The notes under the pieces: model-generated
What the model was told of the DNA's origin: nothing
What the model saw: only the letters and a program-made list of their open reading frames with translations
Databases searched by the model: none
Position numbers and translations under genes: made by a program
In this document: in pieces, positions 1-64,000 of the stretch
Position numbering within the stretch: the stretch's first letter is position 1
How the letters are laid out: each line of letters starts with the position of its first letter
Assembly: GCA_963736005.1 (NCBI GenBank)
Contig: CAVTNB010000002.1
Coordinates: 161,364-225,363 of the forward strand
Direction: 5' to 3'
Origin: an uncultured Pseudomonadota bacterium
Lineage (GTDB): Bacteria > Vulcanimicrobiota > Vulcanimicrobiia > Eremiobacterales > Eremiobacteraceae
Length of the DNA stretch: 64,000 nucleotides

Positions 1-2436
1 ACGGTAGATTTTCACTTCCTGAATTTGCAAAGAGGCGTTAGGCTGCGTAATATTCAGCGAGACCGTGTAAGTCGTTGCAGGCCAGGTCGTCAGGCCCGGC
101 TCATTCGGCCCACTTACCCAGCCCCAACTGCTATTGTTAGGGCTCATTTTATAGGTGAGCGTTTCGTTCATAAGATTGCCGATCGGAACGGGATCCATTT
201 GCTGCGCGACGGCGCCGCTCTCCCCTGGCTCTGTGTAGAACGACGTCGTTGGTGCGCTTGTCGTTCCCGGCTGATACGAGGTACCACTCACCGATGACTG
301 CGTTGGGCTAGGTGACGGGGACGGGCTCGGTGAGGGGGATGGACCCGACGATGGCGATGGGCTCGGCAAAGGCGACGGGCTAGGAGACGGTGACGGGCTC
401 GAAGACGGCGACGAGCTCGGTGATGGTGACGGGCTCGGTGATGGTGACGGGCTCAGTGATGATGAGGGGATCGGCGACGGTGACGGGCTCGGCGACGGCG
501 ACGGGCTGGGAGATGGCGACGGACTCGCACTTGAGATCTGCAATTGTGATAAGGCCGTCGCTCCCGCATCATAGGAGAAGCTTTGCGTTGACGATGACGT
601 ATTGTTAACGTAGAACTTCACCGCAAGCCGATCGGAGGCATTGGCAATTTGAGCAACGCCGGGGATTGTGAAGGTTAGGATTCCTGCGCTCCCCAAGGAT
701 TGCGACAGTCCACTGAGGTCACCGACGGTTGCTAATCCATCGTATGCCGGGCCCCCCGAGGAGTTTGTTCGAATGATCGTCACTTCTTTGATTTGCAGAC
801 CCGAGCCGGGTTGGGTCACGTTAAGCTTGACGACGTAAGTGGCTGCAGGCCACGCTGTGAGGCCGGGTTGACCGCTACCTGAAACCCATCCCCAACTTGT
901 CTTGTTCGGACTAGCTTTATACGTCAGCGTTTCATTGGTGAGATTTCCGACGACGCTTGTATCCATCTCTTGCGAGATCGCTCCGCTTTCATTTGGGAAG
1001 GTATAGAAGATGCTCTTGGGAGCCGCGGTGGCCCCGGGATAGTAGGTGCCCGGACTGCCGCTCGAACGGGCAGATGGACTCGGTGTGGGCGATGGACTCG
1101 GCGACGGTGACGGCCTCGGCGTGGTCGATGGACTTGGCGATGGTGACGGACCCGGAGACCCGCCGATGACAATTGACAGTAATGGATGCAGCTCCAAACC
1201 GCTTGGCGGATGCTGGGCGCCCGTCCAAGGGTCGTAGAAGCCCACGCCAGTTACTGTGACTGGAACATTTGGATAGATTGTGGTTGTACCAATGTTATAG
1301 TGAGCATCGATGTAGCTTCTGACCGCTTGGATTTGGCTCAAGACCAAGCTGCCCGCAGCACAAATTGGGTTGGGACTTTCCGTTATAAACTGATGTCCGC
1401 TCGAGTCTGCCAATATTACATGATAGTCCAGATCAACACCGGGGGGCTCGATGCTGTACAACGTGACGTTAGTCAAACGATAGGTGGTATATTCCACCGG
1501 TGACAGCCGAGTGGGATACTCGGAAGGCAGTGGGAAAGGCGACGGTTTCGGCAATGCAATCAAATTTGCGAGAGTGGTGTCTTTCGGCGTCAAATTAACT
1601 GACGACGCATTGCTGTCAGTGAGCACCTTTATCGGCCATCGGTAATGAGGATAGCAACTTGGGCTAGGCGATGCGGTCAGGGAGTGAAATTTCCCACTTT
1701 GGGCCGGCATTTGAGCGCCGGGATATGGTTGATCGTCGGGATCGATGTCCGGGTTGAGCGTTGCAGTCGGTGTTACTGCTGCCGGAGAGCGGGTTGGCGT
1801 GGATGATGGTCTTGGTGAAGGTAGGCGGTGCGACGCGATGGCGCTCGGTGCTGGAGACATGCTGGTTGTCGGTTTCGTCAGTTTCGCGCAATTTAGCCCC
1901 ACACAAATGGAAAGTATTGGGTGTAACTCGATTCCATTATGCGCTTGCCCGGGCTCCGTTGAGAGGAAGTCAAAAAAGCCAATGCCGCTGACGCTAATCT
2001 GCGAATTAGGCGGCGCTCGCAATATGAGATTCCCGATTGCTTGGTGGACAGCTTGAATTGCGTTGAAAAATGTCGAGCCCGACGCGCAGCTAGGATCGGG
2101 GCTCTCGACGAACATCGTGTGTCCCCTGTCGTCCCCTATGGTCAAGCGGTAGTCTTGATCGGATTCCAAGTCGATTTTGATCAACCGTACATTGGAAAGT
2201 CTATAGGTGGTCGTCTCAACTGGTCGTAAGCGGCTCAACGGTGAGAGCTGAGCTGGCGCAGACAGAGAGCCTAGTTCGGCGATCGTTGATTCGACTGCTG
2301 GGGCTAAAACTGAAAGGCTATCGGGATCAGCGCCAACCTTAATCAACCATCGTTCTGAACCGCAGGCTAAACTGACCGCCGGTGAGAGCAAGAGCACGAG
2401 TACAATAAGCGCGAGTATCGAGTGGGTCTTTTTCAA
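1..2436 (-). CDS. Secreted modular protein A (3' end runs off the window): signal peptide, two X domains, Ser/Pro linker, Y domain, Ser/Pro linker, second Y domain
   Basis: Translated by hand; absent from the ORF track because it has no stop in the window. TTG at 2436 gives LKKTHSILALIVLVLLLSPAVSLA-CGSERWLIKVGAD... and stays open to ...QEVKIYR at base 1. Frame checked at 2115, 1638 and 3. Its domains match proteins at 28134, 3328-7726 and 60847. Confidence 0.9.
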   Translation of the reverse strand, partial: MKKTHSILALIVLVLLLSPAVSLACGSERWLIKVGADPDSLSVLAPAVESTIAELGSLSAPAQLSPLSRLRPVETTTYRLSNVRLIKIDLESDQDYRLTIGDDRGHTMFVESPDPSCASGSTFFNAIQAVHQAIGNLILRAPPNSQISVSGIGFFDFLSTEPGQAHNGIELHPILSICVGLNCAKLTKPTTSMSPAPSAIASHRLPSPRPSSTPTRSPAAVTPTATLNPDIDPDDQPYPGAQMPAQSGKFHSLTASPSPSCYPHYRWPIKVLTDSNASSVNLTPKDTTLANLIALPKPSPFPLPSEYPTRLSPVEYTTYRLTNVTLYSIEPPGVDLDYHVILADSSGHQFITESPNPICAAGSLVLSQIQAVRSYIDAHYNIGTTTIYPNVPVTVTGVGFYDPWTGAQHPPSGLELHPLLSIVIGGSPGPSPSPSPSTTPRPSPSPSPSPTPSPSARSSGSPGTYYPGATAAPKSIFYTFPNESGAISQEMDTSVVGNLTNETLTYKASPNKTSWGWVSGSGQPGLTAWPAATYVVKLNVTQPGSGLQIKEVTIIRTNSSGGPAYDGLATVGDLSGLSQSLGSAGILTFTIPGVAQIANASDRLAVKFYVNNTSSSTQSFSYDAGATALSQLQISSASPSPSPSPSPSPSPSPSPIPSSSLSPSPSPSPSPSPSSSPSSSPSPSPSPSPLPSPSPSSGPSPSPSPSPSPSPTQSSVSGTSYQPGTTSAPTTSFYTEPGESGAVAQQMDPVPIGNLMNETLTYKMSPNNSSWGWVSGPNEPGLTTWPATTYTVSLNITQPNASLQIQEVKIYR
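300..530 (-). repeat. Ser-Pro linker coding repeat (TCACCG/AGCCCG/TCGCCG-type hexamers)
   Basis: Degenerate hexamer tandem repeat translating to SPSPSPSP within protein A. Confidence 0.85.
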
Positions 2437-2469
2437 CGGCTTTTCTATCTAATGAGAGAAATCTACGAA

Positions 2470-2928
2470 TCAGGAATCGTGAAGAGTCGTAATGAAAATT
2501 GTCTTCTCGCTAGAACCCTTCGCTGATAGGAGCTGCAACGTCAAGGTGGTGGTGGAATTCACGACATTCGAAAGGTCCCAATACTGAAATGCCCCACGCC
2601 AACGCCCGTTGAGGGTGCGGTGCAGCATAATTGGGGAAAGGGCTGAGCCCAACAGCGTCACACCAGTCACGGATGCGTCGGCTTGTAGCTCCACCGCTAC
2701 GTTGCTCCCATTGTGGATGGCAACCGTTTGGTGGGCACCGATCTTGTCCCAAGTCACCTCAAACGCGCTGCCGCGGGTCAGATCAGCGATGAATACTTCG
2801 ACCTGGGTTAATTTGGGACGTTCATATGACTCGGGAAGTGCCCCCGTTTGTGGGCTCACCGCGTTGGTGGCACATCCAGTTATCAACAGGCAGAGGCACA
2901 ATATCCACAGGTACGGGAGACGGGACAT
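2470..2928 (-). CDS. Predicted lipoprotein, beta-rich, unknown function
   Basis: 152-aa ORF with hydrophobic leader and lipobox LITG-C; co-oriented directly upstream of protein A. Confidence 0.75.
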   Translation of the reverse strand: MSRLPYLWILCLCLLITGCATNAVSPQTGALPESYERPKLTQVEVFIADLTRGSAFEVTWDKIGAHQTVAIHNGSNVAVELQADASVTGVTLLGSALSPIMLHRTLNGRWRGAFQYWDLSNVVNSTTTLTLQLLSAKGSSEKTIFITTLHDS

Positions 2929-3003
2929 TATTTTCCGATCCTAGACACTCTGAATCGGCCCTCAGTCTATGCGGTTTTGAAGACCTTTTTGCGCCCAGTC
3001 AAC

Positions 3004-3019
3004 TGTGATCTACATTACC
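3004..3019. promoter_or_regulatory. CRP/FNR-family-like box (TGTGA-N6-TTACC; GGTAA-N6-TCACA on minus)
   Basis: About 75 nt upstream of the 2928 start; same half-sites as the box at 28066-28081. Confidence 0.4.
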
Positions 3020-3260
3020 TTATTGGCTCATTTTCTACAATAGGGCAAAGGTGGGGCGGGGCGAGGGCGCTCTAGAGCGCGATGAAGCCTTGTTATCCAA
3101 GAGCTCGTAAATCGCGCTAATCAATTCCTCTGGAGACGTGACGTCGAGATAATTGAAACCCTTTCTGAAACTTACTAACAGCACGTATAAAAGGGGTTCA
3201 CAAACAATAACCCTAGATGCAGGCTGTTCAAGTTTCAGTCTCTCTTTAGGGGACTGCTCT

Positions 3261-3295
3261 TGGAGTCCAACACCAGGCCAAGCAGTTGGACTCCA
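3261..3295 (-). terminator. Stem-loop downstream of gene B
   Basis: Perfect 11-bp inverted repeat TGGAGTCCAAC/GTTGGACTCCA with a 13-nt loop, about 30 nt after the 3328 stop; no clear U-tract. Confidence 0.5.
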
Positions 3296-3327
3296 GTTGT
3301 TCTTGCTGAGCGCTTAGCCCCAAGGCA

Positions 3328-7726
<4,399 letters not shown>

Positions 7727-8157
7727 TCGTCCTCCTCAAACGGGACCACAAAAATGCACAGCGCTTTCAGTACGAATGCCGCGAGCTGAAGGCCAGTGAG
7801 AGCCGTTAACTGAGGGGCGCGATAATGGCCAAATTTGACCCGCTCAAAATACTGCAGGTCAATCGCAGGATTGGATTCCTTTATATCACCTCGCGTCAAT
7901 AACCGCAAGCGTCTTTGTGGGCCAGCGCGACCAGATGTTTGGAATCCGACGCGCAAGCCAGAGTGAAACACCAACGTTTGCGAGGTTGTTCGCCGTTGTG
8001 TAGACCACACTTAATTGCAAATGGCGAAATACTCATACTCACATACCGAGTCGCGCGGGGCATTAAACCGTGTAGGCCGGACCACTAGGCCGGCACAGCG
8101 CTAAACACGGGGTCGATTTTGGGGCGTTCGTTATCCCAAACTTTTTTGCAGCTTTTT

Positions 8158-9105
8158 CTAACGCGTTGCAGCAAGCAATCTGTAATACGCGTTCAGCCAC
8201 CTTGCGGTGAAACCGCCCTGTCGATACTTGACAACACTGTCTTCATAAGCAGCGAGAAAAAAGAGATAGCCGTACGAAACCTTGAGTCGGGCGAGTGCCA
8301 AATGATACTTCGAAATGGCTTGATAGCGTTGTCGGACCCACGTAGCGTCCACCCCAAGCACATCGCGTTCGCCCTTAAGGAATTGTTTCCCAAACGTAAT
8401 GAGATCTTCTTGTGGGGACAACGTAAGGCGTGATCGCACCAACTGCGTGAGATTTTGGAACGCATCGTAATACTGCTCTAATATCTGCAAAGCTACCCCT
8501 CTTGAGAGGCAATCGGCAAGCATGGCCTGCTTGAGTGAATCAAGCTTGCTACCATATGTCGCTGCTAAATCCGTTGCTGCTATTGCATCAAAAAAACCGA
8601 GGGAAAATCGCAAAGAGTTGGCAACCGCGGTCATATGCCTGACCCGAATGGTCGCCGTTTTGGCTACACTAACCAAGAACGATTGATGAGTGCACAGCCC
8701 TTCGAACAGCCGGCACCATGTCTCCCCACTCGAGCTCTCTGATAGGATTTCTGAGACAAGGTCATCGCCTCTTAGTAGATGCCGTCTTGTGTGAGTCGTA
8801 AAACGCAAGATGTCTAGACAGTCAAACGGTACGATGAAGGGTTCATGGAGGAACAGGCCGTGAAAACTCTTTGGGAGCTGGCGGTAGACTGAAAAGAACT
8901 GAACGTTGTCCAGCTTGGCGTCACGGACAATGAGTAACAAATCGAGGTCGGACAACCCAGGATACTTAACATTCCCAACTTGATAAACAGCTAGCGCTCG
9001 AGCCTCAACTCTTTGCGCGTACAACATCGCCGCTTGTGTATAAAGATGCGGGTCGATAGGGGTAGGGAAATCCTTGAAATGCGCAACTACAGGCTGGCTA
9101 TGCAA
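8158..9105 (-). CDS. Pol-beta superfamily nucleotidyltransferase-domain protein
   Basis: Motif VYQVGNVKYPGLSDLDLLLIV (hG[S/N]-x-DxD) followed by a helical C-terminus; overlaps the upstream gene. Confidence 0.7.
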   Translation of the reverse strand: MHSQPVVAHFKDFPTPIDPHLYTQAAMLYAQRVEARALAVYQVGNVKYPGLSDLDLLLIVRDAKLDNVQFFSVYRQLPKSFHGLFLHEPFIVPFDCLDILRFTTHTRRHLLRGDDLVSEILSESSSGETWCRLFEGLCTHQSFLVSVAKTATIRVRHMTAVANSLRFSLGFFDAIAATDLAATYGSKLDSLKQAMLADCLSRGVALQILEQYYDAFQNLTQLVRSRLTLSPQEDLITFGKQFLKGERDVLGVDATWVRQRYQAISKYHLALARLKVSYGYLFFLAAYEDSVVKYRQGGFTARWLNAYYRLLAATR

Positions 9106-10043
9106 TCCAAGAACTCTTGACAGCTTGTCGTAAATGCATCCGAGCGATCACCGAGCAACTCACGAACATTGGCACTAGATTGGTACATGCGCGATAAGCG
9201 AATTATCGCGTGTGGGTGAAACATCTTTGAGACTATATGCTGAGTCATACGGGCGGGAGGTCTTCGCCAGCGTAACCTCATGTCTTCGGCCTGGCGAATA
9301 GCACCCCAAGCGACGCCTGGAAATTCTTGCGGTCCAAGAGCAAAGGAATCTCTCTTATAGCAAAAAATATCGACGGACGCCAAGAGTAGACTAGGCATGA
9401 GGAGCAGCCCCGACAGAACGGACTTAAATGCATAGTCGTCACGCTCGTGATCTCTTCGTTCCAAACGCCCAACTAACGACTCGATCGATGCCTGAAGTCT
9501 TAATTTTGTGTTAGGGGAAACCACCTTTCTGAGGGTGATTGACGGTGTTCCCCAAATCACGAGCGCGTTGCGCAGTGTCTCCACTGGCAAGAAGGATTCC
9601 CGATATGAGTCAAATTCGCTGCGCAACATAAACATGAAGCCGTGATGCATGAGGCAATCATAGAGAAACATCGAGCGAAGCAAGGTTTGCAGTTCGGATA
9701 CGGCATTTTGATGCTGCGTTGCCGTAAAGGAACGGGAATCATCAAGTACCACAAGGACGTCAACGTCACTGAAGCCACAGGTATCACCGGTCGCCTGACT
9801 TCCGTGCACGAGGATCTGATGTATCGGCTCTAATCTCGCACCGTCAACTCTAAGATCAAGGTTTTTCACACCGCTGCTTTGGCGGAGCGGCAGCCGAAGT
9901 TCACCTCCTGCCGGCATTGACGGATTCAAGCCTGCAACCGCGGGCGGTCGTGAGCGCCTAGGGGCAAAAAGGTGCCGGCGGCGTAGGGCTTCCCCGTTGA
10001 CCCAAACATCGTAGTATGTCACCAAATCCACTGTCTCATACAT
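9087..10043 (-). CDS. Pol-beta superfamily nucleotidyltransferase-domain protein
   Basis: Motif ILVHGSQATGDTCGFSDVDVLVVL (GS...DxD); later YDCLMHHG; helical C-terminus; overlaps the GT2 stop. Confidence 0.8.
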   Translation of the reverse strand: MYETVDLVTYYDVWVNGEALRRRHLFAPRRSRPPAVAGLNPSMPAGGELRLPLRQSSGVKNLDLRVDGARLEPIHQILVHGSQATGDTCGFSDVDVLVVLDDSRSFTATQHQNAVSELQTLLRSMFLYDCLMHHGFMFMLRSEFDSYRESFLPVETLRNALVIWGTPSITLRKVVSPNTKLRLQASIESLVGRLERRDHERDDYAFKSVLSGLLLMPSLLLASVDIFCYKRDSFALGPQEFPGVAWGAIRQAEDMRLRWRRPPARMTQHIVSKMFHPHAIIRLSRMYQSSANVRELLGDRSDAFTTSCQEFLDCIASL

Positions 10044-10980
10044 CTGTTTTTACGTCCTGTTTCTTTGCGTGCGCCCATCTATTGGCAAGCAGCCACCCCA
10101 AGTACGTTGGATTCAAGAGCAACCAGAATCCATGGGCAAAGGCGCTTGGATATGCTCGCGATGCCAACGACTCACGAAGGCCGACGTGATGCATAATGCC
10201 GATGGCCATCCGCCATCGCCGGTACGAGACGTGCTGGCGATACCGCTCGAGGATGCGCACCCGGTCTTGCGCCTTCGAGTAATCGTTCCGGGTTGTCGAG
10301 GAGCCAGGCCGAAGATATCGATACACCGCATGTGGTTGCGCAACTAGATGCACTGGATAACCTGCAGAAAGACATCGCAACCACAAATCCCAGTCCTCGC
10401 CATAGTGCAGGGACACGTCAAATAATCCAACCTCATCAAATACGCGCCGCGGCACAACCATCATATAAGATAAGAAATTATCCTCGAGAGATGCGCTGAG
10501 CTGTTCAGCCGGGCCACGCTCGAAAATCCATTCCACCCCGCGTTCATGATAGTTCCCAACGCTGCTGATTCGACCGTCCACCCGCACAAAAAAATCGGTC
10601 GTTACAATTTGCTGGACAGAACTGTCCAGGCGTGTGCTTAAAGCACCCAAGCGGTTGGGAAGCCAATAGTCATCAGCATCAAGAAACGCGATATGCTCCC
10701 CACGGGCCGCCGCTATGCCGGCATTTCGCGCCGCAGCGACGCCTTGGTTGTGCTGATAAAGGTAGCGCACGCGTGCTCCAAAACGCTGCGCTACTTGCGA
10801 GGTTTCATCGGTGGACCCGTCATCGACAACGATGATTTCGTACTTGTCAACCGGATACTGTTGGGCAAGAACACTCTCAATTGCCTGGCCCAACTGCGCG
10901 GCACACTGAAATGTGGGAATGACGACGGAAACGTCGGGCTGTTTTGGCGTAAGATCCATGTGATACGTCTCGCTCGCCAC
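10036..10980 (-). CDS. Glycosyltransferase family 2
   Basis: VSVVIPTF, IIVVDDGSTD, ARNAG, AFLDADD, EDWDLWLR. Confidence 0.95.
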   Translation of the reverse strand: MASETYHMDLTPKQPDVSVVIPTFQCAAQLGQAIESVLAQQYPVDKYEIIVVDDGSTDETSQVAQRFGARVRYLYQHNQGVAAARNAGIAAARGEHIAFLDADDYWLPNRLGALSTRLDSSVQQIVTTDFFVRVDGRISSVGNYHERGVEWIFERGPAEQLSASLEDNFLSYMMVVPRRVFDEVGLFDVSLHYGEDWDLWLRCLSAGYPVHLVAQPHAVYRYLRPGSSTTRNDYSKAQDRVRILERYRQHVSYRRWRMAIGIMHHVGLRESLASRAYPSAFAHGFWLLLNPTYLGWLLANRWAHAKKQDVKTDV

Positions 10981-11027
10981 CTTCCGTAGGAGCCTTTTTC
11001 CGGCCTCCCGAAGTGCCCAATATTGTC

Positions 11028-11237
11028 ATGAATCCGCGCAGACTGTTGCGATTTAAAATCGTAACCTCATTTGCCTTCGCTGCACTGGGTCTGATAACGT
11101 TCGTGCGGCTTGCAGCCACCGAACCGCTTTCCGGCGCCACGCTGCTGGCGTTTGCGTTAGTGAGCATCTTTGTAATTGCAGCCGTGTGGCGTGGCTGCAT
11201 CTACCTCCAGGTCATACGAGGACTCGCAAAATCTTAA
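11028..11237 (+). CDS. Small two-helix membrane protein
   Basis: Two hydrophobic segments; abuts the USP gene. Confidence 0.65.
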   Translation: MNPRRLLRFKIVTSFAFAALGLITFVRLAATEPLSGATLLAFALVSIFVIAAVWRGCIYLQVIRGLAKS

Positions 11238-11238
11238 C

Positions 11239-11859
11239 ATGATATCGGTCGACCCTATTGGTGCGTTGGTGGGCGCTCTCATTATCGCCTCGATCGGCTC
11301 GACCATGTACAAGATGCTGCACGCCCCATCGAGCCGTACGGAAATAATCGCAGCACATGCCGCCGAGCAAGCGAAGGAAATCACCGGCGTCATCTTAGTG
11401 GTTTTCTCTCACCATATCCACTCAGAGGTGCTCATAGCGTTGGCTTCGAGGATGGCCAAAGGAAGACAGGCGCAACTCGTCGCCATTTATGTTATCGAAG
11501 TGCCATACACGCTGCCCATCGATGCCGAGCTCCCTGCCGAAGAGCGGGAGGCACTTGAAGTCTTGACGGCAGCCGAAGAAATCGGACGCAAGACCGGCGT
11601 AGAGATTATCACTCGGACCATCAGAGATCGCCAAACGGGGCCTGCAATCATTCAAGCGGCTCGTGAGGAAAATGCATCGCTTATCGTGATGGGAACATAT
11701 CGAGAGCACCGTTACGCAGGCGCCCCCATGGGTCAGGCCATTGAATACGTGTTGGGCCAGACCCAAGTGGATGTGATGATCGGCGTCTCATCCTCCACGG
11801 AAGGCGAAAGCATGCTTAGCTTGGGGACTGTTCCGACTCGCCCGGTACGAAGCACGTGA
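11239..11859 (+). CDS. Universal stress protein with N-terminal membrane anchor
   Basis: LVAIYVIEVP...GPAIIQAAREENASLIVMG...GQAIEYVL...VDVMI USP pattern; likely ATG at 11239. Confidence 0.85.
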   Translation: MISVDPIGALVGALIIASIGSTMYKMLHAPSSRTEIIAAHAAEQAKEITGVILVVFSHHIHSEVLIALASRMAKGRQAQLVAIYVIEVPYTLPIDAELPAEEREALEVLTAAEEIGRKTGVEIITRTIRDRQTGPAIIQAAREENASLIVMGTYREHRYAGAPMGQAIEYVLGQTQVDVMIGVSSSTEGESMLSLGTVPTRPVRST

Positions 11860-12506
11860 AGTGCATCCTCTTGCCGACCACAACGTGCCTCGCGTTGTCG
11901 CTCGTCGGCGCGGCACCTTCCGGAATCGATACGCCCACCAATGTCATCAACCGGTTCGCAACGGCCTGGAACCACCTCAAATCGTATACGTGCACGTGGA
12001 CGGTCCACGAAATGCAAGGGTCGAAAACCCAGTACCGCGTCTATCACGTCTTCTTTCAAAAGCCGCTCAACACTCGCGCCGAGGTTGCCGATGGCGACGG
12101 TAAAGGAAGTGTTGCGGTCTGGGATGGGGGCGATCGGGTCCGAGGTCACCAAGGCGGAATTTTGTCCATCATCAAGCTCAACCTCGACATCCACAACCGC
12201 CTCGCGGTCAGCCTGCGCGGAGCCACAATCGCTCAGGTGAACATGGGCTGGCTCCTTCAGCATCTACGGGCAATCGATAGCAAGGATTGCAAAGTCTCGC
12301 GACAAGGCGTCAACAGCGTCCTCTCGGCTCCCGTCCACGAACCTGCTCCAGACACAGACATCGTCAGGGAAGTCTATGTGTTTAATCCAAGCGGGTTGCC
12401 GGTCGAAGCCTTTCAATATGGCGAGAATGACCTAGTGCTGAAGCATGTTGTGTATTCCAACTATCGGCCTAACGTGGTCCTGCCACCGTCAACGTGGCAA
12501 ATCTAA
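11856..12506 (+). CDS. Exported LolA-fold/DUF1571-like protein
   Basis: Signal peptide; SYTCTWTVHE...F.KP...RAEV...G.G.VAVW.G; ends YSNYRPNVVLPPSTW; GTGA overlap with USP. Confidence 0.65.
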   Translation: MKCILLPTTTCLALSLVGAAPSGIDTPTNVINRFATAWNHLKSYTCTWTVHEMQGSKTQYRVYHVFFQKPLNTRAEVADGDGKGSVAVWDGGDRVRGHQGGILSIIKLNLDIHNRLAVSLRGATIAQVNMGWLLQHLRAIDSKDCKVSRQGVNSVLSAPVHEPAPDTDIVREVYVFNPSGLPVEAFQYGENDLVLKHVVYSNYRPNVVLPPSTWQI

Positions 12507-12528
12507 AGCTCCCCGATGTGAACCCCGG

Positions 12529-13464
12529 GTGAGAATCACCGATATTCTCGCGGGTAACAAGCCTTGCTTTTCTTTTGAGTTCTTCCCGCCCAAGAGCGAC
12601 GAGGGTGTTACTGCCCTGATGAGCACAGCGGCCGCGCTGCAGCCGCTCAAACCCGCCTTCGTTTCGGTCACCTATGGCGCAGGCGGTAGTTCTCGCACGA
12701 GAACACTCGACGTCGTGAAGGCGATGAAGAGCGAACTTGGCTTAGAAGCAATGGCGCATCTGACGTGTGTCGGAGCGACCGTTGACGAGTTGCGCAATGT
12801 TCTCCGCGAACTGAAGAGCGCGAGAATTGAGAATGTCCTAGCATTACGAGGCGACCCACCGCGGGGCGACATACACTTCGATCCGCCGCAGGGCGGCCTG
12901 GCTCATGCATCCCAACTTGTTGAATTGGTTGGCTCGGAGTTCGATTTCTGCGTCGGTGGCGCGTGCTATCCGGAAAAACACATCGAAGCGGTGGACCTCG
13001 CCTCAGACCTGAAGTTTCTGGTCGCCAAGGTCCACGCTGGCGCGAAGTTTCTCATTACGCAATTATTTTTTGATAATGAACGGTATTATCTTTTTGTCGA
13101 GCGTGCGAGACGAATAGGCATCGACGTCCCGATTATTCCTGGCATTATGCCGATTACGAATGCGGACCAAGTTGCTCGGTTCACCAATCTGTGCGGGGCG
13201 ACTATACCGCCGGCTCTCTTGAGCGAGCTCGACCTGCGGAAGGGTCAACCGGAGGCGATTTTGGATCTTGGCGTCGCGTATGCGACCTTGCAATGCGTCG
13301 ACCTGTTAAGCGCAGGCGTACCGGCAATACATTTCTATACGCTCAACAAATCGCCCGCGGCGCGGGCAGTCGTGTCGGCCTTGCTTGCGGCACGACCCTG
13401 GGAGCGCAGTGCTGGACGTCGCTATCTAGAGGGAGTGGACGCCTTGGGGTGGACCACCAGCTAG
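12529..13464 (+). CDS. metF: 5,10-methylenetetrahydrofolate reductase
   Basis: SFEFFPPK, FVSVTYGAGG, AHLTC, LALRGDPP, YPEKH, ITQLFFDN, HFYTLN; likely GTG start at 12529. Confidence 0.97.
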   Translation: MRITDILAGNKPCFSFEFFPPKSDEGVTALMSTAAALQPLKPAFVSVTYGAGGSSRTRTLDVVKAMKSELGLEAMAHLTCVGATVDELRNVLRELKSARIENVLALRGDPPRGDIHFDPPQGGLAHASQLVELVGSEFDFCVGGACYPEKHIEAVDLASDLKFLVAKVHAGAKFLITQLFFDNERYYLFVERARRIGIDVPIIPGIMPITNADQVARFTNLCGATIPPALLSELDLRKGQPEAILDLGVAYATLQCVDLLSAGVPAIHFYTLNKSPAARAVVSALLAARPWERSAGRRYLEGVDALGWTTS

Positions 13465-13519
13465 TCCTAGACCTTTACCAGCCCGAGGTGCCGGTTTTCA
13501 AGGGTCCGAACTCGGGCCC

Positions 13520-14776
13520 GTGCGGTTCCTCATTCTTACACAATACTTCCCTCCGGAAATCGGAGCTCCCCAGATTCGTTTGGCTGCCCTTGCACGATGC
13601 TTGAAGGTGTACGGTCACGAGGTTGAAGTTGTTACCGCCCTGCCGCACCACCTCATCGGAAAGATCTACCCCGCATACCAGCACAAGATCTACGTCAAGG
13701 ATAGCTTCGAGGGTATCACCGTGCATCGGACCTGGGCTTACGCAGCAACTGGCACCGGGTTTGCTCGTTTGATAAACTACCTCTCTTTCGCATTCACCTG
13801 TGCACTTGGCACCATGCGCGCAAAGCGGCCGGATTACGTCTTTGTTGAATCGCCACCACTCTTCTTAGGAGTCACGGGTGTTGCGTACTCAATGTTCCGC
13901 CGCGTTCCAATGATTTTTAATGTTGCTGATCTTTGGCCGGATTCGGTTCGAGAGCTCGGCATTTTGAAACCCGGCTTGCTGCTTTCTTTAGCCGAGCGAG
14001 TCGAGAAATGGATCTACAAACGATCCCGCTTTGTCAACTCAGTGACCGAGGGAATTAGGCATGTCCTTATCGAGCGGAAAGAGGTTTTGCAATCAAAGGT
14101 GCTCATTCTCCCCAACGGTGTCGACACGTCACTCTTTGCACCGCGTAAGCCGGATATCGCGTTGGCAAAGGAGCTCAAGCTGGATGATCACAGAATCTTT
14201 GTATATGCCGGTACGCATGGCGTTGCGCAGGGGCTGCTGACGTTGATGGACGCAGCGGCGCGGCTCAAAACTTATGGAGTCGCGCTCCTCTTCATCGGCG
14301 ACGGACCAGCAAAGCCAATGCTTCTTCGACGCGTCACCGAGGCGAACTTAACCAATGTCATCTTTGTAGGAATGCAGCCCGTCGATGAGATGCCGAGATT
14401 CTTTTCTTTGGCGACCGCCTCCATTGTCCCCCTGGTGAAGGGTGATTTGTTCAAGAGCGCCCGCCCATCGAAGATTCTCACATCTCTTGCTTCTGGAGTA
14501 CCGGTCATCTTCTGCGGCGAGGGAGAAACCGCCTCATTCTTGGATGCCAGCCGCGCCGGGCTGGTTGTTCCTCCGGAGGATCCTGAGGCTCTCGCAGATG
14601 CCATTGAGCGGTTGGCTAAGGATCCGATGTTGCGTGATGAGCTTGCAACCAATGCCCGCAGGCTCGCTCAGAACTTTGATTGGAATACGTTGGTCAGGCG
14701 GTGGCTAGACGATTTGTCAAAGGCCCAAGACAGTGCATTGAGGCAAAGTGGTTCTACACTGCCCGATGGAACATGA
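13520..14776 (+). CDS. Glycosyltransferase family 4 (WbuB-like)
   Basis: LTQYFPPEIGA, RLINYLSF, SPPLF, DLWPDS, YAGTHGVAQGL, PSKI...LASG.PV. Confidence 0.92.
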   Translation: MRFLILTQYFPPEIGAPQIRLAALARCLKVYGHEVEVVTALPHHLIGKIYPAYQHKIYVKDSFEGITVHRTWAYAATGTGFARLINYLSFAFTCALGTMRAKRPDYVFVESPPLFLGVTGVAYSMFRRVPMIFNVADLWPDSVRELGILKPGLLLSLAERVEKWIYKRSRFVNSVTEGIRHVLIERKEVLQSKVLILPNGVDTSLFAPRKPDIALAKELKLDDHRIFVYAGTHGVAQGLLTLMDAAARLKTYGVALLFIGDGPAKPMLLRRVTEANLTNVIFVGMQPVDEMPRFFSLATASIVPLVKGDLFKSARPSKILTSLASGVPVIFCGEGETASFLDASRAGLVVPPEDPEALADAIERLAKDPMLRDELATNARRLAQNFDWNTLVRRWLDDLSKAQDSALRQSGSTLPDGT

Positions 14777-16178
14777 ATTCGGCCGCTGTTTTTAGGAGCA
14801 AGGTCAGGTCCAGAAACATCGACCAATGCTCGATGTAAAACAAGTCGTGGCCAAGCACTTCGGCAACATCATCAGGCGAGAGGTTGCGCTTCATGTTTAC
14901 CTGAGCCCAACCTGTTATTCCGGGAAGTGCGAGGCGGCGCTCAATGTATGATGGAACCTCGCGAGCGAAACGCTCTTCGAACGATCGCATCTCCGGACGA
15001 GGACCAACAAGCGACATATCGCCGAGAAGAACGTTGAATAATTGAGGCAGCTCGTCGAGGCTAGTCCGTCGTAATATGCTACCTACTCGCGTGATGCGAG
15101 TGTCCCCGGGGATCGCCCAGGCCGAATCGGCATCGGTCTTCATGGTTCGGAACTTCAACATCGAAAAAATGCGACCGTATCGTCCGATGCGCTCCTGTTT
15201 GAACAGAATTGGTGTTCCGGATTCCATCCGAATCGCTAGACTGGCAATGAGCATAATTGGGGCACTCAGGACGATCGCGACGGCCGAGAAGGTAATGTCG
15301 AGAATCCTCTTGCTGAGTGTCGCCAGTGGCCAGCAGATCCTCGGATACACCGGCCGCAGGAGACGCTGGCTCCCTTTGCGTTCTAGTTCGAAGTCATACG
15401 TACCCAGCTCAATATTGGGCAAGGCGAGGGTTACAGCTGTAGGAGAGTTTTGGCACAAGGCTAGCAGTTGTCGAATGCTTCGTTCATCTTGTGAACCCGC
15501 TATTACGATTCGATCGCACCGCCACTCGATCGCAGCGTTGAACCAAGCCCTGGCGAGATCGTCACCCGATCGGATCGCCTGACCGCGCTCACTATCCACG
15601 TCGAGCGTCACAAAACTCCCACCTCCGTCGTGAGATAGGCTTTCTCGGACGACGTTCGCTTCGCTTGCGCTCCCGATTATCAGATAACGACGAGAACGGC
15701 TCTTTTCGATCGCCGCACGGACAAGATGAATTGTAGACCTCGTCGGTCCGACTAAGCCGATTGCCAGAGCTAGGGACAAGAGAAGCGCTAAACGTGAGGT
15801 TGACCAAATGGGCATGGCCGTAAAAAACAAAAGTTGCGGAATAACCCCTAGCGTTAGCGCGATGATGGTGAAGTAGAACTCATCCTTGAATGAGAGCGCC
15901 AAGGACCGGCTGTAGAGGCCCAATGCGTAAAAAATTCCGACCCAAACGCCCACGAACAAGATCGACGACGTGCGAAATCGAAAGATTGCGGCCGGCAGGT
16001 CCCAGCGGTGGTCTACAAGCGATCCAGCAATGTATGCTGCGAGAACAAACATTGCAAGGTCACTTAAGAACAGCGTGACCGACCAGAACGCCGTGTAGCG
16101 AACCGAGGGTCTAGAACTAGTTCTTACCGACCAGCCAAAGGCGTAAGCCTGCTGCTCCTCGTGCGCTCGCAAACTCAT
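14754..16178 (-). CDS. Priming undecaprenyl-phosphate sugar-1-phosphate transferase (WcaJ/WbaP-like)
   Basis: N-terminal TM helices; KRILDI, KFRTM, LRRTSLDELPQLFNVL.GDMSLVGPRPE, PGITGWAQV, DLFYI. Confidence 0.95.
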   Translation of the reverse strand: MSLRAHEEQQAYAFGWSVRTSSRPSVRYTAFWSVTLFLSDLAMFVLAAYIAGSLVDHRWDLPAAIFRFRTSSILFVGVWVGIFYALGLYSRSLALSFKDEFYFTIIALTLGVIPQLLFFTAMPIWSTSRLALLLSLALAIGLVGPTRSTIHLVRAAIEKSRSRRYLIIGSASEANVVRESLSHDGGGSFVTLDVDSERGQAIRSGDDLARAWFNAAIEWRCDRIVIAGSQDERSIRQLLALCQNSPTAVTLALPNIELGTYDFELERKGSQRLLRPVYPRICWPLATLSKRILDITFSAVAIVLSAPIMLIASLAIRMESGTPILFKQERIGRYGRIFSMLKFRTMKTDADSAWAIPGDTRITRVGSILRRTSLDELPQLFNVLLGDMSLVGPRPEMRSFEERFAREVPSYIERRLALPGITGWAQVNMKRNLSPDDVAEVLGHDLFYIEHWSMFLDLTLLLKTAAEFMFHRAV

Positions 16179-16426
16179 TGTAGTGACTTCATTAGGCCTC
16201 AGTCCGCCAATCCTATTCCGGCTAAAGATTTGGTGTGAGGGTCCAAAAGGCCCAAACGCTAGCGCTTCTTCCTTCTGCTACGAGTTCACATTGCGGCTCT
16301 GAAGATCAATGACCACGTCACACCAATCGGGGGAAAGCCCACCTCTTGCGCCAAGACGAGCAACAAAGAACCGCCTCGATGACTCTGCCGAGTCAAGCTC
16401 GGAGCGCCTCCTCGCGCTGAATAAAC

Positions 16427-18289
16427 ATGCGAATTGCTGTTGTTGTCGGCTTTGACTACCACGCTGCTTTGTTCTGCAAGAAGACAAATGCTTACGCCAC
16501 GTCATGGCACTTTGACTATTACCCTTCGACGCGGGTTGGAATCGTGCAAGCCTTTCTAAGGATTCGAGATGCGGACGCGCTCATTCGATTTGGTGGTCCA
16601 GCGCCACATCCCATTCTGATGGCTGCGGCTCGTGCGAGAAAAATTCCCATCATCGTCATTTGGGCGGGGACAGACGTCAGCTTGCTCCTAGAACGACCAT
16701 ACAAGGTCTCGCAGGTACTACGGGCAGAGATCACCCACCTAGCGGTTGCTCCCTGGCTTGCAGACGAGTTGAAACAGGCTGGGATTGCGGCGCAATATAT
16801 CCCTATCATCGGGATGAATCCAAATTATGGCTCTGACATACCCAAGGGGGAATTCAGCGTACTCAGTTACTTACCAGAGCCTCGCCGCGACTTCTACGGT
16901 AGGCAACACGTCTACGACGTTGCGCGAAGGCTTCCAGACGTAAACTTTCTGATTGTTGGACCTGGTTCGCCAGACGGGAATGCGCCTCCTAACACCAGTT
17001 TCTTGGGTCTGCTACCTGATATCACATCGATTATAGATCGTTGCGCCGCTTTACTGAGAGTGCCCGACCACGATGGCATGTCCCTCGTAGTTCTTGAGGC
17101 CCTTTCGCGGGGCAGATTTGTGGCCTGGAAATATGACCTTCCTGGCGTACAACAGGTGGCGACTTCGAACGATACCGTCAAGTTTCTATCGACCTTGCGT
17201 GCTCAATTGGCTTCGGACGGTGCACAATCTAATACTCTAGGAATCAACTTTATCGCAACCCGTTATGACGAACGAGAAGTCGCGCTCGGTGTGGAGCGCC
17301 TCTTAAATCAAATCGTCGATGCAAGGCACCGTTTGACGGCAGACTCTCGCCAGGTCGTGGTCTTCGGGCTCGATATTTTTGTAGCGGACCTGGCAAACTT
17401 GAATAACCAGACGATCACGGGGTGGAATGCCGAGGTCTTGCAACTTGAAACAAAATATGAAGCTTTTGGCGCCCTCTTGAATCTAGCAAAAAGCGACGTC
17501 ATCTATACGGTGGGAGCGCCAGCGCTTGGCCGTGCGGCGAACTTTGTGGCAAACATCACGAGAAAGCCCAGGGTCATGCACTGGGTCGGGACCGATATTG
17601 AAGTTGCGCGCAGGAATCCGAAATTGTCGCGGAGGCTTAACCGGCCACTCATTACCCATCTCGCTGAGGTTGAATGGGAGGCCGATGAGTTGCGATCCAT
17701 TGGAATTCACGCGCAGATTGTTCCTCTACCGCCCCGACTTTCAGGGCCAGTTTCCTTGACACCATTGCCGAGCGAGTTTACGTTGCTAACGTACCTCCCA
17801 CGCGTGAGGGCCGACTTCTACGGCAGACGAGAATTAGAATTCATTATGCGATCGTTTTGCAACGAACCCATAAAGTTCCTCATCGTGGGAGGCGGGGCGA
17901 TTGATGTGCCGCCGGGCGTAAACGCAGATAATCTAGGCTGGTGCTATTCACTGACCGAGGTTTACGCGAGATCCTCCGCACTGTTTCGGTTTACGCCGCG
18001 CGATGGTCTTTCGCTCATGGTTCTGGAAGCACTTTCGTTTGGTAGACATGTGTTGTGGACGCAGAGCTTCCCATTTGTAACACAGGTGCTTTCTGTTGAA
18101 GGCGCCATCGATGCATTGAACTATTTGCTTGATCGTTTTCAAAAGGGCCGCCTCGCGCCGCAAGCGGATGCCGCTGAGTTCGTTCGCACCGCGTATGACC
18201 GGAAGCGATGCATCAGCCGAATAGCGGGCGTTTGGGATTCGGCAGTCCGTCACAAGAGCGACGACTCAGCCAGGGGCGCGCTAGAATAG
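16427..18289 (+). CDS. Protein with two tandem GT-B/GT4-like glycosyltransferase units
   Basis: Internal repeat: WAGTDV...SYLPEPRRDFYG...HDGMSLVVLEALSRGR and WVGTDI...TYLPRVRADFYG...RDGLSLMVLEALSFGR. Confidence 0.8.
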   Translation: MRIAVVVGFDYHAALFCKKTNAYATSWHFDYYPSTRVGIVQAFLRIRDADALIRFGGPAPHPILMAAARARKIPIIVIWAGTDVSLLLERPYKVSQVLRAEITHLAVAPWLADELKQAGIAAQYIPIIGMNPNYGSDIPKGEFSVLSYLPEPRRDFYGRQHVYDVARRLPDVNFLIVGPGSPDGNAPPNTSFLGLLPDITSIIDRCAALLRVPDHDGMSLVVLEALSRGRFVAWKYDLPGVQQVATSNDTVKFLSTLRAQLASDGAQSNTLGINFIATRYDEREVALGVERLLNQIVDARHRLTADSRQVVVFGLDIFVADLANLNNQTITGWNAEVLQLETKYEAFGALLNLAKSDVIYTVGAPALGRAANFVANITRKPRVMHWVGTDIEVARRNPKLSRRLNRPLITHLAEVEWEADELRSIGIHAQIVPLPPRLSGPVSLTPLPSEFTLLTYLPRVRADFYGRRELEFIMRSFCNEPIKFLIVGGGAIDVPPGVNADNLGWCYSLTEVYARSSALFRFTPRDGLSLMVLEALSFGRHVLWTQSFPFVTQVLSVEGAIDALNYLLDRFQKGRLAPQADAAEFVRTAYDRKRCISRIAGVWDSAVRHKSDDSARGALE

Positions 18290-18423
18290 GTGGGAGCGAA
18301 GGAGCACAAAAAGCGCTGTGTTTATTTTTTTGCGCATGCATGCAAGGCGGAGGTAGAACTTCAGTCCGCCGTAGGACTTAAGTCCGAATGTAGGCAACAA
18401 GTTCGCTTGAACAGCGTTAATAA

Positions 18424-20274
18424 ATGTGCGGAATCGCGGGCATTGCCCAGTTTGATCACGCTCCCAGCCTAGCCATCGTCAAGGCGATGACCGATGCACT
18501 GGCCCACCGCGGTCCAGACGGAGAGGGGTTTTTTTGTAGCGATCACGTGGCGTTGGGACACCGCAGGCTCAAAATCATCGATCTCAGCGACGCAGCTAGA
18601 CAGCCCATCGCAGATGCATCTGGGAATGCCGTCGTCACATACAACGGCGAAATTTACAACTACCGCGAACTGAGAGAGACGTTGGCCGCCCGCGGTCATC
18701 GCTTCGCGAGCCGCACCGATTCGGAAACGATTCCGGCGGCCTACGCTGAGTGGGGTGACTCCTTTTTGGAGCACTTGCATGGAATGTTTGCGTTTGCTCT
18801 CTACGACACACGGAAACGCCGACTGCTGTTGGTCCGCGATCGCATTGGTATCAAGCCGTTATATTTTGTCCGGCAGCCAACGTTTGTAGCGTTTGCGTCA
18901 GAACCGAAGGCCTTTATAGCCGCCGGCCTCGTACGGCCGCAGCCGAACATTCCCGCGATCGCGAATTACATTCAACTCGGATATCACCAACGCGATCAAA
19001 GTTGGTATGCAGATGTTCACGAGTTGCCACCTGGACATTTTGCCATCATATCGCCGGACGGCAATTTTCAAGTGCAACCCTTCTGGGAGTTACCACATCC
19101 GCGCAAAGAACTGGGCGATGATCCCAGCGGTTTGCTTCGAACGTTACTTGAGGAAGCCGCCCGCACGCATTTGCAAAGCGATGTGCCCCTTGGCGCGCAC
19201 CTTTCGGGCGGGATTGATTCAAGTTCCGTCGTCGCCCTGTTATCGCGACAGTTGCGCGAGAAGCTGCACACTTTTAGTGTATACTTCCGCGAGGGGGCTT
19301 ACTACGATGAGCGCCCCTTTATTGAGGAAGTCTCTCAGCAATACGGCACTGAACATCATTACACGGTGCCTGACTGGCGGGAAGCACAGAATGCCTTGCC
19401 GGCAATCATTCATGCGGTTGATGGCATAACAGCCGGTCCCGGTGTAATACCCGCCTACCTGTTAAGCCAGGACATTCGAGCTCGAGGCGTAGTGGTAACC
19501 AATGGTGGGCAGGGTGGAGATGAAATGTTCGCTGGCTATCCCCGACACCTGTTGCCGTACGCTCTGAACGAGATAAGTTCGGGGGGGGCTGGATGGCACA
19601 ACGGTCTTGCGGCTCTGGGAAGACTTGGCGCTATGGGCTTGCTTCGAGATGCGGCCGAACGAGCGTTAACCCCGGGCACCCTCATGCTTCACAAAGACTT
19701 GCGGAAGCGGGTTCGTCCTTTCCGCCGCAGTTTGCGCTTTGGCGACCTGTTTCGCGAATATCTTACCGGCTATCTGCATTGTCTTCTCCACGTCGAAGAT
19801 CGCACGAGCATGGCATCGTCCGTCGAGTCCCGAGTGCCGCTGCTTGATGATTCCATCGTCGACTTCGCCGCCTCGATGCACTCCCGATGGAAGCTGCGAG
19901 ACGGCATACCGAAGCGTGTGCTACGAGACGCCGTTCAAGACCTATTGCCAGAAAAGGTGCTCCACCGTCGAGATAAGCGCGGTCTTCCCACTCCATTTGG
20001 GATCTGGATCCGAGGCCCGATGAAAGAGTACGCCCAAGCCATCCTCACGGATCCAATATTGAAGGCTGAGCCCATTCTCGCCACTTCCCGCGTCGAGCAT
20101 CTCTTCAAGTTGCATTGCCAAGGAAAGGCAGATCTCGGCGGCCTCCTCTGGAGACCCGTGGCGGTTGGAATCTGGCTTCAAAACCTTCGCACGCTGAGGG
20201 AATCAAGCGCCGGTCTGCCGTCCAGTGAGATATTAGGTCACCCACCGGGCGTCGCCGCCATCACGACTCGATAA
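18424..20274 (+). CDS. asnB: Asparagine synthase-like glutamine amidotransferase (WbpS-type role in polysaccharide amidation inferred)
   Basis: MCGIAG (Ntn Cys), HRGPD, HRRL.IID, YNGEIYN, LSGGIDSS, GQGGDE, ESRVPLLD. Confidence 0.93.
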   Translation: MCGIAGIAQFDHAPSLAIVKAMTDALAHRGPDGEGFFCSDHVALGHRRLKIIDLSDAARQPIADASGNAVVTYNGEIYNYRELRETLAARGHRFASRTDSETIPAAYAEWGDSFLEHLHGMFAFALYDTRKRRLLLVRDRIGIKPLYFVRQPTFVAFASEPKAFIAAGLVRPQPNIPAIANYIQLGYHQRDQSWYADVHELPPGHFAIISPDGNFQVQPFWELPHPRKELGDDPSGLLRTLLEEAARTHLQSDVPLGAHLSGGIDSSSVVALLSRQLREKLHTFSVYFREGAYYDERPFIEEVSQQYGTEHHYTVPDWREAQNALPAIIHAVDGITAGPGVIPAYLLSQDIRARGVVVTNGGQGGDEMFAGYPRHLLPYALNEISSGGAGWHNGLAALGRLGAMGLLRDAAERALTPGTLMLHKDLRKRVRPFRRSLRFGDLFREYLTGYLHCLLHVEDRTSMASSVESRVPLLDDSIVDFAASMHSRWKLRDGIPKRVLRDAVQDLLPEKVLHRRDKRGLPTPFGIWIRGPMKEYAQAILTDPILKAEPILATSRVEHLFKLHCQGKADLGGLLWRPVAVGIWLQNLRTLRESSAGLPSSEILGHPPGVAAITTR

Positions 20275-21679
20275 CGCCCTGCGCTTTGGTCATCAACCTC
20301 AAGAGAGTCTGCGCCGAGGTCCTAGCGTTAAAGGCGTCGCTAACTCTTTGTGCGGCTCGCTGACCCATTGCCTTACGGCGTGACGGATTCGCTGCCAGGG
20401 TGATGATCGCTTCACTCAGCTCCGTTGGATTGCGTTGACCTACGAGAATCCCCGATCCAGGATCGATGAGTTCAGCGATGGCTCCTGTACGTGTCGCAAC
20501 ACATGGGATGCCTAACGCCATTGCCTCAATGAGGGACACCGGGATGCCCTCGAATTCATTGCCAAGTTCTACGCTTGCAAGGACCGCTGCGTCATAGACT
20601 CCGGATTGCAATTGCTGCAGTAAGATTTTGTGGTTAATCATACCCGGCATCGAGACCGTATTCTCGAGTCGTAATTGCTTGATGCGCCGCATCAATGTTC
20701 TCTGAAGTGGTCCTTTCCCAGCAAGAACACAAGTGCATTTGACACCGGCTTCGGCAACCTTGTGCAACGCCTCGAGGAGATAGGTATGTCCTTTAACAGG
20801 AATGAGATATGCCGGACAAATCAGATGAATGTGACCAGGCAATGAATTGCGATCGAGTCTGGCCTCAACAGGCACCGCGACACCTAAGTGTAGTACCTGA
20901 ACGTGCTCCCGAGATGGACCGACTACCCTACGAAGAATCCCCTGTTGCCCCAGTCGAGAGACAGCCCGCCCAAAGGTGGCAGATTCCGTTTTTTCGGCAA
21001 TAAGGTTGTCTTCCATAAAGATATCCCAACTGTGCGCACTGTAACTCCAATCCACACCTGTAACTTGCGATGCAATAAAACCGACCGTTGCCGAAGTGGA
21101 AAGCCAATACGCGTGTATATGTTGTATACCGCTCGCCGCCACCACATCTGCAACCGCAAGGCCCGTTGGGAACACCACAAGGTTCTTTACCTTGGTTTTC
21201 AGGCTATTCCGTGATCGAAGAATGGACAGCAGCGCCCCGCAGGCGCCTCGTACGTTGCGAAGCAGTCCGTAACATGCCCTGTAAAGCGTCCTTGGTGCAA
21301 AAGGTAGGAATCTCACAACATTGATGCGGAGGTCGCGATGAGTGTTCTGAATGCTCCTCGGTGCCGACGGAAAAACTGTGATTTTACAACCCAGTTGCGA
21401 GAGCGCAACGAGCTCTGCATGCAGAAACTCCTCGCCCCAACCAAACGGGAAGGTCGAGGTGATGATACCAATCGAGACTTCTCTAACGGTGCTATCTGGT
21501 GTCGCTCGTGTTTGAATGTTTTGCAGTGCTAATCCGGGAATGTTGTCTCCAAACATGAGTGAAGTTGAGCTTGGAGGCACCCACCGAAATAGCCTTGGGA
21601 CGCCTTTCCCAACCATGAGGGCGACCGTATCGTGCGGTCTAGCCACGGAGCGTCTGAGCGCCGCCAAATGCCGCATCAA
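20261..21679 (-). CDS. Glycosyltransferase family 4 (WcaL-like); true start probably downstream of the ORF start
   Basis: HIHAYW, YSAHSWDIF, KGH.YLLEA, EGIPVSLIEAMALGIPCVAT. Confidence 0.9.
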   Translation of the reverse strand: MMRHLAALRRSVARPHDTVALMVGKGVPRLFRWVPPSSTSLMFGDNIPGLALQNIQTRATPDSTVREVSIGIITSTFPFGWGEEFLHAELVALSQLGCKITVFPSAPRSIQNTHRDLRINVVRFLPFAPRTLYRACYGLLRNVRGACGALLSILRSRNSLKTKVKNLVVFPTGLAVADVVAASGIQHIHAYWLSTSATVGFIASQVTGVDWSYSAHSWDIFMEDNLIAEKTESATFGRAVSRLGQQGILRRVVGPSREHVQVLHLGVAVPVEARLDRNSLPGHIHLICPAYLIPVKGHTYLLEALHKVAEAGVKCTCVLAGKGPLQRTLMRRIKQLRLENTVSMPGMINHKILLQQLQSGVYDAAVLASVELGNEFEGIPVSLIEAMALGIPCVATRTGAIAELIDPGSGILVGQRNPTELSEAIITLAANPSRRKAMGQRAAQRVSDAFNARTSAQTLLRLMTKAQGVIES

Positions 21680-21697
21680 ACCTAAGACCTGGCAGTA

Positions 21698-23035
21698 TTG
21701 AGCAGAAGTGGTTTTTCTCCGGGGGGCAGCAAGGCAAAAAGGGTCCTCTTACTGGCCTTTTTTTTCCCGCCTCGCGTAACCACGGGCAGCTTGCGCGCGA
21801 CCTACCTCGCGAAGTATTTGCCTGGATTCGACTGGCGCGTTACTGTCGTTACCGCCAAGACCAAAACTGGCGCTCCCCCCGAGTGGGCGGAGGTTATAGA
21901 GACAAACTATGAAGATATTGTCCAGCGAGTCAAGAGGTATGTTGGCATACGTCCGGAGGTTTCTGCCAACTCACTGGGGTCGACGTCCAAAATGGGTTCA
22001 AGAATGACCATCAAACAGCGTTTTGTCGAGCAAGCTTACCGCCTCTTGACCTTTCCCGATCCATACGCGGGCTGGCTTAAACCGGGACTTCAGGCCGTAA
22101 GGCAGCTCTTGGCGTCGGAGAAATACGACGCTCTTTTAAGTACCTCATACCCATATACTGCCCATCTAATTGCGAGTCGAGCACTTGCCAAAAGAGCGAT
22201 CCCATGGGTCGCTGATCTTCGTGATGCTTGGCGGGGTAATCATTATGAAATCTCGCCCATCAGTTCATTACTCAATAGCCTTCTGGAACGAAAGACGCTA
22301 AAGAGATCAACCGCCATCACCACAGTCTCCACACCTCTCGCTCAACTAATACACGCCAATAATCCCGCCATTCCCACAATCGCAATTCCAAACGCTTTTG
22401 ATCCTGAGGAGTGGCGTGATGTGCCGTACACAAGACCATCTAAGTTTACATTAACGTACGCCGGTTCACTGTTGCAAGGCTTTCGTGATCCTGAGCCTCT
22501 CCTCGATGCGTTGATAGACGAGTTCCAAGCCTCTGGGATTGAGCGCGAGCGCGTTGAGATAGTTCTTTACGTGCGACGAGAGAAATGGCTTGAGGAAGCA
22601 ATCATTAGGCGGGGGCTAGGCGACGTTGTCACATTAAAAGGATATGTAGACCGCGCTGAAGTCCTGAAAGCGGAACGAGCAACTTCTGTGAATGTACTGT
22701 TACTGCGAGATCATCCTGACGAGAGCGGGGTCTATACTGGCAAACTTTTCGAATACCTTGGCGCTGGGCTCCCTATTATTGCCATCGGCGGGCCGGAACA
22801 ATCCGTTGTGCGCGACCTATTGGACCGTGTCGGTGGTTCCTACGTACGGACGCTGCCAGAGATTCGCATGGCGCTGAGAAAGCTTTATCTCTTATGGGAT
22901 GGCGGCGCTGATTTGAAGTTAGACGGCACGCTCACTAAAGAATTCTCGGCAGTTAGAATGGCTAGACGTTTTGCTGACGTGCTCGAAGCTGCCATATCGA
23001 AGCAATCAGTTACCACCGATCAGCTTTCGGTCTGA
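21698..23035 (+). CDS. Glycosyltransferase family 4
   Basis: LLAFFFPP, FPDPY.GW, WVADLRD.W, IPNAFD, TYAGSL, GKLFEYL..G.PI. Confidence 0.9.
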   Translation: MSRSGFSPGGSKAKRVLLLAFFFPPRVTTGSLRATYLAKYLPGFDWRVTVVTAKTKTGAPPEWAEVIETNYEDIVQRVKRYVGIRPEVSANSLGSTSKMGSRMTIKQRFVEQAYRLLTFPDPYAGWLKPGLQAVRQLLASEKYDALLSTSYPYTAHLIASRALAKRAIPWVADLRDAWRGNHYEISPISSLLNSLLERKTLKRSTAITTVSTPLAQLIHANNPAIPTIAIPNAFDPEEWRDVPYTRPSKFTLTYAGSLLQGFRDPEPLLDALIDEFQASGIERERVEIVLYVRREKWLEEAIIRRGLGDVVTLKGYVDRAEVLKAERATSVNVLLLRDHPDESGVYTGKLFEYLGAGLPIIAIGGPEQSVVRDLLDRVGGSYVRTLPEIRMALRKLYLLWDGGADLKLDGTLTKEFSAVRMARRFADVLEAAISKQSVTTDQLSV

Positions 23036-24048
23036 TGGGGTCAGTAATTAAGTCGATAGACGCTCTCGTCAGTGAAGAAATCAACGCCTTCTTAACCTTC
23101 TGTCGTAAGACGCGGGGTGCTCTCTATGTTGATTTGAATCATGATGTCAAGAATTCAATACTTGTCGCAGGTAGCGGACGGGGCGGAACAACGTGGCTGG
23201 CCGAGATCATTAATGCCGATAACAGTTTTCGCGATATTTTCGAGCCGTTCAACCCTAGAAGGGTGCGCTCTGTAAAAGACTTCAATTATCGCCAGTATCT
23301 ACGGCCAATGGACCGCGATCCTCGTTATCTTCGGCCGGCGCATCTGGTTTTTTCGGGCAAGCTTAGAGACGACTGGACGGACCAATACAACCGGCGGTTC
23401 TTTTGCACAAGAAGGCTCGTAAAAGATATCCGTGTTAATCTTATGCTGAAGTGGATCCACGATAATTTTCTAGAAATGCCGATTATTTTCTTGCTAAGAC
23501 ATCCCTGTGCCGTTGCAGTCTCTCGACTTTCTCAACGATGGAAGAGCTCAACAGCGATCGAGGACTTTTTGTCGCAGCACACCCTTATTGAGGATCACCT
23601 AAAGCAGTTTATGCCCATTATCACCGCCACCAGATCTGATTTCGAACAACACGTGCTTGTCTGGTGCATAGAGAATTACGTACCTCTACGCACGTTACGG
23701 AAAAGTGACGCGCTTGTAGTCTTTTATGAGAACCTGTGTACGCGACCGGAAACCGAGCTTAACCGGATAGCCGAGTATTTGAAACTGGGACGGCTTGAGC
23801 TGATGATGAAGCGTATAAAAAAACCATCATCGCAGACTAGGAAGAGAGCTAGCGCAATCGTGCTTGGCGAAGACCCGGTTTCCTCTTGGAGAAAAATGGT
23901 TGATCAGGCTATGCTTAACTCGGCGCACGACCTACTGACCGTTTTTGGGCTCACTGGATTGTACGCGAGAGATCCTTTTCCGCTGGTTGATTCTGACGAT
24001 GTCTTACGATCACCTGGTAGCAACTTCTCGCACAGCGCGCACTATTGA
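23035..24048 (+). CDS. PAPS-dependent sulfotransferase
   Basis: 5'-PSB loop AGSGRGGTTWL, FEP, 3'-PB motif LLRHPCAVAVS, VFYENL. Confidence 0.85.
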   Translation: MGSVIKSIDALVSEEINAFLTFCRKTRGALYVDLNHDVKNSILVAGSGRGGTTWLAEIINADNSFRDIFEPFNPRRVRSVKDFNYRQYLRPMDRDPRYLRPAHLVFSGKLRDDWTDQYNRRFFCTRRLVKDIRVNLMLKWIHDNFLEMPIIFLLRHPCAVAVSRLSQRWKSSTAIEDFLSQHTLIEDHLKQFMPIITATRSDFEQHVLVWCIENYVPLRTLRKSDALVVFYENLCTRPETELNRIAEYLKLGRLELMMKRIKKPSSQTRKRASAIVLGEDPVSSWRKMVDQAMLNSAHDLLTVFGLTGLYARDPFPLVDSDDVLRSPGSNFSHSAHY

Positions 24049-24068
24049 GCTAAGCGGAGATTCAATGC

Positions 24069-25208
24069 TTGACTAAGGTTCTTCACGTCGTACAGACGCT
24101 CAAGGGAGGCGGGGCAGAGACACTCGTGCGCGATATGGTGCCGCGCATGAGTGCGAGAGGCTTCGATGTTGCAGTTGCGTCTTTGTACCCGTCGAAACTG
24201 GATGCCCAAGAGAAATTAGCTTTACGATGTCAGGTGCACGAGTTGAATCGTAGGAATCGCACCGATTTTCGAGCTCCTCTTCGACTCATGCATCTGATGA
24301 GGGAGCTGAGGCCCGATATTGTTAACACCCACGTGACCACGGGCAAGTATTGGGGAAGAGCTTGTGCCATCCTATCCGGTGTTCCGACAATTATTCACAC
24401 CGAGCATAGTCCAGATCCAAAACTTGAGTTCTGGGAATGGCCTGCGTCCTTGCTCTTGAATCCTCGTACCGACGTAATTGTTACGTTTTCCGAGCGGACC
24501 GCCACCTTCATTCGGCGCCGCGAGCACGTGCGAAGGCTCTATATTATCCCGAACGGCATTGAGATTCCCGAACCACCGAACCACATGCAGCGCGAAGAGG
24601 CGAGAGCGAACCTAACCGCTGGCGAGCTTACGATCATCGGTGTCGTCGCAAGCCTGTATCCGTTGAAAAACCAGGCCCTAGCGCTGCGAAGCTTTGCACT
24701 GTTGCCTGAGCGTGTCAAGGGAGTCGCGAGACTTGATTTATTTGGATCCGGGCCCCTCGAAGGGGAGCTAAGGGCTCTGGCACGCGATCTGGGAATTCAG
24801 ACGCATGTGATGTTTCATGGATTTCGTTCCGACATGCGCGCGCTATTACCCGGGTTAGATATGTTCCTTTCGGTTGCCCTAGTTGAGGCGGCCCCTATCT
24901 CCTTCCTTGAGGCGATGTCCGCTAAGCTGCCCATCATCGCCACTCCATCCATTGGGGCACTCGATATGGTTGAAGGCAACGTCACCGGACTGATCGCTAG
25001 ATCGTGGGATCCTGAAGACGTCGCTCACCAACTAGACAAGGCGCTTAGCAACCCCGAATGGGTACGACGAGCAGGCGACAACGCTAGAACTCGATTGATT
25101 CAGAATTTCAACATCGAAAGCACCGTCGATAAGTATCTGGATCTTTATAACCGCCTTCTCGCAGCTAGGCAACCTCATAGCCGAAGCTCTGGCGATACCT
25201 TCTCGTAG
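24069..25208 (+). CDS. Glycosyltransferase family 4
   Basis: LHVVQTLKGGGAE, HTEH, IPNGI, KNQ, GFRSD, EAAPISFLEAM. Confidence 0.92.
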   Translation: MTKVLHVVQTLKGGGAETLVRDMVPRMSARGFDVAVASLYPSKLDAQEKLALRCQVHELNRRNRTDFRAPLRLMHLMRELRPDIVNTHVTTGKYWGRACAILSGVPTIIHTEHSPDPKLEFWEWPASLLLNPRTDVIVTFSERTATFIRRREHVRRLYIIPNGIEIPEPPNHMQREEARANLTAGELTIIGVVASLYPLKNQALALRSFALLPERVKGVARLDLFGSGPLEGELRALARDLGIQTHVMFHGFRSDMRALLPGLDMFLSVALVEAAPISFLEAMSAKLPIIATPSIGALDMVEGNVTGLIARSWDPEDVAHQLDKALSNPEWVRRAGDNARTRLIQNFNIESTVDKYLDLYNRLLAARQPHSRSSGDTFS

Positions 25209-26169
25209 CACTCCTAATCTCATCCAACTGCGACGACGACAGCGCGTCTTTCCACGAGAGGTCCAGGCGAATATTCGATGTGTCGCTTAGCCGCATGGTG
25301 TTGCCAATGATATGGTGGGATGAATGCCTGAATTGAAGGACAGGCTTTGATCCGCAGGCACCTAGGAACGTGAGAACCCGCTGGATCTCAAATTCCGGAT
25401 TCGCGCAAAGATCCTCATAGCGCAAAAGTAGCCACTGGTTCGGCGGTGTGTTTCTTTTTATCCGCTCCATGTGGAGGGCTGTTGAGTTCCACCATCGTAT
25501 GGCTTTCGAAAATGATTGTGGGTCGTTGCTCTTTCTCAAGTACGAGTTAACAAATGCGGGTGAGTCCCGGATCAAATGAATTACCCGAGGTTCTATGCCT
25601 GCATACCTACGAAGAAAGGGCACCCTTATCGGATCTTTTGAGGCATCCACAAACACAGAGGCACCTGCAACTGTGGCTATTGACTCGACTAGGGCTGCGT
25701 TGCGTGCTCCGATCTCCAACAGGCGTTCTCGAAAGGCAGGAATATTGCTGACAAGCTTATCGCGCACGTTATCTGCAAAATCACTTCTCAGCGATCGAAC
25801 GGCTAGTCGGTTGATAAACCTGCCACCGGGTACTCGGAAAGCAGTATCCCAATGTGCGGCGCTAAAGGCGCGGCCTCTCTTGTCCATTTCCCGAGCTACT
25901 TGCCGCCAAAATTGACAAGAGCTTATTGTCGCTCCACATGAACATTGATAGTCACCCGGGTTCACCTTTGGAATCGACCAAGCCAATTCTCCGATGCTCA
26001 CAACTCCAGGTTGAGCGTTAAGCAAAAATGACAGTAAGGTTGAGCCGCAATACGACGTCCCCGCAATGTAGCCGCATGTTGGAGTTTGGGTTTCCTTGGT
26101 TCCATTCTGCACCAGCGATGTCAACGTACTCACGCGCGAAGCTGTTCGACCGTGAGGCAAAAAGGGCAT
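25165..26169 (-). CDS. PAPS-dependent sulfotransferase (Cys-containing type)
   Basis: YIAGTSYCGSTLL, SIGEL, CSCG....C.FW, VDASK, HLIRD..AFVNS, LRYEDL, H.I.GN.MR. Confidence 0.85.
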   Translation of the reverse strand: MPFLPHGRTASRVSTLTSLVQNGTKETQTPTCGYIAGTSYCGSTLLSFLLNAQPGVVSIGELAWSIPKVNPGDYQCSCGATISSCQFWRQVAREMDKRGRAFSAAHWDTAFRVPGGRFINRLAVRSLRSDFADNVRDKLVSNIPAFRERLLEIGARNAALVESIATVAGASVFVDASKDPIRVPFLRRYAGIEPRVIHLIRDSPAFVNSYLRKSNDPQSFSKAIRWWNSTALHMERIKRNTPPNQWLLLRYEDLCANPEFEIQRVLTFLGACGSKPVLQFRHSSHHIIGNTMRLSDTSNIRLDLSWKDALSSSQLDEIRSATRRYRQSFGYEVA

Positions 26170-26351
26170 GCGGCTTTGAGGCCTGACGGCTGGGTCCTTT
26201 CAGCCTTTGCAAGGCCGACGCCATGCCCCAACCTGCGAATCAATCCCTGTAATACGGAGCCGGACTCGGGAAGATCGCGAGGCCTCCTAACTGCGAGAAC
26301 AGCCCGACAATCTGAATCCATTGGCAGTCCAGGAGTTACCCAGCGATAGAG

Positions 26352-26484
26352 TGTGACATCGGGCACTTCTGACCGGCACACGGGCGTGTGGCCTGACATT
26401 TTAAACCCGAAATTTCCCGGCGTGTGAGCCGTCGCACAGACCTAGGCATACAAACAAATATGATGGAATATGCGGTCCCTCACA
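26352..26484 (+). promoter_or_regulatory. Putative CRP/FNR-family class II promoter for gene C: three TGTGA-N6-TCACA-like boxes plus -10 TATGAT
   Basis: TGTGA-CATCGG-GCACT (26352), TGTGA-GCCGTC-GCACA (26423), TATGC-GGTCCC-TCACA (26469). CAAACAAATATGAT at 26451-26464 is also present upstream of gene H. Confidence 0.55.
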
Positions 26485-26514
26485 GAGTGTCTCTTACAGG
26501 CATTGGAGCGTTGA

Positions 26515-27918
26515 ATGGTTAGGTTCCTGTCTTGTATTATGATGGTCACGGCCACGTGCGCATGGATCATGGCTTCTATTTCTTTGTCGGGCTGCGGCGG
26601 CGGCAGCGTGTCAAGCACCGCCCTGCCCCCTGGGCCCACCCCCAAGCCGACGTTAGGTGCCACCGGTCCCTACCATATCGCCATATGGGCGTACGATGAC
26701 TCAAGAGGTCAGGGTGCCGGGGTCTCCGCCTCAACCGTTAACGAATTGGTAACCTATGCCCAAGGTGACGGAAAATCGTTGTCTGATTGTCACAGCGTTC
26801 CGAACGGCTGCAAAGCAGTGTTCTATTTTGACCCAAATCATCTCTTCAACGGCACTTCGTGCACATTTCACCCCGATGCGGATGCGCTTGCCGCAGCCTC
26901 AGAGAGTTGGTTTGTCCACGATACTGGGTATGCTGATGCAAACCATCGTGTTTATGGTGTGCGTCAAAGCGGATGTTACATCTGGGAGATGAATCCAAAC
27001 TCCCCTAACTCGCAGGCTTGGTGGCGCTCCTATCTACAACGAGTTGCGAATGACTACGACCTGTACGTGCTTGATGATGATCCGATGGATGTGACCGATT
27101 CGGGCTACTTCAGTCACAGTGGCGGCGGTTGTTCGCCATGGCCCTCGTTTTGCTACTCCACGCAAGAGATACCAAACAACTCGGCGGAAGTAGCTGCGCG
27201 GGCAAACTTCGTCAACTCCATGAATTACGCCAACGGAACCCCCATGCACTTTTTCTTCCAACAAGCTTCTTTTGCGTACCCGCTTGACTTAGGCGCGTTC
27301 ACCGCTAGTAATCGACTTGTCGGTATCACGTGCGAAGGCTGCATCGCAACAACGCTTATACCTGTGCGACCGACCATGTACAAACCGGTTCTGAACGAAA
27401 TGGCACTTGTTAATGCAAGTCCTGGATCGTATCTGCTGATTTCACGGGGAAGCTTCCCCACTGGGAGCGCAACCCAAATCCTCCAGCGGCTTGTTACTAT
27501 TGGTATTGTCTGGCTTGCGTATAGCGAAGGTCATACGGTCGTGCAGCCCGATCTCGAATTCAACAACGCTAGCGACAATCTGGCGGTATGGCCCGAAGAC
27601 TTGATTTATCCGTCCCAGCCGGTGGAGAGTATGGTCGTCGGTGTGAAGGATTTGCAGGTAGCGTCGGGTGTTTGGCGGAGAGAATTCGCTACGTGCTACC
27701 AGCGTGGCGTCCCATTTGGGCCATGCGCCGCAATTATCAACTCGACTGCCTCCACGGTGATAGTTGAATCATCGTGGTTACAACAGACGTATCGACACGT
27801 CATTACTCTAGTTGGAGGCGATGCTCTCTCAGGGGGCAGTGCTAACATTGTTGGTACATCCTTTGTAGCAAATTCGACCTCAGTACAGCCAGGCGGCGCT
27901 ATCCTCCTAGCTCCCTAG
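26515..27918 (+). CDS. Lipoprotein C: W domain (putative glycoside hydrolase, GHL15/GH114-like TIM barrel)
   Basis: Lipobox SLSG-C; GPYHIAIWAYD, FYFDPN, YDLYVLDD, TCEGC, AVWPEDL, GVWRREF. Confidence 0.85.
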   Translation: MVRFLSCIMMVTATCAWIMASISLSGCGGGSVSSTALPPGPTPKPTLGATGPYHIAIWAYDDSRGQGAGVSASTVNELVTYAQGDGKSLSDCHSVPNGCKAVFYFDPNHLFNGTSCTFHPDADALAAASESWFVHDTGYADANHRVYGVRQSGCYIWEMNPNSPNSQAWWRSYLQRVANDYDLYVLDDDPMDVTDSGYFSHSGGGCSPWPSFCYSTQEIPNNSAEVAARANFVNSMNYANGTPMHFFFQQASFAYPLDLGAFTASNRLVGITCEGCIATTLIPVRPTMYKPVLNEMALVNASPGSYLLISRGSFPTGSATQILQRLVTIGIVWLAYSEGHTVVQPDLEFNNASDNLAVWPEDLIYPSQPVESMVVGVKDLQVASGVWRREFATCYQRGVPFGPCAAIINSTASTVIVESSWLQQTYRHVITLVGGDALSGGSANIVGTSFVANSTSVQPGGAILLAP

Positions 27919-28065
27919 GATAATAGTGGGCCCCTCACAGTGATTATTTTGAAGGGTACTGGAATTGGTAGGCGTACCGGCCCCTGAATGGACCGAGGCC
28001 GGCCGCTCTAGATGTGCACGGAAAAGTACCAACGTCTGTCCTATTGTCAAAATGTAGCCCCACAT

Positions 28066-28081
28066 GGTAACCTAGGTCACA
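28066..28081 (+). promoter_or_regulatory. CRP/FNR-like box GGTAA-CCTAGG-TCACA
   Basis: About 50 nt upstream of gene D; same half-sites as 3004-3019. Confidence 0.4.
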
Positions 28082-28133
28082 GTGAATCGGTACACCTCAA
28101 CCCCTCCGATGTGACTTACAGTGAGGGGCAATT

Positions 28134-29354
28134 ATGCGTGTGCCGGCTAGGATCGAACAGGTGTCCCTCTGGGGAAGAATCATCGTTCTTGGCTGCGCGA
28201 TCGTCCTCATCACGACTTATGCGTGCAGTAACGGAACCCAACCCATCGTGGCTCCTAGGCAGAATAACCACCACCACCCGTGGGTTTGGCCGTTCGAGGC
28301 TGTTGGAGCCCCCGATGAAGAGGCACACGGCGCTGGTGACGACCTAAGCCAGGCAACCGTCGCTTGTTATGCCCACGAGCGTTGGGCAATTAAAACACTT
28401 GCCGATGCAGCCGCACCGCAAGTCAACTTCACGCCAGTTCCCACAACGATCGCGGCCTTACGCGCAGTGCCGAAACCAACCCCCTGGCCAATACCGTATG
28501 AATATCCGACGCGCATCGCGCCGTTTGAATTCACCACGTGGCAGCTCACTAGCGTCCTCTTAGTGGAAATCTACCCACCCGGAAAAGACCAAGACTACCA
28601 CATGGTCTTGCAAGACGGCAGTGGGAATCAGATGATCGCCGAGGTTCCCCTATTATCTTGCGCACCTGGCACAATTGCCGGCGCGCAATTCAGTCCCATA
28701 TATAACTACATCACCAACACCTACAATTTTGGCTCGCCGCCAATGCCGGTATTCCCAAACATCGTCGTCAGCATCACAGGTGTCGGCTTCTTCGATCCCG
28801 ACTATACTGGCCATGCGCCGGCCGGACAAGAGTTGCATCCAGTGTTGTCACTCATTATAGGCTCACCATCGCCGACGCCTACGCCGTCAGTGGCGCCAAC
28901 ACCGTCACCAAGCCCATCAACCTCGCCGACGGCTACGCCCACGCCCTCACCGAGTCCATCAAGCTCTCCGACTGCGACGCCCACCCCGTCTCCGACCCCG
29001 ACGCCTAGCATAACACCATCGCCTACACCCACGCCCTCGTTGACGCCAACTCCGTCACCCACTCCATCGCTTACCCCAACGCCAACCCCATCGCCTACAC
29101 CAACCCCATCGGGGATCGTTCTCGGCGGCACGGTAACCGGAATCATTTCATCCTCTGAGTTTAATTACCAGACAGGATCTCCGCATGGTCATGTTGTTGT
29201 TGTGTACTCCGAATCAATGGTCGTGCCGAGCGGCGCAAAAATTAAGGTGGGTCAGACCGTCTCCGTAACCGGGAGTTTCAACAGTCAGGAACAACTTGTG
29301 GCAACAAGCGTGACGATTGAGTCATCGCCATCCCCAACTCCCTCGCCAACATAG
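28134..29354 (+). CDS. Lipoprotein D: X domain, Pro/Thr/Ser linker, DUF5666-like domain
   Basis: Lipobox-like [19 protein letters not shown]...DQDYHMVL...MIAE...GVGFFD...[27 protein letters not shown]...VGQTVSVTG. Confidence 0.85.
28865..29110 (+). repeat. Pro-Thr/Pro-Ser linker coding repeat
   Basis: Translates to SPSPTPTPS...; codons diversified. Confidence 0.8.
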
Positions 29355-29917
29355 TCTAGCGCCAAACACCGGTTATTGCACTCGCGCTTGACAGCGGTGC
29401 TCTATTAAGCCCGTTCGTAATAGTTCGTAAGACGTTGTAATGATTCAAGCCCCGATCAACCGCAACGTTCGGATTGTGGAACTTATGGGGTTAACGTGGA
29501 GATCGTCTAAGCTGTCAGAAGAGGAGGCGCACGCTCAGCTATGCGCGGAGCACACGGCCTTGTCGATGGTTGTGATGATATTTGGGTAACTTTGGAAGTC
29601 AGCCGGGGAAGCAAAGGTATTCCAACCATGCGAGCACTTCGACTTGAAGTAGAACACGTTTCCATCTCCCAGCGCTGTAAGGCTATGCTAATTACGGCGA
29701 TTTGCGAGGAGCGCCAATAGGAGATTTTCATTGGTCTAACTCTACCAGCCGATTTTGAGATTGTTCTTAAAGGGCCCTGGAGAATTAATCAGTCTTACAA
29801 GTTCCGTTATAGCAAACAATGAAAGCAAGCCACGGCACGCCATCCGACCAGAGACCAGCTGTAAGATACCCGGCGACAGTTAACCTCTGAAACCCAGCTT
29901 TCAGGCAACCAATTAAA

Positions 29918-31345
29918 TTATTGCGAGAGCAAGAGTGCCTCGTGAGCTGGCACCTCGGTTTGGCCTGCAGTAAACGACGTTCCGTTAACCGACACAATGC
30001 CGCCTGATAGTTCATCGCCACCGGAGATACTAACGAGGTGAGCGTAGACCGCTGATAGCCAAGACCCTTGAACCACAACGCTGGAATCACTACCGTTGAG
30101 AATCGCTGCGCATCGACCGAAGAGGCCTCCCCGGAGATAGCAGGCCCCAAATTCTCTCCGCCAGACCAGGGGGGCGACCTGCAAATCCCGTGCGGCCTCA
30201 GTCATTGTTTGCGCCGGCTCGGACGGGAAAATCATATCCTCTGGCCAGACTGCAAGGTTGGTCGTATTGGATTCGAGGTCAGGCCACACTACAGTGTGGT
30301 CGTCTTGATAACCTAGCCAGGTCAAGGCTGTTGTGACAAATCGCTGTTGGAGTTGTGGCGGACTACCCGCTGGAGCGTTGCCGTATGAGAGCAGAACAAA
30401 AATCCTTGATCGCTGAGCAAACTGGGCCATCGTATTTAAGATTCGCTCATAGTTGTTCGGGTGGAGTGTCATCCCGGAGGTCGCACATCCTTCGCATGAT
30501 GCACCTACAAAATGGCTGCTTGCATCCAGTAACCTCATGTCAGCTACCGGACGACCATTAAAGCTGAGACTGTTAAAGACAAAATCCATCGGAGTGCCGT
30601 TTTGGTGAGCCATCGAACTTACAAAGCTGGCTGCGGCCCGTTGGAGATCCTGATCCCCGCTAAATTCTTGAGTCGATTTGCAAAGGCCACCGATCGCATC
30701 GCACCCGCCTCTACCGAAGAAGTAGAATTGATCGGCAAGACTTGCTGTCATATCGTCAAGATAATACATATCGTAGCTATCTCCGCTGCGTTGCAGAAAA
30801 TTGCGGAAATAGGCTTGAACTGCAGGAGATGAAATATTGATCGCCCAGACATTAACGGCTATGCGCGCGCCTTGGCACTTCTGGTGGTAGACCCCGTGAA
30901 CGCGATGCGCCGGGTCGTTGGCGCCGGCCTCGTGGACAAACCAGGTTTCATCCGCCTGCGCGAGTAGATCGGAATCCTCTTTGTAGGGGCATTGTGGGCT
31001 ATCATACGCTTTGTTAGGATCAAAGTATAATACCGCTTTGCAACCGTTGGCGCTACTGTGGCAGTCGAGCAGCGCCTTCTGATTTCGAGGGCCAGTTTCT
31101 GCATAAGTTAGTAATCGCACAACGTCGGAGGCCGATGCATGGCTTCCCTGCGCCCTGAACTCATCGTAACCCCACGTCGCAATGTGGTAGGGTGCTGCGC
31201 CAGCAAGCGCAATTGAGCGGTGACCGAGTAGCGAGTTTGACTTGGAGGCCATCATAATTTCGTGACCTCGGCTCACCTTGGTTGCAAAAGAGCTTAGAAG
31301 AATTGCGGCTATGATTAGACTTGCGCGCGTCTTCATGAAATCCAC
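29918..31345 (-). CDS. Secreted protein E: stand-alone W domain
   Basis: Sec-type leader with no lipobox; APYHIATWGYD, LYFDPN, YDMYYLDD, SCEGC, AVWPEDM, VWRREF. Confidence 0.87.
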   Translation of the reverse strand: MDFMKTRASLIIAAILLSSFATKVSRGHEIMMASKSNSLLGHRSIALAGAAPYHIATWGYDEFRAQGSHASASDVVRLLTYAETGPRNQKALLDCHSSANGCKAVLYFDPNKAYDSPQCPYKEDSDLLAQADETWFVHEAGANDPAHRVHGVYHQKCQGARIAVNVWAINISSPAVQAYFRNFLQRSGDSYDMYYLDDMTASLADQFYFFGRGGCDAIGGLCKSTQEFSGDQDLQRAAASFVSSMAHQNGTPMDFVFNSLSFNGRPVADMRLLDASSHFVGASCEGCATSGMTLHPNNYERILNTMAQFAQRSRIFVLLSYGNAPAGSPPQLQQRFVTTALTWLGYQDDHTVVWPDLESNTTNLAVWPEDMIFPSEPAQTMTEAARDLQVAPLVWRREFGACYLRGGLFGRCAAILNGSDSSVVVQGSWLSAVYAHLVSISGGDELSGGIVSVNGTSFTAGQTEVPAHEALLLSQ

Positions 31346-31489
31346 CCCCGTTTTGCGTTCGTGCGGTGCGTGCCTACGCTTAGAATTTTAATGACTTTTT
31401 CCTCGAATAAAACGGTTATGTGGAAATAACGGAATCTCATCTGCATGCGGTTCCGTTAGGTTGACGCCAATGTCAGCCCTACAAACATG

Positions 31490-31517
31490 AGGAAAGGGCC
31501 CTTCTGGGCCCTTTCCT
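31490..31517 (-). terminator. Intrinsic terminator-like hairpin after gene F
   Basis: Perfect 12-bp stem AGGAAAGGGCCC/GGGCCCTTTCCT with a 4-nt loop, about 20 nt after the stop at 31537. Confidence 0.75.
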
Positions 31518-31536
31518 GGATTTCCAAGCGTGTCCG

Positions 31537-33228
31537 TTACTCTGCGATAAGAAGTGCACCATAGGGTGGCACTGTTGTGGATCCAGGCCTGAAAGCTGTT
31601 CCAGAGACGCTCGCATTCCCGCCTGATAGCACATCACCGCCCGATACCTCGATGATATGGCTATAGTTTTGTGAGAGCCACCCACTGGCGACCGTTCGTG
31701 TGCCGCTATTAGAATTGACGATCGCTGCGCAGCGCCCGAACGACGTACCCTTTTGATAACATGTCCTGAACTCTCTGCGCCAAACCCCCGACGCAACTTG
31801 GAGATCGCCTGCGCCAGAAGTCATGCTCTGAATCGGACTCGATGGGAAAAGGAGATCTTCAGGCCAAACCGCGAGATTTGTCGAGTGATCCTCAAGATCT
31901 GGCCAAGCCACCGTATGGCCTGCCTCGTAGCCAAGCCACACAAGCCCGGTGGTCAACACACGCTCGAAGATCTGCGTGCTGCTCCCCGATCCCGCCGAGT
32001 CAGTCGAATGCAACACAAAAGCACCCTGCGTTGCCCTTATGGCATTCATAGTGTCGAGAATGCGTATGTAGTTTGAACCATAGATTCGCCCGTTTGAAAC
32101 GGCGCAGCCCTCGCAGATTCCCGCAACAAATCGGGCACTTGCGTTAAACACGCTCAGGCCACTACTAACGTTGTTACCGTCAAAATTTAGGCTGTTAAAC
32201 GCGAATTGCATCGCCTGACCATTTCGATGATTGAGCGCGTCTACAAAATGCGCGTGCCCGGACACAACAGCCGTATCGTTGGGCACTTCCTGTGTAGTCG
32301 TGCAAAGTGAGGGCCATGGCAGGCAACCGCCCCCGCTGGTAAAATAGTATTGATCGGGCACCGTGGCTTGAGTATCATCCATGAAGAAGACATCGTAATT
32401 GTCAGCGTCGCTCTGAAGCTTCGTTCGCCACCACGCTTGAACGCCAGCCACTGCATCATTCGGCTCGTAAACCGGAATTGAGATAGTTGAGCCTAAGCAG
32501 TCCTGCTGGTATTTCCCGTTAACCCTATGCCCCTTATCAGAATACCCTTTCTGATGTACAAACCATCCTTCCGACGATGCTTGAAGGACGAGTGCGTCAG
32601 GCATGAATGGGCACCTTGCGCTCGCATACACTTTGCTCGGATCGAAATACAGCACTGACTTACACCCGCTAGACGACGTACAATCGTCGGCCGCCTTCGA
32701 ATTCCCAAACCCACTTTCTGCGTAGCTCGCGTACTTGGATACGTCGGCACCAGATGCTTTGCTCCCTTCGCCACCATAGAGATCATTCACCCAGACGGCG
32801 ATATGATAGGTTCCGCCACCGCCACCACCAGATGACCCGATGGTAACGCTGCTAGCGCTAAGCGTGCCGTTCGAATTAAATTTGCCGACCACCGACACTC
32901 GTGAGCCTACAGCTATCTGGCCGTTCTTGGGAACGACCATTGACTCTGAGTATAGTACAGGTACGGCCCCATGGGGCGAACCCGTCTGGTAGACGAACTT
33001 TTCACTTGACAAGACCGCAGTGACGGTCCCGGCAAGCGTTACCTGCGATGCTTGAGCGACTGGTTGCTGTGATGCACTCGGGCTTGGTAAAATTGCTAGT
33101 CCGCCGGGGCCGCTACCCGGGGCGGGAGTTAGAGTTTCCGACCCTCGAGAACCACACCCAGCGAGAACCAAAAGCGATATGGAGCAGAGCCCTATGAGAA
33201 CACAAGCCTTGACGTGGGAAAATTGCAC
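31537..33228 (-). CDS. Lipoprotein F: DUF5666-like domain plus W domain
   Basis: Likely GTG start at 33228 gives a normal-length leader ending LVLAG-C (the track ORF extends to 33432); YDVFFMDD, ICEGC, GVWRREF. Confidence 0.85.
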   Translation of the reverse strand: MQFSHVKACVLIGLCSISLLVLAGCGSRGSETLTPAPGSGPGGLAILPSPSASQQPVAQASQVTLAGTVTAVLSSEKFVYQTGSPHGAVPVLYSESMVVPKNGQIAVGSRVSVVGKFNSNGTLSASSVTIGSSGGGGGGTYHIAVWVNDLYGGEGSKASGADVSKYASYAESGFGNSKAADDCTSSSGCKSVLYFDPSKVYASARCPFMPDALVLQASSEGWFVHQKGYSDKGHRVNGKYQQDCLGSTISIPVYEPNDAVAGVQAWWRTKLQSDADNYDVFFMDDTQATVPDQYYFTSGGGCLPWPSLCTTTQEVPNDTAVVSGHAHFVDALNHRNGQAMQFAFNSLNFDGNNVSSGLSVFNASARFVAGICEGCAVSNGRIYGSNYIRILDTMNAIRATQGAFVLHSTDSAGSGSSTQIFERVLTTGLVWLGYEAGHTVAWPDLEDHSTNLAVWPEDLLFPSSPIQSMTSGAGDLQVASGVWRREFRTCYQKGTSFGRCAAIVNSNSGTRTVASGWLSQNYSHIIEVSGGDVLSGGNASVSGTAFRPGSTTVPPYGALLIAE

Positions 33229-33625
33229 CTTGACCTTCTTTCTGACGCCTGCGAGGTTAGCTGACGGGTTAGCGCCGAAAGTAGCGCGTCCGCAATCAAT
33301 TGCGGATTCACCCCCAGATTCAATGCGGTTCCCCCGCTCCATAATCCGATGGATTCGGCAAACAGGTTTTCCTAACTGAAGATACTCCACTATTCTCTTG
33401 GAAAAGTGGACGGATTCGTCAGGACTAAGCAATTACTCCAAATGCAGCGATGACCTTGCATGGCGCAAGTTCACAGCCGACAGTATAGCGAGTCTTTATC
33501 ACTTTGTCTAGCGTGTTTTTTCAGGTAGTGCTGGGGGTTTGCTTGTTCGCAACCAAGCAAGCTCTGGCGCAACTTCTTGCTTGGTCGACGGAAGATAATC
33601 GAAGTGGTGAACGAAGGCTTCCGGC

Positions 33626-35533
33626 TTACTCGGCCAACAGTAGAGCTCCCATAGCAGGCACGGACGTAACACCCGGCGTGAAGCCTGTCGCACTCACCGT
33701 CGTTGTGCCGCCCCTTAAAATGTCGCCCCCCGAGACGGAGATGACGTGATGGTAACTTTGCGATAGCCATGCCGTCTGCACCACTACGGCACTGCCAGTT
33801 GAGTTGACGATCGCAGCGCAACGGCCGAAAGGCACGCTGGCTTGATAGCAGGTTGTAAATTCCCTCCGCCACACGCCGGAGGTAACTTGCAAATCGTTTG
33901 CCCCAGAAACCATGCTCTGCACGGGGCTCGAGGGATAGAGCAGATCCTCGGGCCACGCGGCCAAGTTTGTGGTCGCGTCTTCAAGGTCCGGCCATGCTAT
34001 AGTGTGCCCCTCGCTGTAGCCCAGCCAAACCAACCCGGTCGTGACAAGGCGTTCAAAGATTTGGGTGCTGCTGCCGCTTGGAGCTGAATCTGTTGAATGG
34101 AGGATGAAGGCAGCCGACGTGGCATTGATCGCGTTCATGGTGTTGAGAATGCTCGAGTAGTTAGAGCTTAGAACTCTACCGTTCGAAATCGCACAGCCTT
34201 CACAGACACCCCCCATAAATCGGTTGGTTGCGTTCAATAACTGGATGCTAACGCTGATCTGTTGCCCATCGAAGTTAAGGCTGTTAAAGGCAAACTCCCA
34301 GGGTTGCCCGTTTCGATGATTGATTGCATTGACAAAACTCACATGGCCAGCGCGAACCGCCGCATCATCCGCCATCTCTTGCGTGGACGTGCACAGCGAA
34401 GGCCATGGCAAGCAACCCCCACCACTTCGATAGTAGTATTGATCGATTACTCTCGATTGGGTATCGTCCATGAACCCTACATCGTATCCATCTGCGTTAT
34501 TTTGCAGTTCATTACTCCACCAAGCTTGGACACTCGGCGATCCATCGTTGGTGGTCCATATCGGGACTGAAACGGTGTTCCCGTTGCAGCTCCGACTTGT
34601 AACTCCGCTGACCCGATGAGCAGCATCGGTGTAGCCTTGCTGGTGAATAAACCAATTCTCTGACGCGGCGGCAATGACCGATGAGTCAGGAACCTCCGGG
34701 CAAGAGACGTTGTTGTACACGTCGCTTGGGTCAAGATAGTAAACAGATTTGCATGTCCCGGGATACGCCTTACAGTCATCCAACGCTTTTGAGTTATTCA
34801 GACCTGACTCCGCATAGCTGACGTACTTTGAAACTGACGCAGCACTCGCTGAGCTGCCTTCGGCAAAGTAGAAATCATTTGCCCACGTCGCTATGTGATA
34901 TGGGCCGGGATCAGAACTGGTTCCTATAGTTACCTTCGTAGCGGTCAGCTGACCGCTCTTAGTTAATTTCCCGATGACGCTCACGGTCTGACCGACATTG
35001 ACTACTTGATTACTCGGGACCACCATTGACTGCGAGTAGGTCACAGGTACCGAGCCGTGCGGGGCTCCGGTTTGAAATACGAATTCAGTTGACGACTTTA
35101 TGGCCGTGACAGTCCCTGAAATCGTAACGGTACCCGTAGTGGAATTGATCGTCACACTCGTCGCCGTAAGGTCACCCGATTGACTGAATTGACCTATAAC
35201 GGTAACGTTTTGGCCAACAGTCAGCGTACTGCCACTTGGAACCACCATTGATTGCGCGTAGGTCACGGGAACCAAGCCGTGGGGGGCACCAGTTTGGAAA
35301 ACGAACTCGGTACTGGACCTAATGGAGGTAATGGATCCGATCACAGAAGCACTTTGAGCCTGACTTAGCATACTGTTCTGTGACGCGCCTTGCGGGTTGT
35401 CTGGCACAGTTCCCAACCCTCGAGAACCGCATCCAATCAAGAGGACGGCGAGGACGACGCAGGACGTCCGAACGGCCTGGCTCAGGTAAGATGAACGAAG
35501 GGCATTGTGAATTCGCTCTATTGACGTCAGCAT
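33626..35533 (-). CDS. Lipoprotein G: two DUF5666-like domains plus W domain
   Basis: Lipobox LLIG-C; two copies of SSTEFVFQTGAPHG.VPVTY.QSMVVPS...VGQ.V.VIG; W motifs. Confidence 0.88.
   Translation of the reverse strand: MLTSIERIHNALRSSYLSQAVRTSCVVLAVLLIGCGSRGLGTVPDNPQGASQNSMLSQAQSASVIGSITSIRSSTEFVFQTGAPHGLVPVTYAQSMVVPSGSTLTVGQNVTVIGQFSQSGDLTATSVTINSTTGTVTISGTVTAIKSSTEFVFQTGAPHGSVPVTYSQSMVVPSNQVVNVGQTVSVIGKLTKSGQLTATKVTIGTSSDPGPYHIATWANDFYFAEGSSASAASVSKYVSYAESGLNNSKALDDCKAYPGTCKSVYYLDPSDVYNNVSCPEVPDSSVIAAASENWFIHQQGYTDAAHRVSGVTSRSCNGNTVSVPIWTTNDGSPSVQAWWSNELQNNADGYDVGFMDDTQSRVIDQYYYRSGGGCLPWPSLCTSTQEMADDAAVRAGHVSFVNAINHRNGQPWEFAFNSLNFDGQQISVSIQLLNATNRFMGGVCEGCAISNGRVLSSNYSSILNTMNAINATSAAFILHSTDSAPSGSSTQIFERLVTTGLVWLGYSEGHTIAWPDLEDATTNLAAWPEDLLYPSSPVQSMVSGANDLQVTSGVWRREFTTCYQASVPFGRCAAIVNSTGSAVVVQTAWLSQSYHHVISVSGGDILRGGTTTVSATGFTPGVTSVPAMGALLLAE
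33786..34909. repeat. 1124-bp direct duplication, copy 1 (copy 2 at 35888..37011)
   Basis: Near-identical at offset 2102; about five substitutions seen by eye. Confidence 0.97.
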
Positions 35534-35616
35534 CTCTCGTAACCTACGGACATGAGGATTCTCAAGCGGCCGCTTCTAGTCAATGCGCGGCTGTACGCTT
35601 GCGATCGCTCAGTCAG

Positions 35617-35659
35617 ACCTTACCAGGTACGTCTCTCATGGTCTATGCTGCAAGTCATA
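35617..35659 (-). promoter_or_regulatory. CRP/FNR-like box with TAnnnT -10 element upstream of gene G
   Basis: TATGC-TGCAAG-TCATA at 35644-35659; TAAGGT on minus begins 29.5 nt from the box centre. Confidence 0.35.
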
Positions 35660-35727
35660 CGAATTCGGTACAGAATCGGTGGACACTCAGTGCGTGCTTC
35701 GAGCGACCACTTTGGAAGTGTCGACGA

Positions 35728-37335
35728 TCATTGGGCCAGCAGTGAGGCACCGCGTGCTGGAACCGTCGAAACTCCTGGTCTGAATGACCCTCCAGCGACA
35801 TTTGCAGTGCCCCCTGAAGGCTTGTCGCCTCCCACGAGCACTACAATGTGCCCATAGGATTGGGAGAACCAGCTTTGTCGCAAAACCACGGCACTGCCAG
35901 TTGAGTTGACGATCGCAGCGCAACGGCCGAAAGGCACGCTGGCTTGATAGCAGGTTGTAAATTCCCTCCGCCACACGCCGGAGGTAACTTGCAAATCGTT
36001 TGCCCCAGAAACCATGCTCTGCACGGGGCTCGAGGGATAGAGCAGATCCTCGGGCCACGCGGCCAAGTTTGTGGTCGCGTCTTCAAGGTCCGGCCATGCT
36101 ATAGTGTGCCCCTCGCTGTAGCCCAGCCAAACCAACCCGGTCGTGACAAGGCGTTCAAAGATTTGGGTGCTGCTGCCGCTTGGAGCTGAATCTGTTGAAT
36201 GGAGGATGAAGGCAGCCGACGTGGCATTGATCGCGTTCATGGTGTTGAGAATGCTCGAGTAGTTAGAGCTTAGAACTCTACCGTTCGAAATCGCACAGCC
36301 TTCACAGACACCCCCCATAAATCGGTTGGTTGCGTTCAATAACTGGATGCTAACGCTGATCTGTTGCCCATCGAAGTTAAGGCTGTTAAAGGCAAACTCC
36401 CAGGGTTGCCCGTTTCGATGATTGATTGCATTGACAAAACTCACATGGCCAGCGCGAACCGCCGCATCATCCGCCATCTCTTGCGTGGACGTGCACAGCG
36501 AAGGCCATGGCAAGCAACCCCCACCACTTCGATAGTAGTATTGATCGATTACTCTCGATTGGGTATCGTCCATGAACCCTACATCGTATCCATCTGCGTT
36601 ATTTTGCAGTTCATTACTCCACCAAGCTTGGACACTCGGCGATCCATCGTTGGTGGTCCATATCGGGACTGAAACGGTGTTCCCGTTGCAGCTCCGACTT
36701 GTAACTCCGTTGACCCGATGAGCAGCATCGGTGTAGCCTTGCTGGTGAATAAACCAATTCTCTGACGCGGCGGCAATGACCGACGAGTCAGGAGACTCCG
36801 GGCAAGAGACGTTGTTGTACACATCGCTTGGGTCAAGATAGTAAACAGATTTGCATGTCCCGGGATACGCCTTACAGTCATCCAACGCTTTTGAGTTATT
36901 CAGACCTGACTCCGCATAGCTGACGTACTTTGAAACTGACGCAGCACTCGCTGAGCTGCCTTCGGCAAAGTAGAAATCATTTGCCCACGTCGCTATGTGA
37001 TATGGGCCGGGGGCTTGCGACGTCGGTGTTGGAGTAGGAGATGGCGACGGCTGGGTCGTTCGCGTTGGGGACGGTGACGGATGAGGTGTACGGGTCGGCG
37101 ACGGCGACGGATGCGGCGAGCTTCGTGTACCTGAAGGAACTGGCGTCGGGCTCGACGATCCCTCACCAGTCGGATCAGGCGTCGGCGACTGGGTTGGGAC
37201 GGAGTGGCTCGCAATGATGGGATTCGCGGGTGCTATGGCCCCACCCCCGCCGCAGCCAGACAGCGTGATGCCGGCGATCCATACGGATGCCGCAATGCCT
37301 ATTGGTATCTGAACCTTGTAACGAGCCAAACGCAA
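35728..37335 (-). CDS. Lipoprotein H: Pro/Ser/Thr linker plus W domain
   Basis: Lipobox TLSG-C; W domain almost identical to that of G except for the last ~50 aa. Confidence 0.88.
   Translation of the reverse strand: MRLARYKVQIPIGIAASVWIAGITLSGCGGGGAIAPANPIIASHSVPTQSPTPDPTGEGSSSPTPVPSGTRSSPHPSPSPTRTPHPSPSPTRTTQPSPSPTPTPTSQAPGPYHIATWANDFYFAEGSSASAASVSKYVSYAESGLNNSKALDDCKAYPGTCKSVYYLDPSDVYNNVSCPESPDSSVIAAASENWFIHQQGYTDAAHRVNGVTSRSCNGNTVSVPIWTTNDGSPSVQAWWSNELQNNADGYDVGFMDDTQSRVIDQYYYRSGGGCLPWPSLCTSTQEMADDAAVRAGHVSFVNAINHRNGQPWEFAFNSLNFDGQQISVSIQLLNATNRFMGGVCEGCAISNGRVLSSNYSSILNTMNAINATSAAFILHSTDSAPSGSSTQIFERLVTTGLVWLGYSEGHTIAWPDLEDATTNLAAWPEDLLYPSSPVQSMVSGANDLQVTSGVWRREFTTCYQASVPFGRCAAIVNSTGSAVVLRQSWFSQSYGHIVVLVGGDKPSGGTANVAGGSFRPGVSTVPARGASLLAQ
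35888..37011. repeat. 1124-bp direct duplication, copy 2
   Basis: See 33786..34909. Confidence 0.97.
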
Positions 37336-37379
37336 ATTCTCCAGCAGCTTGGAAAATACGCAAGCGCGATGGTTCAGTT

Positions 37380-37422
37380 ATCATATTTGTTTGCAGACGT
37401 TTGTACTGTGAGGCCGCGCATA
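37380..37422 (-). promoter_or_regulatory. Putative CRP/FNR-family class II promoter for gene H
   Basis: Minus strand TATGC-GCGGCC-TCACA (37422-37407), then CAAACAAATATGAT (37393-37380); box centre 29.5 nt from TATGAT. Confidence 0.55.
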
Positions 37423-37531
37423 TGACATGGCAATGCACATCACAAAGAGCCCTTGACGGCAGGGACCAAGCCCGAACAGTGTCCTAAATCACGCAGCCCC
37501 GCGGTTCACGTAGAACGTTACGTGGGTGGAG

Positions 37532-38722
37532 TCAACGTGAAGCTCTGGCGACGGTTCCTATCGTCTTGGACTGAGCACAGCTTATGGCATTCTTCAACTC
37601 TGCCACCACGTCTTCGAGCTCACTCTTCGTCATGCCCGGATACAGCGGTAGCGAAAAAATGCCTTTCCAGATTCGCTCAGTAGCAACCAGGTCGGTCTTC
37701 TTCATCTCTCGGTATGCCGAGAACATATGCGTGGGGATGAAATGAACGCTCGTCCCGATGTTCGCGGCTCTTAATTCTTCGAGGAGCTGATCGCGAGAAA
37801 TGCAGGCTGCGGTTTCGTCGACGGTAACAGCAAAAACACACCAGCTATGTCGATCGGGCGTGGGAGCGAAGTTCGCAACGCACGTGATACCAGGAATTGG
37901 CTTTAGCTTCTCAATGTAAAGATCAGCCAGAGAATCTCGCTCTGCCTGCAATGCTGATAGCTTTCGCAGTTGCGAGAGCCCAAGCGCAGCAGTCATGTCC
38001 GGCAGATTACACTTATAGCCAACCTCAATAACGTCGTAGACCCAAGTGCCACCTTTCATGTAGCGCTTCCAGGCATCGCGATCCATCCCGTGCAGGGAAA
38101 GAATGCGCACCTTTTCAGCCAGACTGTCGTCATTCGTCAGCAACATACCACCTTCGGCCGACGTAATGTTCTTCGTCGCGTAGAAACTGTACGCGGCAGC
38201 GTTGGAATAGAAGCCTGGCCATCGCCCACCATCAATCGTGCCTGTTGCGTGTGCAGCGTCTTCGAGCACGGCAATGCCAAGGGCTTTGGCAAAGACAGAA
38301 ATCTCTCGAACTCCTCCTGGCTGCCCACCATAATGCATGGGGATGATTACTTTGGTACGCGGACCTATCGCAGGCTTGATTGTTTCAGGTGTGATGCAAA
38401 GCGTTCGGTCGTCAACATCGCAAAATACGGGGTCGGCGCCTAACCCCCGAACGCACTCTGCTCCCGCAACGAATGTAAGCGCCGGCATTATGACTTCGTC
38501 GCCGGGCCCGACACCGAGAGCGATCAACCCAAGCTGGAGGGCTGCGGTGCAGCTATTGAGAGCAATTGCGTGACGTATTCCTGAGATCGATGCGAACTCG
38601 GCCTCAAATTCTCTAACTTTTGGCCCCGTTGTAAGCCACCCTCGTTGCATGGCCTCAGTAACGGAACTTATATCATCTTGGTCGATGTACGGCTTGTAAT
38701 AAGGGAGATATTCTTTACGCAT
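37532..38722 (-). CDS. DegT/DnrJ/EryC1/StrS PLP-dependent sugar aminotransferase
   Basis: GWLTTGPKV..FE, NSCTAAL, GPGDEVI, EDAAHA, SFYATKNITSAEGG, SLPLYP; likely ATG at 38722. Confidence 0.95.
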   Translation of the reverse strand: MRKEYLPYYKPYIDQDDISSVTEAMQRGWLTTGPKVREFEAEFASISGIRHAIALNSCTAALQLGLIALGVGPGDEVIMPALTFVAGAECVRGLGADPVFCDVDDRTLCITPETIKPAIGPRTKVIIPMHYGGQPGGVREISVFAKALGIAVLEDAAHATGTIDGGRWPGFYSNAAAYSFYATKNITSAEGGMLLTNDDSLAEKVRILSLHGMDRDAWKRYMKGGTWVYDVIEVGYKCNLPDMTAALGLSQLRKLSALQAERDSLADLYIEKLKPIPGITCVANFAPTPDRHSWCVFAVTVDETAACISRDQLLEELRAANIGTSVHFIPTHMFSAYREMKKTDLVATERIWKGIFSLPLYPGMTKSELEDVVAELKNAISCAQSKTIGTVARASR

Positions 38723-40199
38723 GCTCAGGCACTTTCTGTGGAGCGTTCGATCCAAAGGTGTCATCCACGCTAACCGAAATTGGGACTGGGGAAACCGAGG
38801 TGTCCAAACGCGTCCTTCCTAATGCAAGCGATCGGGCGGCCGCCACAAGGGTAAAGCCTAGCCATACATATTTGTCCTCAAAGTTTGACAGAAACTGTGA
38901 AGCGACAAAGAGTCCAACCATGGCGCTTTCCAGTGTTATTCGAAGATCGTGCAGCGGATCGGACGTTTGTATGAACTTCAGAGCCCGGAATTGCAGGTAC
39001 CACCCCAGCATCCCCAAGGTCAAACCTGCAATCCCAAGCTCAACGGCCAGCGTCAGCGGCATGTTGTGAGCGACCCGATGCCATTGAGCGTAGTAGCGTT
39101 CATAGGTTGAGATGAAACTCTGATCGTATGCAAAGGGAAAATTTCCAACGCCGGCGCCGATGAGCCAATGGTGCTTAAGCGCCTGCAAACCGACTTCCCA
39201 GATCGATAACCTGCCAGCACCACCAGTCTTGAGCGCGTCGCCGAATCTGGCAAACGGGTTTTTCGTCAGAGAGAGTACCGCAACAAGACCCACAATGGAA
39301 AAGAAGATAACCTGCGCTCTGTAGCGACTTTTCCAAATGAGGTACATCATCAAAGTTCCGAGAGCTACCATCGCCCCCCGAGATGCGGTCACGTACACGC
39401 CTCCGAGGAGGGCTAAGAGTAGTCCAATCAGTGCAAGCTTGGTCCAGGACCAGCGACGCTGTAAGATAGGCATGAGAACCAACGCGATGGGGAATAGGAG
39501 AGCGGCCGCAAAAGCGTTTGGATCTATTTTGGCCTCTCCGGCCCGGACTATTACCCGCGCGGCCATTTGCTGGTCTATCTCCGCCTTCTGAACGTCAACA
39601 CCTGAATGAAAGAGATGAACGGCGTACACTGAGGAAACCAATCCTCCGAGCACGACAGCTCCCAGGAGGATCCTGAACTCCTTGGTTGTGATGGGAGTGA
39701 CTGCGACAACGACATAGAGTAAGATGAGTTCGGCATACGTCACAAGTTTCGCCACCGCTGTATCGGAATCAATTGACCAGAAAACACTTAGAGACATCCA
39801 AACGAGCAGTGCTAGCCATACAAACATGGCTCTATCGGGGCTGACAATGCGACGGTTACGGACAAGCGAAAACAGAAGGGCGACTCCCGCGCAAATCGCG
39901 ACGAGTTTTGTCACGGTACCGTAGTGAGGATCAATCGACAGGAGGTTGTCAAACGGGACCAACAGGACGTACAAGCTAAACGGGAAAATGAACGGCCGTG
40001 TCAGAGCCAAATACAGCATAATAGGCACAGTGGCGACGACAACTGCCACTGCAATTTCCTTCTTGCTGCCCGCCATGGCGCCGTTGAGCAATAGATAGCC
40101 GACAGCGAAGACCACTGCCGCCACGACGATCGCGATAAGGAATCCCGCAAGCAGGCGCAAGATTCTCCCCGATGGTTTCCCCTGAGCTAGAGGACGCAT
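38715..40199 (-). CDS. O-antigen ligase/Wzy_C-family membrane protein (probable polymerase)
   Basis: About 12 TM segments; DPNAFA, TASRGA, GRL.IW, IGAGVGNF, AHN...LAVELGIAG. Confidence 0.85.
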   Translation of the reverse strand: MRPLAQGKPSGRILRLLAGFLIAIVVAAVVFAVGYLLLNGAMAGSKKEIAVAVVVATVPIMLYLALTRPFIFPFSLYVLLVPFDNLLSIDPHYGTVTKLVAICAGVALLFSLVRNRRIVSPDRAMFVWLALLVWMSLSVFWSIDSDTAVAKLVTYAELILLYVVVAVTPITTKEFRILLGAVVLGGLVSSVYAVHLFHSGVDVQKAEIDQQMAARVIVRAGEAKIDPNAFAAALLFPIALVLMPILQRRWSWTKLALIGLLLALLGGVYVTASRGAMVALGTLMMYLIWKSRYRAQVIFFSIVGLVAVLSLTKNPFARFGDALKTGGAGRLSIWEVGLQALKHHWLIGAGVGNFPFAYDQSFISTYERYYAQWHRVAHNMPLTLAVELGIAGLTLGMLGWYLQFRALKFIQTSDPLHDLRITLESAMVGLFVASQFLSNFEDKYVWLGFTLVAAARSLALGRTRLDTSVSPVPISVSVDDTFGSNAPQKVPEHA

Positions 40200-41282
40200 T
40201 ACGCGATAGCCTCATGGAGACGCCGATCTCTGAGAAGAATTTTGGCGATGTGCTCTGCCGCTTTGCCATCACCATATAGTTGCTTTGGCGCTGTCGTTGG
40301 CTTTGGGCGGATGGCATATCGGCGTATGAGTTCAGGATCGGAACCCGCAAGCAAATTCCAGCCGTGTTCCAGGGTTTCAACCCATTCTGTTTCACGCCGT
40401 AAGGTTACACAAGGAACTCTCAAAGCAAGGGCTTCTTTCTGCATCCCGCCAGAGTCGGTCAAAATCACACGCGCATGCGCTTGAAGAGCGATCATGTCGC
40501 AATACGCGAGTGGCTCACAGGCTTTAATATTTTCATTTGTTGATATCTTTTCGGCTTGGATCAGCGGCAGCGTTCGTGGATGAACGGGGAAGATAATTGG
40601 GAAATCGAGTCTCCGTAGCCCCTCAAGGATCGCCTTAAAAGCTTCCCGATCATCGGTATTTGCAGCGCGATGAACGGTGGCGACTCCGTAAGCGCCCGAG
40701 GCAAGGCCGAAGCGCTCAAGCACGCTAGGCCTGTGGGGAAGGCCCTGAACTGTCGAGTTGACAAGATCAACCATCAGATCCCCGACGAGATGAACGTCTG
40801 AGGTGATTCCTTCGCGTGCGAGGTTATCAACCGCCGTCTTGGTTGGGGCAAAATGGTGGGTCGCAACGTGGTCGGCGACGATTCTGTTGATCTCTTCAGG
40901 CATTTGACGGTTATAGGATCGCAAGCCCGCTTCAACATGTCCAACAGGAATCTGCATCTTCGCTGCGACCAGCGCACCTGCAAGAGTGGTATTCGTGTCG
41001 CCGTAAACGAGCAACCAGTCTGGCCGCTGAGATTCCACAACTGGCTCGAGCCGAGCGATCATATTGGCGGTTTGAACGGCATGGGATCCAGAGCCAACTT
41101 CCAGATAATTGTCCGGATCCCGTAAGCTTCAGTCCATCAAAGAAAATCTTTGACATGTTGTAGTCGTAGTGCTGGCCGCTGTGAACGAGGTATTCCTCGC
41201 AATCGCGGCGAGCCAGCTCTGCGCTGAGGACCGACGCCTTGATGAACTGCGGTCTGGCGCCGACAACAGTCAGAATCTTCAT
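40199..41282 (-). CDS. wbpI: UDP-GlcNAc(3NAc)A 2-epimerase, non-hydrolysing (WbpI/WecB); frameshifted near 41070-41120
   Basis: [57 protein letters not shown]. Confidence 0.88.
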
Positions 41283-42398
41283 ACAGCCGACTCAACCCTG
41301 ACCGCAGCTTGACGGCGGCGATGACGCCGTTCTTGCGCTGCCGGCGTTAATTCAGGGTACATTGGAAGCGATAAGACTTCACGCGCGGCCCTTTCCGAAT
41401 GTGGGAAGCGTTTCGTGCTACTGCATGCTTGTATGTACGGGTTGCAGATGGAGGGGCACCGGATAGTAGACCATCGTCTGCACGCCCGCAGCGGCAAGCT
41501 TTTGACGCACAGCATCTCGCTCGGCAACCCGGATGGTGTACTGATGATACACGTGTGAGCAATCCTTAGGCTTCAATCGGTGTGATGTATGCCATCATTG
41601 CCCGCAAAAGCCGCAGTGTAGCGGGCGGCTATCTCACGCCGCGCTGCGATCCAGGCATCCAAGTGCGGCAATTTGACCCGCAAGATAGCGGCCTGTAGTT
41701 CGTCGAGTCTGCTATTAATGCCAAGTTCTTCATGATAGTACTTCTTCAGGCCGCCGTGAACGCGCAGCGCCTTAATCCGATCTGCGAGCTGCTCGTCATT
41801 CGGTCGTGATCAGCCCGCCGTCTCCGTACGCACCCAAGTTCTTGCTCGGGAAAAAACTAAAACATCCGACTTCGCCTAACGTCCCGACCATTTGGCCGCG
41901 TATTGTTGCGCCAATGGCCTGCGCACAATCCTCGACCACTGCTAAGCCTCCGCCGGTCAGCTATGCGCTGTATAGCCTCCATGTCTGCGGGCAGCTCCAT
42001 AGAGGTGGATGGGCAGAATCGCTCTTGTCCGCGGTGTAATCGCTGCTTCGATAAGCCGGGGATTGATATTAAATGTCGCCGGATCGATGTCCACGAAGAC
42101 GGGCGTCGCGCCGACAATCCCAATAGCTTCGGTGGTTGCCGCAAACGTGAACGGGCTCGTGATGACCTCATCTCCAGGACCAATGCTCAAGGCTCGTAGA
42201 GCCAAATGAAGCGCATCGGTCCCAGAATTCAGAGAAATCGCATGACGCACGCCCAGATAGCGCGCAATCTCTTGCTCAAATGCTTCGACGTTTGGCCCCA
42301 TGATAAAAATGCCGCTCTCGAGCACGCTTGCAATCGCGCGCATCCATCTCGGGCTTGAGAGAGTGGTATTGAGCCTTGAGGTCGAGTATTGGAATCAT
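41279..42398 (-). CDS. wbpE: DegT-family aminotransferase (WbpE-like); multiple frameshifts
   Basis: Fragments across frames: [66 protein letters not shown]. Confidence 0.82.
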
Positions 42399-42992
42399 CG
42401 CGACTGCGGCCTTGCTGATCGAATCGCCCGTCCTCGTCCAGGCCTCGCCACATAGCTTGCAAGTGGCGGACTCTGACGCAAACGGGAGCATCCCTCCGCA
42501 CTCGCAGGCAAAGCCCATCTGGCGCGCGGGGTTGCCGTACACAACGATATGCGCTGGAACATCTCTTGTGACGACGGCGCCCGCACCCACAAAAGCGAAT
42601 TCCCCAATTGTGTGCCCGCAAACAACGGTCGCGTTGGCTCCGATGCTCGCGCCCCGCTTCACAAGAGTGACCAAATAGTCTTTAGGCTTATTACGGGGTA
42701 CGGCGGAGCGAGGCGTGTTGACGTTTGTAAACACCATGCTCGGGCCGCAGAAAACATCGTCCTCGAGAACAACCCCTTCATAAACGGAGACATTGTTTTG
42801 GATCTTGACATTGTTGCCGATTCGCACGTGCGAGGCGATAAAGACGTTCTGTCCGATGGTGCAGCCCGTTCCTATCGAGGCGTGAGCCATCACGTGGCTG
42901 AAATGCCAAATCTTGGTCCCCGCACCGATTTCGCACGGCTCGTCGATGCACGCTGTACGATGGGCGAAGTAGGGTAACGTTTCCGTCTTCAT
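42395..42992 (-). CDS. wbpD: Hexapeptide-repeat N-acetyltransferase (WbpD-like)
   Basis: IGAGTKIWHFSHV, VKIQNNVSVY.GV.LEDDVFCGPSMVFTNV..PRS, GASIGANAT, C-terminal CECG...CKLC. Confidence 0.9.
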
Positions 42993-43978
42993 GTCAACAC
43001 CGTTGGGCTATTCGATCGCTCGTGGGCTGCATCGGCCATCGACAGAGCTCGCAGGACTGCGACACCTTGTTGAACCGACGTTTGCGGCTGCTTCCCCGTA
43101 CTTATGGCATCGACAAACGCCAACATCTCTTCTCTCAGTGGTTCGCCGCCGTCGACCTGAATCTCGCGTTGTTCTCCTCGTGCCACCGAGCGATGGCCTC
43201 GCTCGCTCGTGGAAACAGCGTAGGGACTGACCGTGAGAGCGCTGCCAGCTCGCGCATCTTTCAGCGTGATGACGCCATGTGCGCCAAACACATCAAGCCG
43301 GGCAGATTTCTCCGGATCGAGCCAGCATACTTCAATATGTGCGGAACGATTGTTTGAAAACTGAAAATCGGCATACGCGACATCGCTGATCTCTGCGATC
43401 GTGCAAGCAGTCTGAGCTGAGAGGACTGAGCGAGGCTCTTCGCCCATAATGGCCAGCATGAGCGCAATATCATGCGGTGCAAAGCTCCACCAGACACTCT
43501 CGTGGTTGCGAAGTTTTCCTAGGCTCAACCTGCGGGAGCGTAGGTGCCAAATCGGCCCAATAACGTCTTCAGCAAGGAGCGCGCGCAATTTTCTTACAGC
43601 TGGGTGATAGAGCAAGACGTGACCAACAAACACGACTAGGCCGGTATGCGCAGCGGCTCGAGCGATCTGCTCGCCCTCGCTAACGGTCAAGGCCAGCGGC
43701 TTCTCAACAAAGACGTGCTTGCCAGCCGCGATTGCTTCCAAGCACATCGATGCGTGAAGGTGCGCCGGGGTCGCGATGATGACGCCTTGGACCTGGCGGG
43801 CGAGCAGTTCTTCAAATCGTGTTGTCGTTGCGACGCCAGGATATGAACGGGCAACGGCGGCCAATGCGGACTCGTCCAGGTCGCAAACCGAATCGAGTAT
43901 CCCAAGCTCGGCGCAGTTGCGGATGAGGTTGGGGCCCCAGTAGCCAGCGCCAGCTACGCCTAGTCGAAGATTTTGCAT
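42989..43978 (-). CDS. wbpB: Gfo/Idh/MocA oxidoreductase (WbpB-like 3-dehydrogenase by context)
   Basis: GAGYWGPNL.RN, HVFVEKPL, GHVLLYHP, WSFAPHD; lies between wbpA and wbpD. Confidence 0.8.
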   Translation of the reverse strand: MQNLRLGVAGAGYWGPNLIRNCAELGILDSVCDLDESALAAVARSYPGVATTTRFEELLARQVQGVIIATPAHLHASMCLEAIAAGKHVFVEKPLALTVSEGEQIARAAAHTGLVVFVGHVLLYHPAVRKLRALLAEDVIGPIWHLRSRRLSLGKLRNHESVWWSFAPHDIALMLAIMGEEPRSVLSAQTACTIAEISDVAYADFQFSNNRSAHIEVCWLDPEKSARLDVFGAHGVITLKDARAGSALTVSPYAVSTSERGHRSVARGEQREIQVDGGEPLREEMLAFVDAISTGKQPQTSVQQGVAVLRALSMADAAHERSNSPTVLT

Positions 43979-43984
43979 AAGCCG

Positions 43985-45337
43985 TTATAACAGGATGATG
44001 TTATTTCGATTGTCCGCGACGTTCTTTGTTGCATTGCGCGTATCAATCACGATCTTGGCTTTGCGAACGACGAGGCGCCAATCAGTCTGACTGTGATCGG
44101 TCGTAATGAGCACACAGTCAGCTTCGCTGAGCGCTTTCTCTGTGAGTGGCACCGAATGCCTGACGCCGCCTTGATCGTCTTGAAAACTTGGAACGAAAGG
44201 ATCGTGATAATCAACGATCGCATCTGCTTGCGTCAAGAGCGTCATGATCTTGACCGCAGGGGATTCACGCCAATCCGGAATGTCCTTCTTATAGGAGATT
44301 CCCAACATGAGCACTCGGGAACCTTTGAGCGGGCGACCTCGCTCGTTGAGGGCGCGACCAACCTTTTCGCGCACGAAGTACGGCATTTGGTTATTGATCT
44401 CTCCCGCAAGCTCGATGAAACGAGTATGGAAGTCGTACTGGCGCGCTTTCCAATTGAGGTAAAAAGGATCGAGTGGAATGCAATGCCCTCCCACGCCTGG
44501 TCCTGGGTCAAAGCGCATCATGCCAAACGGTTTGGTGGATGCCGCATCGATGACTTCCCAAATGTTGATCCCCATTCGGTCGCACAACAATGCCATTTCG
44601 TTGACCAGCGCGATGTTGACGGCGCGAAATGTATTCTCAAACACCTTCGTCATCTCGGCGACCCTGGGGCTAGTCAGCGAGAGCACGTCGACGATCGTTT
44701 GCTGGTAGAAGGTTGCCGCCACGCTCAAGCAGGTTGCGGTCACGCCGCCAACGACCTTGTTGGTGTTCTTGGTCGTGTACCGTTTGTTGCCGGGGTCGAC
44801 TCGTTCGGGTGAATAGGCGAGGAAATAATCCTTGCCTACCACCAAGCCCGTCGTAGCAAACAGCGGCAGCAGGACCTCTTCCGTTGTCCCCGGGTAGGTC
44901 GTGCTTTCGAGGCAAATAAGCTGACCTGGGCGCAAACGGCGGGCAATTTCATTTCCGACGCTGCGAATGTACGAAATATCGGGATCCTTGTTGACCGTGA
45001 GAGGCGTCGGCACACAAATAATAATAACATCGCAGGAATCGAGCGTCGAAAAATCTGTCGTTGCCGTTAGTTTCTCGTTGGCAACCATTCTTGTCAGGTC
45101 ATCATCCGCAACATCTCGGATATAGTTGGACCCTTGATTGACCTGCGCAACGCGAATGGCATTTCGATCGTACCCGATAACCCGGTAGCCGACCTTCGCT
45201 TTCTCTACCGCGAGAGGCAGCCCGACATACCCTATGCCGACGACTCCAACGACGGCCGAGTGAGTAGTAATCTTTTCGCGCAACGTCATCTCGTGGCTCA
45301 GATCGCTGGGTTCTGAAACTACTCGCATCATAGACAT
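43985..45337 (-). CDS. wbpA: UDP-GlcNAc 6-dehydrogenase (WbpA)
   Basis: GIGYVGLPLA, ICVPTPL, ESTTYPGTT, SPERVDPG, KVFENTFR.VNIA, GGHCIPLDP, D.RESP. Confidence 0.93.
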   Translation of the reverse strand: MSMMRVVSEPSDLSHEMTLREKITTHSAVVGVVGIGYVGLPLAVEKAKVGYRVIGYDRNAIRVAQVNQGSNYIRDVADDDLTRMVANEKLTATTDFSTLDSCDVIIICVPTPLTVNKDPDISYIRSVGNEIARRLRPGQLICLESTTYPGTTEEVLLPLFATTGLVVGKDYFLAYSPERVDPGNKRYTTKNTNKVVGGVTATCLSVAATFYQQTIVDVLSLTSPRVAEMTKVFENTFRAVNIALVNEMALLCDRMGINIWEVIDAASTKPFGMMRFDPGPGVGGHCIPLDPFYLNWKARQYDFHTRFIELAGEINNQMPYFVREKVGRALNERGRPLKGSRVLMLGISYKKDIPDWRESPAVKIMTLLTQADAIVDYHDPFVPSFQDDQGGVRHSVPLTEKALSEADCVLITTDHSQTDWRLVVRKAKIVIDTRNATKNVADNRNNIILL

Positions 45338-47376
45338 TATGAACCAACCACTCCGGCTGGCTGCGAGCCTTCCAATGCCCGCGGATACTGCGAATCAACG
45401 AATTCGACTTCTTCTGGGTGGCCGTTGGTTTCGGCCGCCACACGACCGTTCCGTGAGGGCGCCAACGACGGCTGCTCGTCAAGCATTTTACCGCTGGCGC
45501 CGTCGTCGAGCACGTGCGGACCTGGCTGATACGACCTGACGAAGTTACGCAGCACGTCGACGACGACTTGCTGATCGCCAGCGCGGGCGCCGGCTTCCAG
45601 CGCACGCAATCCCAGCGCGAGCGTCTCGTAGGCAACACGTTCTTGCTGCGCGATAAAAAGACGCGCGTGGCTGGTCGTTGACATACCTTCATGTATCGTC
45701 AAAATTTCTTCGAACAGCTTCTCACCCGGCCGGATCCCCGTCTCGACGATGGCGATATCGCGGTACGGGGTGAGACCTGAGAGCGTGATGAGCGTCTCAG
45801 CGAGTCTGAGGATATTCACCGGCTTGCCCATGTCGAGCACCAGCACCTGACCGTCTCGTCCTATAGCCATGGCTTGCAGCACGAGGGAAACGGCTTCGGG
45901 GATGGTCATAAAATAGCGTTGCATGTCTCGGTGCGTAATGGTCAGTGGGCCGCCATTTTCAATTTGCTTCTTGAAGATGGGAATGACGCTGCCGCGGCTC
46001 TCGAGCACATTGCCAAACCGGACCGTGACGAACTCAGTTCCCGTCTGGTTCACAAAGGATTGTGAAATGATCTCGGAGAGTCGTTTCGTCGCCCCCATGA
46101 CGCTTGTGGGATTCACCGCTTTGTCGGTTGACAGCAGAACGAACTTTGCGGTCCCTGCGGCCGCAGCAGCCAGACGCCACGACATGCGTTCCGAGAACAT
46201 TGTTCCGCGCTGCCTCGCAAACGTTTGCTTCAACAATCGGGACGTGTTTGTGCGCGGCCGCGTGAAAGACAACGTGCGGACGGTACTGCGAGAACACGTT
46301 GCGAATGCGCGAGGCGTCTGCCACATCGGCGAGGATGATCTTGGTCTTATTGAACCCAAATTTCAGGTTGAGCTCTTCGTTGATCGCAAACAAGACTGTT
46401 CTCGCCGTGACCCAAGAGCAGCAAGAGACTAGGGTTGAGACCAACGATTTGCCGACACAGCTCGCTGCCGATGGAGCCCCCGGCCCCGGTCACCAAAATC
46501 ACCCGATTTTCGACGTGGGGTTGAATCTCCGAAAGCTCAACGTTTACTGGATCTCTCGGCAGCAAGTCCTCGGGCTGCACCGGTCGGATGCGAGAAACCC
46601 GCACGCCGTCGTTGAGCAGCTCGAGCACACCGGGCAAAATCTTGACCGCAGGCGAACCGCCATTTGGCCCGCACTCCCGCATGCAGTTGCTAATGATCCG
46701 TTTAACCAGCTGAGGCGATGCGGACGGAATGGCGATGATGACACAAGCGACTTCGTGCTCGTCGATAAGGTGCGGCAGGGCATCGATGTTACCTAAAATG
46801 GGCTTTGCCACCTACGCGTTCCGCTAGGATCTCATCGTCGACGCAGCCGACTACGGCATAGTTGAAGTTATTGTTTTCTTGAATGAGGCGCACGAGCGAG
46901 GCCGCGGCTTTCCCCGAGCCGACGACGATCGTGCGTTGCGTGTTGGGTCGACGCTCGTTGCGCATGCGCTCAAGTTCAAGCTGGGCTAGCCGAAAGACGA
47001 GGTTGAACAGAATGATAATTAGGGCTGCTATGAGCACTGTGCCAAGCTCGAGCCCAACTGCTCTCGGCAGGACCAGTCCAGAGCACGGCTCCTGCCGACT
47101 GCGCCTGCAGCGACGCCGAACGACGACTGCCGCCAGATCCCGGGAGTCAAGACCGAATCCAGTTGCCGGGCGCGCAGCGCCGAAACCAAGGGCTACCACA
47201 CTGAATACTGTCGTGAGAATCAGCACGGCTGCCAAGTGCGGACCGCTTGCCGGCCCATCAACAATCGCAAACGCCAGCTCGCATGCAACAAAAGCGAGTA
47301 TCACTTGCGCTGCGAACATAACCAATGACGCCCGGTCAGAGCGAGGTTGTGTGCCTAGCGTTGTCGTCTTACTCAT
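45337..47376 (-). CDS. Membrane-anchored UDP-GlcNAc 4,6-dehydratase (WbpM/PglF/CapD); several frameshifts
   Basis: N-terminal TMs; EDLL.R.PV, TGAGGSIGSEL, HAAAHKHVP, STDKAVNPTSVMGATK, VRFGNVL, RYFMTIPEA, RPGEKL. Confidence 0.9.
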
Positions 47377-47402
47377 TCTTTGACTCTGTCACGACCGCGT
47401 TG

Positions 47403-49573
47403 TCACCCCATTCTCGTGGGGTAGCGGCATAGGGTTGTACCGCTCAGATAGTATGCCGCGTATCCATTCGACGGCGTAGCTCTATTTAAGACTACACCGA
47501 GCATGTTGACACCCTGTACCGCGCTAAGGCGCTGCATAGCTTTTCGTGTCGAGGGCATATCTGTTGAATTTGCCGAGATGACGAGCACCGTGCCGTCAAC
47601 CTTTGTCGCCAGGATGGCCGCATCGTAAACCGGCAGCAAGGCGGGCGTGTCGAAGACAATGGCTCGGTATTCCTTCAGCAGCTCTGTGATAAGGTTGTCA
47701 AGTCGAGGGGAGTGAATTAGTTTCACGGGGTTCGGGACGAGCGTTCCGCCACTAAGCAAATAAAGACCATCGTATTTTGTACTCTGGATCGCGTCGCTAA
47801 CTGGGGCTTCCCCCACGAGAACGTCCGAAAGCCCAGGGCCTGCAGCCAGTCCCAACCCCTCGTGGAGCTTGGGGCGGCGCAAGTCTGCATCAACCAGCAC
47901 TACCTTTGGTTCGATCTCTGCCATCGCGATCGCAGTGCTCATGGCGATCGTGGTCTTGCCATCGCCCTGATGCGGACTCGTAATTGCAAGCGTTCGCAAA
48001 GGCTTATCCGATGAGTACCGCAGCGCCGTGACTAGTTGCAAAAACGACTCGACGGTCAGCGCGCGCAGCCAGGGCAGCTTCTTGGGCGAATCGATGTTAG
48101 CTGCGGCACGGAGGTGAGGACAGGCAACGGGAGAGTGCGCTGAACATCGTGTTCGTCCTTGAAGGTATTGTCGAAGAAATCGACCACGAATACGCCACTG
48201 ATCGCGAGCACGAGTCCGATCGCGAAACCAAGGATGAGATTAAGGGTCCAACTCGGTTTCTTGGCTAGCGTGGAAGGCGTTGCCGGCTGGGTAATCGACA
48301 CATCACTCAGCGCGGTCGTGCGCTCAACCATAGCCTCGCTGTACTTTTGCTGCAGCGCCGCATAGATATCTTCCGTCATCTTAGCGTCGCGTTCAAGTTT
48401 GGCAAGCTCGGCTGTCTGCGCTGGTAGCGAGTTAAGCGCTCCGCTGTATCGGCCCATCTCGATGTCCAGCGTCTTCATTTGCGCCCTGGTCACCTGCAAT
48501 CTGCGAGCGCAGCGTGGCGGCCTGTTGGCTCAATTGTTGGTAAACGGGATTGGCAACAACGTCGTTTGAAGAATCGATTGTCGAAGGCTGGCTTCCGATC
48601 TCACGCTGCAGTTGCGCCTTTTGCTCCTCCAGTGCTTGAACTGCTGGATACTGCTCGGTGTACTGTTTGCGAGCCGTGTCCAGTTGAACCTCGACCTGCG
48701 CCAATTGGGTCTGGAGTTGGGCGGTGACCGGGTTCTGAATAATGTTGCGTGAACCGATGGATGTAGGACTCAGACCGCTCATTTGAGCAGTTACGTTGCT
48801 GAGTTGAGCTTGTGCTTGTTCTGCATCAACCTTTACTTGCGCGTAACGCTGCGTTGCAGTGGCCACTGCGCTATCCGCGCCCTGCGTGTCGGTTCCAATG
48901 GTTACGTAGACGTCTGGATGCGCGGTTTGAAACTGGCCCAGGGCGCTTTCTGACTTACGCATCGTTGCCTCGGCCAAGGGCAACTGCTGGTTCAGATAAT
49001 CAATGGCCGATCCAGCCTGACTGGCGATGAGTTCTCGCTCGCGATTGACGAAGACCGTCGCGAACTCGTTCGCGATGTTGATGCGCTGTGTGGGGGTCGC
49101 CCCACGTCGCAGAAAGTTGAATGATGGAAGTATTGGTAACAGGCTTAACATCAATGTACTTGTTAAGTAATTGTTGAACACCGATATTGAGCTTCAGATT
49201 TGCGATAACTTGCTTTACGACGGGATCTTCTTGAATGAGATCCACATACGTCTCAGCCGTCATCGTACTGCCCGCTGCGATCAGGGCATTGAGCATAGGC
49301 AGCGTCGAATTGCCCTGAGGCGCGGCTCCATTACCTGAATTGCCAGCTATCAGTTTGGTTGTAGCCGTGTAGCTCCTTGGCACCACGGCCGTCCACAAGA
49401 CGACGAAGGCAAAAGAAACCAAGCAGGATTGCGAAAAAAACTCGCTTGCGTCGCAGCAGAGTACCGAAAAGCCCTGGAAGGTCTGTCTCTCCCGACGGCT
49501 CAGGAGGAGCTGTCGGGTAGCCAGATGGCAGTTGATATTGTTGCGCTGAGCGTAAGGCAGGGCCGAAATACAT
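47403..49573 (-). CDS. wzc: Polysaccharide co-polymerase/tyrosine kinase Wzc; several frameshifts
   Basis: Wzz-like N-terminus (YTATTKL), coiled coil with YT..YP.V, second TM, Walker A PHQGDGKTT, VDADLRRP, FDTP, Tyr-rich tail. Confidence 0.88.
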
Positions 49574-49600
49574 GGCGTTTAGTGTTCCTTTATCTTTCTT

Positions 49601-50386
49601 CTATGGCGTTGGCGTGCCCGTGCAACCGGCTTGCCCGCCTGGGCAGGGTGTCGGGATTGTAGCGTCACCGCTAGTCTTGACAGCAGCCAGATCGGTCTTG
49701 ATCGTCGTGCTCGTCGTCTGGCTCGGATTCCAAGACGGCGCGCCGGGGAACAGCGTCTTATTTGCGGCGCTTCGTGCTGCAATGTCGTTCAGCAGTGTTG
49801 TCTCCGGTCCATTCGGCGATGTCTTCAGCGATACTAACCAGGCTTGACAGTCGCGTTGAAGTTCCAGTCATCAAACGCGGTCGTACCAGAAGGTGAGTTA
49901 TTGAATACATACAGACTCACGGCCGCCGTGTAAACATCACTGGCATTCCCGTCGAGGTACTGGTTACGCGTGGGCTTGTTGCCAGCAAACTGCGTCGTCC
50001 AGCCTTCGGCACCACTTGCGTTAGTGGCAACGACGATATAATTGCGGCTAGGCACGATCGTGTAGTTTGGATCCGGTGCGCTTGGGGTCGGCGTAGACTT
50101 CGCCACTAGGGTAAACATTCCGGAGCCGTCAGCTGTCGCGGTTCCAGCTTGAACCGAACAACCGCATGAAAACACCACGGTCGCGTTAGCAGCAGGGGCC
50201 GTACGTGAACGAGCCAACGGTTCCGCCTGTCGCTACCTGCATTTTGCCGGTAAGCCCGGGACTCGCAGCAGGCGTTGGGGGCGGAGGGTTGATTGTTCCG
50301 CCGCCACCGCCACCGCCGCATGCGGCGATTAACGCGGTCACCATCAGCGCGCCGATTGCTGAGATTGTTGTGCTTCGCTTGGTCAT
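49601..50386 (-). CDS. Lipoprotein of unknown function between wza and wzc (~260 aa, two frameshifts)
   Basis: LIAA-CGGGGG leader; track ORFs 50186..50386 and 49834..50217 continue by hand as AWLVSLKTSPNG...PTPCPGGQAGCTGTPTP to TAG at 49601. Confidence 0.7.
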
Positions 50387-50426
50387 GTGTTGTATTGGAT
50401 CTCCTATTTCTCTTGATTAGTAGGCC

Positions 50427-51356
50427 TTACAGGCCAAAAAGCTTTAGCGTCGAGAGGAGGTAGTAGGCTGACTGACCTAGGAAGCCGCCGCCGGCACCGC
50501 CGATCCGACCCTTCATCGATGGCACAAAAACCAGGTCGCCCTTTTGCAGAATCAAATCTTTCGAGATGTCTCCACCCTCTAAAGTCTTGTAGAGGTTGAC
50601 CCGCATTGGCGTACTGGTACCATCTGGCATCGTTCTAGTGACGGTGATATTGTTGAGATCTGAATTTGCCGCCTGACTGCTTCCAGCCATCGCGATTGCC
50701 TGAGATAGACGGTCGCCTTCTCTTAAATCGACCTCTCCTGGATGATCGACGGCACCCACCACGTGAATGCTGATCGTTAGCGGCGACGCGATATATACAA
50801 TCGAACCGTCTTGCAGTGGTATGTTGAGAGATGTGTCGCCTTGATGAAGCAGCTTTTCAAGCGAAACTTGGGTCACTTGGCCACTAGGGGAACCCACTCG
50901 CGCGTCCGGATACTGCCCCTCAATTGGATTCATACCCCCCGCGGCTGCGATAGCGTCGGTGAGACTACCCGTTGGAGGGAGCGGGTATTTTCCAGGCGTC
51001 TTTACGTCGCCCAGGACCATCACATTGACTTGTCCGACTTGTGTCACGGCAACGGTAACATCAGGGTGGCGAACATATTTTTGTAGCGATGTACGTATGG
51101 TGGCAGCCGCTTGTTCGGGCGTTTCACCTGCCACGCGAACCTTCCCGACAAGGGCCAAGGTTATGCTGCCGTCAGGCAATACCGTCACAGGACCGGTGAG
51201 CGTTTGCTCGCCGTACACGACCACGTTGAGCTGGTCGCCACTGTGAATGATGTATGAGGTATCGGCACGCCCTCCCGCTGATAGACTCAACGTGAGCACA
51301 CCAGCCGCAAAGAGCATCATAAGAGGCTTCATCACGTTTTTTTCGGCTCTCCTCAA
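50427..51356 (-). CDS. wza: Polysaccharide export protein (Poly_export plus SLBB repeats)
   Basis: YIIHSGDQLNVVVYGE, V.PDG.I.L.LVG.V.VAG.T, VLGDVKTPG.Y, DAIAAAGG, LQKGDLVFVP. Confidence 0.9.
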   Translation of the reverse strand: MRRAEKNVMKPLMMLFAAGVLTLSLSAGGRADTSYIIHSGDQLNVVVYGEQTLTGPVTVLPDGSITLALVGKVRVAGETPEQAAATIRTSLQKYVRHPDVTVAVTQVGQVNVMVLGDVKTPGKYPLPPTGSLTDAIAAAGGMNPIEGQYPDARVGSPSGQVTQVSLEKLLHQGDTSLNIPLQDGSIVYIASPLTISIHVVGAVDHPGEVDLREGDRLSQAIAMAGSSQAANSDLNNITVTRTMPDGTSTPMRVNLYKTLEGGDISKDLILQKGDLVFVPSMKGRIGGAGGGFLGQSAYYLLSTLKLFGL

Positions 51357-51874
51357 TTCTTTTTTTCACCGCCCGTGTTCGACGCAAGCGCAGACCTAGA
51401 CCCATTCTCTCCATCGCGATGTACTCTGACGACACTCTTCGCGAGCAAGCGACCTCCAAGAGTCGGGTCCACAAACGCCTGTCCGCGGGCCAAGCTCTCC
51501 AGCGCCGCGATGAGCATGTTCAGTGTTGCCGCGGTGCTGACGGCACCCTTGCAACCAGCTGCAATGGCCTCTCGAGCGCGATCGAGCCGATCGACTGCGA
51601 CGAGCGCACACAGTGGCAGCTCTGGTACGACGTGACGCGCCTCGCGAACTGTCGTCATCGGATCGTTCGTTTGCCCGTCTAGGGAAACGAGTATCGCCGA
51701 AACTGGTGCATCGAGCAGCGCGCGAATGTCTTGGCCTCGGTGGCCACTACTGTGAATAACTGCGATGGATCCGCTCTCCTCTAGCACGCTTGCAAGCGCT
51801 TCGCGGAACAGCAGTTGGTCATCGAAATAGGCAACGCGGACCTTCCCGTCCGAGTTCCCTGAACTCGCCGTCAT
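51353..51874 (-). CDS. NarL-like receiver domain without HTH; phospho-acceptor degenerate
   Basis: RVAYFDDQLLFREAL...AILVSLDG...AGCKGAVSTAA...L..A...LARGQAFVDP; likely ATG at 51874. Confidence 0.75.
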   Translation of the reverse strand: MTASSGNSDGKVRVAYFDDQLLFREALASVLEESGSIAVIHSSGHRGQDIRALLDAPVSAILVSLDGQTNDPMTTVREARHVVPELPLCALVAVDRLDRAREAIAAGCKGAVSTAATLNMLIAALESLARGQAFVDPTLGGRLLAKSVVRVHRDGENGSRSALASNTGGEKKN

Positions 51875-52213
51875 GTTGCACTCATTGTATCCGAGGCTAA
51901 AGCACCTCAACTAGACCGTTACCGCCCGCGCGTGCAGGTAAACGGGCCTGAGTCCACCTTAGTGTTTAGGACCTGGGTCCTATAAAACACATTTATGAGA
52001 ATCAGCGTTCACGAAATATTACCTAGAATTGGCTGTGTTTGCGGACGCTGCGGCGAGCGGTCGCAAGGCTTGAAGCTCTCCGAGCAAGTGGCGAGGCTGG
52101 GAAAAACTACCTTATGTGTTACTTGGGATGCCATCGTTGCAGATTGTGACTGTGTTGTTGCAGACTTTGCTCGATCCTATCGCGAAGGCTAGCCCGTTGA
52201 GTTCGGTTGGGAG

Positions 52214-53003
52214 ATGCATATGACAAAGCACGTGGGTTTTTTGGCATCAGTTGCGGTTGCGTTCGCGTCCGTAACGCTTCTTTCTTCATGCGGTGGGGGG
52301 TCGGCCGTCAATGCGCCGATGCTCCCCTCTGGCGGGTCCTCGCCGAGCGCATCGCCCATTCCGTCGCCTAGCCCAACGATATCGGCAAGCACGCAGATCT
52401 TGCACGCGAATCGCAGGGCGGATTGTCGGCGTAGCCGATATGTTCACTCCGATCTCCGGTGACACGGCGAGTGGTGGCAATGGCGCAGCGGTGGACGGTA
52501 TCACGTGCGACCCCACAATGTCCGACAACTACCACATTCATATCTTCCTTGGGATCTACGTAAACGGTACGCACTACGCGCTGCCGATAGCAATCGGAAT
52601 GGTTAACCCTGGCGCCCCGGTGGCCGGATTTATCAACTCGGCGCAGTGTTTCTATCACATTCATAGTCATGATTCGTCCGGCATCGTCCATGTGGAAGAT
52701 CCCGACCCGAGCGGAGCACCCAGGACGGCCTCGCTCTTCACGCTCAAGAATGTGCTCGATGTTTGGGGCATCACTGTCGACGGATCGCACGTGGGCCAAT
52801 TCTCCGGCCCTGTGGTTGTGATGACGTCGGGCCAAGTATACCGTGGAGACCAAAACAACGGGCTGGTACCGTCGAGCACCTATACATTCTATAGCGGTGA
52901 TCCCAACCAGATCCCGCTGTACTCCCATGAAGTTATTTGGCTAATGGTGGGACCGACCTACCCATCCTCGCTGGACAGCGTTAGTTTCTACACAGAATTC
53001 TGA
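52214..53003 (+). CDS. Lipoprotein with His-rich putative metal-binding domain; frameshift near 52400
   Basis: LLSS-CGGG leader; VDGITCD...YHIHIFL...CFYHIHSHDSSGIVHVE. Confidence 0.7.
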
Positions 53004-53030
53004 CGTCGCGCGGGCCTCGCGTCTTAGCCG

Positions 53031-53369
53031 CTATACTTCACCGGCTTGGACTCGATCTTCTATTTCTGCAGCCGCCTCATCATAAGCTTGACGAAGCGCC
53101 AATAGGCCTGTATGGCGGTGGGCGTCGCGTTCATCGGGCGCGAGATCCGCTCCGATATCCCCGGTCTCGAAAACGCCATACTTCTTTTCGAGGGCATCCA
53201 CGAAAGCGTCAAGGTCGCCCCGCACCTCGTCGACTTCCTTTATATAGCGCTGCAATTCTGACGTGGGTGAGTGTTCGACGGCTGCAACTCTGTCGGCATC
53301 GTCGGCGACGGTGAATTTCTTCCAGCGGACGACCAGAGGATCGACGCGTTCCCAGGCTTGTTCAGTCAT
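53031..53369 (-). CDS. Hypothetical helical acidic protein
   Basis: 112-aa ORF with ATGA overlap to the permease. Confidence 0.7.
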   Translation of the reverse strand: MTEQAWERVDPLVVRWKKFTVADDADRVAAVEHSPTSELQRYIKEVDEVRGDLDAFVDALEKKYGVFETGDIGADLAPDERDAHRHTGLLALRQAYDEAAAEIEDRVQAGEV

Positions 53370-54413
53370 GGTGCTAGATATTGTCTGCGGAGTTGATCCA
53401 AGAGCACGGCAACTAGTATGACTGCACCTAGGACCACATCCTGCGCGTATGACTGGACTCCGAGCAAATTCATCACATTATAGAGCATTCCGATGAGCAG
53501 CGCCCCCACGAACGTGCCGCTAATGGACCCGCGGCCCCCCATAAGCGAGGTCCCACCCACGACCACGGCGGCGATGCATTGCAGCTCGTAGCCTTGCCCA
53601 GCTTGCGGAATGCCTGAGTTCTCGTGCCCTGCGAGCAGTAGACTTGCGAGGCCGGCGAGCGCCCCTGATATGACATATACGCCAAGTTTGACGCCAAAGA
53701 CGTTCACGCCGGAGAGCCGCGCTGCTTCCTCGTTCCCACCAATCGCATAGACGTACCGTCCGAAGCGCGTTTGGGTAAGAACGTACCCGCAGACCAAGAC
53801 GACTGCGAGCATGACGACGACCTGCGTGGGGATGCCCGGGATGCCGAACCAATGGCCCACGCTTGGGAGGATAAACCCGCTGCCGATGAAGTTGAAGGCC
53901 TGATTGTCAATTTCGATTGGTTGGCCGCGAGTGTACAAAAATGCTAAACCGCTTGCCATGAGCCGCATCGCCAACGTCGTGATGAACGGCGGCAATCCGA
54001 ACTTCACGACCGGCCAACCATTGACCAGTCCCGCTCCGCCGCCAACGCTCAGGCCAACGAGGATCGCGAGAATGAGGCCGCCGACCACGGATGGGTGGCC
54101 TTGCATGGTGCCGGCCATAAGCACTCCCGTGAGGGCGATAAGTGAGCCGACAGAGAGATCGATGCCCGGCGGTAATAATGACGAACGTTTGACCGGTTGC
54201 CAAGATTGCGTTGACGGCAATCTGGCGCAAGACGTTGAGAATGTTGCCCGGCGTCAGAAAATCGCCATGCGTTGCCGCGTTGAGGATTGTGAGCAAGACA
54301 ACGAGCCCAACCACAAGGCCGATCGTCCTTAGCAGCGCCATCCGCCGCTTGCGTGCAGCCACTTCCTGTGTCTTGATCTCAACGGCCTGAACCGTTTGTC
54401 GTTCTTGCGCCAT
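53366..54413 (-). CDS. rbsC: Monosaccharide ABC permease (RbsC-like); frameshift near 54170
   Basis: GQTFVIIT|GIDLSVGS, PPFITTL, T.FGRYVYAIGGNEEAARLSG, YEL..IAAVVVGGTSL.GG. Confidence 0.85.
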
Positions 54414-54415
54414 GC

Positions 54416-55921
54416 TTATTTGGCGGTTCCGGTCGCAAAGCGCGCCACTTCTTCTTGGGTTGCCTCGCCGCGATTGAAAACATGCACGATACTGCCGTTG
54501 CGCATCACGCCGATGCGCATCGACATGCCAAGGACCTCCGGCAGGTCCGAGGATGCCATCAAAATGCCTGTGCCCGACTTCGCAAGCTCGACCATGAGAT
54601 CGTAGATTTCAGCTTTCGCCCCCACGTCAATGCCACGCGTCGGCTCATCAAAACAGATGAACTTGGATTTCTTCAGCAGCCACTTCGCCAAGACGACTTT
54701 TTGTTGGTTGCCGCCTGAAAGGTTCTTAACCAATTGCTCAAGCGATGGGGTTCGGATGTGCAATTCGGTCGCAAGGTTGGCGACGCTCTTTGTTTCTTCC
54801 CCTCGCTCGATGTGGCCGTAGTGCACGAACTCTTCCAAGTGCGGTAGCGTCACATTTTCGCGAACGCTCATGCCCAAGATGAGGCCCTGAGTCTTGCGAT
54901 CTTCTGTGACCAGAGCGATCCCGGCCTCGATCGCATCATGCGGTCCGCGCAAATGTAAGATGTCGCCTTCGAGCATGACGCTGCCAGAAGCGTAAGAGTC
55001 TGCACCCGCGATGGCACGCAGCAGAGAGGTTCGACCCGAACCCACAAGACCGGCGAGGCCAAAAATTTCACCCGGATAGACGTCGAGCGAAACATTGTTG
55101 ATTCGGCCAGGTGTGGTAAGGTTGCGCACGGACAGGAGCGTGTGCTCCCGAGGCGGGTCCGCTGGGAGCTCAGGAAAGTGCGCGGCCAGGCTCCGGCCGA
55201 CCATCAGCTTGATCAGGTCGTCCGTAGAAAAGGCGCTCACACTATCGGTCTTCACGTGCTTGCCGTCGCGGAACACCGTAATGCGGTCGGCGATCTGAAA
55301 GACCTCTTCCAAGCGGTGCGAGATGTACACGATGCCGACACCCTGCGCCTTGAGGGTGCGGATGATCTCGAACAACTTGAGCACTTCGTCTTCGGTGAGC
55401 GCGGCCGTGGGTTCGTCCATGACGATCACGCGCGCTTGCGTGGAGAGCGCCTTTGCGATTTCCACCATCTGCTGCTGCGCAACCGAGAGCCGGCGTACTT
55501 CCGCGTTGAGAGGTAATTCGACGCCCAAACGTCCGAGCGCGGCTGCAGCGCGAGCATTCAGTTCTTTCCAATCAACGGCAATCCCATGCGTGGGCTCGCG
55601 CCCCAACATGATATTCTCCGCCACCGAAAGGTACGGAACCAAGTTGAACTCTTGGTAAATGACGGCGATGCCCAAGAGTTCGGCTTGGCGGGGAGAGGTA
55701 AGCGTGATCGGCTTGCCGTCGAGAAGTATTTGACCGGAGTCAGCCCGGACCGCGCCGGCGAGGATTCTAACCAGCGTGGATTTGCCCGCCCCGTTTTCGC
55801 CCACCAGCGCGTGCACTTCGCCCGATCGAATGTCAAGCGAAACCCCATCGAGCGCTTGAACCCCCGGGTACGCCTTCGATATGTCGCGGACTGCGAGAAA
55901 CGGTTCGGCAGTCGACTGCAT
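54416..55921 (-). CDS. rbsA: Monosaccharide ABC ATPase, duplicated NBD (RbsA-like)
   Basis: GENGAGKST, MDEPT, ISHRL, LSGGNQQKV, DEPTRGIDVGAK. Confidence 0.93.
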   Translation of the reverse strand: MQSTAEPFLAVRDISKAYPGVQALDGVSLDIRSGEVHALVGENGAGKSTLVRILAGAVRADSGQILLDGKPITLTSPRQAELLGIAVIYQEFNLVPYLSVAENIMLGREPTHGIAVDWKELNARAAAALGRLGVELPLNAEVRRLSVAQQQMVEIAKALSTQARVIVMDEPTAALTEDEVLKLFEIIRTLKAQGVGIVYISHRLEEVFQIADRITVFRDGKHVKTDSVSAFSTDDLIKLMVGRSLAAHFPELPADPPREHTLLSVRNLTTPGRINNVSLDVYPGEIFGLAGLVGSGRTSLLRAIAGADSYASGSVMLEGDILHLRGPHDAIEAGIALVTEDRKTQGLILGMSVRENVTLPHLEEFVHYGHIERGEETKSVANLATELHIRTPSLEQLVKNLSGGNQQKVVLAKWLLKKSKFICFDEPTRGIDVGAKAEIYDLMVELAKSGTGILMASSDLPEVLGMSMRIGVMRNGSIVHVFNRGEATQEEVARFATGTAK

Positions 55922-55963
55922 CGTGTTGGGCGTTTCTTTACCGCTTGTCGTCGCCCAGTCGGT

Positions 55964-56909
55964 TCAGCTCTTCTTGGCCGTGTACGCGCCCACGGTGACC
56001 GGGATGTACTTCGGCGGCGTTTGACCACTGAAGTACGCATGGATCTGGTCGATGGTTAATTTCCCGATTTGATCTGGATGCTGCTCGGGATCTCCAGCCA
56101 TTTGGCCAGCATCGATCGCCTTTTGCGCTTCTGGTGTTGCGTCGTAACCGACGATCTTGACCTTCCCGAGCTTGCCCGCGGATTTAATTGACTGGAGAGC
56201 ACCGAGCGCCGAGTCATCGTTGATCCCAAAAACGCCGCTGAGGTTTGGATAGGTTTGCAACAAGTTATCCATCACCGTGGATGCTTGCACGCGATCGCCA
56301 CCTGCTGTCTGATCGGCCACGATTTTGATCTGCGGATATTTTGCCGCAAGCTCTTCTCGGAAACCCTTGACGCGATCTTGAACCGAGGTCACTTCCGGCT
56401 GATCGATGATGGCCACCGTGCCTTGACCGCCAAGGGCGGCGCCGAGGAGATCGGCTGCCACCTTGCCACCTTGGACGTTGTCTGAGGCGACGTGGGAAAC
56501 AACAGTGCCAACTTTTGACGTGCTGGCGATATCCGCTGTAAAGACGGGTACGTTGGCGTTATTTGCCTCAACAATCGCTGGACCGACGGCCTTGGAGTCG
56601 ACCGGCGCGAGGACGATTGCGTTGACGCGCTTGCTCAGAAAGTCTTCGACTTGTGATGTCTGTCTTGCCTGATCGCGATTGGCATCAGTGAAGATGATGG
56701 CGTAGCCGTACTTGCTGGCCTCGTCTTTCATGCCTTTCTGCATCGCAACGTAGAATTGGGCTTGCAAATCTTGGATGGAGACGCCGATTGTTTTGCTTGC
56801 ACTGCTGCTCGACGCCACTCGAGGAGCCGCTTGAGTTCTGATTCTGAGTGCACCCCGCGAGAATGGCGCAACCCAAGGCAACACAAATGGCGGCCTGAAA
56901 TTTATTCAA
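55964..56909 (-). CDS. rbsB: Monosaccharide ABC substrate-binding lipoprotein (RbsB-like); frameshift near 56815
   Basis: TTG at 56909 with GGGGG RBS, LAG-C lipobox; VASDN.QGG, R.KGF, NDDSALGA, VGYD; substrate not determinable. Confidence 0.82.
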
Positions 56910-57078
56910 TGTGAACCCCCTAAGAGCATATCTTGCGCTGGGCGGATGAACGCTCGTTCCCCAAATGGAACGGGCTCTATCCACATTAATTCGCCGGAGC
57001 CGTGTGGATATGTGGATAGAGTTGTTCCGTTTCGTTAACACGCGGTTAACAGCGAACATTTGGACGATCGCAGCAAAC

Positions 57079-57336
57079 CTACTGCCACGCTATTTCGTCG
57101 ATAAAGCACCATTTCCAGTTCTCACCGGGTTGGAACGACCGGATGATGGGATGTTTGGTCGCATGGAAGTGCTTCGTGGCGTGTTTGTTGGGCGACGAAT
57201 CGCAGCAGCCAACGTGGCCGCATTCCAAGCACTCCCGCAGGTGCACCCATTGGGCCCCGATCTTGAGGCAATCTTCGCAACCTTGCGAACTGGCTTTGAC
57301 ATCTCTGATCTGATCGAGATGAGTACAGATTGGCAC
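57079..57336 (-). CDS. Stand-alone UBP-type zinc finger protein
   Basis: CTHL...GCEDCL...WVHLRECLECGHVGCCDSSPNKHATKH...W.WCFIDE. Confidence 0.9.
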   Translation of the reverse strand: MPICTHLDQIRDVKASSQGCEDCLKIGAQWVHLRECLECGHVGCCDSSPNKHATKHFHATKHPIIRSFQPGENWKWCFIDEIAWQ

Positions 57337-57418
57337 GGCCGCTAGTGCTTCGCCTCTCGGTCCGCGATTTCTTGTGTCCAACTTAACCGCTGCCTCCAAA
57401 CACGTGATAGAGCGCGTG

Positions 57419-58956
57419 ATGCTGGCCATCGGTTACTCTGTCGCCTTGCGCGGCATTGAGGCGTATCTCGTGCGAGTTGAGGTGGTCGGAGTGCCAACCA
57501 CGGACGCGGGCATTCATATCGTTGGTCTGGCGGACCGTGCTATCCAGGAGGCAAAGGAGCGCGTCAACGCAGCGGTTCGTTCGTGCGGCTTTCTCTTTCC
57601 AACGTATAAGATCGTGGTCAATCTCGCACCCGCAAACATCCGCAAGGAGGGCGCTGGCTTTGACGTTTCACTCGCGCTCACGATCCTCGCGATGGATCAA
57701 CAACTCGAGGCGGCGCGGTTGCGAGATATCGTTTGCTGTAGGGGAACTCGCGCTCGATGGAGCCGTCAAGTCCGTCGGCGGTGTGCTTCCCGCTGCTATC
57801 GGCGCAAGAAGTGCCGGATTCTCGAAGCTTTTGTTGCCAGCCGAGAATCTACCGGAAGCTGCGTTGGTTGAAGGACTCCTGTTGTATCCGGTGAGGACCC
57901 TGCAGCAAGCCGTGCAGGTGGCGCTCGGGTTGAGCGACTTGGGCGTGAGGAGCGGTGGCGATGCCGCTACGTTTGAACCCGAATCGCTGAGCTACGTCGA
58001 GGACTTAGAGGACGTGCGCGGTCAGGATCGCGCAAAGCGTGCCATGGAAGTTGCCGCAGCGGGTGGTCACAATCTCCTGATGATTGGCGCGCCTGGCAGC
58101 GGCAAGACGATGCTCGCGCGACGCATGCCCTCGATCATGCCAGTCGATGACCCGCGCCGAGGCGCTCGAGGTAACCAAACTTTACAGCGTAAGCGGACTC
58201 TTGCGCCAAAAATCACGCTTGGTCACTACGCGACCCTTTCGCGCGCCGCATCATACCGTGAGCTCGACCGCATTGGTCGGCGGTGGCTCCAATCCTCGAC
58301 CGGGTGAAGTCTCGCTCGCCCATCGTGGCGTTCTTTTTCTCGATGAGCTTCCGGAATTTCCGCGCTCTGCGCTCGAAGTGCTGCGCCAACCGCTTGAAGA
58401 TTGCTTCGTGACGGTGTGCCGCGCAGCCAGCACGGTGACCTATCCCGCGAGCTTTATGTTGGTTGCAAGCTTGAATCCGTGTCCGTGCGGATACAGCGGC
58501 GATCGCCTACGAGGCTGCGTCTGTTCGCCGCACATGATTCGCAAGTATCTCTCAAAACTTTCGGGTCCCTTGCTCGATCGCATTGACATTCACGTGGAAG
58601 TGCCGCGAGTGCCTTACGAGGACATCGCGAGGCCATCGCTCGGTGAGCCCTCTAGCGGTGTTCGTCTGCGCGTCGAGCAGGCCCGAACGCTGCAGCGCGA
58701 GCGCTTGGGCGGAGAAGGCTGCAACGCCGCGATGCCAGCAAAGAAGTTGCGCGATTTCTGCGCACTTGATGACGCTGGAAGATCCCTGTTGGCAGCAGCC
58801 GTTTCGAGACTGCATTTGTCTGCGCGAGCGCACGATAGGATTTTGCGCGTTGCTCGCACGATTGCGGATCTCTCAGGCGCGACGCGGGTGGCAAGCGAGC
58901 ACCTCGCCGAGGCAATTGGCTATCGCAGCTTAGATCGCTCCCTTGGGCCGCTTTAA
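57419..58956 (+). CDS. comM: YifB/ComM Mg-chelatase-like AAA+ ATPase; frameshifts near 57738 and 58143
   Basis: IVGL.D..I.EAKERV, VNLAPA.IRKEG, GAPGSGKTMLARR, RPFRAPHH, PGEVSLAH.GVLFLDE, NPCPCG, SGPLLDRID. Confidence 0.93.
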
Positions 58957-60440
58957 TGGCCTGAAGGCCCAGAATCGTTCGTCACTACATCAGGCGCATA
59001 TTTGCCTCTGAGAACGCTGATCACATCAAACGCAACGTACAAGACGATGCATAACATGGCTAGTTCCCTTACCCGCCATGGAGAGCCGTAGACCGTGCTG
59101 CCCACGGTGCTTAAGACAAGCGTCCACAGGATGAGGAACGTGGCGGTGTAGCTTTTTGCCCTTATCGCATACGGTAGAGACCATGCCAGATAGGTTGAAG
59201 ATATCCTTACAGGCAGTGCGCAAAAGCTCCACGCAGCGCTGCGAAAAAATCGTTGCCGATGGTGGCTAATACAGGGGCCACAGCACAAGAAACTTAGCCG
59301 TGTAGCTTCTGGCTTTGAGCGCATAGGGCAGTGACCATACTAAATAAGATGAAGACAGCCTGACAGGCGCAAAAATTCCAAGCGGCGCTGCGAAAAAAGC
59401 GCCCAAAAACCACCGCGACGATACTGCGACTATCTCAACCGCGACCATCAAATGCAACAGCGCTATACCCAATGGATAGACTTCGTGATCTTTATCGCTG
59501 TTCGCTTGCCGAACCAACATCTAGGAAATAGCTTTTCCCGCCGAACCACCACGAAACGAGCAAACAACCAACAACTGCTAGGCCGAAAAGCAGCAGCCGC
59601 TTTTTCAAAGCTTGGTCGTAACAAAAACCAATGCGCTGATGAAGAGAAAACTGATCTTCACCAAACCTGAGGCCGCTGCCAGCGCCACTCCTAGAACTGG
59701 CCTGCGGGCGATCACCGCCATCGCAGCAACCACGAGAAGCACCGCAAACAGATCATTGTGCCCCATAATGACGAACGAATAGTAAATGGCTGGATTGATT
59801 GCAAACAAGGCCAGGACGCGCATAATCTTTACGGATATTCGCCACGCAGAGAATAAGCAATCCCAGACGTTGCAAGATTGAGGAGTCGTAATGCCAAGAT
59901 TGCTTGGCCAGCGTGCTGCTCCACATAACGGCCAACTTGCTCATCCCGACCCATAATGGACCATACACGCAGGGGCGAATAGGGTTTCCCCATTGCGCGT
60001 TGATGATCGCGAAGTCACCGGCAAAAAGAGCGAGTCGGGCGGCGCGTATGCGCTCAGCCCTAGTTTTGCGTATCCAATGTACGCGTAGATGTCTGCGCTG
60101 GTAAATTTGACTTGCAGCGAGACGAAAATCATCGCAACGATCGGATAACTGCAAGACTCATTTTGGCGCTCGCATGCAGGCGACCGGGCGGTGAACGTTA
60201 CGGTAGATCAGATACAAACACAACGTCTGCGCGATGATGAGCGCAAGAATATCCAGCAGTTGATTGGGTGACGTCGCGGTCGCGTTTGCGATTGGGATGG
60301 GGAGATTGGCAATGTAGCGTGGATAGTGCGTCGAGTGCAACTCTGCGAAGGTTGGCGTACTCGCGCGGGTCAAAAGGTCGATGATGCGCATGTGGACATG
60401 CAAACAAAAGAACTAGCAATGGCGGCCAAAGCCATCCGAC
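58953..60440 (-). CDS. GT-C-fold polyprenyl-phosphate-sugar-dependent glycosyltransferase (MptA/MptB-like); multiple frameshifts, start uncertain
   Basis: Fragments SADIYAYIGY, PCVYGPLW, FAINP...GHND...V, LVK, YL.WSLP within many TM segments. Confidence 0.65.
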
Positions 60441-60469
60441 GAGCCTTGCGGCAGCCGAAAAAATGGAGC

Positions 60470-60837
60470 CTATGGCACGTCCGCTGGCCAGTGCTGCATA
60501 CCCGGGGCGGCATGCGAGATGCTCGTGACGTGGAAGACGCCGTCTGATCCGCGCTGCCCGTACACCGGTGACTGGATGGTTGACTGGCAAGACACCCGTT
60601 AGGCCGGCGCGCCTTGCTGGCGCAATATCGACCAAGAGATATTTTCCATCGTGCAGTCTCAAGGTAAGCTTGTTCCCATCGACAGCCATGATCACTCCCG
60701 TGTAGTAATGATCAAATGCTAGCCGCATTGGCAGCCGGTTGCGTTGCGTCAGCACCTGCTTGGCGTGCACCGAGCACCAAAACCAAGCTGAGGGCCACAC
60801 AGAGCGTTGCCGATCTAACCAACGTTTTGCGTTTCAT
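60470..60837 (-). CDS. Small secreted OB-fold/DUF5666-like protein; two frameshifts
   Basis: [24 protein letters not shown] leader; [17 protein letters not shown]...VD...[18 protein letters not shown]...WPADVP*. Confidence 0.6.
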
Positions 60838-60846
60838 GCCTTCACC

Positions 60847-63800
60847 TCAGTGCAGCAGGCCGAAAACAGTTAGGGTATTGGTGGCGCCGACAAAGACCCG
60901 TCCATTTGCCACTATCGGAGAAACGAACGGATTTTGGTGTTTGTTCGACCAGGTACCGGCATTGCCCGTAAAAAGTGGGTTGGTGATGTTGGTTGCGTCA
61001 TAGGCCTGCAGGGTGACAGTGGACCCTCGCTGGGCAACCCAGACGATGCCCGTTCCAGTCTGCGATCCGTTCGACGAAACTACGGGCGATGAGCCACCAA
61101 ACCCACCGTTGCCCGTAGCAGTCTGAAAAAGCGACAGTTGCGAACCGTTGAACGTGAAGCTCCGCAACGAGTGGTCGTTGCTTTGGTAGTAGACGTATTG
61201 CACACCGCCGGGACCGCTGAAGTACGCGGGTCCACCCCATGTACCGTCCAAGTCCTGAAAAATCTGCAGAGCTCCCGAGTCGTTTGACGTCATGCCTCCC
61301 AAGCTAGACTGGTTCAGCAAGAATATACGCCCCTCTTTGCCCTTTGAAACTATGTCATTTGAGCCCGGGATAATCATGACGCCGCCGGCGCCCTGATCCG
61401 TGTCGTTCGTGTTCAGCGTAGCAAAATCTGCCGGTGTGAACCAAGTCAATACCCTGCTGAGATCGGGGGTGAGCTTGACAACGGTTTCGCCGTAGTTTTT
61501 GCCGCCAGTGTTCGCATCGAACGGTCCGTTCCCAGTCGCGAAAAAGATGTTTCCGCTTGCGTCAGCAACGCTCGCGTACCCCGACATCCAAATACTGGCC
61601 AGGCTCTGGGACGCGGGGTCATCTTCGGTGTTGAAAGTGCTGAGCAGATTCAGCGACGTATCGTAACGTAGCATCCAGCCGGTCACAACGGTGACGCGAT
61701 CGTCGCAGTGCGAGCCGATGCCAACGTAAACCCACCCGTTGCTCATAAACAAGCTCGTTCTGCTCATCTGATGTTGCGCGTCGAGGTGAATCATCGATCC
61801 GTTGGTCAGCAAGGCACTTGGATTGATTTCAACTGCGGTTTTTTGGTCCGCACCGGTGCCGATGTCGACTGCATGCAATTGCGTATGGAAGACGCCTCCC
61901 ACCTCGGTTGCTGCGACGAAATAAATCGTTCCGCTTCCCGCGCCCGTTCGGTTGATGACGGGCGTGCTCGTGATCCCATATTCGGGCGTGATATCTCCGC
62001 AACCGACGGAAGACCAGTATTGCGACGGACCGTAATTCACGTGCCAAATTTGTTGTAGCGAATCGGCATCGAACGCATAGATACTATTGTGCTCGGTAGC
62101 AACAATGACGAGATTATGGGTGCCTTGACCTGGCACTTGATAATTGCCGACGAACAACGGCTGGGCCATGACGTTCCCATCGACCTTTAGCTGCCCCACC
62201 TGGCCGAAATTACTGGACGCGACGTTGCTCGTAGTCAATTTCGTTTCTTGCGAATCCCATCCCGTCCGCAGGTTATTGTTATGGAACGTTGTCATGTCAG
62301 CCGAGCTGGAAGTCGGTGACGGCGATGCGCTTGGCGACTGTGACGGTGACGGACTCGGTGACGGCGATCCCGTCAGGCTGATCTGACTTGCGACGATGTT
62401 ATCTTTACTGCACGTTCCGGTTCCAAAGATAGTTATATTGCTGCCCACAACAATCGCCGCTTGGCTTGGGACGAAGATGGTGTTGACATTGTACGCCACC
62501 TTAAAGTGGCCGCATGATGTTTGCGCGCCCGTTCCCTGCACGTAGTAGAAGGAGGAATCCCAACGATCGACTACCGCTTGTGCTACGGGACTACTCGAGG
62601 ACGACGGGGTCGGTGAGGGTGAGGGCGACGCACTCGGCGAGGGTGAGGGGCTCGGCGGCGGACTTGTTGACGAACCCACCGACAGACCTGAAACCGCGCC
62701 GGCGCCCGCGTCATACGAAAAGCTCTCCGTGCTGGATCCCAGGTTACGCGTATAAAATTTCACAACGAGTCTATCGGTAGCGCTTGCGGTCTGCGCACTT
62801 CCGGCCAATGTGTAGGTCAGTGATCCCGCGGTGCCCAGCGACTGCGTCAGATTCGGCAGATCAGCCACCAGGGCGAGGCCATTGTAGCCTGGGCCGCCGC
62901 TGCTGTTCACTCGAAAGATTTTTACTTCTCGAAGCTGCAACGACGCATTAGGCTGCGTAATATTCAATGTGACGACATAGTTTGTGGCGGGCCAACTCGT
63001 TAGGTTTGGCTCGTTCGGTCCGCTCACCCAACCCCAGCTGCTATTGTTTGGGCTCACCTTATAGGTGAGCGTTTCGTTCGTGAGAGTGCCGATGGGGCTC
63101 GGATCCATCTGTTGCGAAACGGCGCCGCTCTCTCCCGGCAATGTGTAAAACATTGCCGTTGGGCCTGCCATAGTGCCCGGTGTATACGTTGTGGTCCCAC
63201 TCGAAACAAGACGACGCAAGTTCGTTGGTAGCGGTTGCTTGGTTCCACCTCCGTGCGGGGAAACAACGACTCCAATCAGGGCGGGATTAAACGCTCCATG
63301 ATGCTGGGGCGCCTCTGGTTGCGGTGTGGGAGGCGGCACAAAAAGATAGTTCCCTATGGGCCGAGCGTGCGGATAGGGATGACGCGCGACATACGCGGCG
63401 ATCCCGCTCAATCTTGCTCTATCGTCGAGGTTAAACGAACTGGTGACAAACAATGCTCCGCCGCCAGCGTGCCATGCCTCAAGCGAACGGTCGTAAAACA
63501 GCTGGCTATATGTTGGCTTCATGGCGAGCGACCAAGCCACACCTGGCGTCGCAGCGGTTTGATCGGGGCCCTCGTAGGCTAGCAGCGCGAGGTGGCTGGC
63601 CCGTGCTAGGTCCAACGTGGCGCCTAAGTTCGTGAGCACGGCATTGGGCTGGTGTACTTGAATCAAGCGCCGATACATCGGTCGCACGGTTGATGGCAGC
63701 GCGGCTCCGCTCGGCACCGTTACGCGGGCAGCAACAGCGAACGCATTTGCATATTGACCTGCGGCGGCATAGGTAAGAATTTGATTATCAAGAGCCGCTT

Positions 63801-64000
63801 CGGGGCTCCCCGCTACCCCGAGCGGTCCGCTCAGAACGCGAGTCACCCGCGCCGAATCGAATCCGAATACTCGGTTGATAATGGTGAAGGCTTGGGCAGA
63901 GCGCAGCGAATACCAATCCAAGGCGGCTGTCTGACGGTCGCCGGCGAGTCGAAAGTTCGTTCCAGCCATCTGCGCATACGCGTTGTCTGCAGACCCCACC
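60847..64000 (-). CDS. Modular protein I (5' end off window): Z domain, Y domain, linker, DUF5666-like domain, linker, PQQ-type beta-propeller
   Basis: TTFHNNNLRTGW...ET.LT..NV...FG, VDG.V.AQPL, VATEHNS.YAFDA, GITSTPVI, ATGNG, F.SP.VANGRVFV; the N-terminal part matches protein B. Confidence 0.9.
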   Translation of the reverse strand, partial: VGSADNAYAQMAGTNFRLAGDRQTAALDWYSLRSAQAFTIINRVFGFDSARVTRVLSGPLGVAGSPEAALDNQILTYAAAGQYANAFAVAARVTVPSGAALPSTVRPMYRRLIQVHQPNAVLTNLGATLDLARASHLALLAYEGPDQTAATPGVAWSLAMKPTYSQLFYDRSLEAWHAGGGALFVTSSFNLDDRARLSGIAAYVARHPYPHARPIGNYLFVPPPTPQPEAPQHHGAFNPALIGVVVSPHGGGTKQPLPTNLRRLVSSGTTTYTPGTMAGPTAMFYTLPGESGAVSQQMDPSPIGTLTNETLTYKVSPNNSSWGWVSGPNEPNLTSWPATNYVVTLNITQPNASLQLREVKIFRVNSSGGPGYNGLALVADLPNLTQSLGTAGSLTYTLAGSAQTASATDRLVVKFYTRNLGSSTESFSYDAGAGAVSGLSVGSSTSPPPSPSPSPSASPSPSPTPSSSSSPVAQAVVDRWDSSFYYVQGTGAQTSCGHFKVAYNVNTIFVPSQAAIVVGSNITIFGTGTCSKDNIVASQISLTGSPSPSPSPSQSPSASPSPTSSSADMTTFHNNNLRTGWDSQETKLTTSNVASSNFGQVGQLKVDGNVMAQPLFVGNYQVPGQGTHNLVIVATEHNSIYAFDADSLQQIWHVNYGPSQYWSSVGCGDITPEYGITSTPVINRTGAGSGTIYFVAATEVGGVFHTQLHAVDIGTGADQKTAVEINPSALLTNGSMIHLDAQHQMSRTSLFMSNGWVYVGIGSHCDDRVTVVTGWMLRYDTSLNLLSTFNTEDDPASQSLASIWMSGYASVADASGNIFFATGNGPFDANTGGKNYGETVVKLTPDLSRVLTWFTPADFATLNTNDTDQGAGGVMIIPGSNDIVSKGKEGRIFLLNQSSLGGMTSNDSGALQIFQDLDGTWGGPAYFSGPGGVQYVYYQSNDHSLRSFTFNGSQLSLFQTATGNGGFGGSSPVVSSNGSQTGTGIVWVAQRGSTVTLQAYDATNITNPLFTGNAGTWSNKHQNPFVSPIVANGRVFVGATNTLTVFGLLH
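63222..63994. repeat. Long direct duplication, copy 2 (continues off the window)
   Basis: Matches 6073..6845. Confidence 0.95.

Follow-up and report, generated by a model that had tools for sequence, protein, structure and literature searches.

In our study, a 64,000-nucleotide stretch of DNA (hereafter the window) from a soil bacterium of the Eremiobacterota (Vulcanimicrobiota) was found to contain genes for exported, modular proteins in or beside a polysaccharide locus (Table 1). The recurrent module W is predicted, from its modelled fold and from sequence profiles, to be a retaining endo-alpha-glycosidase of an uncharacterised family related to GH168 and GHL15. The exported W copies probably cut the polymer of the surrounding Wzy-Wzc-Wza locus, with accessory modules that would bind or space and with duplication and conversion that keep the catalytic cassette common. 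This reading draws on the observed gene layout, linkage, residue conservation and near-identical cassettes, together with predicted folds. The concept of a polymer-processing enzyme within such a locus is already established; the enzyme family is uncharacterised.

Table 1. Positions of the module genes, the predicted catalytic codons and the polysaccharide genes in the window.
Feature	Position	Strand	Content
Gene A	1..2436	-	Signal peptide, X-X-Y-Y (OB, OB, jelly roll, jelly roll), Pro/Ser linkers
W domain (ORF 3328-4515)	3328..4803	-	Likely C-terminal part of gene B
Gene B, N-terminal part	4565..7726	-	Signal peptide, Z, Y, long Pro-Thr repeat
Three-gene block	8158..10980	-	Unannotated gene 8158-9105, nucleotidyltransferase-fold gene 9087-10043, GT2
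Glycosyltransferase block	13520..26169	.	Five GT4-type genes, priming transferase 14754-16178, amidotransferase 18424-20274
Two sulfotransferases	23035-24048, 25165-26169		Within the glycosyltransferase block
Gene C	26515..27918	+	Lipoprotein-W
Gene D	28134..29354	+	Lipoprotein-X-(Pro/Thr)-DUF5666
Gene E	29918..31345	-	Signal peptide-W
Gene F	31537..33432	-	Lipoprotein-DUF5666-W
Gene G	33626..35533	-	Lipoprotein-DUF5666x2-W
Gene H	35728..37335	-	Lipoprotein-Pro/Ser/Thr linker-W; W is 35728-37011, the copy that was folded
Codon of W Glu237 in H	36301..36303	-	Predicted acid/base; kept in 93/95 family members; aligned with the GH168 acid/base
Codon of W Asp148 in H	36568..36570	-	Predicted nucleophile; kept in 95/95 family members; aligned with the GH168 nucleophile
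Nucleotide-sugar block	37532..47376	-	Aminotransferase, Wzy_C-family membrane protein 38715-40199, UDP-GlcNAc 2-epimerase, second aminotransferase, acetyltransferase, Gfo/Idh dehydrogenase, nucleotide-sugar dehydrogenase, CapD-type dehydratase; several genes frameshifted
wzc and wza	47403..51356	-	wzc in four pieces, wza-type export gene 50427-51356
Gene I	60847..63999	-	Z (cut by contig end)-Y-DUF5666-like-propeller

Module profiles and an all-against-all BLASTP comparison recovered the layouts of nine exported proteins that, as the preliminary description states, reuse a few modules in different orders, with qualifications for B and I. Gene A contained its modules at residues X(26–180)-X(260–425)-Y(463–634)-Y(719–) and extends 242 bases past the left edge of the window, where its ORF is complete. 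Gene I has no start, and the contig stops at window base 64000, inside Z; it is located 9.5 kb from wza, beyond a sugar ABC transporter (53366–56884) and comM. All the modules ascribed to B were present, but in two ORFs; the W frame is open upstream into the Pro-Thr repeat and switches with the frame of B near 4803, so that the Z-Y-PT-W fusion claimed earlier needs one net frameshift. In public runs the shares of words were ≤0.13. No contig bridging this repeat was found in four runs, and in two runs of one study short contigs matched pieces of W0 and Z at 95–100%, none of them across the repeat. In an RNA run only the repeat was covered, and this was rejected as evidence of expression; opposite-strand and Arg-rich ORFs over it (4560–5569) were rejected as shadows, and MSCRAMM matches to B as products of the frameshifted repeat. 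Lipoboxes were found by pattern search in C (LSGC), D (TYAC), F (LAGC), G (LIGC), and H (LSGC), whereas the same pattern found none in A, B or E; the N-termini of E and B, read by eye, are hydrophobic. The W proteins are predicted to be exported from the lipobox in C, F, G, and H and the hydrophobic N-terminus in E and B. Pro/Ser/Thr runs, said earlier to mark most module borders, were present at the borders in A, B, D, H, and I, but none was found by pattern in C, E, F or G. The six W copies of the window were 46–93% identical in protein; the anchor, stalk or likely binding module differs per copy, an arrangement that is common to many relatives.

The earlier expectation that the set includes enzymes is supported by W, which is predicted to be a glycoside hydrolase and whose catalytic pair is intact. 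The W model (pLDDT 97.5) has the predicted fold of a TIM barrel and a small C-terminal beta-sandwich, like the GH168 endo-fucanases (Rho5174/9F9V, PbFucA, Fun168A/D/E) and GHL15, which share its Asp/Glu pair. The top four VIA matches were GH168 structures (Z score 24.5–21.6, rmsd 3.6–3.9, 308–321 residues), the best being 9F9V (Z score 24.5, rmsd 3.9, 321 aligned residues); the next family followed at 15.9, and a Foldseek search agreed with GH168 as the closest. The broad 95-member W profile retrieved 9F9V at E 5e-6, while a close-subfamily profile found no match in the PDB. The profile alignment pairs Asp148 and Glu237 of W with residues 155 and 231 of the 9F9V chain; both numbers are 3 higher than those of the published D152/E228 pair. 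Both acids are intact in all six window copies and persist across copies that are only about 20% identical; the Tyr and Asn motifs that follow strands 3 and 5 align with GH168 as well. W differs from GH168 in being cysteine-rich, and it is 9–12% identical to the GH168 structures. In GH168, a "polar knuckle" Lys beside a conserved Glu is strictly conserved (PMC12534559); Lys41 of W, seven residues from Glu34, is a candidate counterpart that at least 90% of close-subfamily members and 22/95 members of the broad family contained, so that no Lys is family-wide. A language-model search with W returned GHL15 at 0.96. None of the window copies matched Pfam GHL15 (PF14885; gathering cut-off 27 bits), and among relatives 15/95 matched at E<0.01 and 4 of 41 genomes contained a match over the cut-off; W is taken as related to GHL15 and is not filed as a member. 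None of the window's W, X, Y, and Z modules was named by Pfam, NCBIfam or PHROG scans. The W family comprised 760 clusters at 50% identity (E up to 1e-10).

Genes C–H (26515–37335) are sandwiched, as had been described, between the glycosyltransferase/sulfotransferase block and the aminotransferase-wzy-nucleotide-sugar-wzc-wza block; gene D was not found at the equivalent place in the congener G002. The window contained a priming transferase, glycosyltransferases, Wzy, Wzc (frameshifted), and Wza as components of a Wzx/Wzy-type locus. The Wzy_C protein could alternatively be a ligase; its best NCBIfam match was a putative O-glycosylation ligase, far under the cut-off (71.7 vs 188.1 bits). No wzx was found within the window, and three flippase-family matches were on other contigs; wzx was present in the locus of the congener and in many relatives. 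The three-gene block recurs adjoining wzx in relatives. Since the window holds no wzx and several pathway genes (wzc, capD, and wecB) are frameshifted in this assembly, the locus could be in decay in this genome. GH168 enzymes are endo-alpha-fucanases that act on 2-O-sulfated fucan; no GDP-fucose synthesis gene was named among the 50 window ORFs scanned.

Co-occurrence with polysaccharide loci was found for W homologues. At least three polysaccharide-marker classes were present in 42/57 W-centred regions of relatives against 0/20 controls, with wzy in 37/57, and W was found in 61/100 genomes with wza or wzy against 1/51 with neither, although these counts overstate the number of events as kin are not independent. 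A hand count gave at least one W-bearing polysaccharide locus in 39/41 genomes, and in the own genome 3/138 tiles contained at least three marker classes, all from this locus. Throughout the class, W homologues are linked to polysaccharide loci of the Wzy/Wza kind, and the refuting condition of homologues scattered with no such linkage was not borne out. W is not required, since none was found by profile in 39 of the 100 genomes with wza or wzy. In 16/20 W-less loci the slot was occupied by an unrelated unannotated lipoprotein family, V, which had no PDB or Pfam match. The polymers of the W-linked loci differ in gene content, which an enzyme family of strict specificity would have to track. 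Parts of the preliminary description were not supported. The glycan had been called sulfated, but a sulfotransferase was present in only 2/57 W regions of relatives and sulfation is incidental. All nine genes had been treated as one system, but none of nine Z-centred regions and none of seven stand-alone X or X-Y regions were in such loci; gene I and stand-alone X have no locus linkage in relatives.

Shuffling of the modules, also proposed earlier, is real. The W cassettes of G (33783–34909) and H (35885–37011) were 99.5% identical, and their counterparts in the congener were 97.7% identical to each other, whereas identity between the species was about 84%; the shuffling is thus recent. Positions 6063–6849 of B and 63212–63998 of I were 97.7% identical, and gene I is the likely donor of the Z of B. 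Module shuffling and gene conversion are in progress in the locus.

The X model gave many OB domain matches (Z score 8–9.6, rmsd 2.5–3.3 over about 100 residues), and X is predicted to be an OB fold, a five-stranded closed barrel. The Y model best matched the C-terminal jelly rolls of CocE/PepX enzymes (Z scores 11.3 and 10.7), followed by CBM4/CBM27 (7.7–8.9), and is predicted to be a galactose-binding-like jelly roll; with top Z scores of 9.6 and 11.3, both matches are middling. Full-length relatives of Z contained EYSNE.W and YEGG, which we take to be the Asn-Glu acid/base motif and the downstream Glu nucleophile motif of a Clan GH-A-like hydrolase, whereas B and I contained EYGYQVW and retained YEG. 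Judged by these motifs, Z is likely a carbohydrate-active-type domain that lost its likely acid/base Glu, a disabled hydrolase. Neither profile nor single-sequence searches with Z found a match in the PDB, Pfam, NCBIfam or PHROG, its neighbours in the Atlas were unnamed clusters, many from phage, and its profile showed no relationship to that of W. Pfam DUF5666 passed the cut-off only in G (28.5 bits), with E 0.002 in D and 0.0006 in F; the DUF5666-like copy of I was found at 5.5e-7 with a local profile.

We infer from these observations an activity, substrate, compartment, and polymer chemistry for W, and roles for its accessory modules, as follows. The W copies would perform endo cleavage of an amino-sugar/uronic-acid polymer made by their own locus, and likely trim or release it. 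The lipid-anchored C, F, G, and H would remove chains that have stalled or been mis-sorted, and would make the cell-bound coat shorter or cause it to be shed; the unanchored E and B would work in the matrix or in the periplasm. The non-catalytic modules (the OB-type DUF5666 and X, together with Y and Z) may serve as binding or spacer units, and duplication, gene conversion, and recombination would keep the catalytic cassette common while the N-terminal modules vary. Precedent is given by PslG, PelA, RbmB, AlgE7, and AlyA3, which cut the polymer of their own cell, and the system cannot be called undescribed in a categorical sense. PslG, PelA (GH166), and AlgL are, as predicted for W, exported glycosidases encoded with synthesis genes. 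A failsafe role in a Wzx/Wzy pathway is proposed for PslG, and PelA generates the secreted low-mass form of its polymer. The PelA hydrolase domain matched the W barrel at a Z score of 14.8. These enzymes are single-copy, whereas W, of another family, has 1–8 copies per genome with variable anchors and modules. In Vibrio cholerae, the rbm cluster between vps-1 and vps-2 similarly places secreted polymer-cleaving and modular binding proteins between locus halves, with domain gain, loss, and duplication as in the W array; RbmB is one beta-helix lyase, whereas here the gap holds five paralogous hydrolase genes and one binder, mostly lipoproteins, and no homology to rbm was found. Azotobacter AlgE1-7 and AlyA3 are clustered secreted enzymes that combine one catalytic and one binding module, in varying numbers, and remodel their own polymer; the AlgE binding modules are shared with a lyase, and in the portion of the literature consulted placement within the synthesis operon is not described. 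They are epimerases/lyases with beta-helix modules and have no homology to W.

It is unlikely, yet worth weighing, that W acts mainly as a transglycosylase, with the nascent chain cut and re-joined to a chain, a surface glycolipid or glycans of the Pro/Thr stalk to build or anchor the matrix. A double-displacement mechanism is proposed for GH168, and retaining enzymes of this type can transfer to sugars. W is often the immediate neighbour of wzy, encoded on the same strand, and most W proteins have a lipid anchor and a long stalk; up to 8 profile matches per genome seem many for a clean-up job. On the other side, W was not found in 39/100 genomes with wza or wzy, and the precedents above are hydrolases or lyases. 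Similarly unlikely is that Eremiobacterota polysaccharide loci have an exchangeable slot beside wzy, filled by GH168-like W or by V, with retaining enzymes on stalks and lipid anchors that cut the exported polymer outside the membrane and re-join it, so as to cross-link or anchor it; if true, it would be a bacterial counterpart of the transglycosylases of fungal and plant walls, with diversity arising from ongoing conversion of cassettes and swapping of modules.

There is a smaller chance that one W copy serves the own polymer and that the additional paralogues have become adapted to related polymers from neighbouring strains, to allow foraging or biofilm entry. Paralogues differ by up to 54%, 15/57 W regions were away from such loci, and expansions are lineage-specific, all six window copies falling in one clade (support 100, in a quick tree built without bootstrap) with those of the congener and two G155 copies; however, G and H are homogenised, not diversified, and most extra copies remain inside the locus. 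It is very unlikely that W degrades external glycans (algal, lichen, fungal, moss), as GH168 does fucoidan, its position being historical: the nearest relatives with solved structures are fucanases with a catabolic role, encoded in utilisation loci, and a sugar ABC transporter is nearby, but W is linked to biosynthesis in all but two of the 41 genomes and nearly absent where wza and wzy are lacking, and no exo-glycosidase or sulfatase was found among the window ORFs scanned. Least probable is that none of the nine proteins is catalytic and all serve in the matrix or in adhesion (RbmA/RbmC-like), binding the polymer or being glycosylated on Pro/Thr linkers by the Wzy_C protein acting as a ligase, which the altered Z motif and the ligase match would favour and the persistence of both W acids opposes; for the W-less proteins A, D, and I it is plausible.

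With W as a cutter of the own polymer, a large unannotated family in an abundant, barely cultured soil phylum gains a testable enzyme role, and with it a predicted substrate and two specific targets for mutation (Asp148 and Glu237). The GH168 fold, until now characterised with marine fucans as substrates and found in marine fucoidan-utilisation loci, is now placed in a biosynthetic setting, in loci of soil bacteria. Enzymes specific for rare amino-uronic polymers would serve as tools for glycan analysis.

The hydrolase-like domain W was found in 62 of the 151 sampled genomes of the class, with 1 to 8 matches per genome, and its named relatives came from Eremiobacterota/Vulcanimicrobiota records. 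By the preliminary description, homologues scattered without linkage to polysaccharide loci would refute its reading, and the counts do not refute it. For 41 genomes we extracted 57 regions centered on W (20 kb at most), hand-picked on long-enough contigs with short-contig matches left out, and placed 20 control regions by hand in 19 genomes; the marker queries came from the window, plus one wzx. At least three marker classes were present in 42/57 W regions versus 0/20 controls, counts that are descriptive only because kin genomes are not independent. The source genome contained three such tiles among 138, all of them the window locus. A wzy, wzx, wzc, wza or priming transferase gene was present in 41 of the 57 regions and wzy itself in 37; 39 of the 41 genomes had at least one W inside such a locus (hand count), and 15 regions were orphan or weakly marked. 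A sulfotransferase was present in just 2/57, so the suggested sulfation is not supported as a defining trait. Among the 151 sampled genomes, wza was detected in 94 and wzy in 97; W was present in 61/100 genomes with either gene versus 1/51 with neither, the lone exception being a 210-contig assembly. Therefore, W depends on the polysaccharide locus but is not required by it.

The other modules did not share this linkage. The nine exported genes A–I had been read as one system, which holds for the locus-linked W copies and is not supported for Z or for stand-alone X and X-Y genes. Z was detected in 17/201 genomes, usually as a single copy in a Z-propeller protein like that of gene I, and 0/9 Z-centered regions contained three marker classes. 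X was found in 30/151 genomes and Y in 8/201; none of seven stand-alone X, X-Y or X-X-Y-Y regions examined lay within such loci, although an X-X gene of one relative (G095) adjoins wzx and a GT2 gene. Relatives carried W-Y and X-W fusions, the W-Y ones inside polysaccharide loci, and among the matches listed the partners of W across the class were 0–3 DUF5666-like repeats, LamG domains or bare linkers. W is the core of the system, and X, Y, Z and DUF5666 belong to a broader set of exported modules, which W recruits in some lineages. The tallies for X, Y, family V (below) and W against wza/wzy include up to three genomes flagged as unpublished (G011, G013, G159), and no conclusion hangs on any of them singly.

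The AlphaFold2 model of W (103 sequences) reached a pLDDT of 97.5. GH168 structures were its top four matches among 48,161 representative chains (Z-scores 24.5, 22.8, 22.3, and 21.6; identity 9–12%), followed by GH191 (15.9), GH36 (15.6), GH66 (15.4), and PelA (14.8), and Foldseek returned the same top entry. A profile of 95 domains, of which five are window copies and 90 come from the loci of relatives, matched the GH168 structure 9F9V in a sequence search (E 5e-6) and aligned Asp148 and Glu237, the predicted nucleophile and acid/base of W numbered on gene H, with chain residues 155 and 231, respectively. For the 9F9V enzyme, D152 and E228 are given as the catalytic pair, an offset of 3 at both positions, and a double-displacement mechanism is reported as proposed for Fun168A (PMC11685898). 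Asp148 was conserved in 95/95 domains, Glu237 in 93/95 (Asp in the other two), Tyr58 in 94/95, and Asn209 in 93/95. An Atlas search with W returned GHL15 clusters at 0.96, and 15 of the 95 members, the window copies not among them, matched GHL15 at E<0.01. Given the GH168-like fold, the conserved aligned pair and the GHL15 matches, W is probably an active alpha-glycosidase of the retaining type that is related to GH168 but kept outside it; the lysine that defines GH168 (PMC12534559) was not confirmed in W.

The X-linker-Y model of gene A had a pLDDT of 86.8. X showed OB-fold matches (Z-scores up to 9.6) and Y showed galactose-binding-like jelly rolls (CocE/PepX C-terminal domains, 11.3 and 10.7; CBM4/27, 7.7–8.9), which is evidence of fold, not of ligand. 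Distant relatives of Z contained attached CBM35/CBM6 or malectin domains and the motif pair EYSNE.W...YEGG, which we take to be the acid/base and nucleophile of clan GH-A. The Z modules of B and I contained EYGYQVW in place of EYSNE.W, and on that reading Z would be a disabled hydrolase. A conserved Z-propeller protein of 1050–1180 aa bearing the motif change occurs as a single copy in several genera.

Module searches of the window bore out the layouts first drawn for A–I: six W copies of about 420 aa each, three X (plus two on contig C1), four Y, two Z and five DUF5666-like modules. The reading frame of gene B switches near 4803, within its Pro-Thr repeat, and the gene is thereby split; a B-W fusion is likely, since the W frame could start ahead of the first strand of the domain only by way of the repeat. 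Gene I is truncated by the contig end. Shuffling, also proposed earlier, is real and in progress. G and H, whose N-termini differ, were 99.5% identical over 1,127 bases; B and I shared 787 bases of Z at 97.7%, as far as the contig end, and their Y modules matched at only about 54–69%. In the congener G002 the two members of the G/H pair were 97.7% identical to each other and 83.8% identical to the copies of the source genome, a sequence pattern that indicates repeated gene conversion of the cassette. D was not found in this congener, which contained one Z only. A quick tree of 42 W domains placed the six window copies together in a single clade (SH-aLRT 100) that also holds those of the congener and two from G155; the G/H domains clustered by species.

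The window makes up the final 64 kb of contig C2, in a genome of 2.84 Mb that is 84% complete. The assembly is rich in indels (wzc in four pieces, capD in four and wecB in two, versus intact relatives), and the congener is broken at other places; these breaks are probably long-read errors, with decay as the alternative. The flanking synthesis and export genes encode a priming transferase, GT2 and GT4 transferases, an amidotransferase, two sulfotransferases, a Wzy_C protein, Wzc and Wza; no wzx was found within the 64 kb. A nucleotide-sugar dehydrogenase, a Gfo/Idh dehydrogenase, an aminotransferase, an acetyltransferase and a 2-epimerase presumably match the WbpA/B/E/D/I route, from which we infer synthesis of a 2,3-diacetamido-uronic acid. 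LicD-type enzymes, to which one gene pair in the table may be compared in function, transfer phospho-substituents. LuxR-type regulators were found in several relatives' loci. A Gram-negative envelope is described for one cultured representative (PMC9758169).

Coordinates of features in the window, the source genome (G000, contigs C1 and C2) and fetched regions (L numbers)
Feature	Location	Remarks
Small unannotated lipoprotein gene	window 2470-2928	Between A and B; homologue adjoins the X-W fusion of G010
Module Z	window 6203-7585	Closest Atlas clusters unnamed, about half phage-derived, score 0.96
Unannotated gene and nucleotidyltransferase-fold gene	window 8158-10043	Adjoins GT2; pair recurs beside wzx in G002 and G095; may transfer a phospho-substituent onto the glycan
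Unannotated gene and response-regulator-like gene	window 52293-53003 and 51353-51910	Response-regulator-like gene immediately upstream of wza; unannotated gene shared with congener
GT-C-type-like membrane proteins (by eye)	C2:157780-159562; window 59000-60200	Multi-pass, frameshifted, near both region ends; homologues of the first in other wzy loci
Tenth shuffled gene	C2 about 159600-161091 (+ strand; L113)	Frameshifted, just left of window; lipoprotein, DUF5666-like module resembling that of I, Pro/Thr linker, phosphoesterase-looking domain (label by eye)
Five further sulfotransferase paralogues	C2:19734-41931; C2:139882-141054; C1:2053776-2054501	Outside the locus
Family V examples	L211-L230, e.g. 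L212:13127-14146, L211:15047-17639; C1:31945-32982	Beside wzy in 16/20 W-less loci
D-glucuronyl C5-epimerase C-terminal domain (PF06662) proteins	L211, L212, L214, L222	W-less wzy loci

Of the W-less genomes, 39 had wza or wzy; from these we took 20 wzy regions, in which the W profile detected no W. V, an unannotated lipoprotein family unrelated to W, was present in one or two copies in 16 of them and in only five loci among the W regions searched. It was found in 91/151 genomes, often also outside the locus. V shares the lipoprotein-linker design of W proteins and is often tandem with Pro/Thr linkers; an Asp and a His were invariant, a Glu and an Asp near-invariant, and no match was found in PDB or Pfam. 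V is a candidate new glycan-active family, and W or V may occupy an exchangeable slot in the locus. Amj-type flippases adjoin wzy in many W-less loci in place of Wzx, and Pfam phosphoesterase genes lie near wzy in several.

Wzy polymerizes lipid-linked repeats, and export proceeds via Wzc-Wza. The W copies are probably processing enzymes for the polymer of their own locus, modulated by anchors, stalks and modules. Exported W would cleave the chain through double displacement. This would remove misrouted polymer, as proposed for PslG (PMC13434223), and yield shorter, shed forms, as shown for PelA (PMC9894940). Where each copy acts, and how tightly, would depend on its anchor, stalk and binding modules, as with the R-modules of AlgE enzymes (PMC4444821). 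Transglycosylation by the same domain is unlikely, and foraging on the polymers of kin somewhat more so. Activity on external substrates, set beside the linkage in 39 of the 41 genomes, is very improbable, and purely non-catalytic proteins, set beside the conserved Asp148 and Glu237, least probable of all.

The Vibrio rbm cluster combines the lyase RbmB with the domain-variable RbmC/Bap1 (bioRxiv 10.1101/2024.08.19.608685, PMC11637428) and, as here, lies between two locus halves. No description of the W family or its arrangement was found in the literature searched, in which subscription papers were thinly covered; GH168 supplement lists could include members. The claim of an undescribed system holds for the family and its arrangement but not for the theme, which was already known. 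The W arrays are a real, class-wide, undescribed variant of that theme, polymer-processing enzymes inside exopolysaccharide loci.
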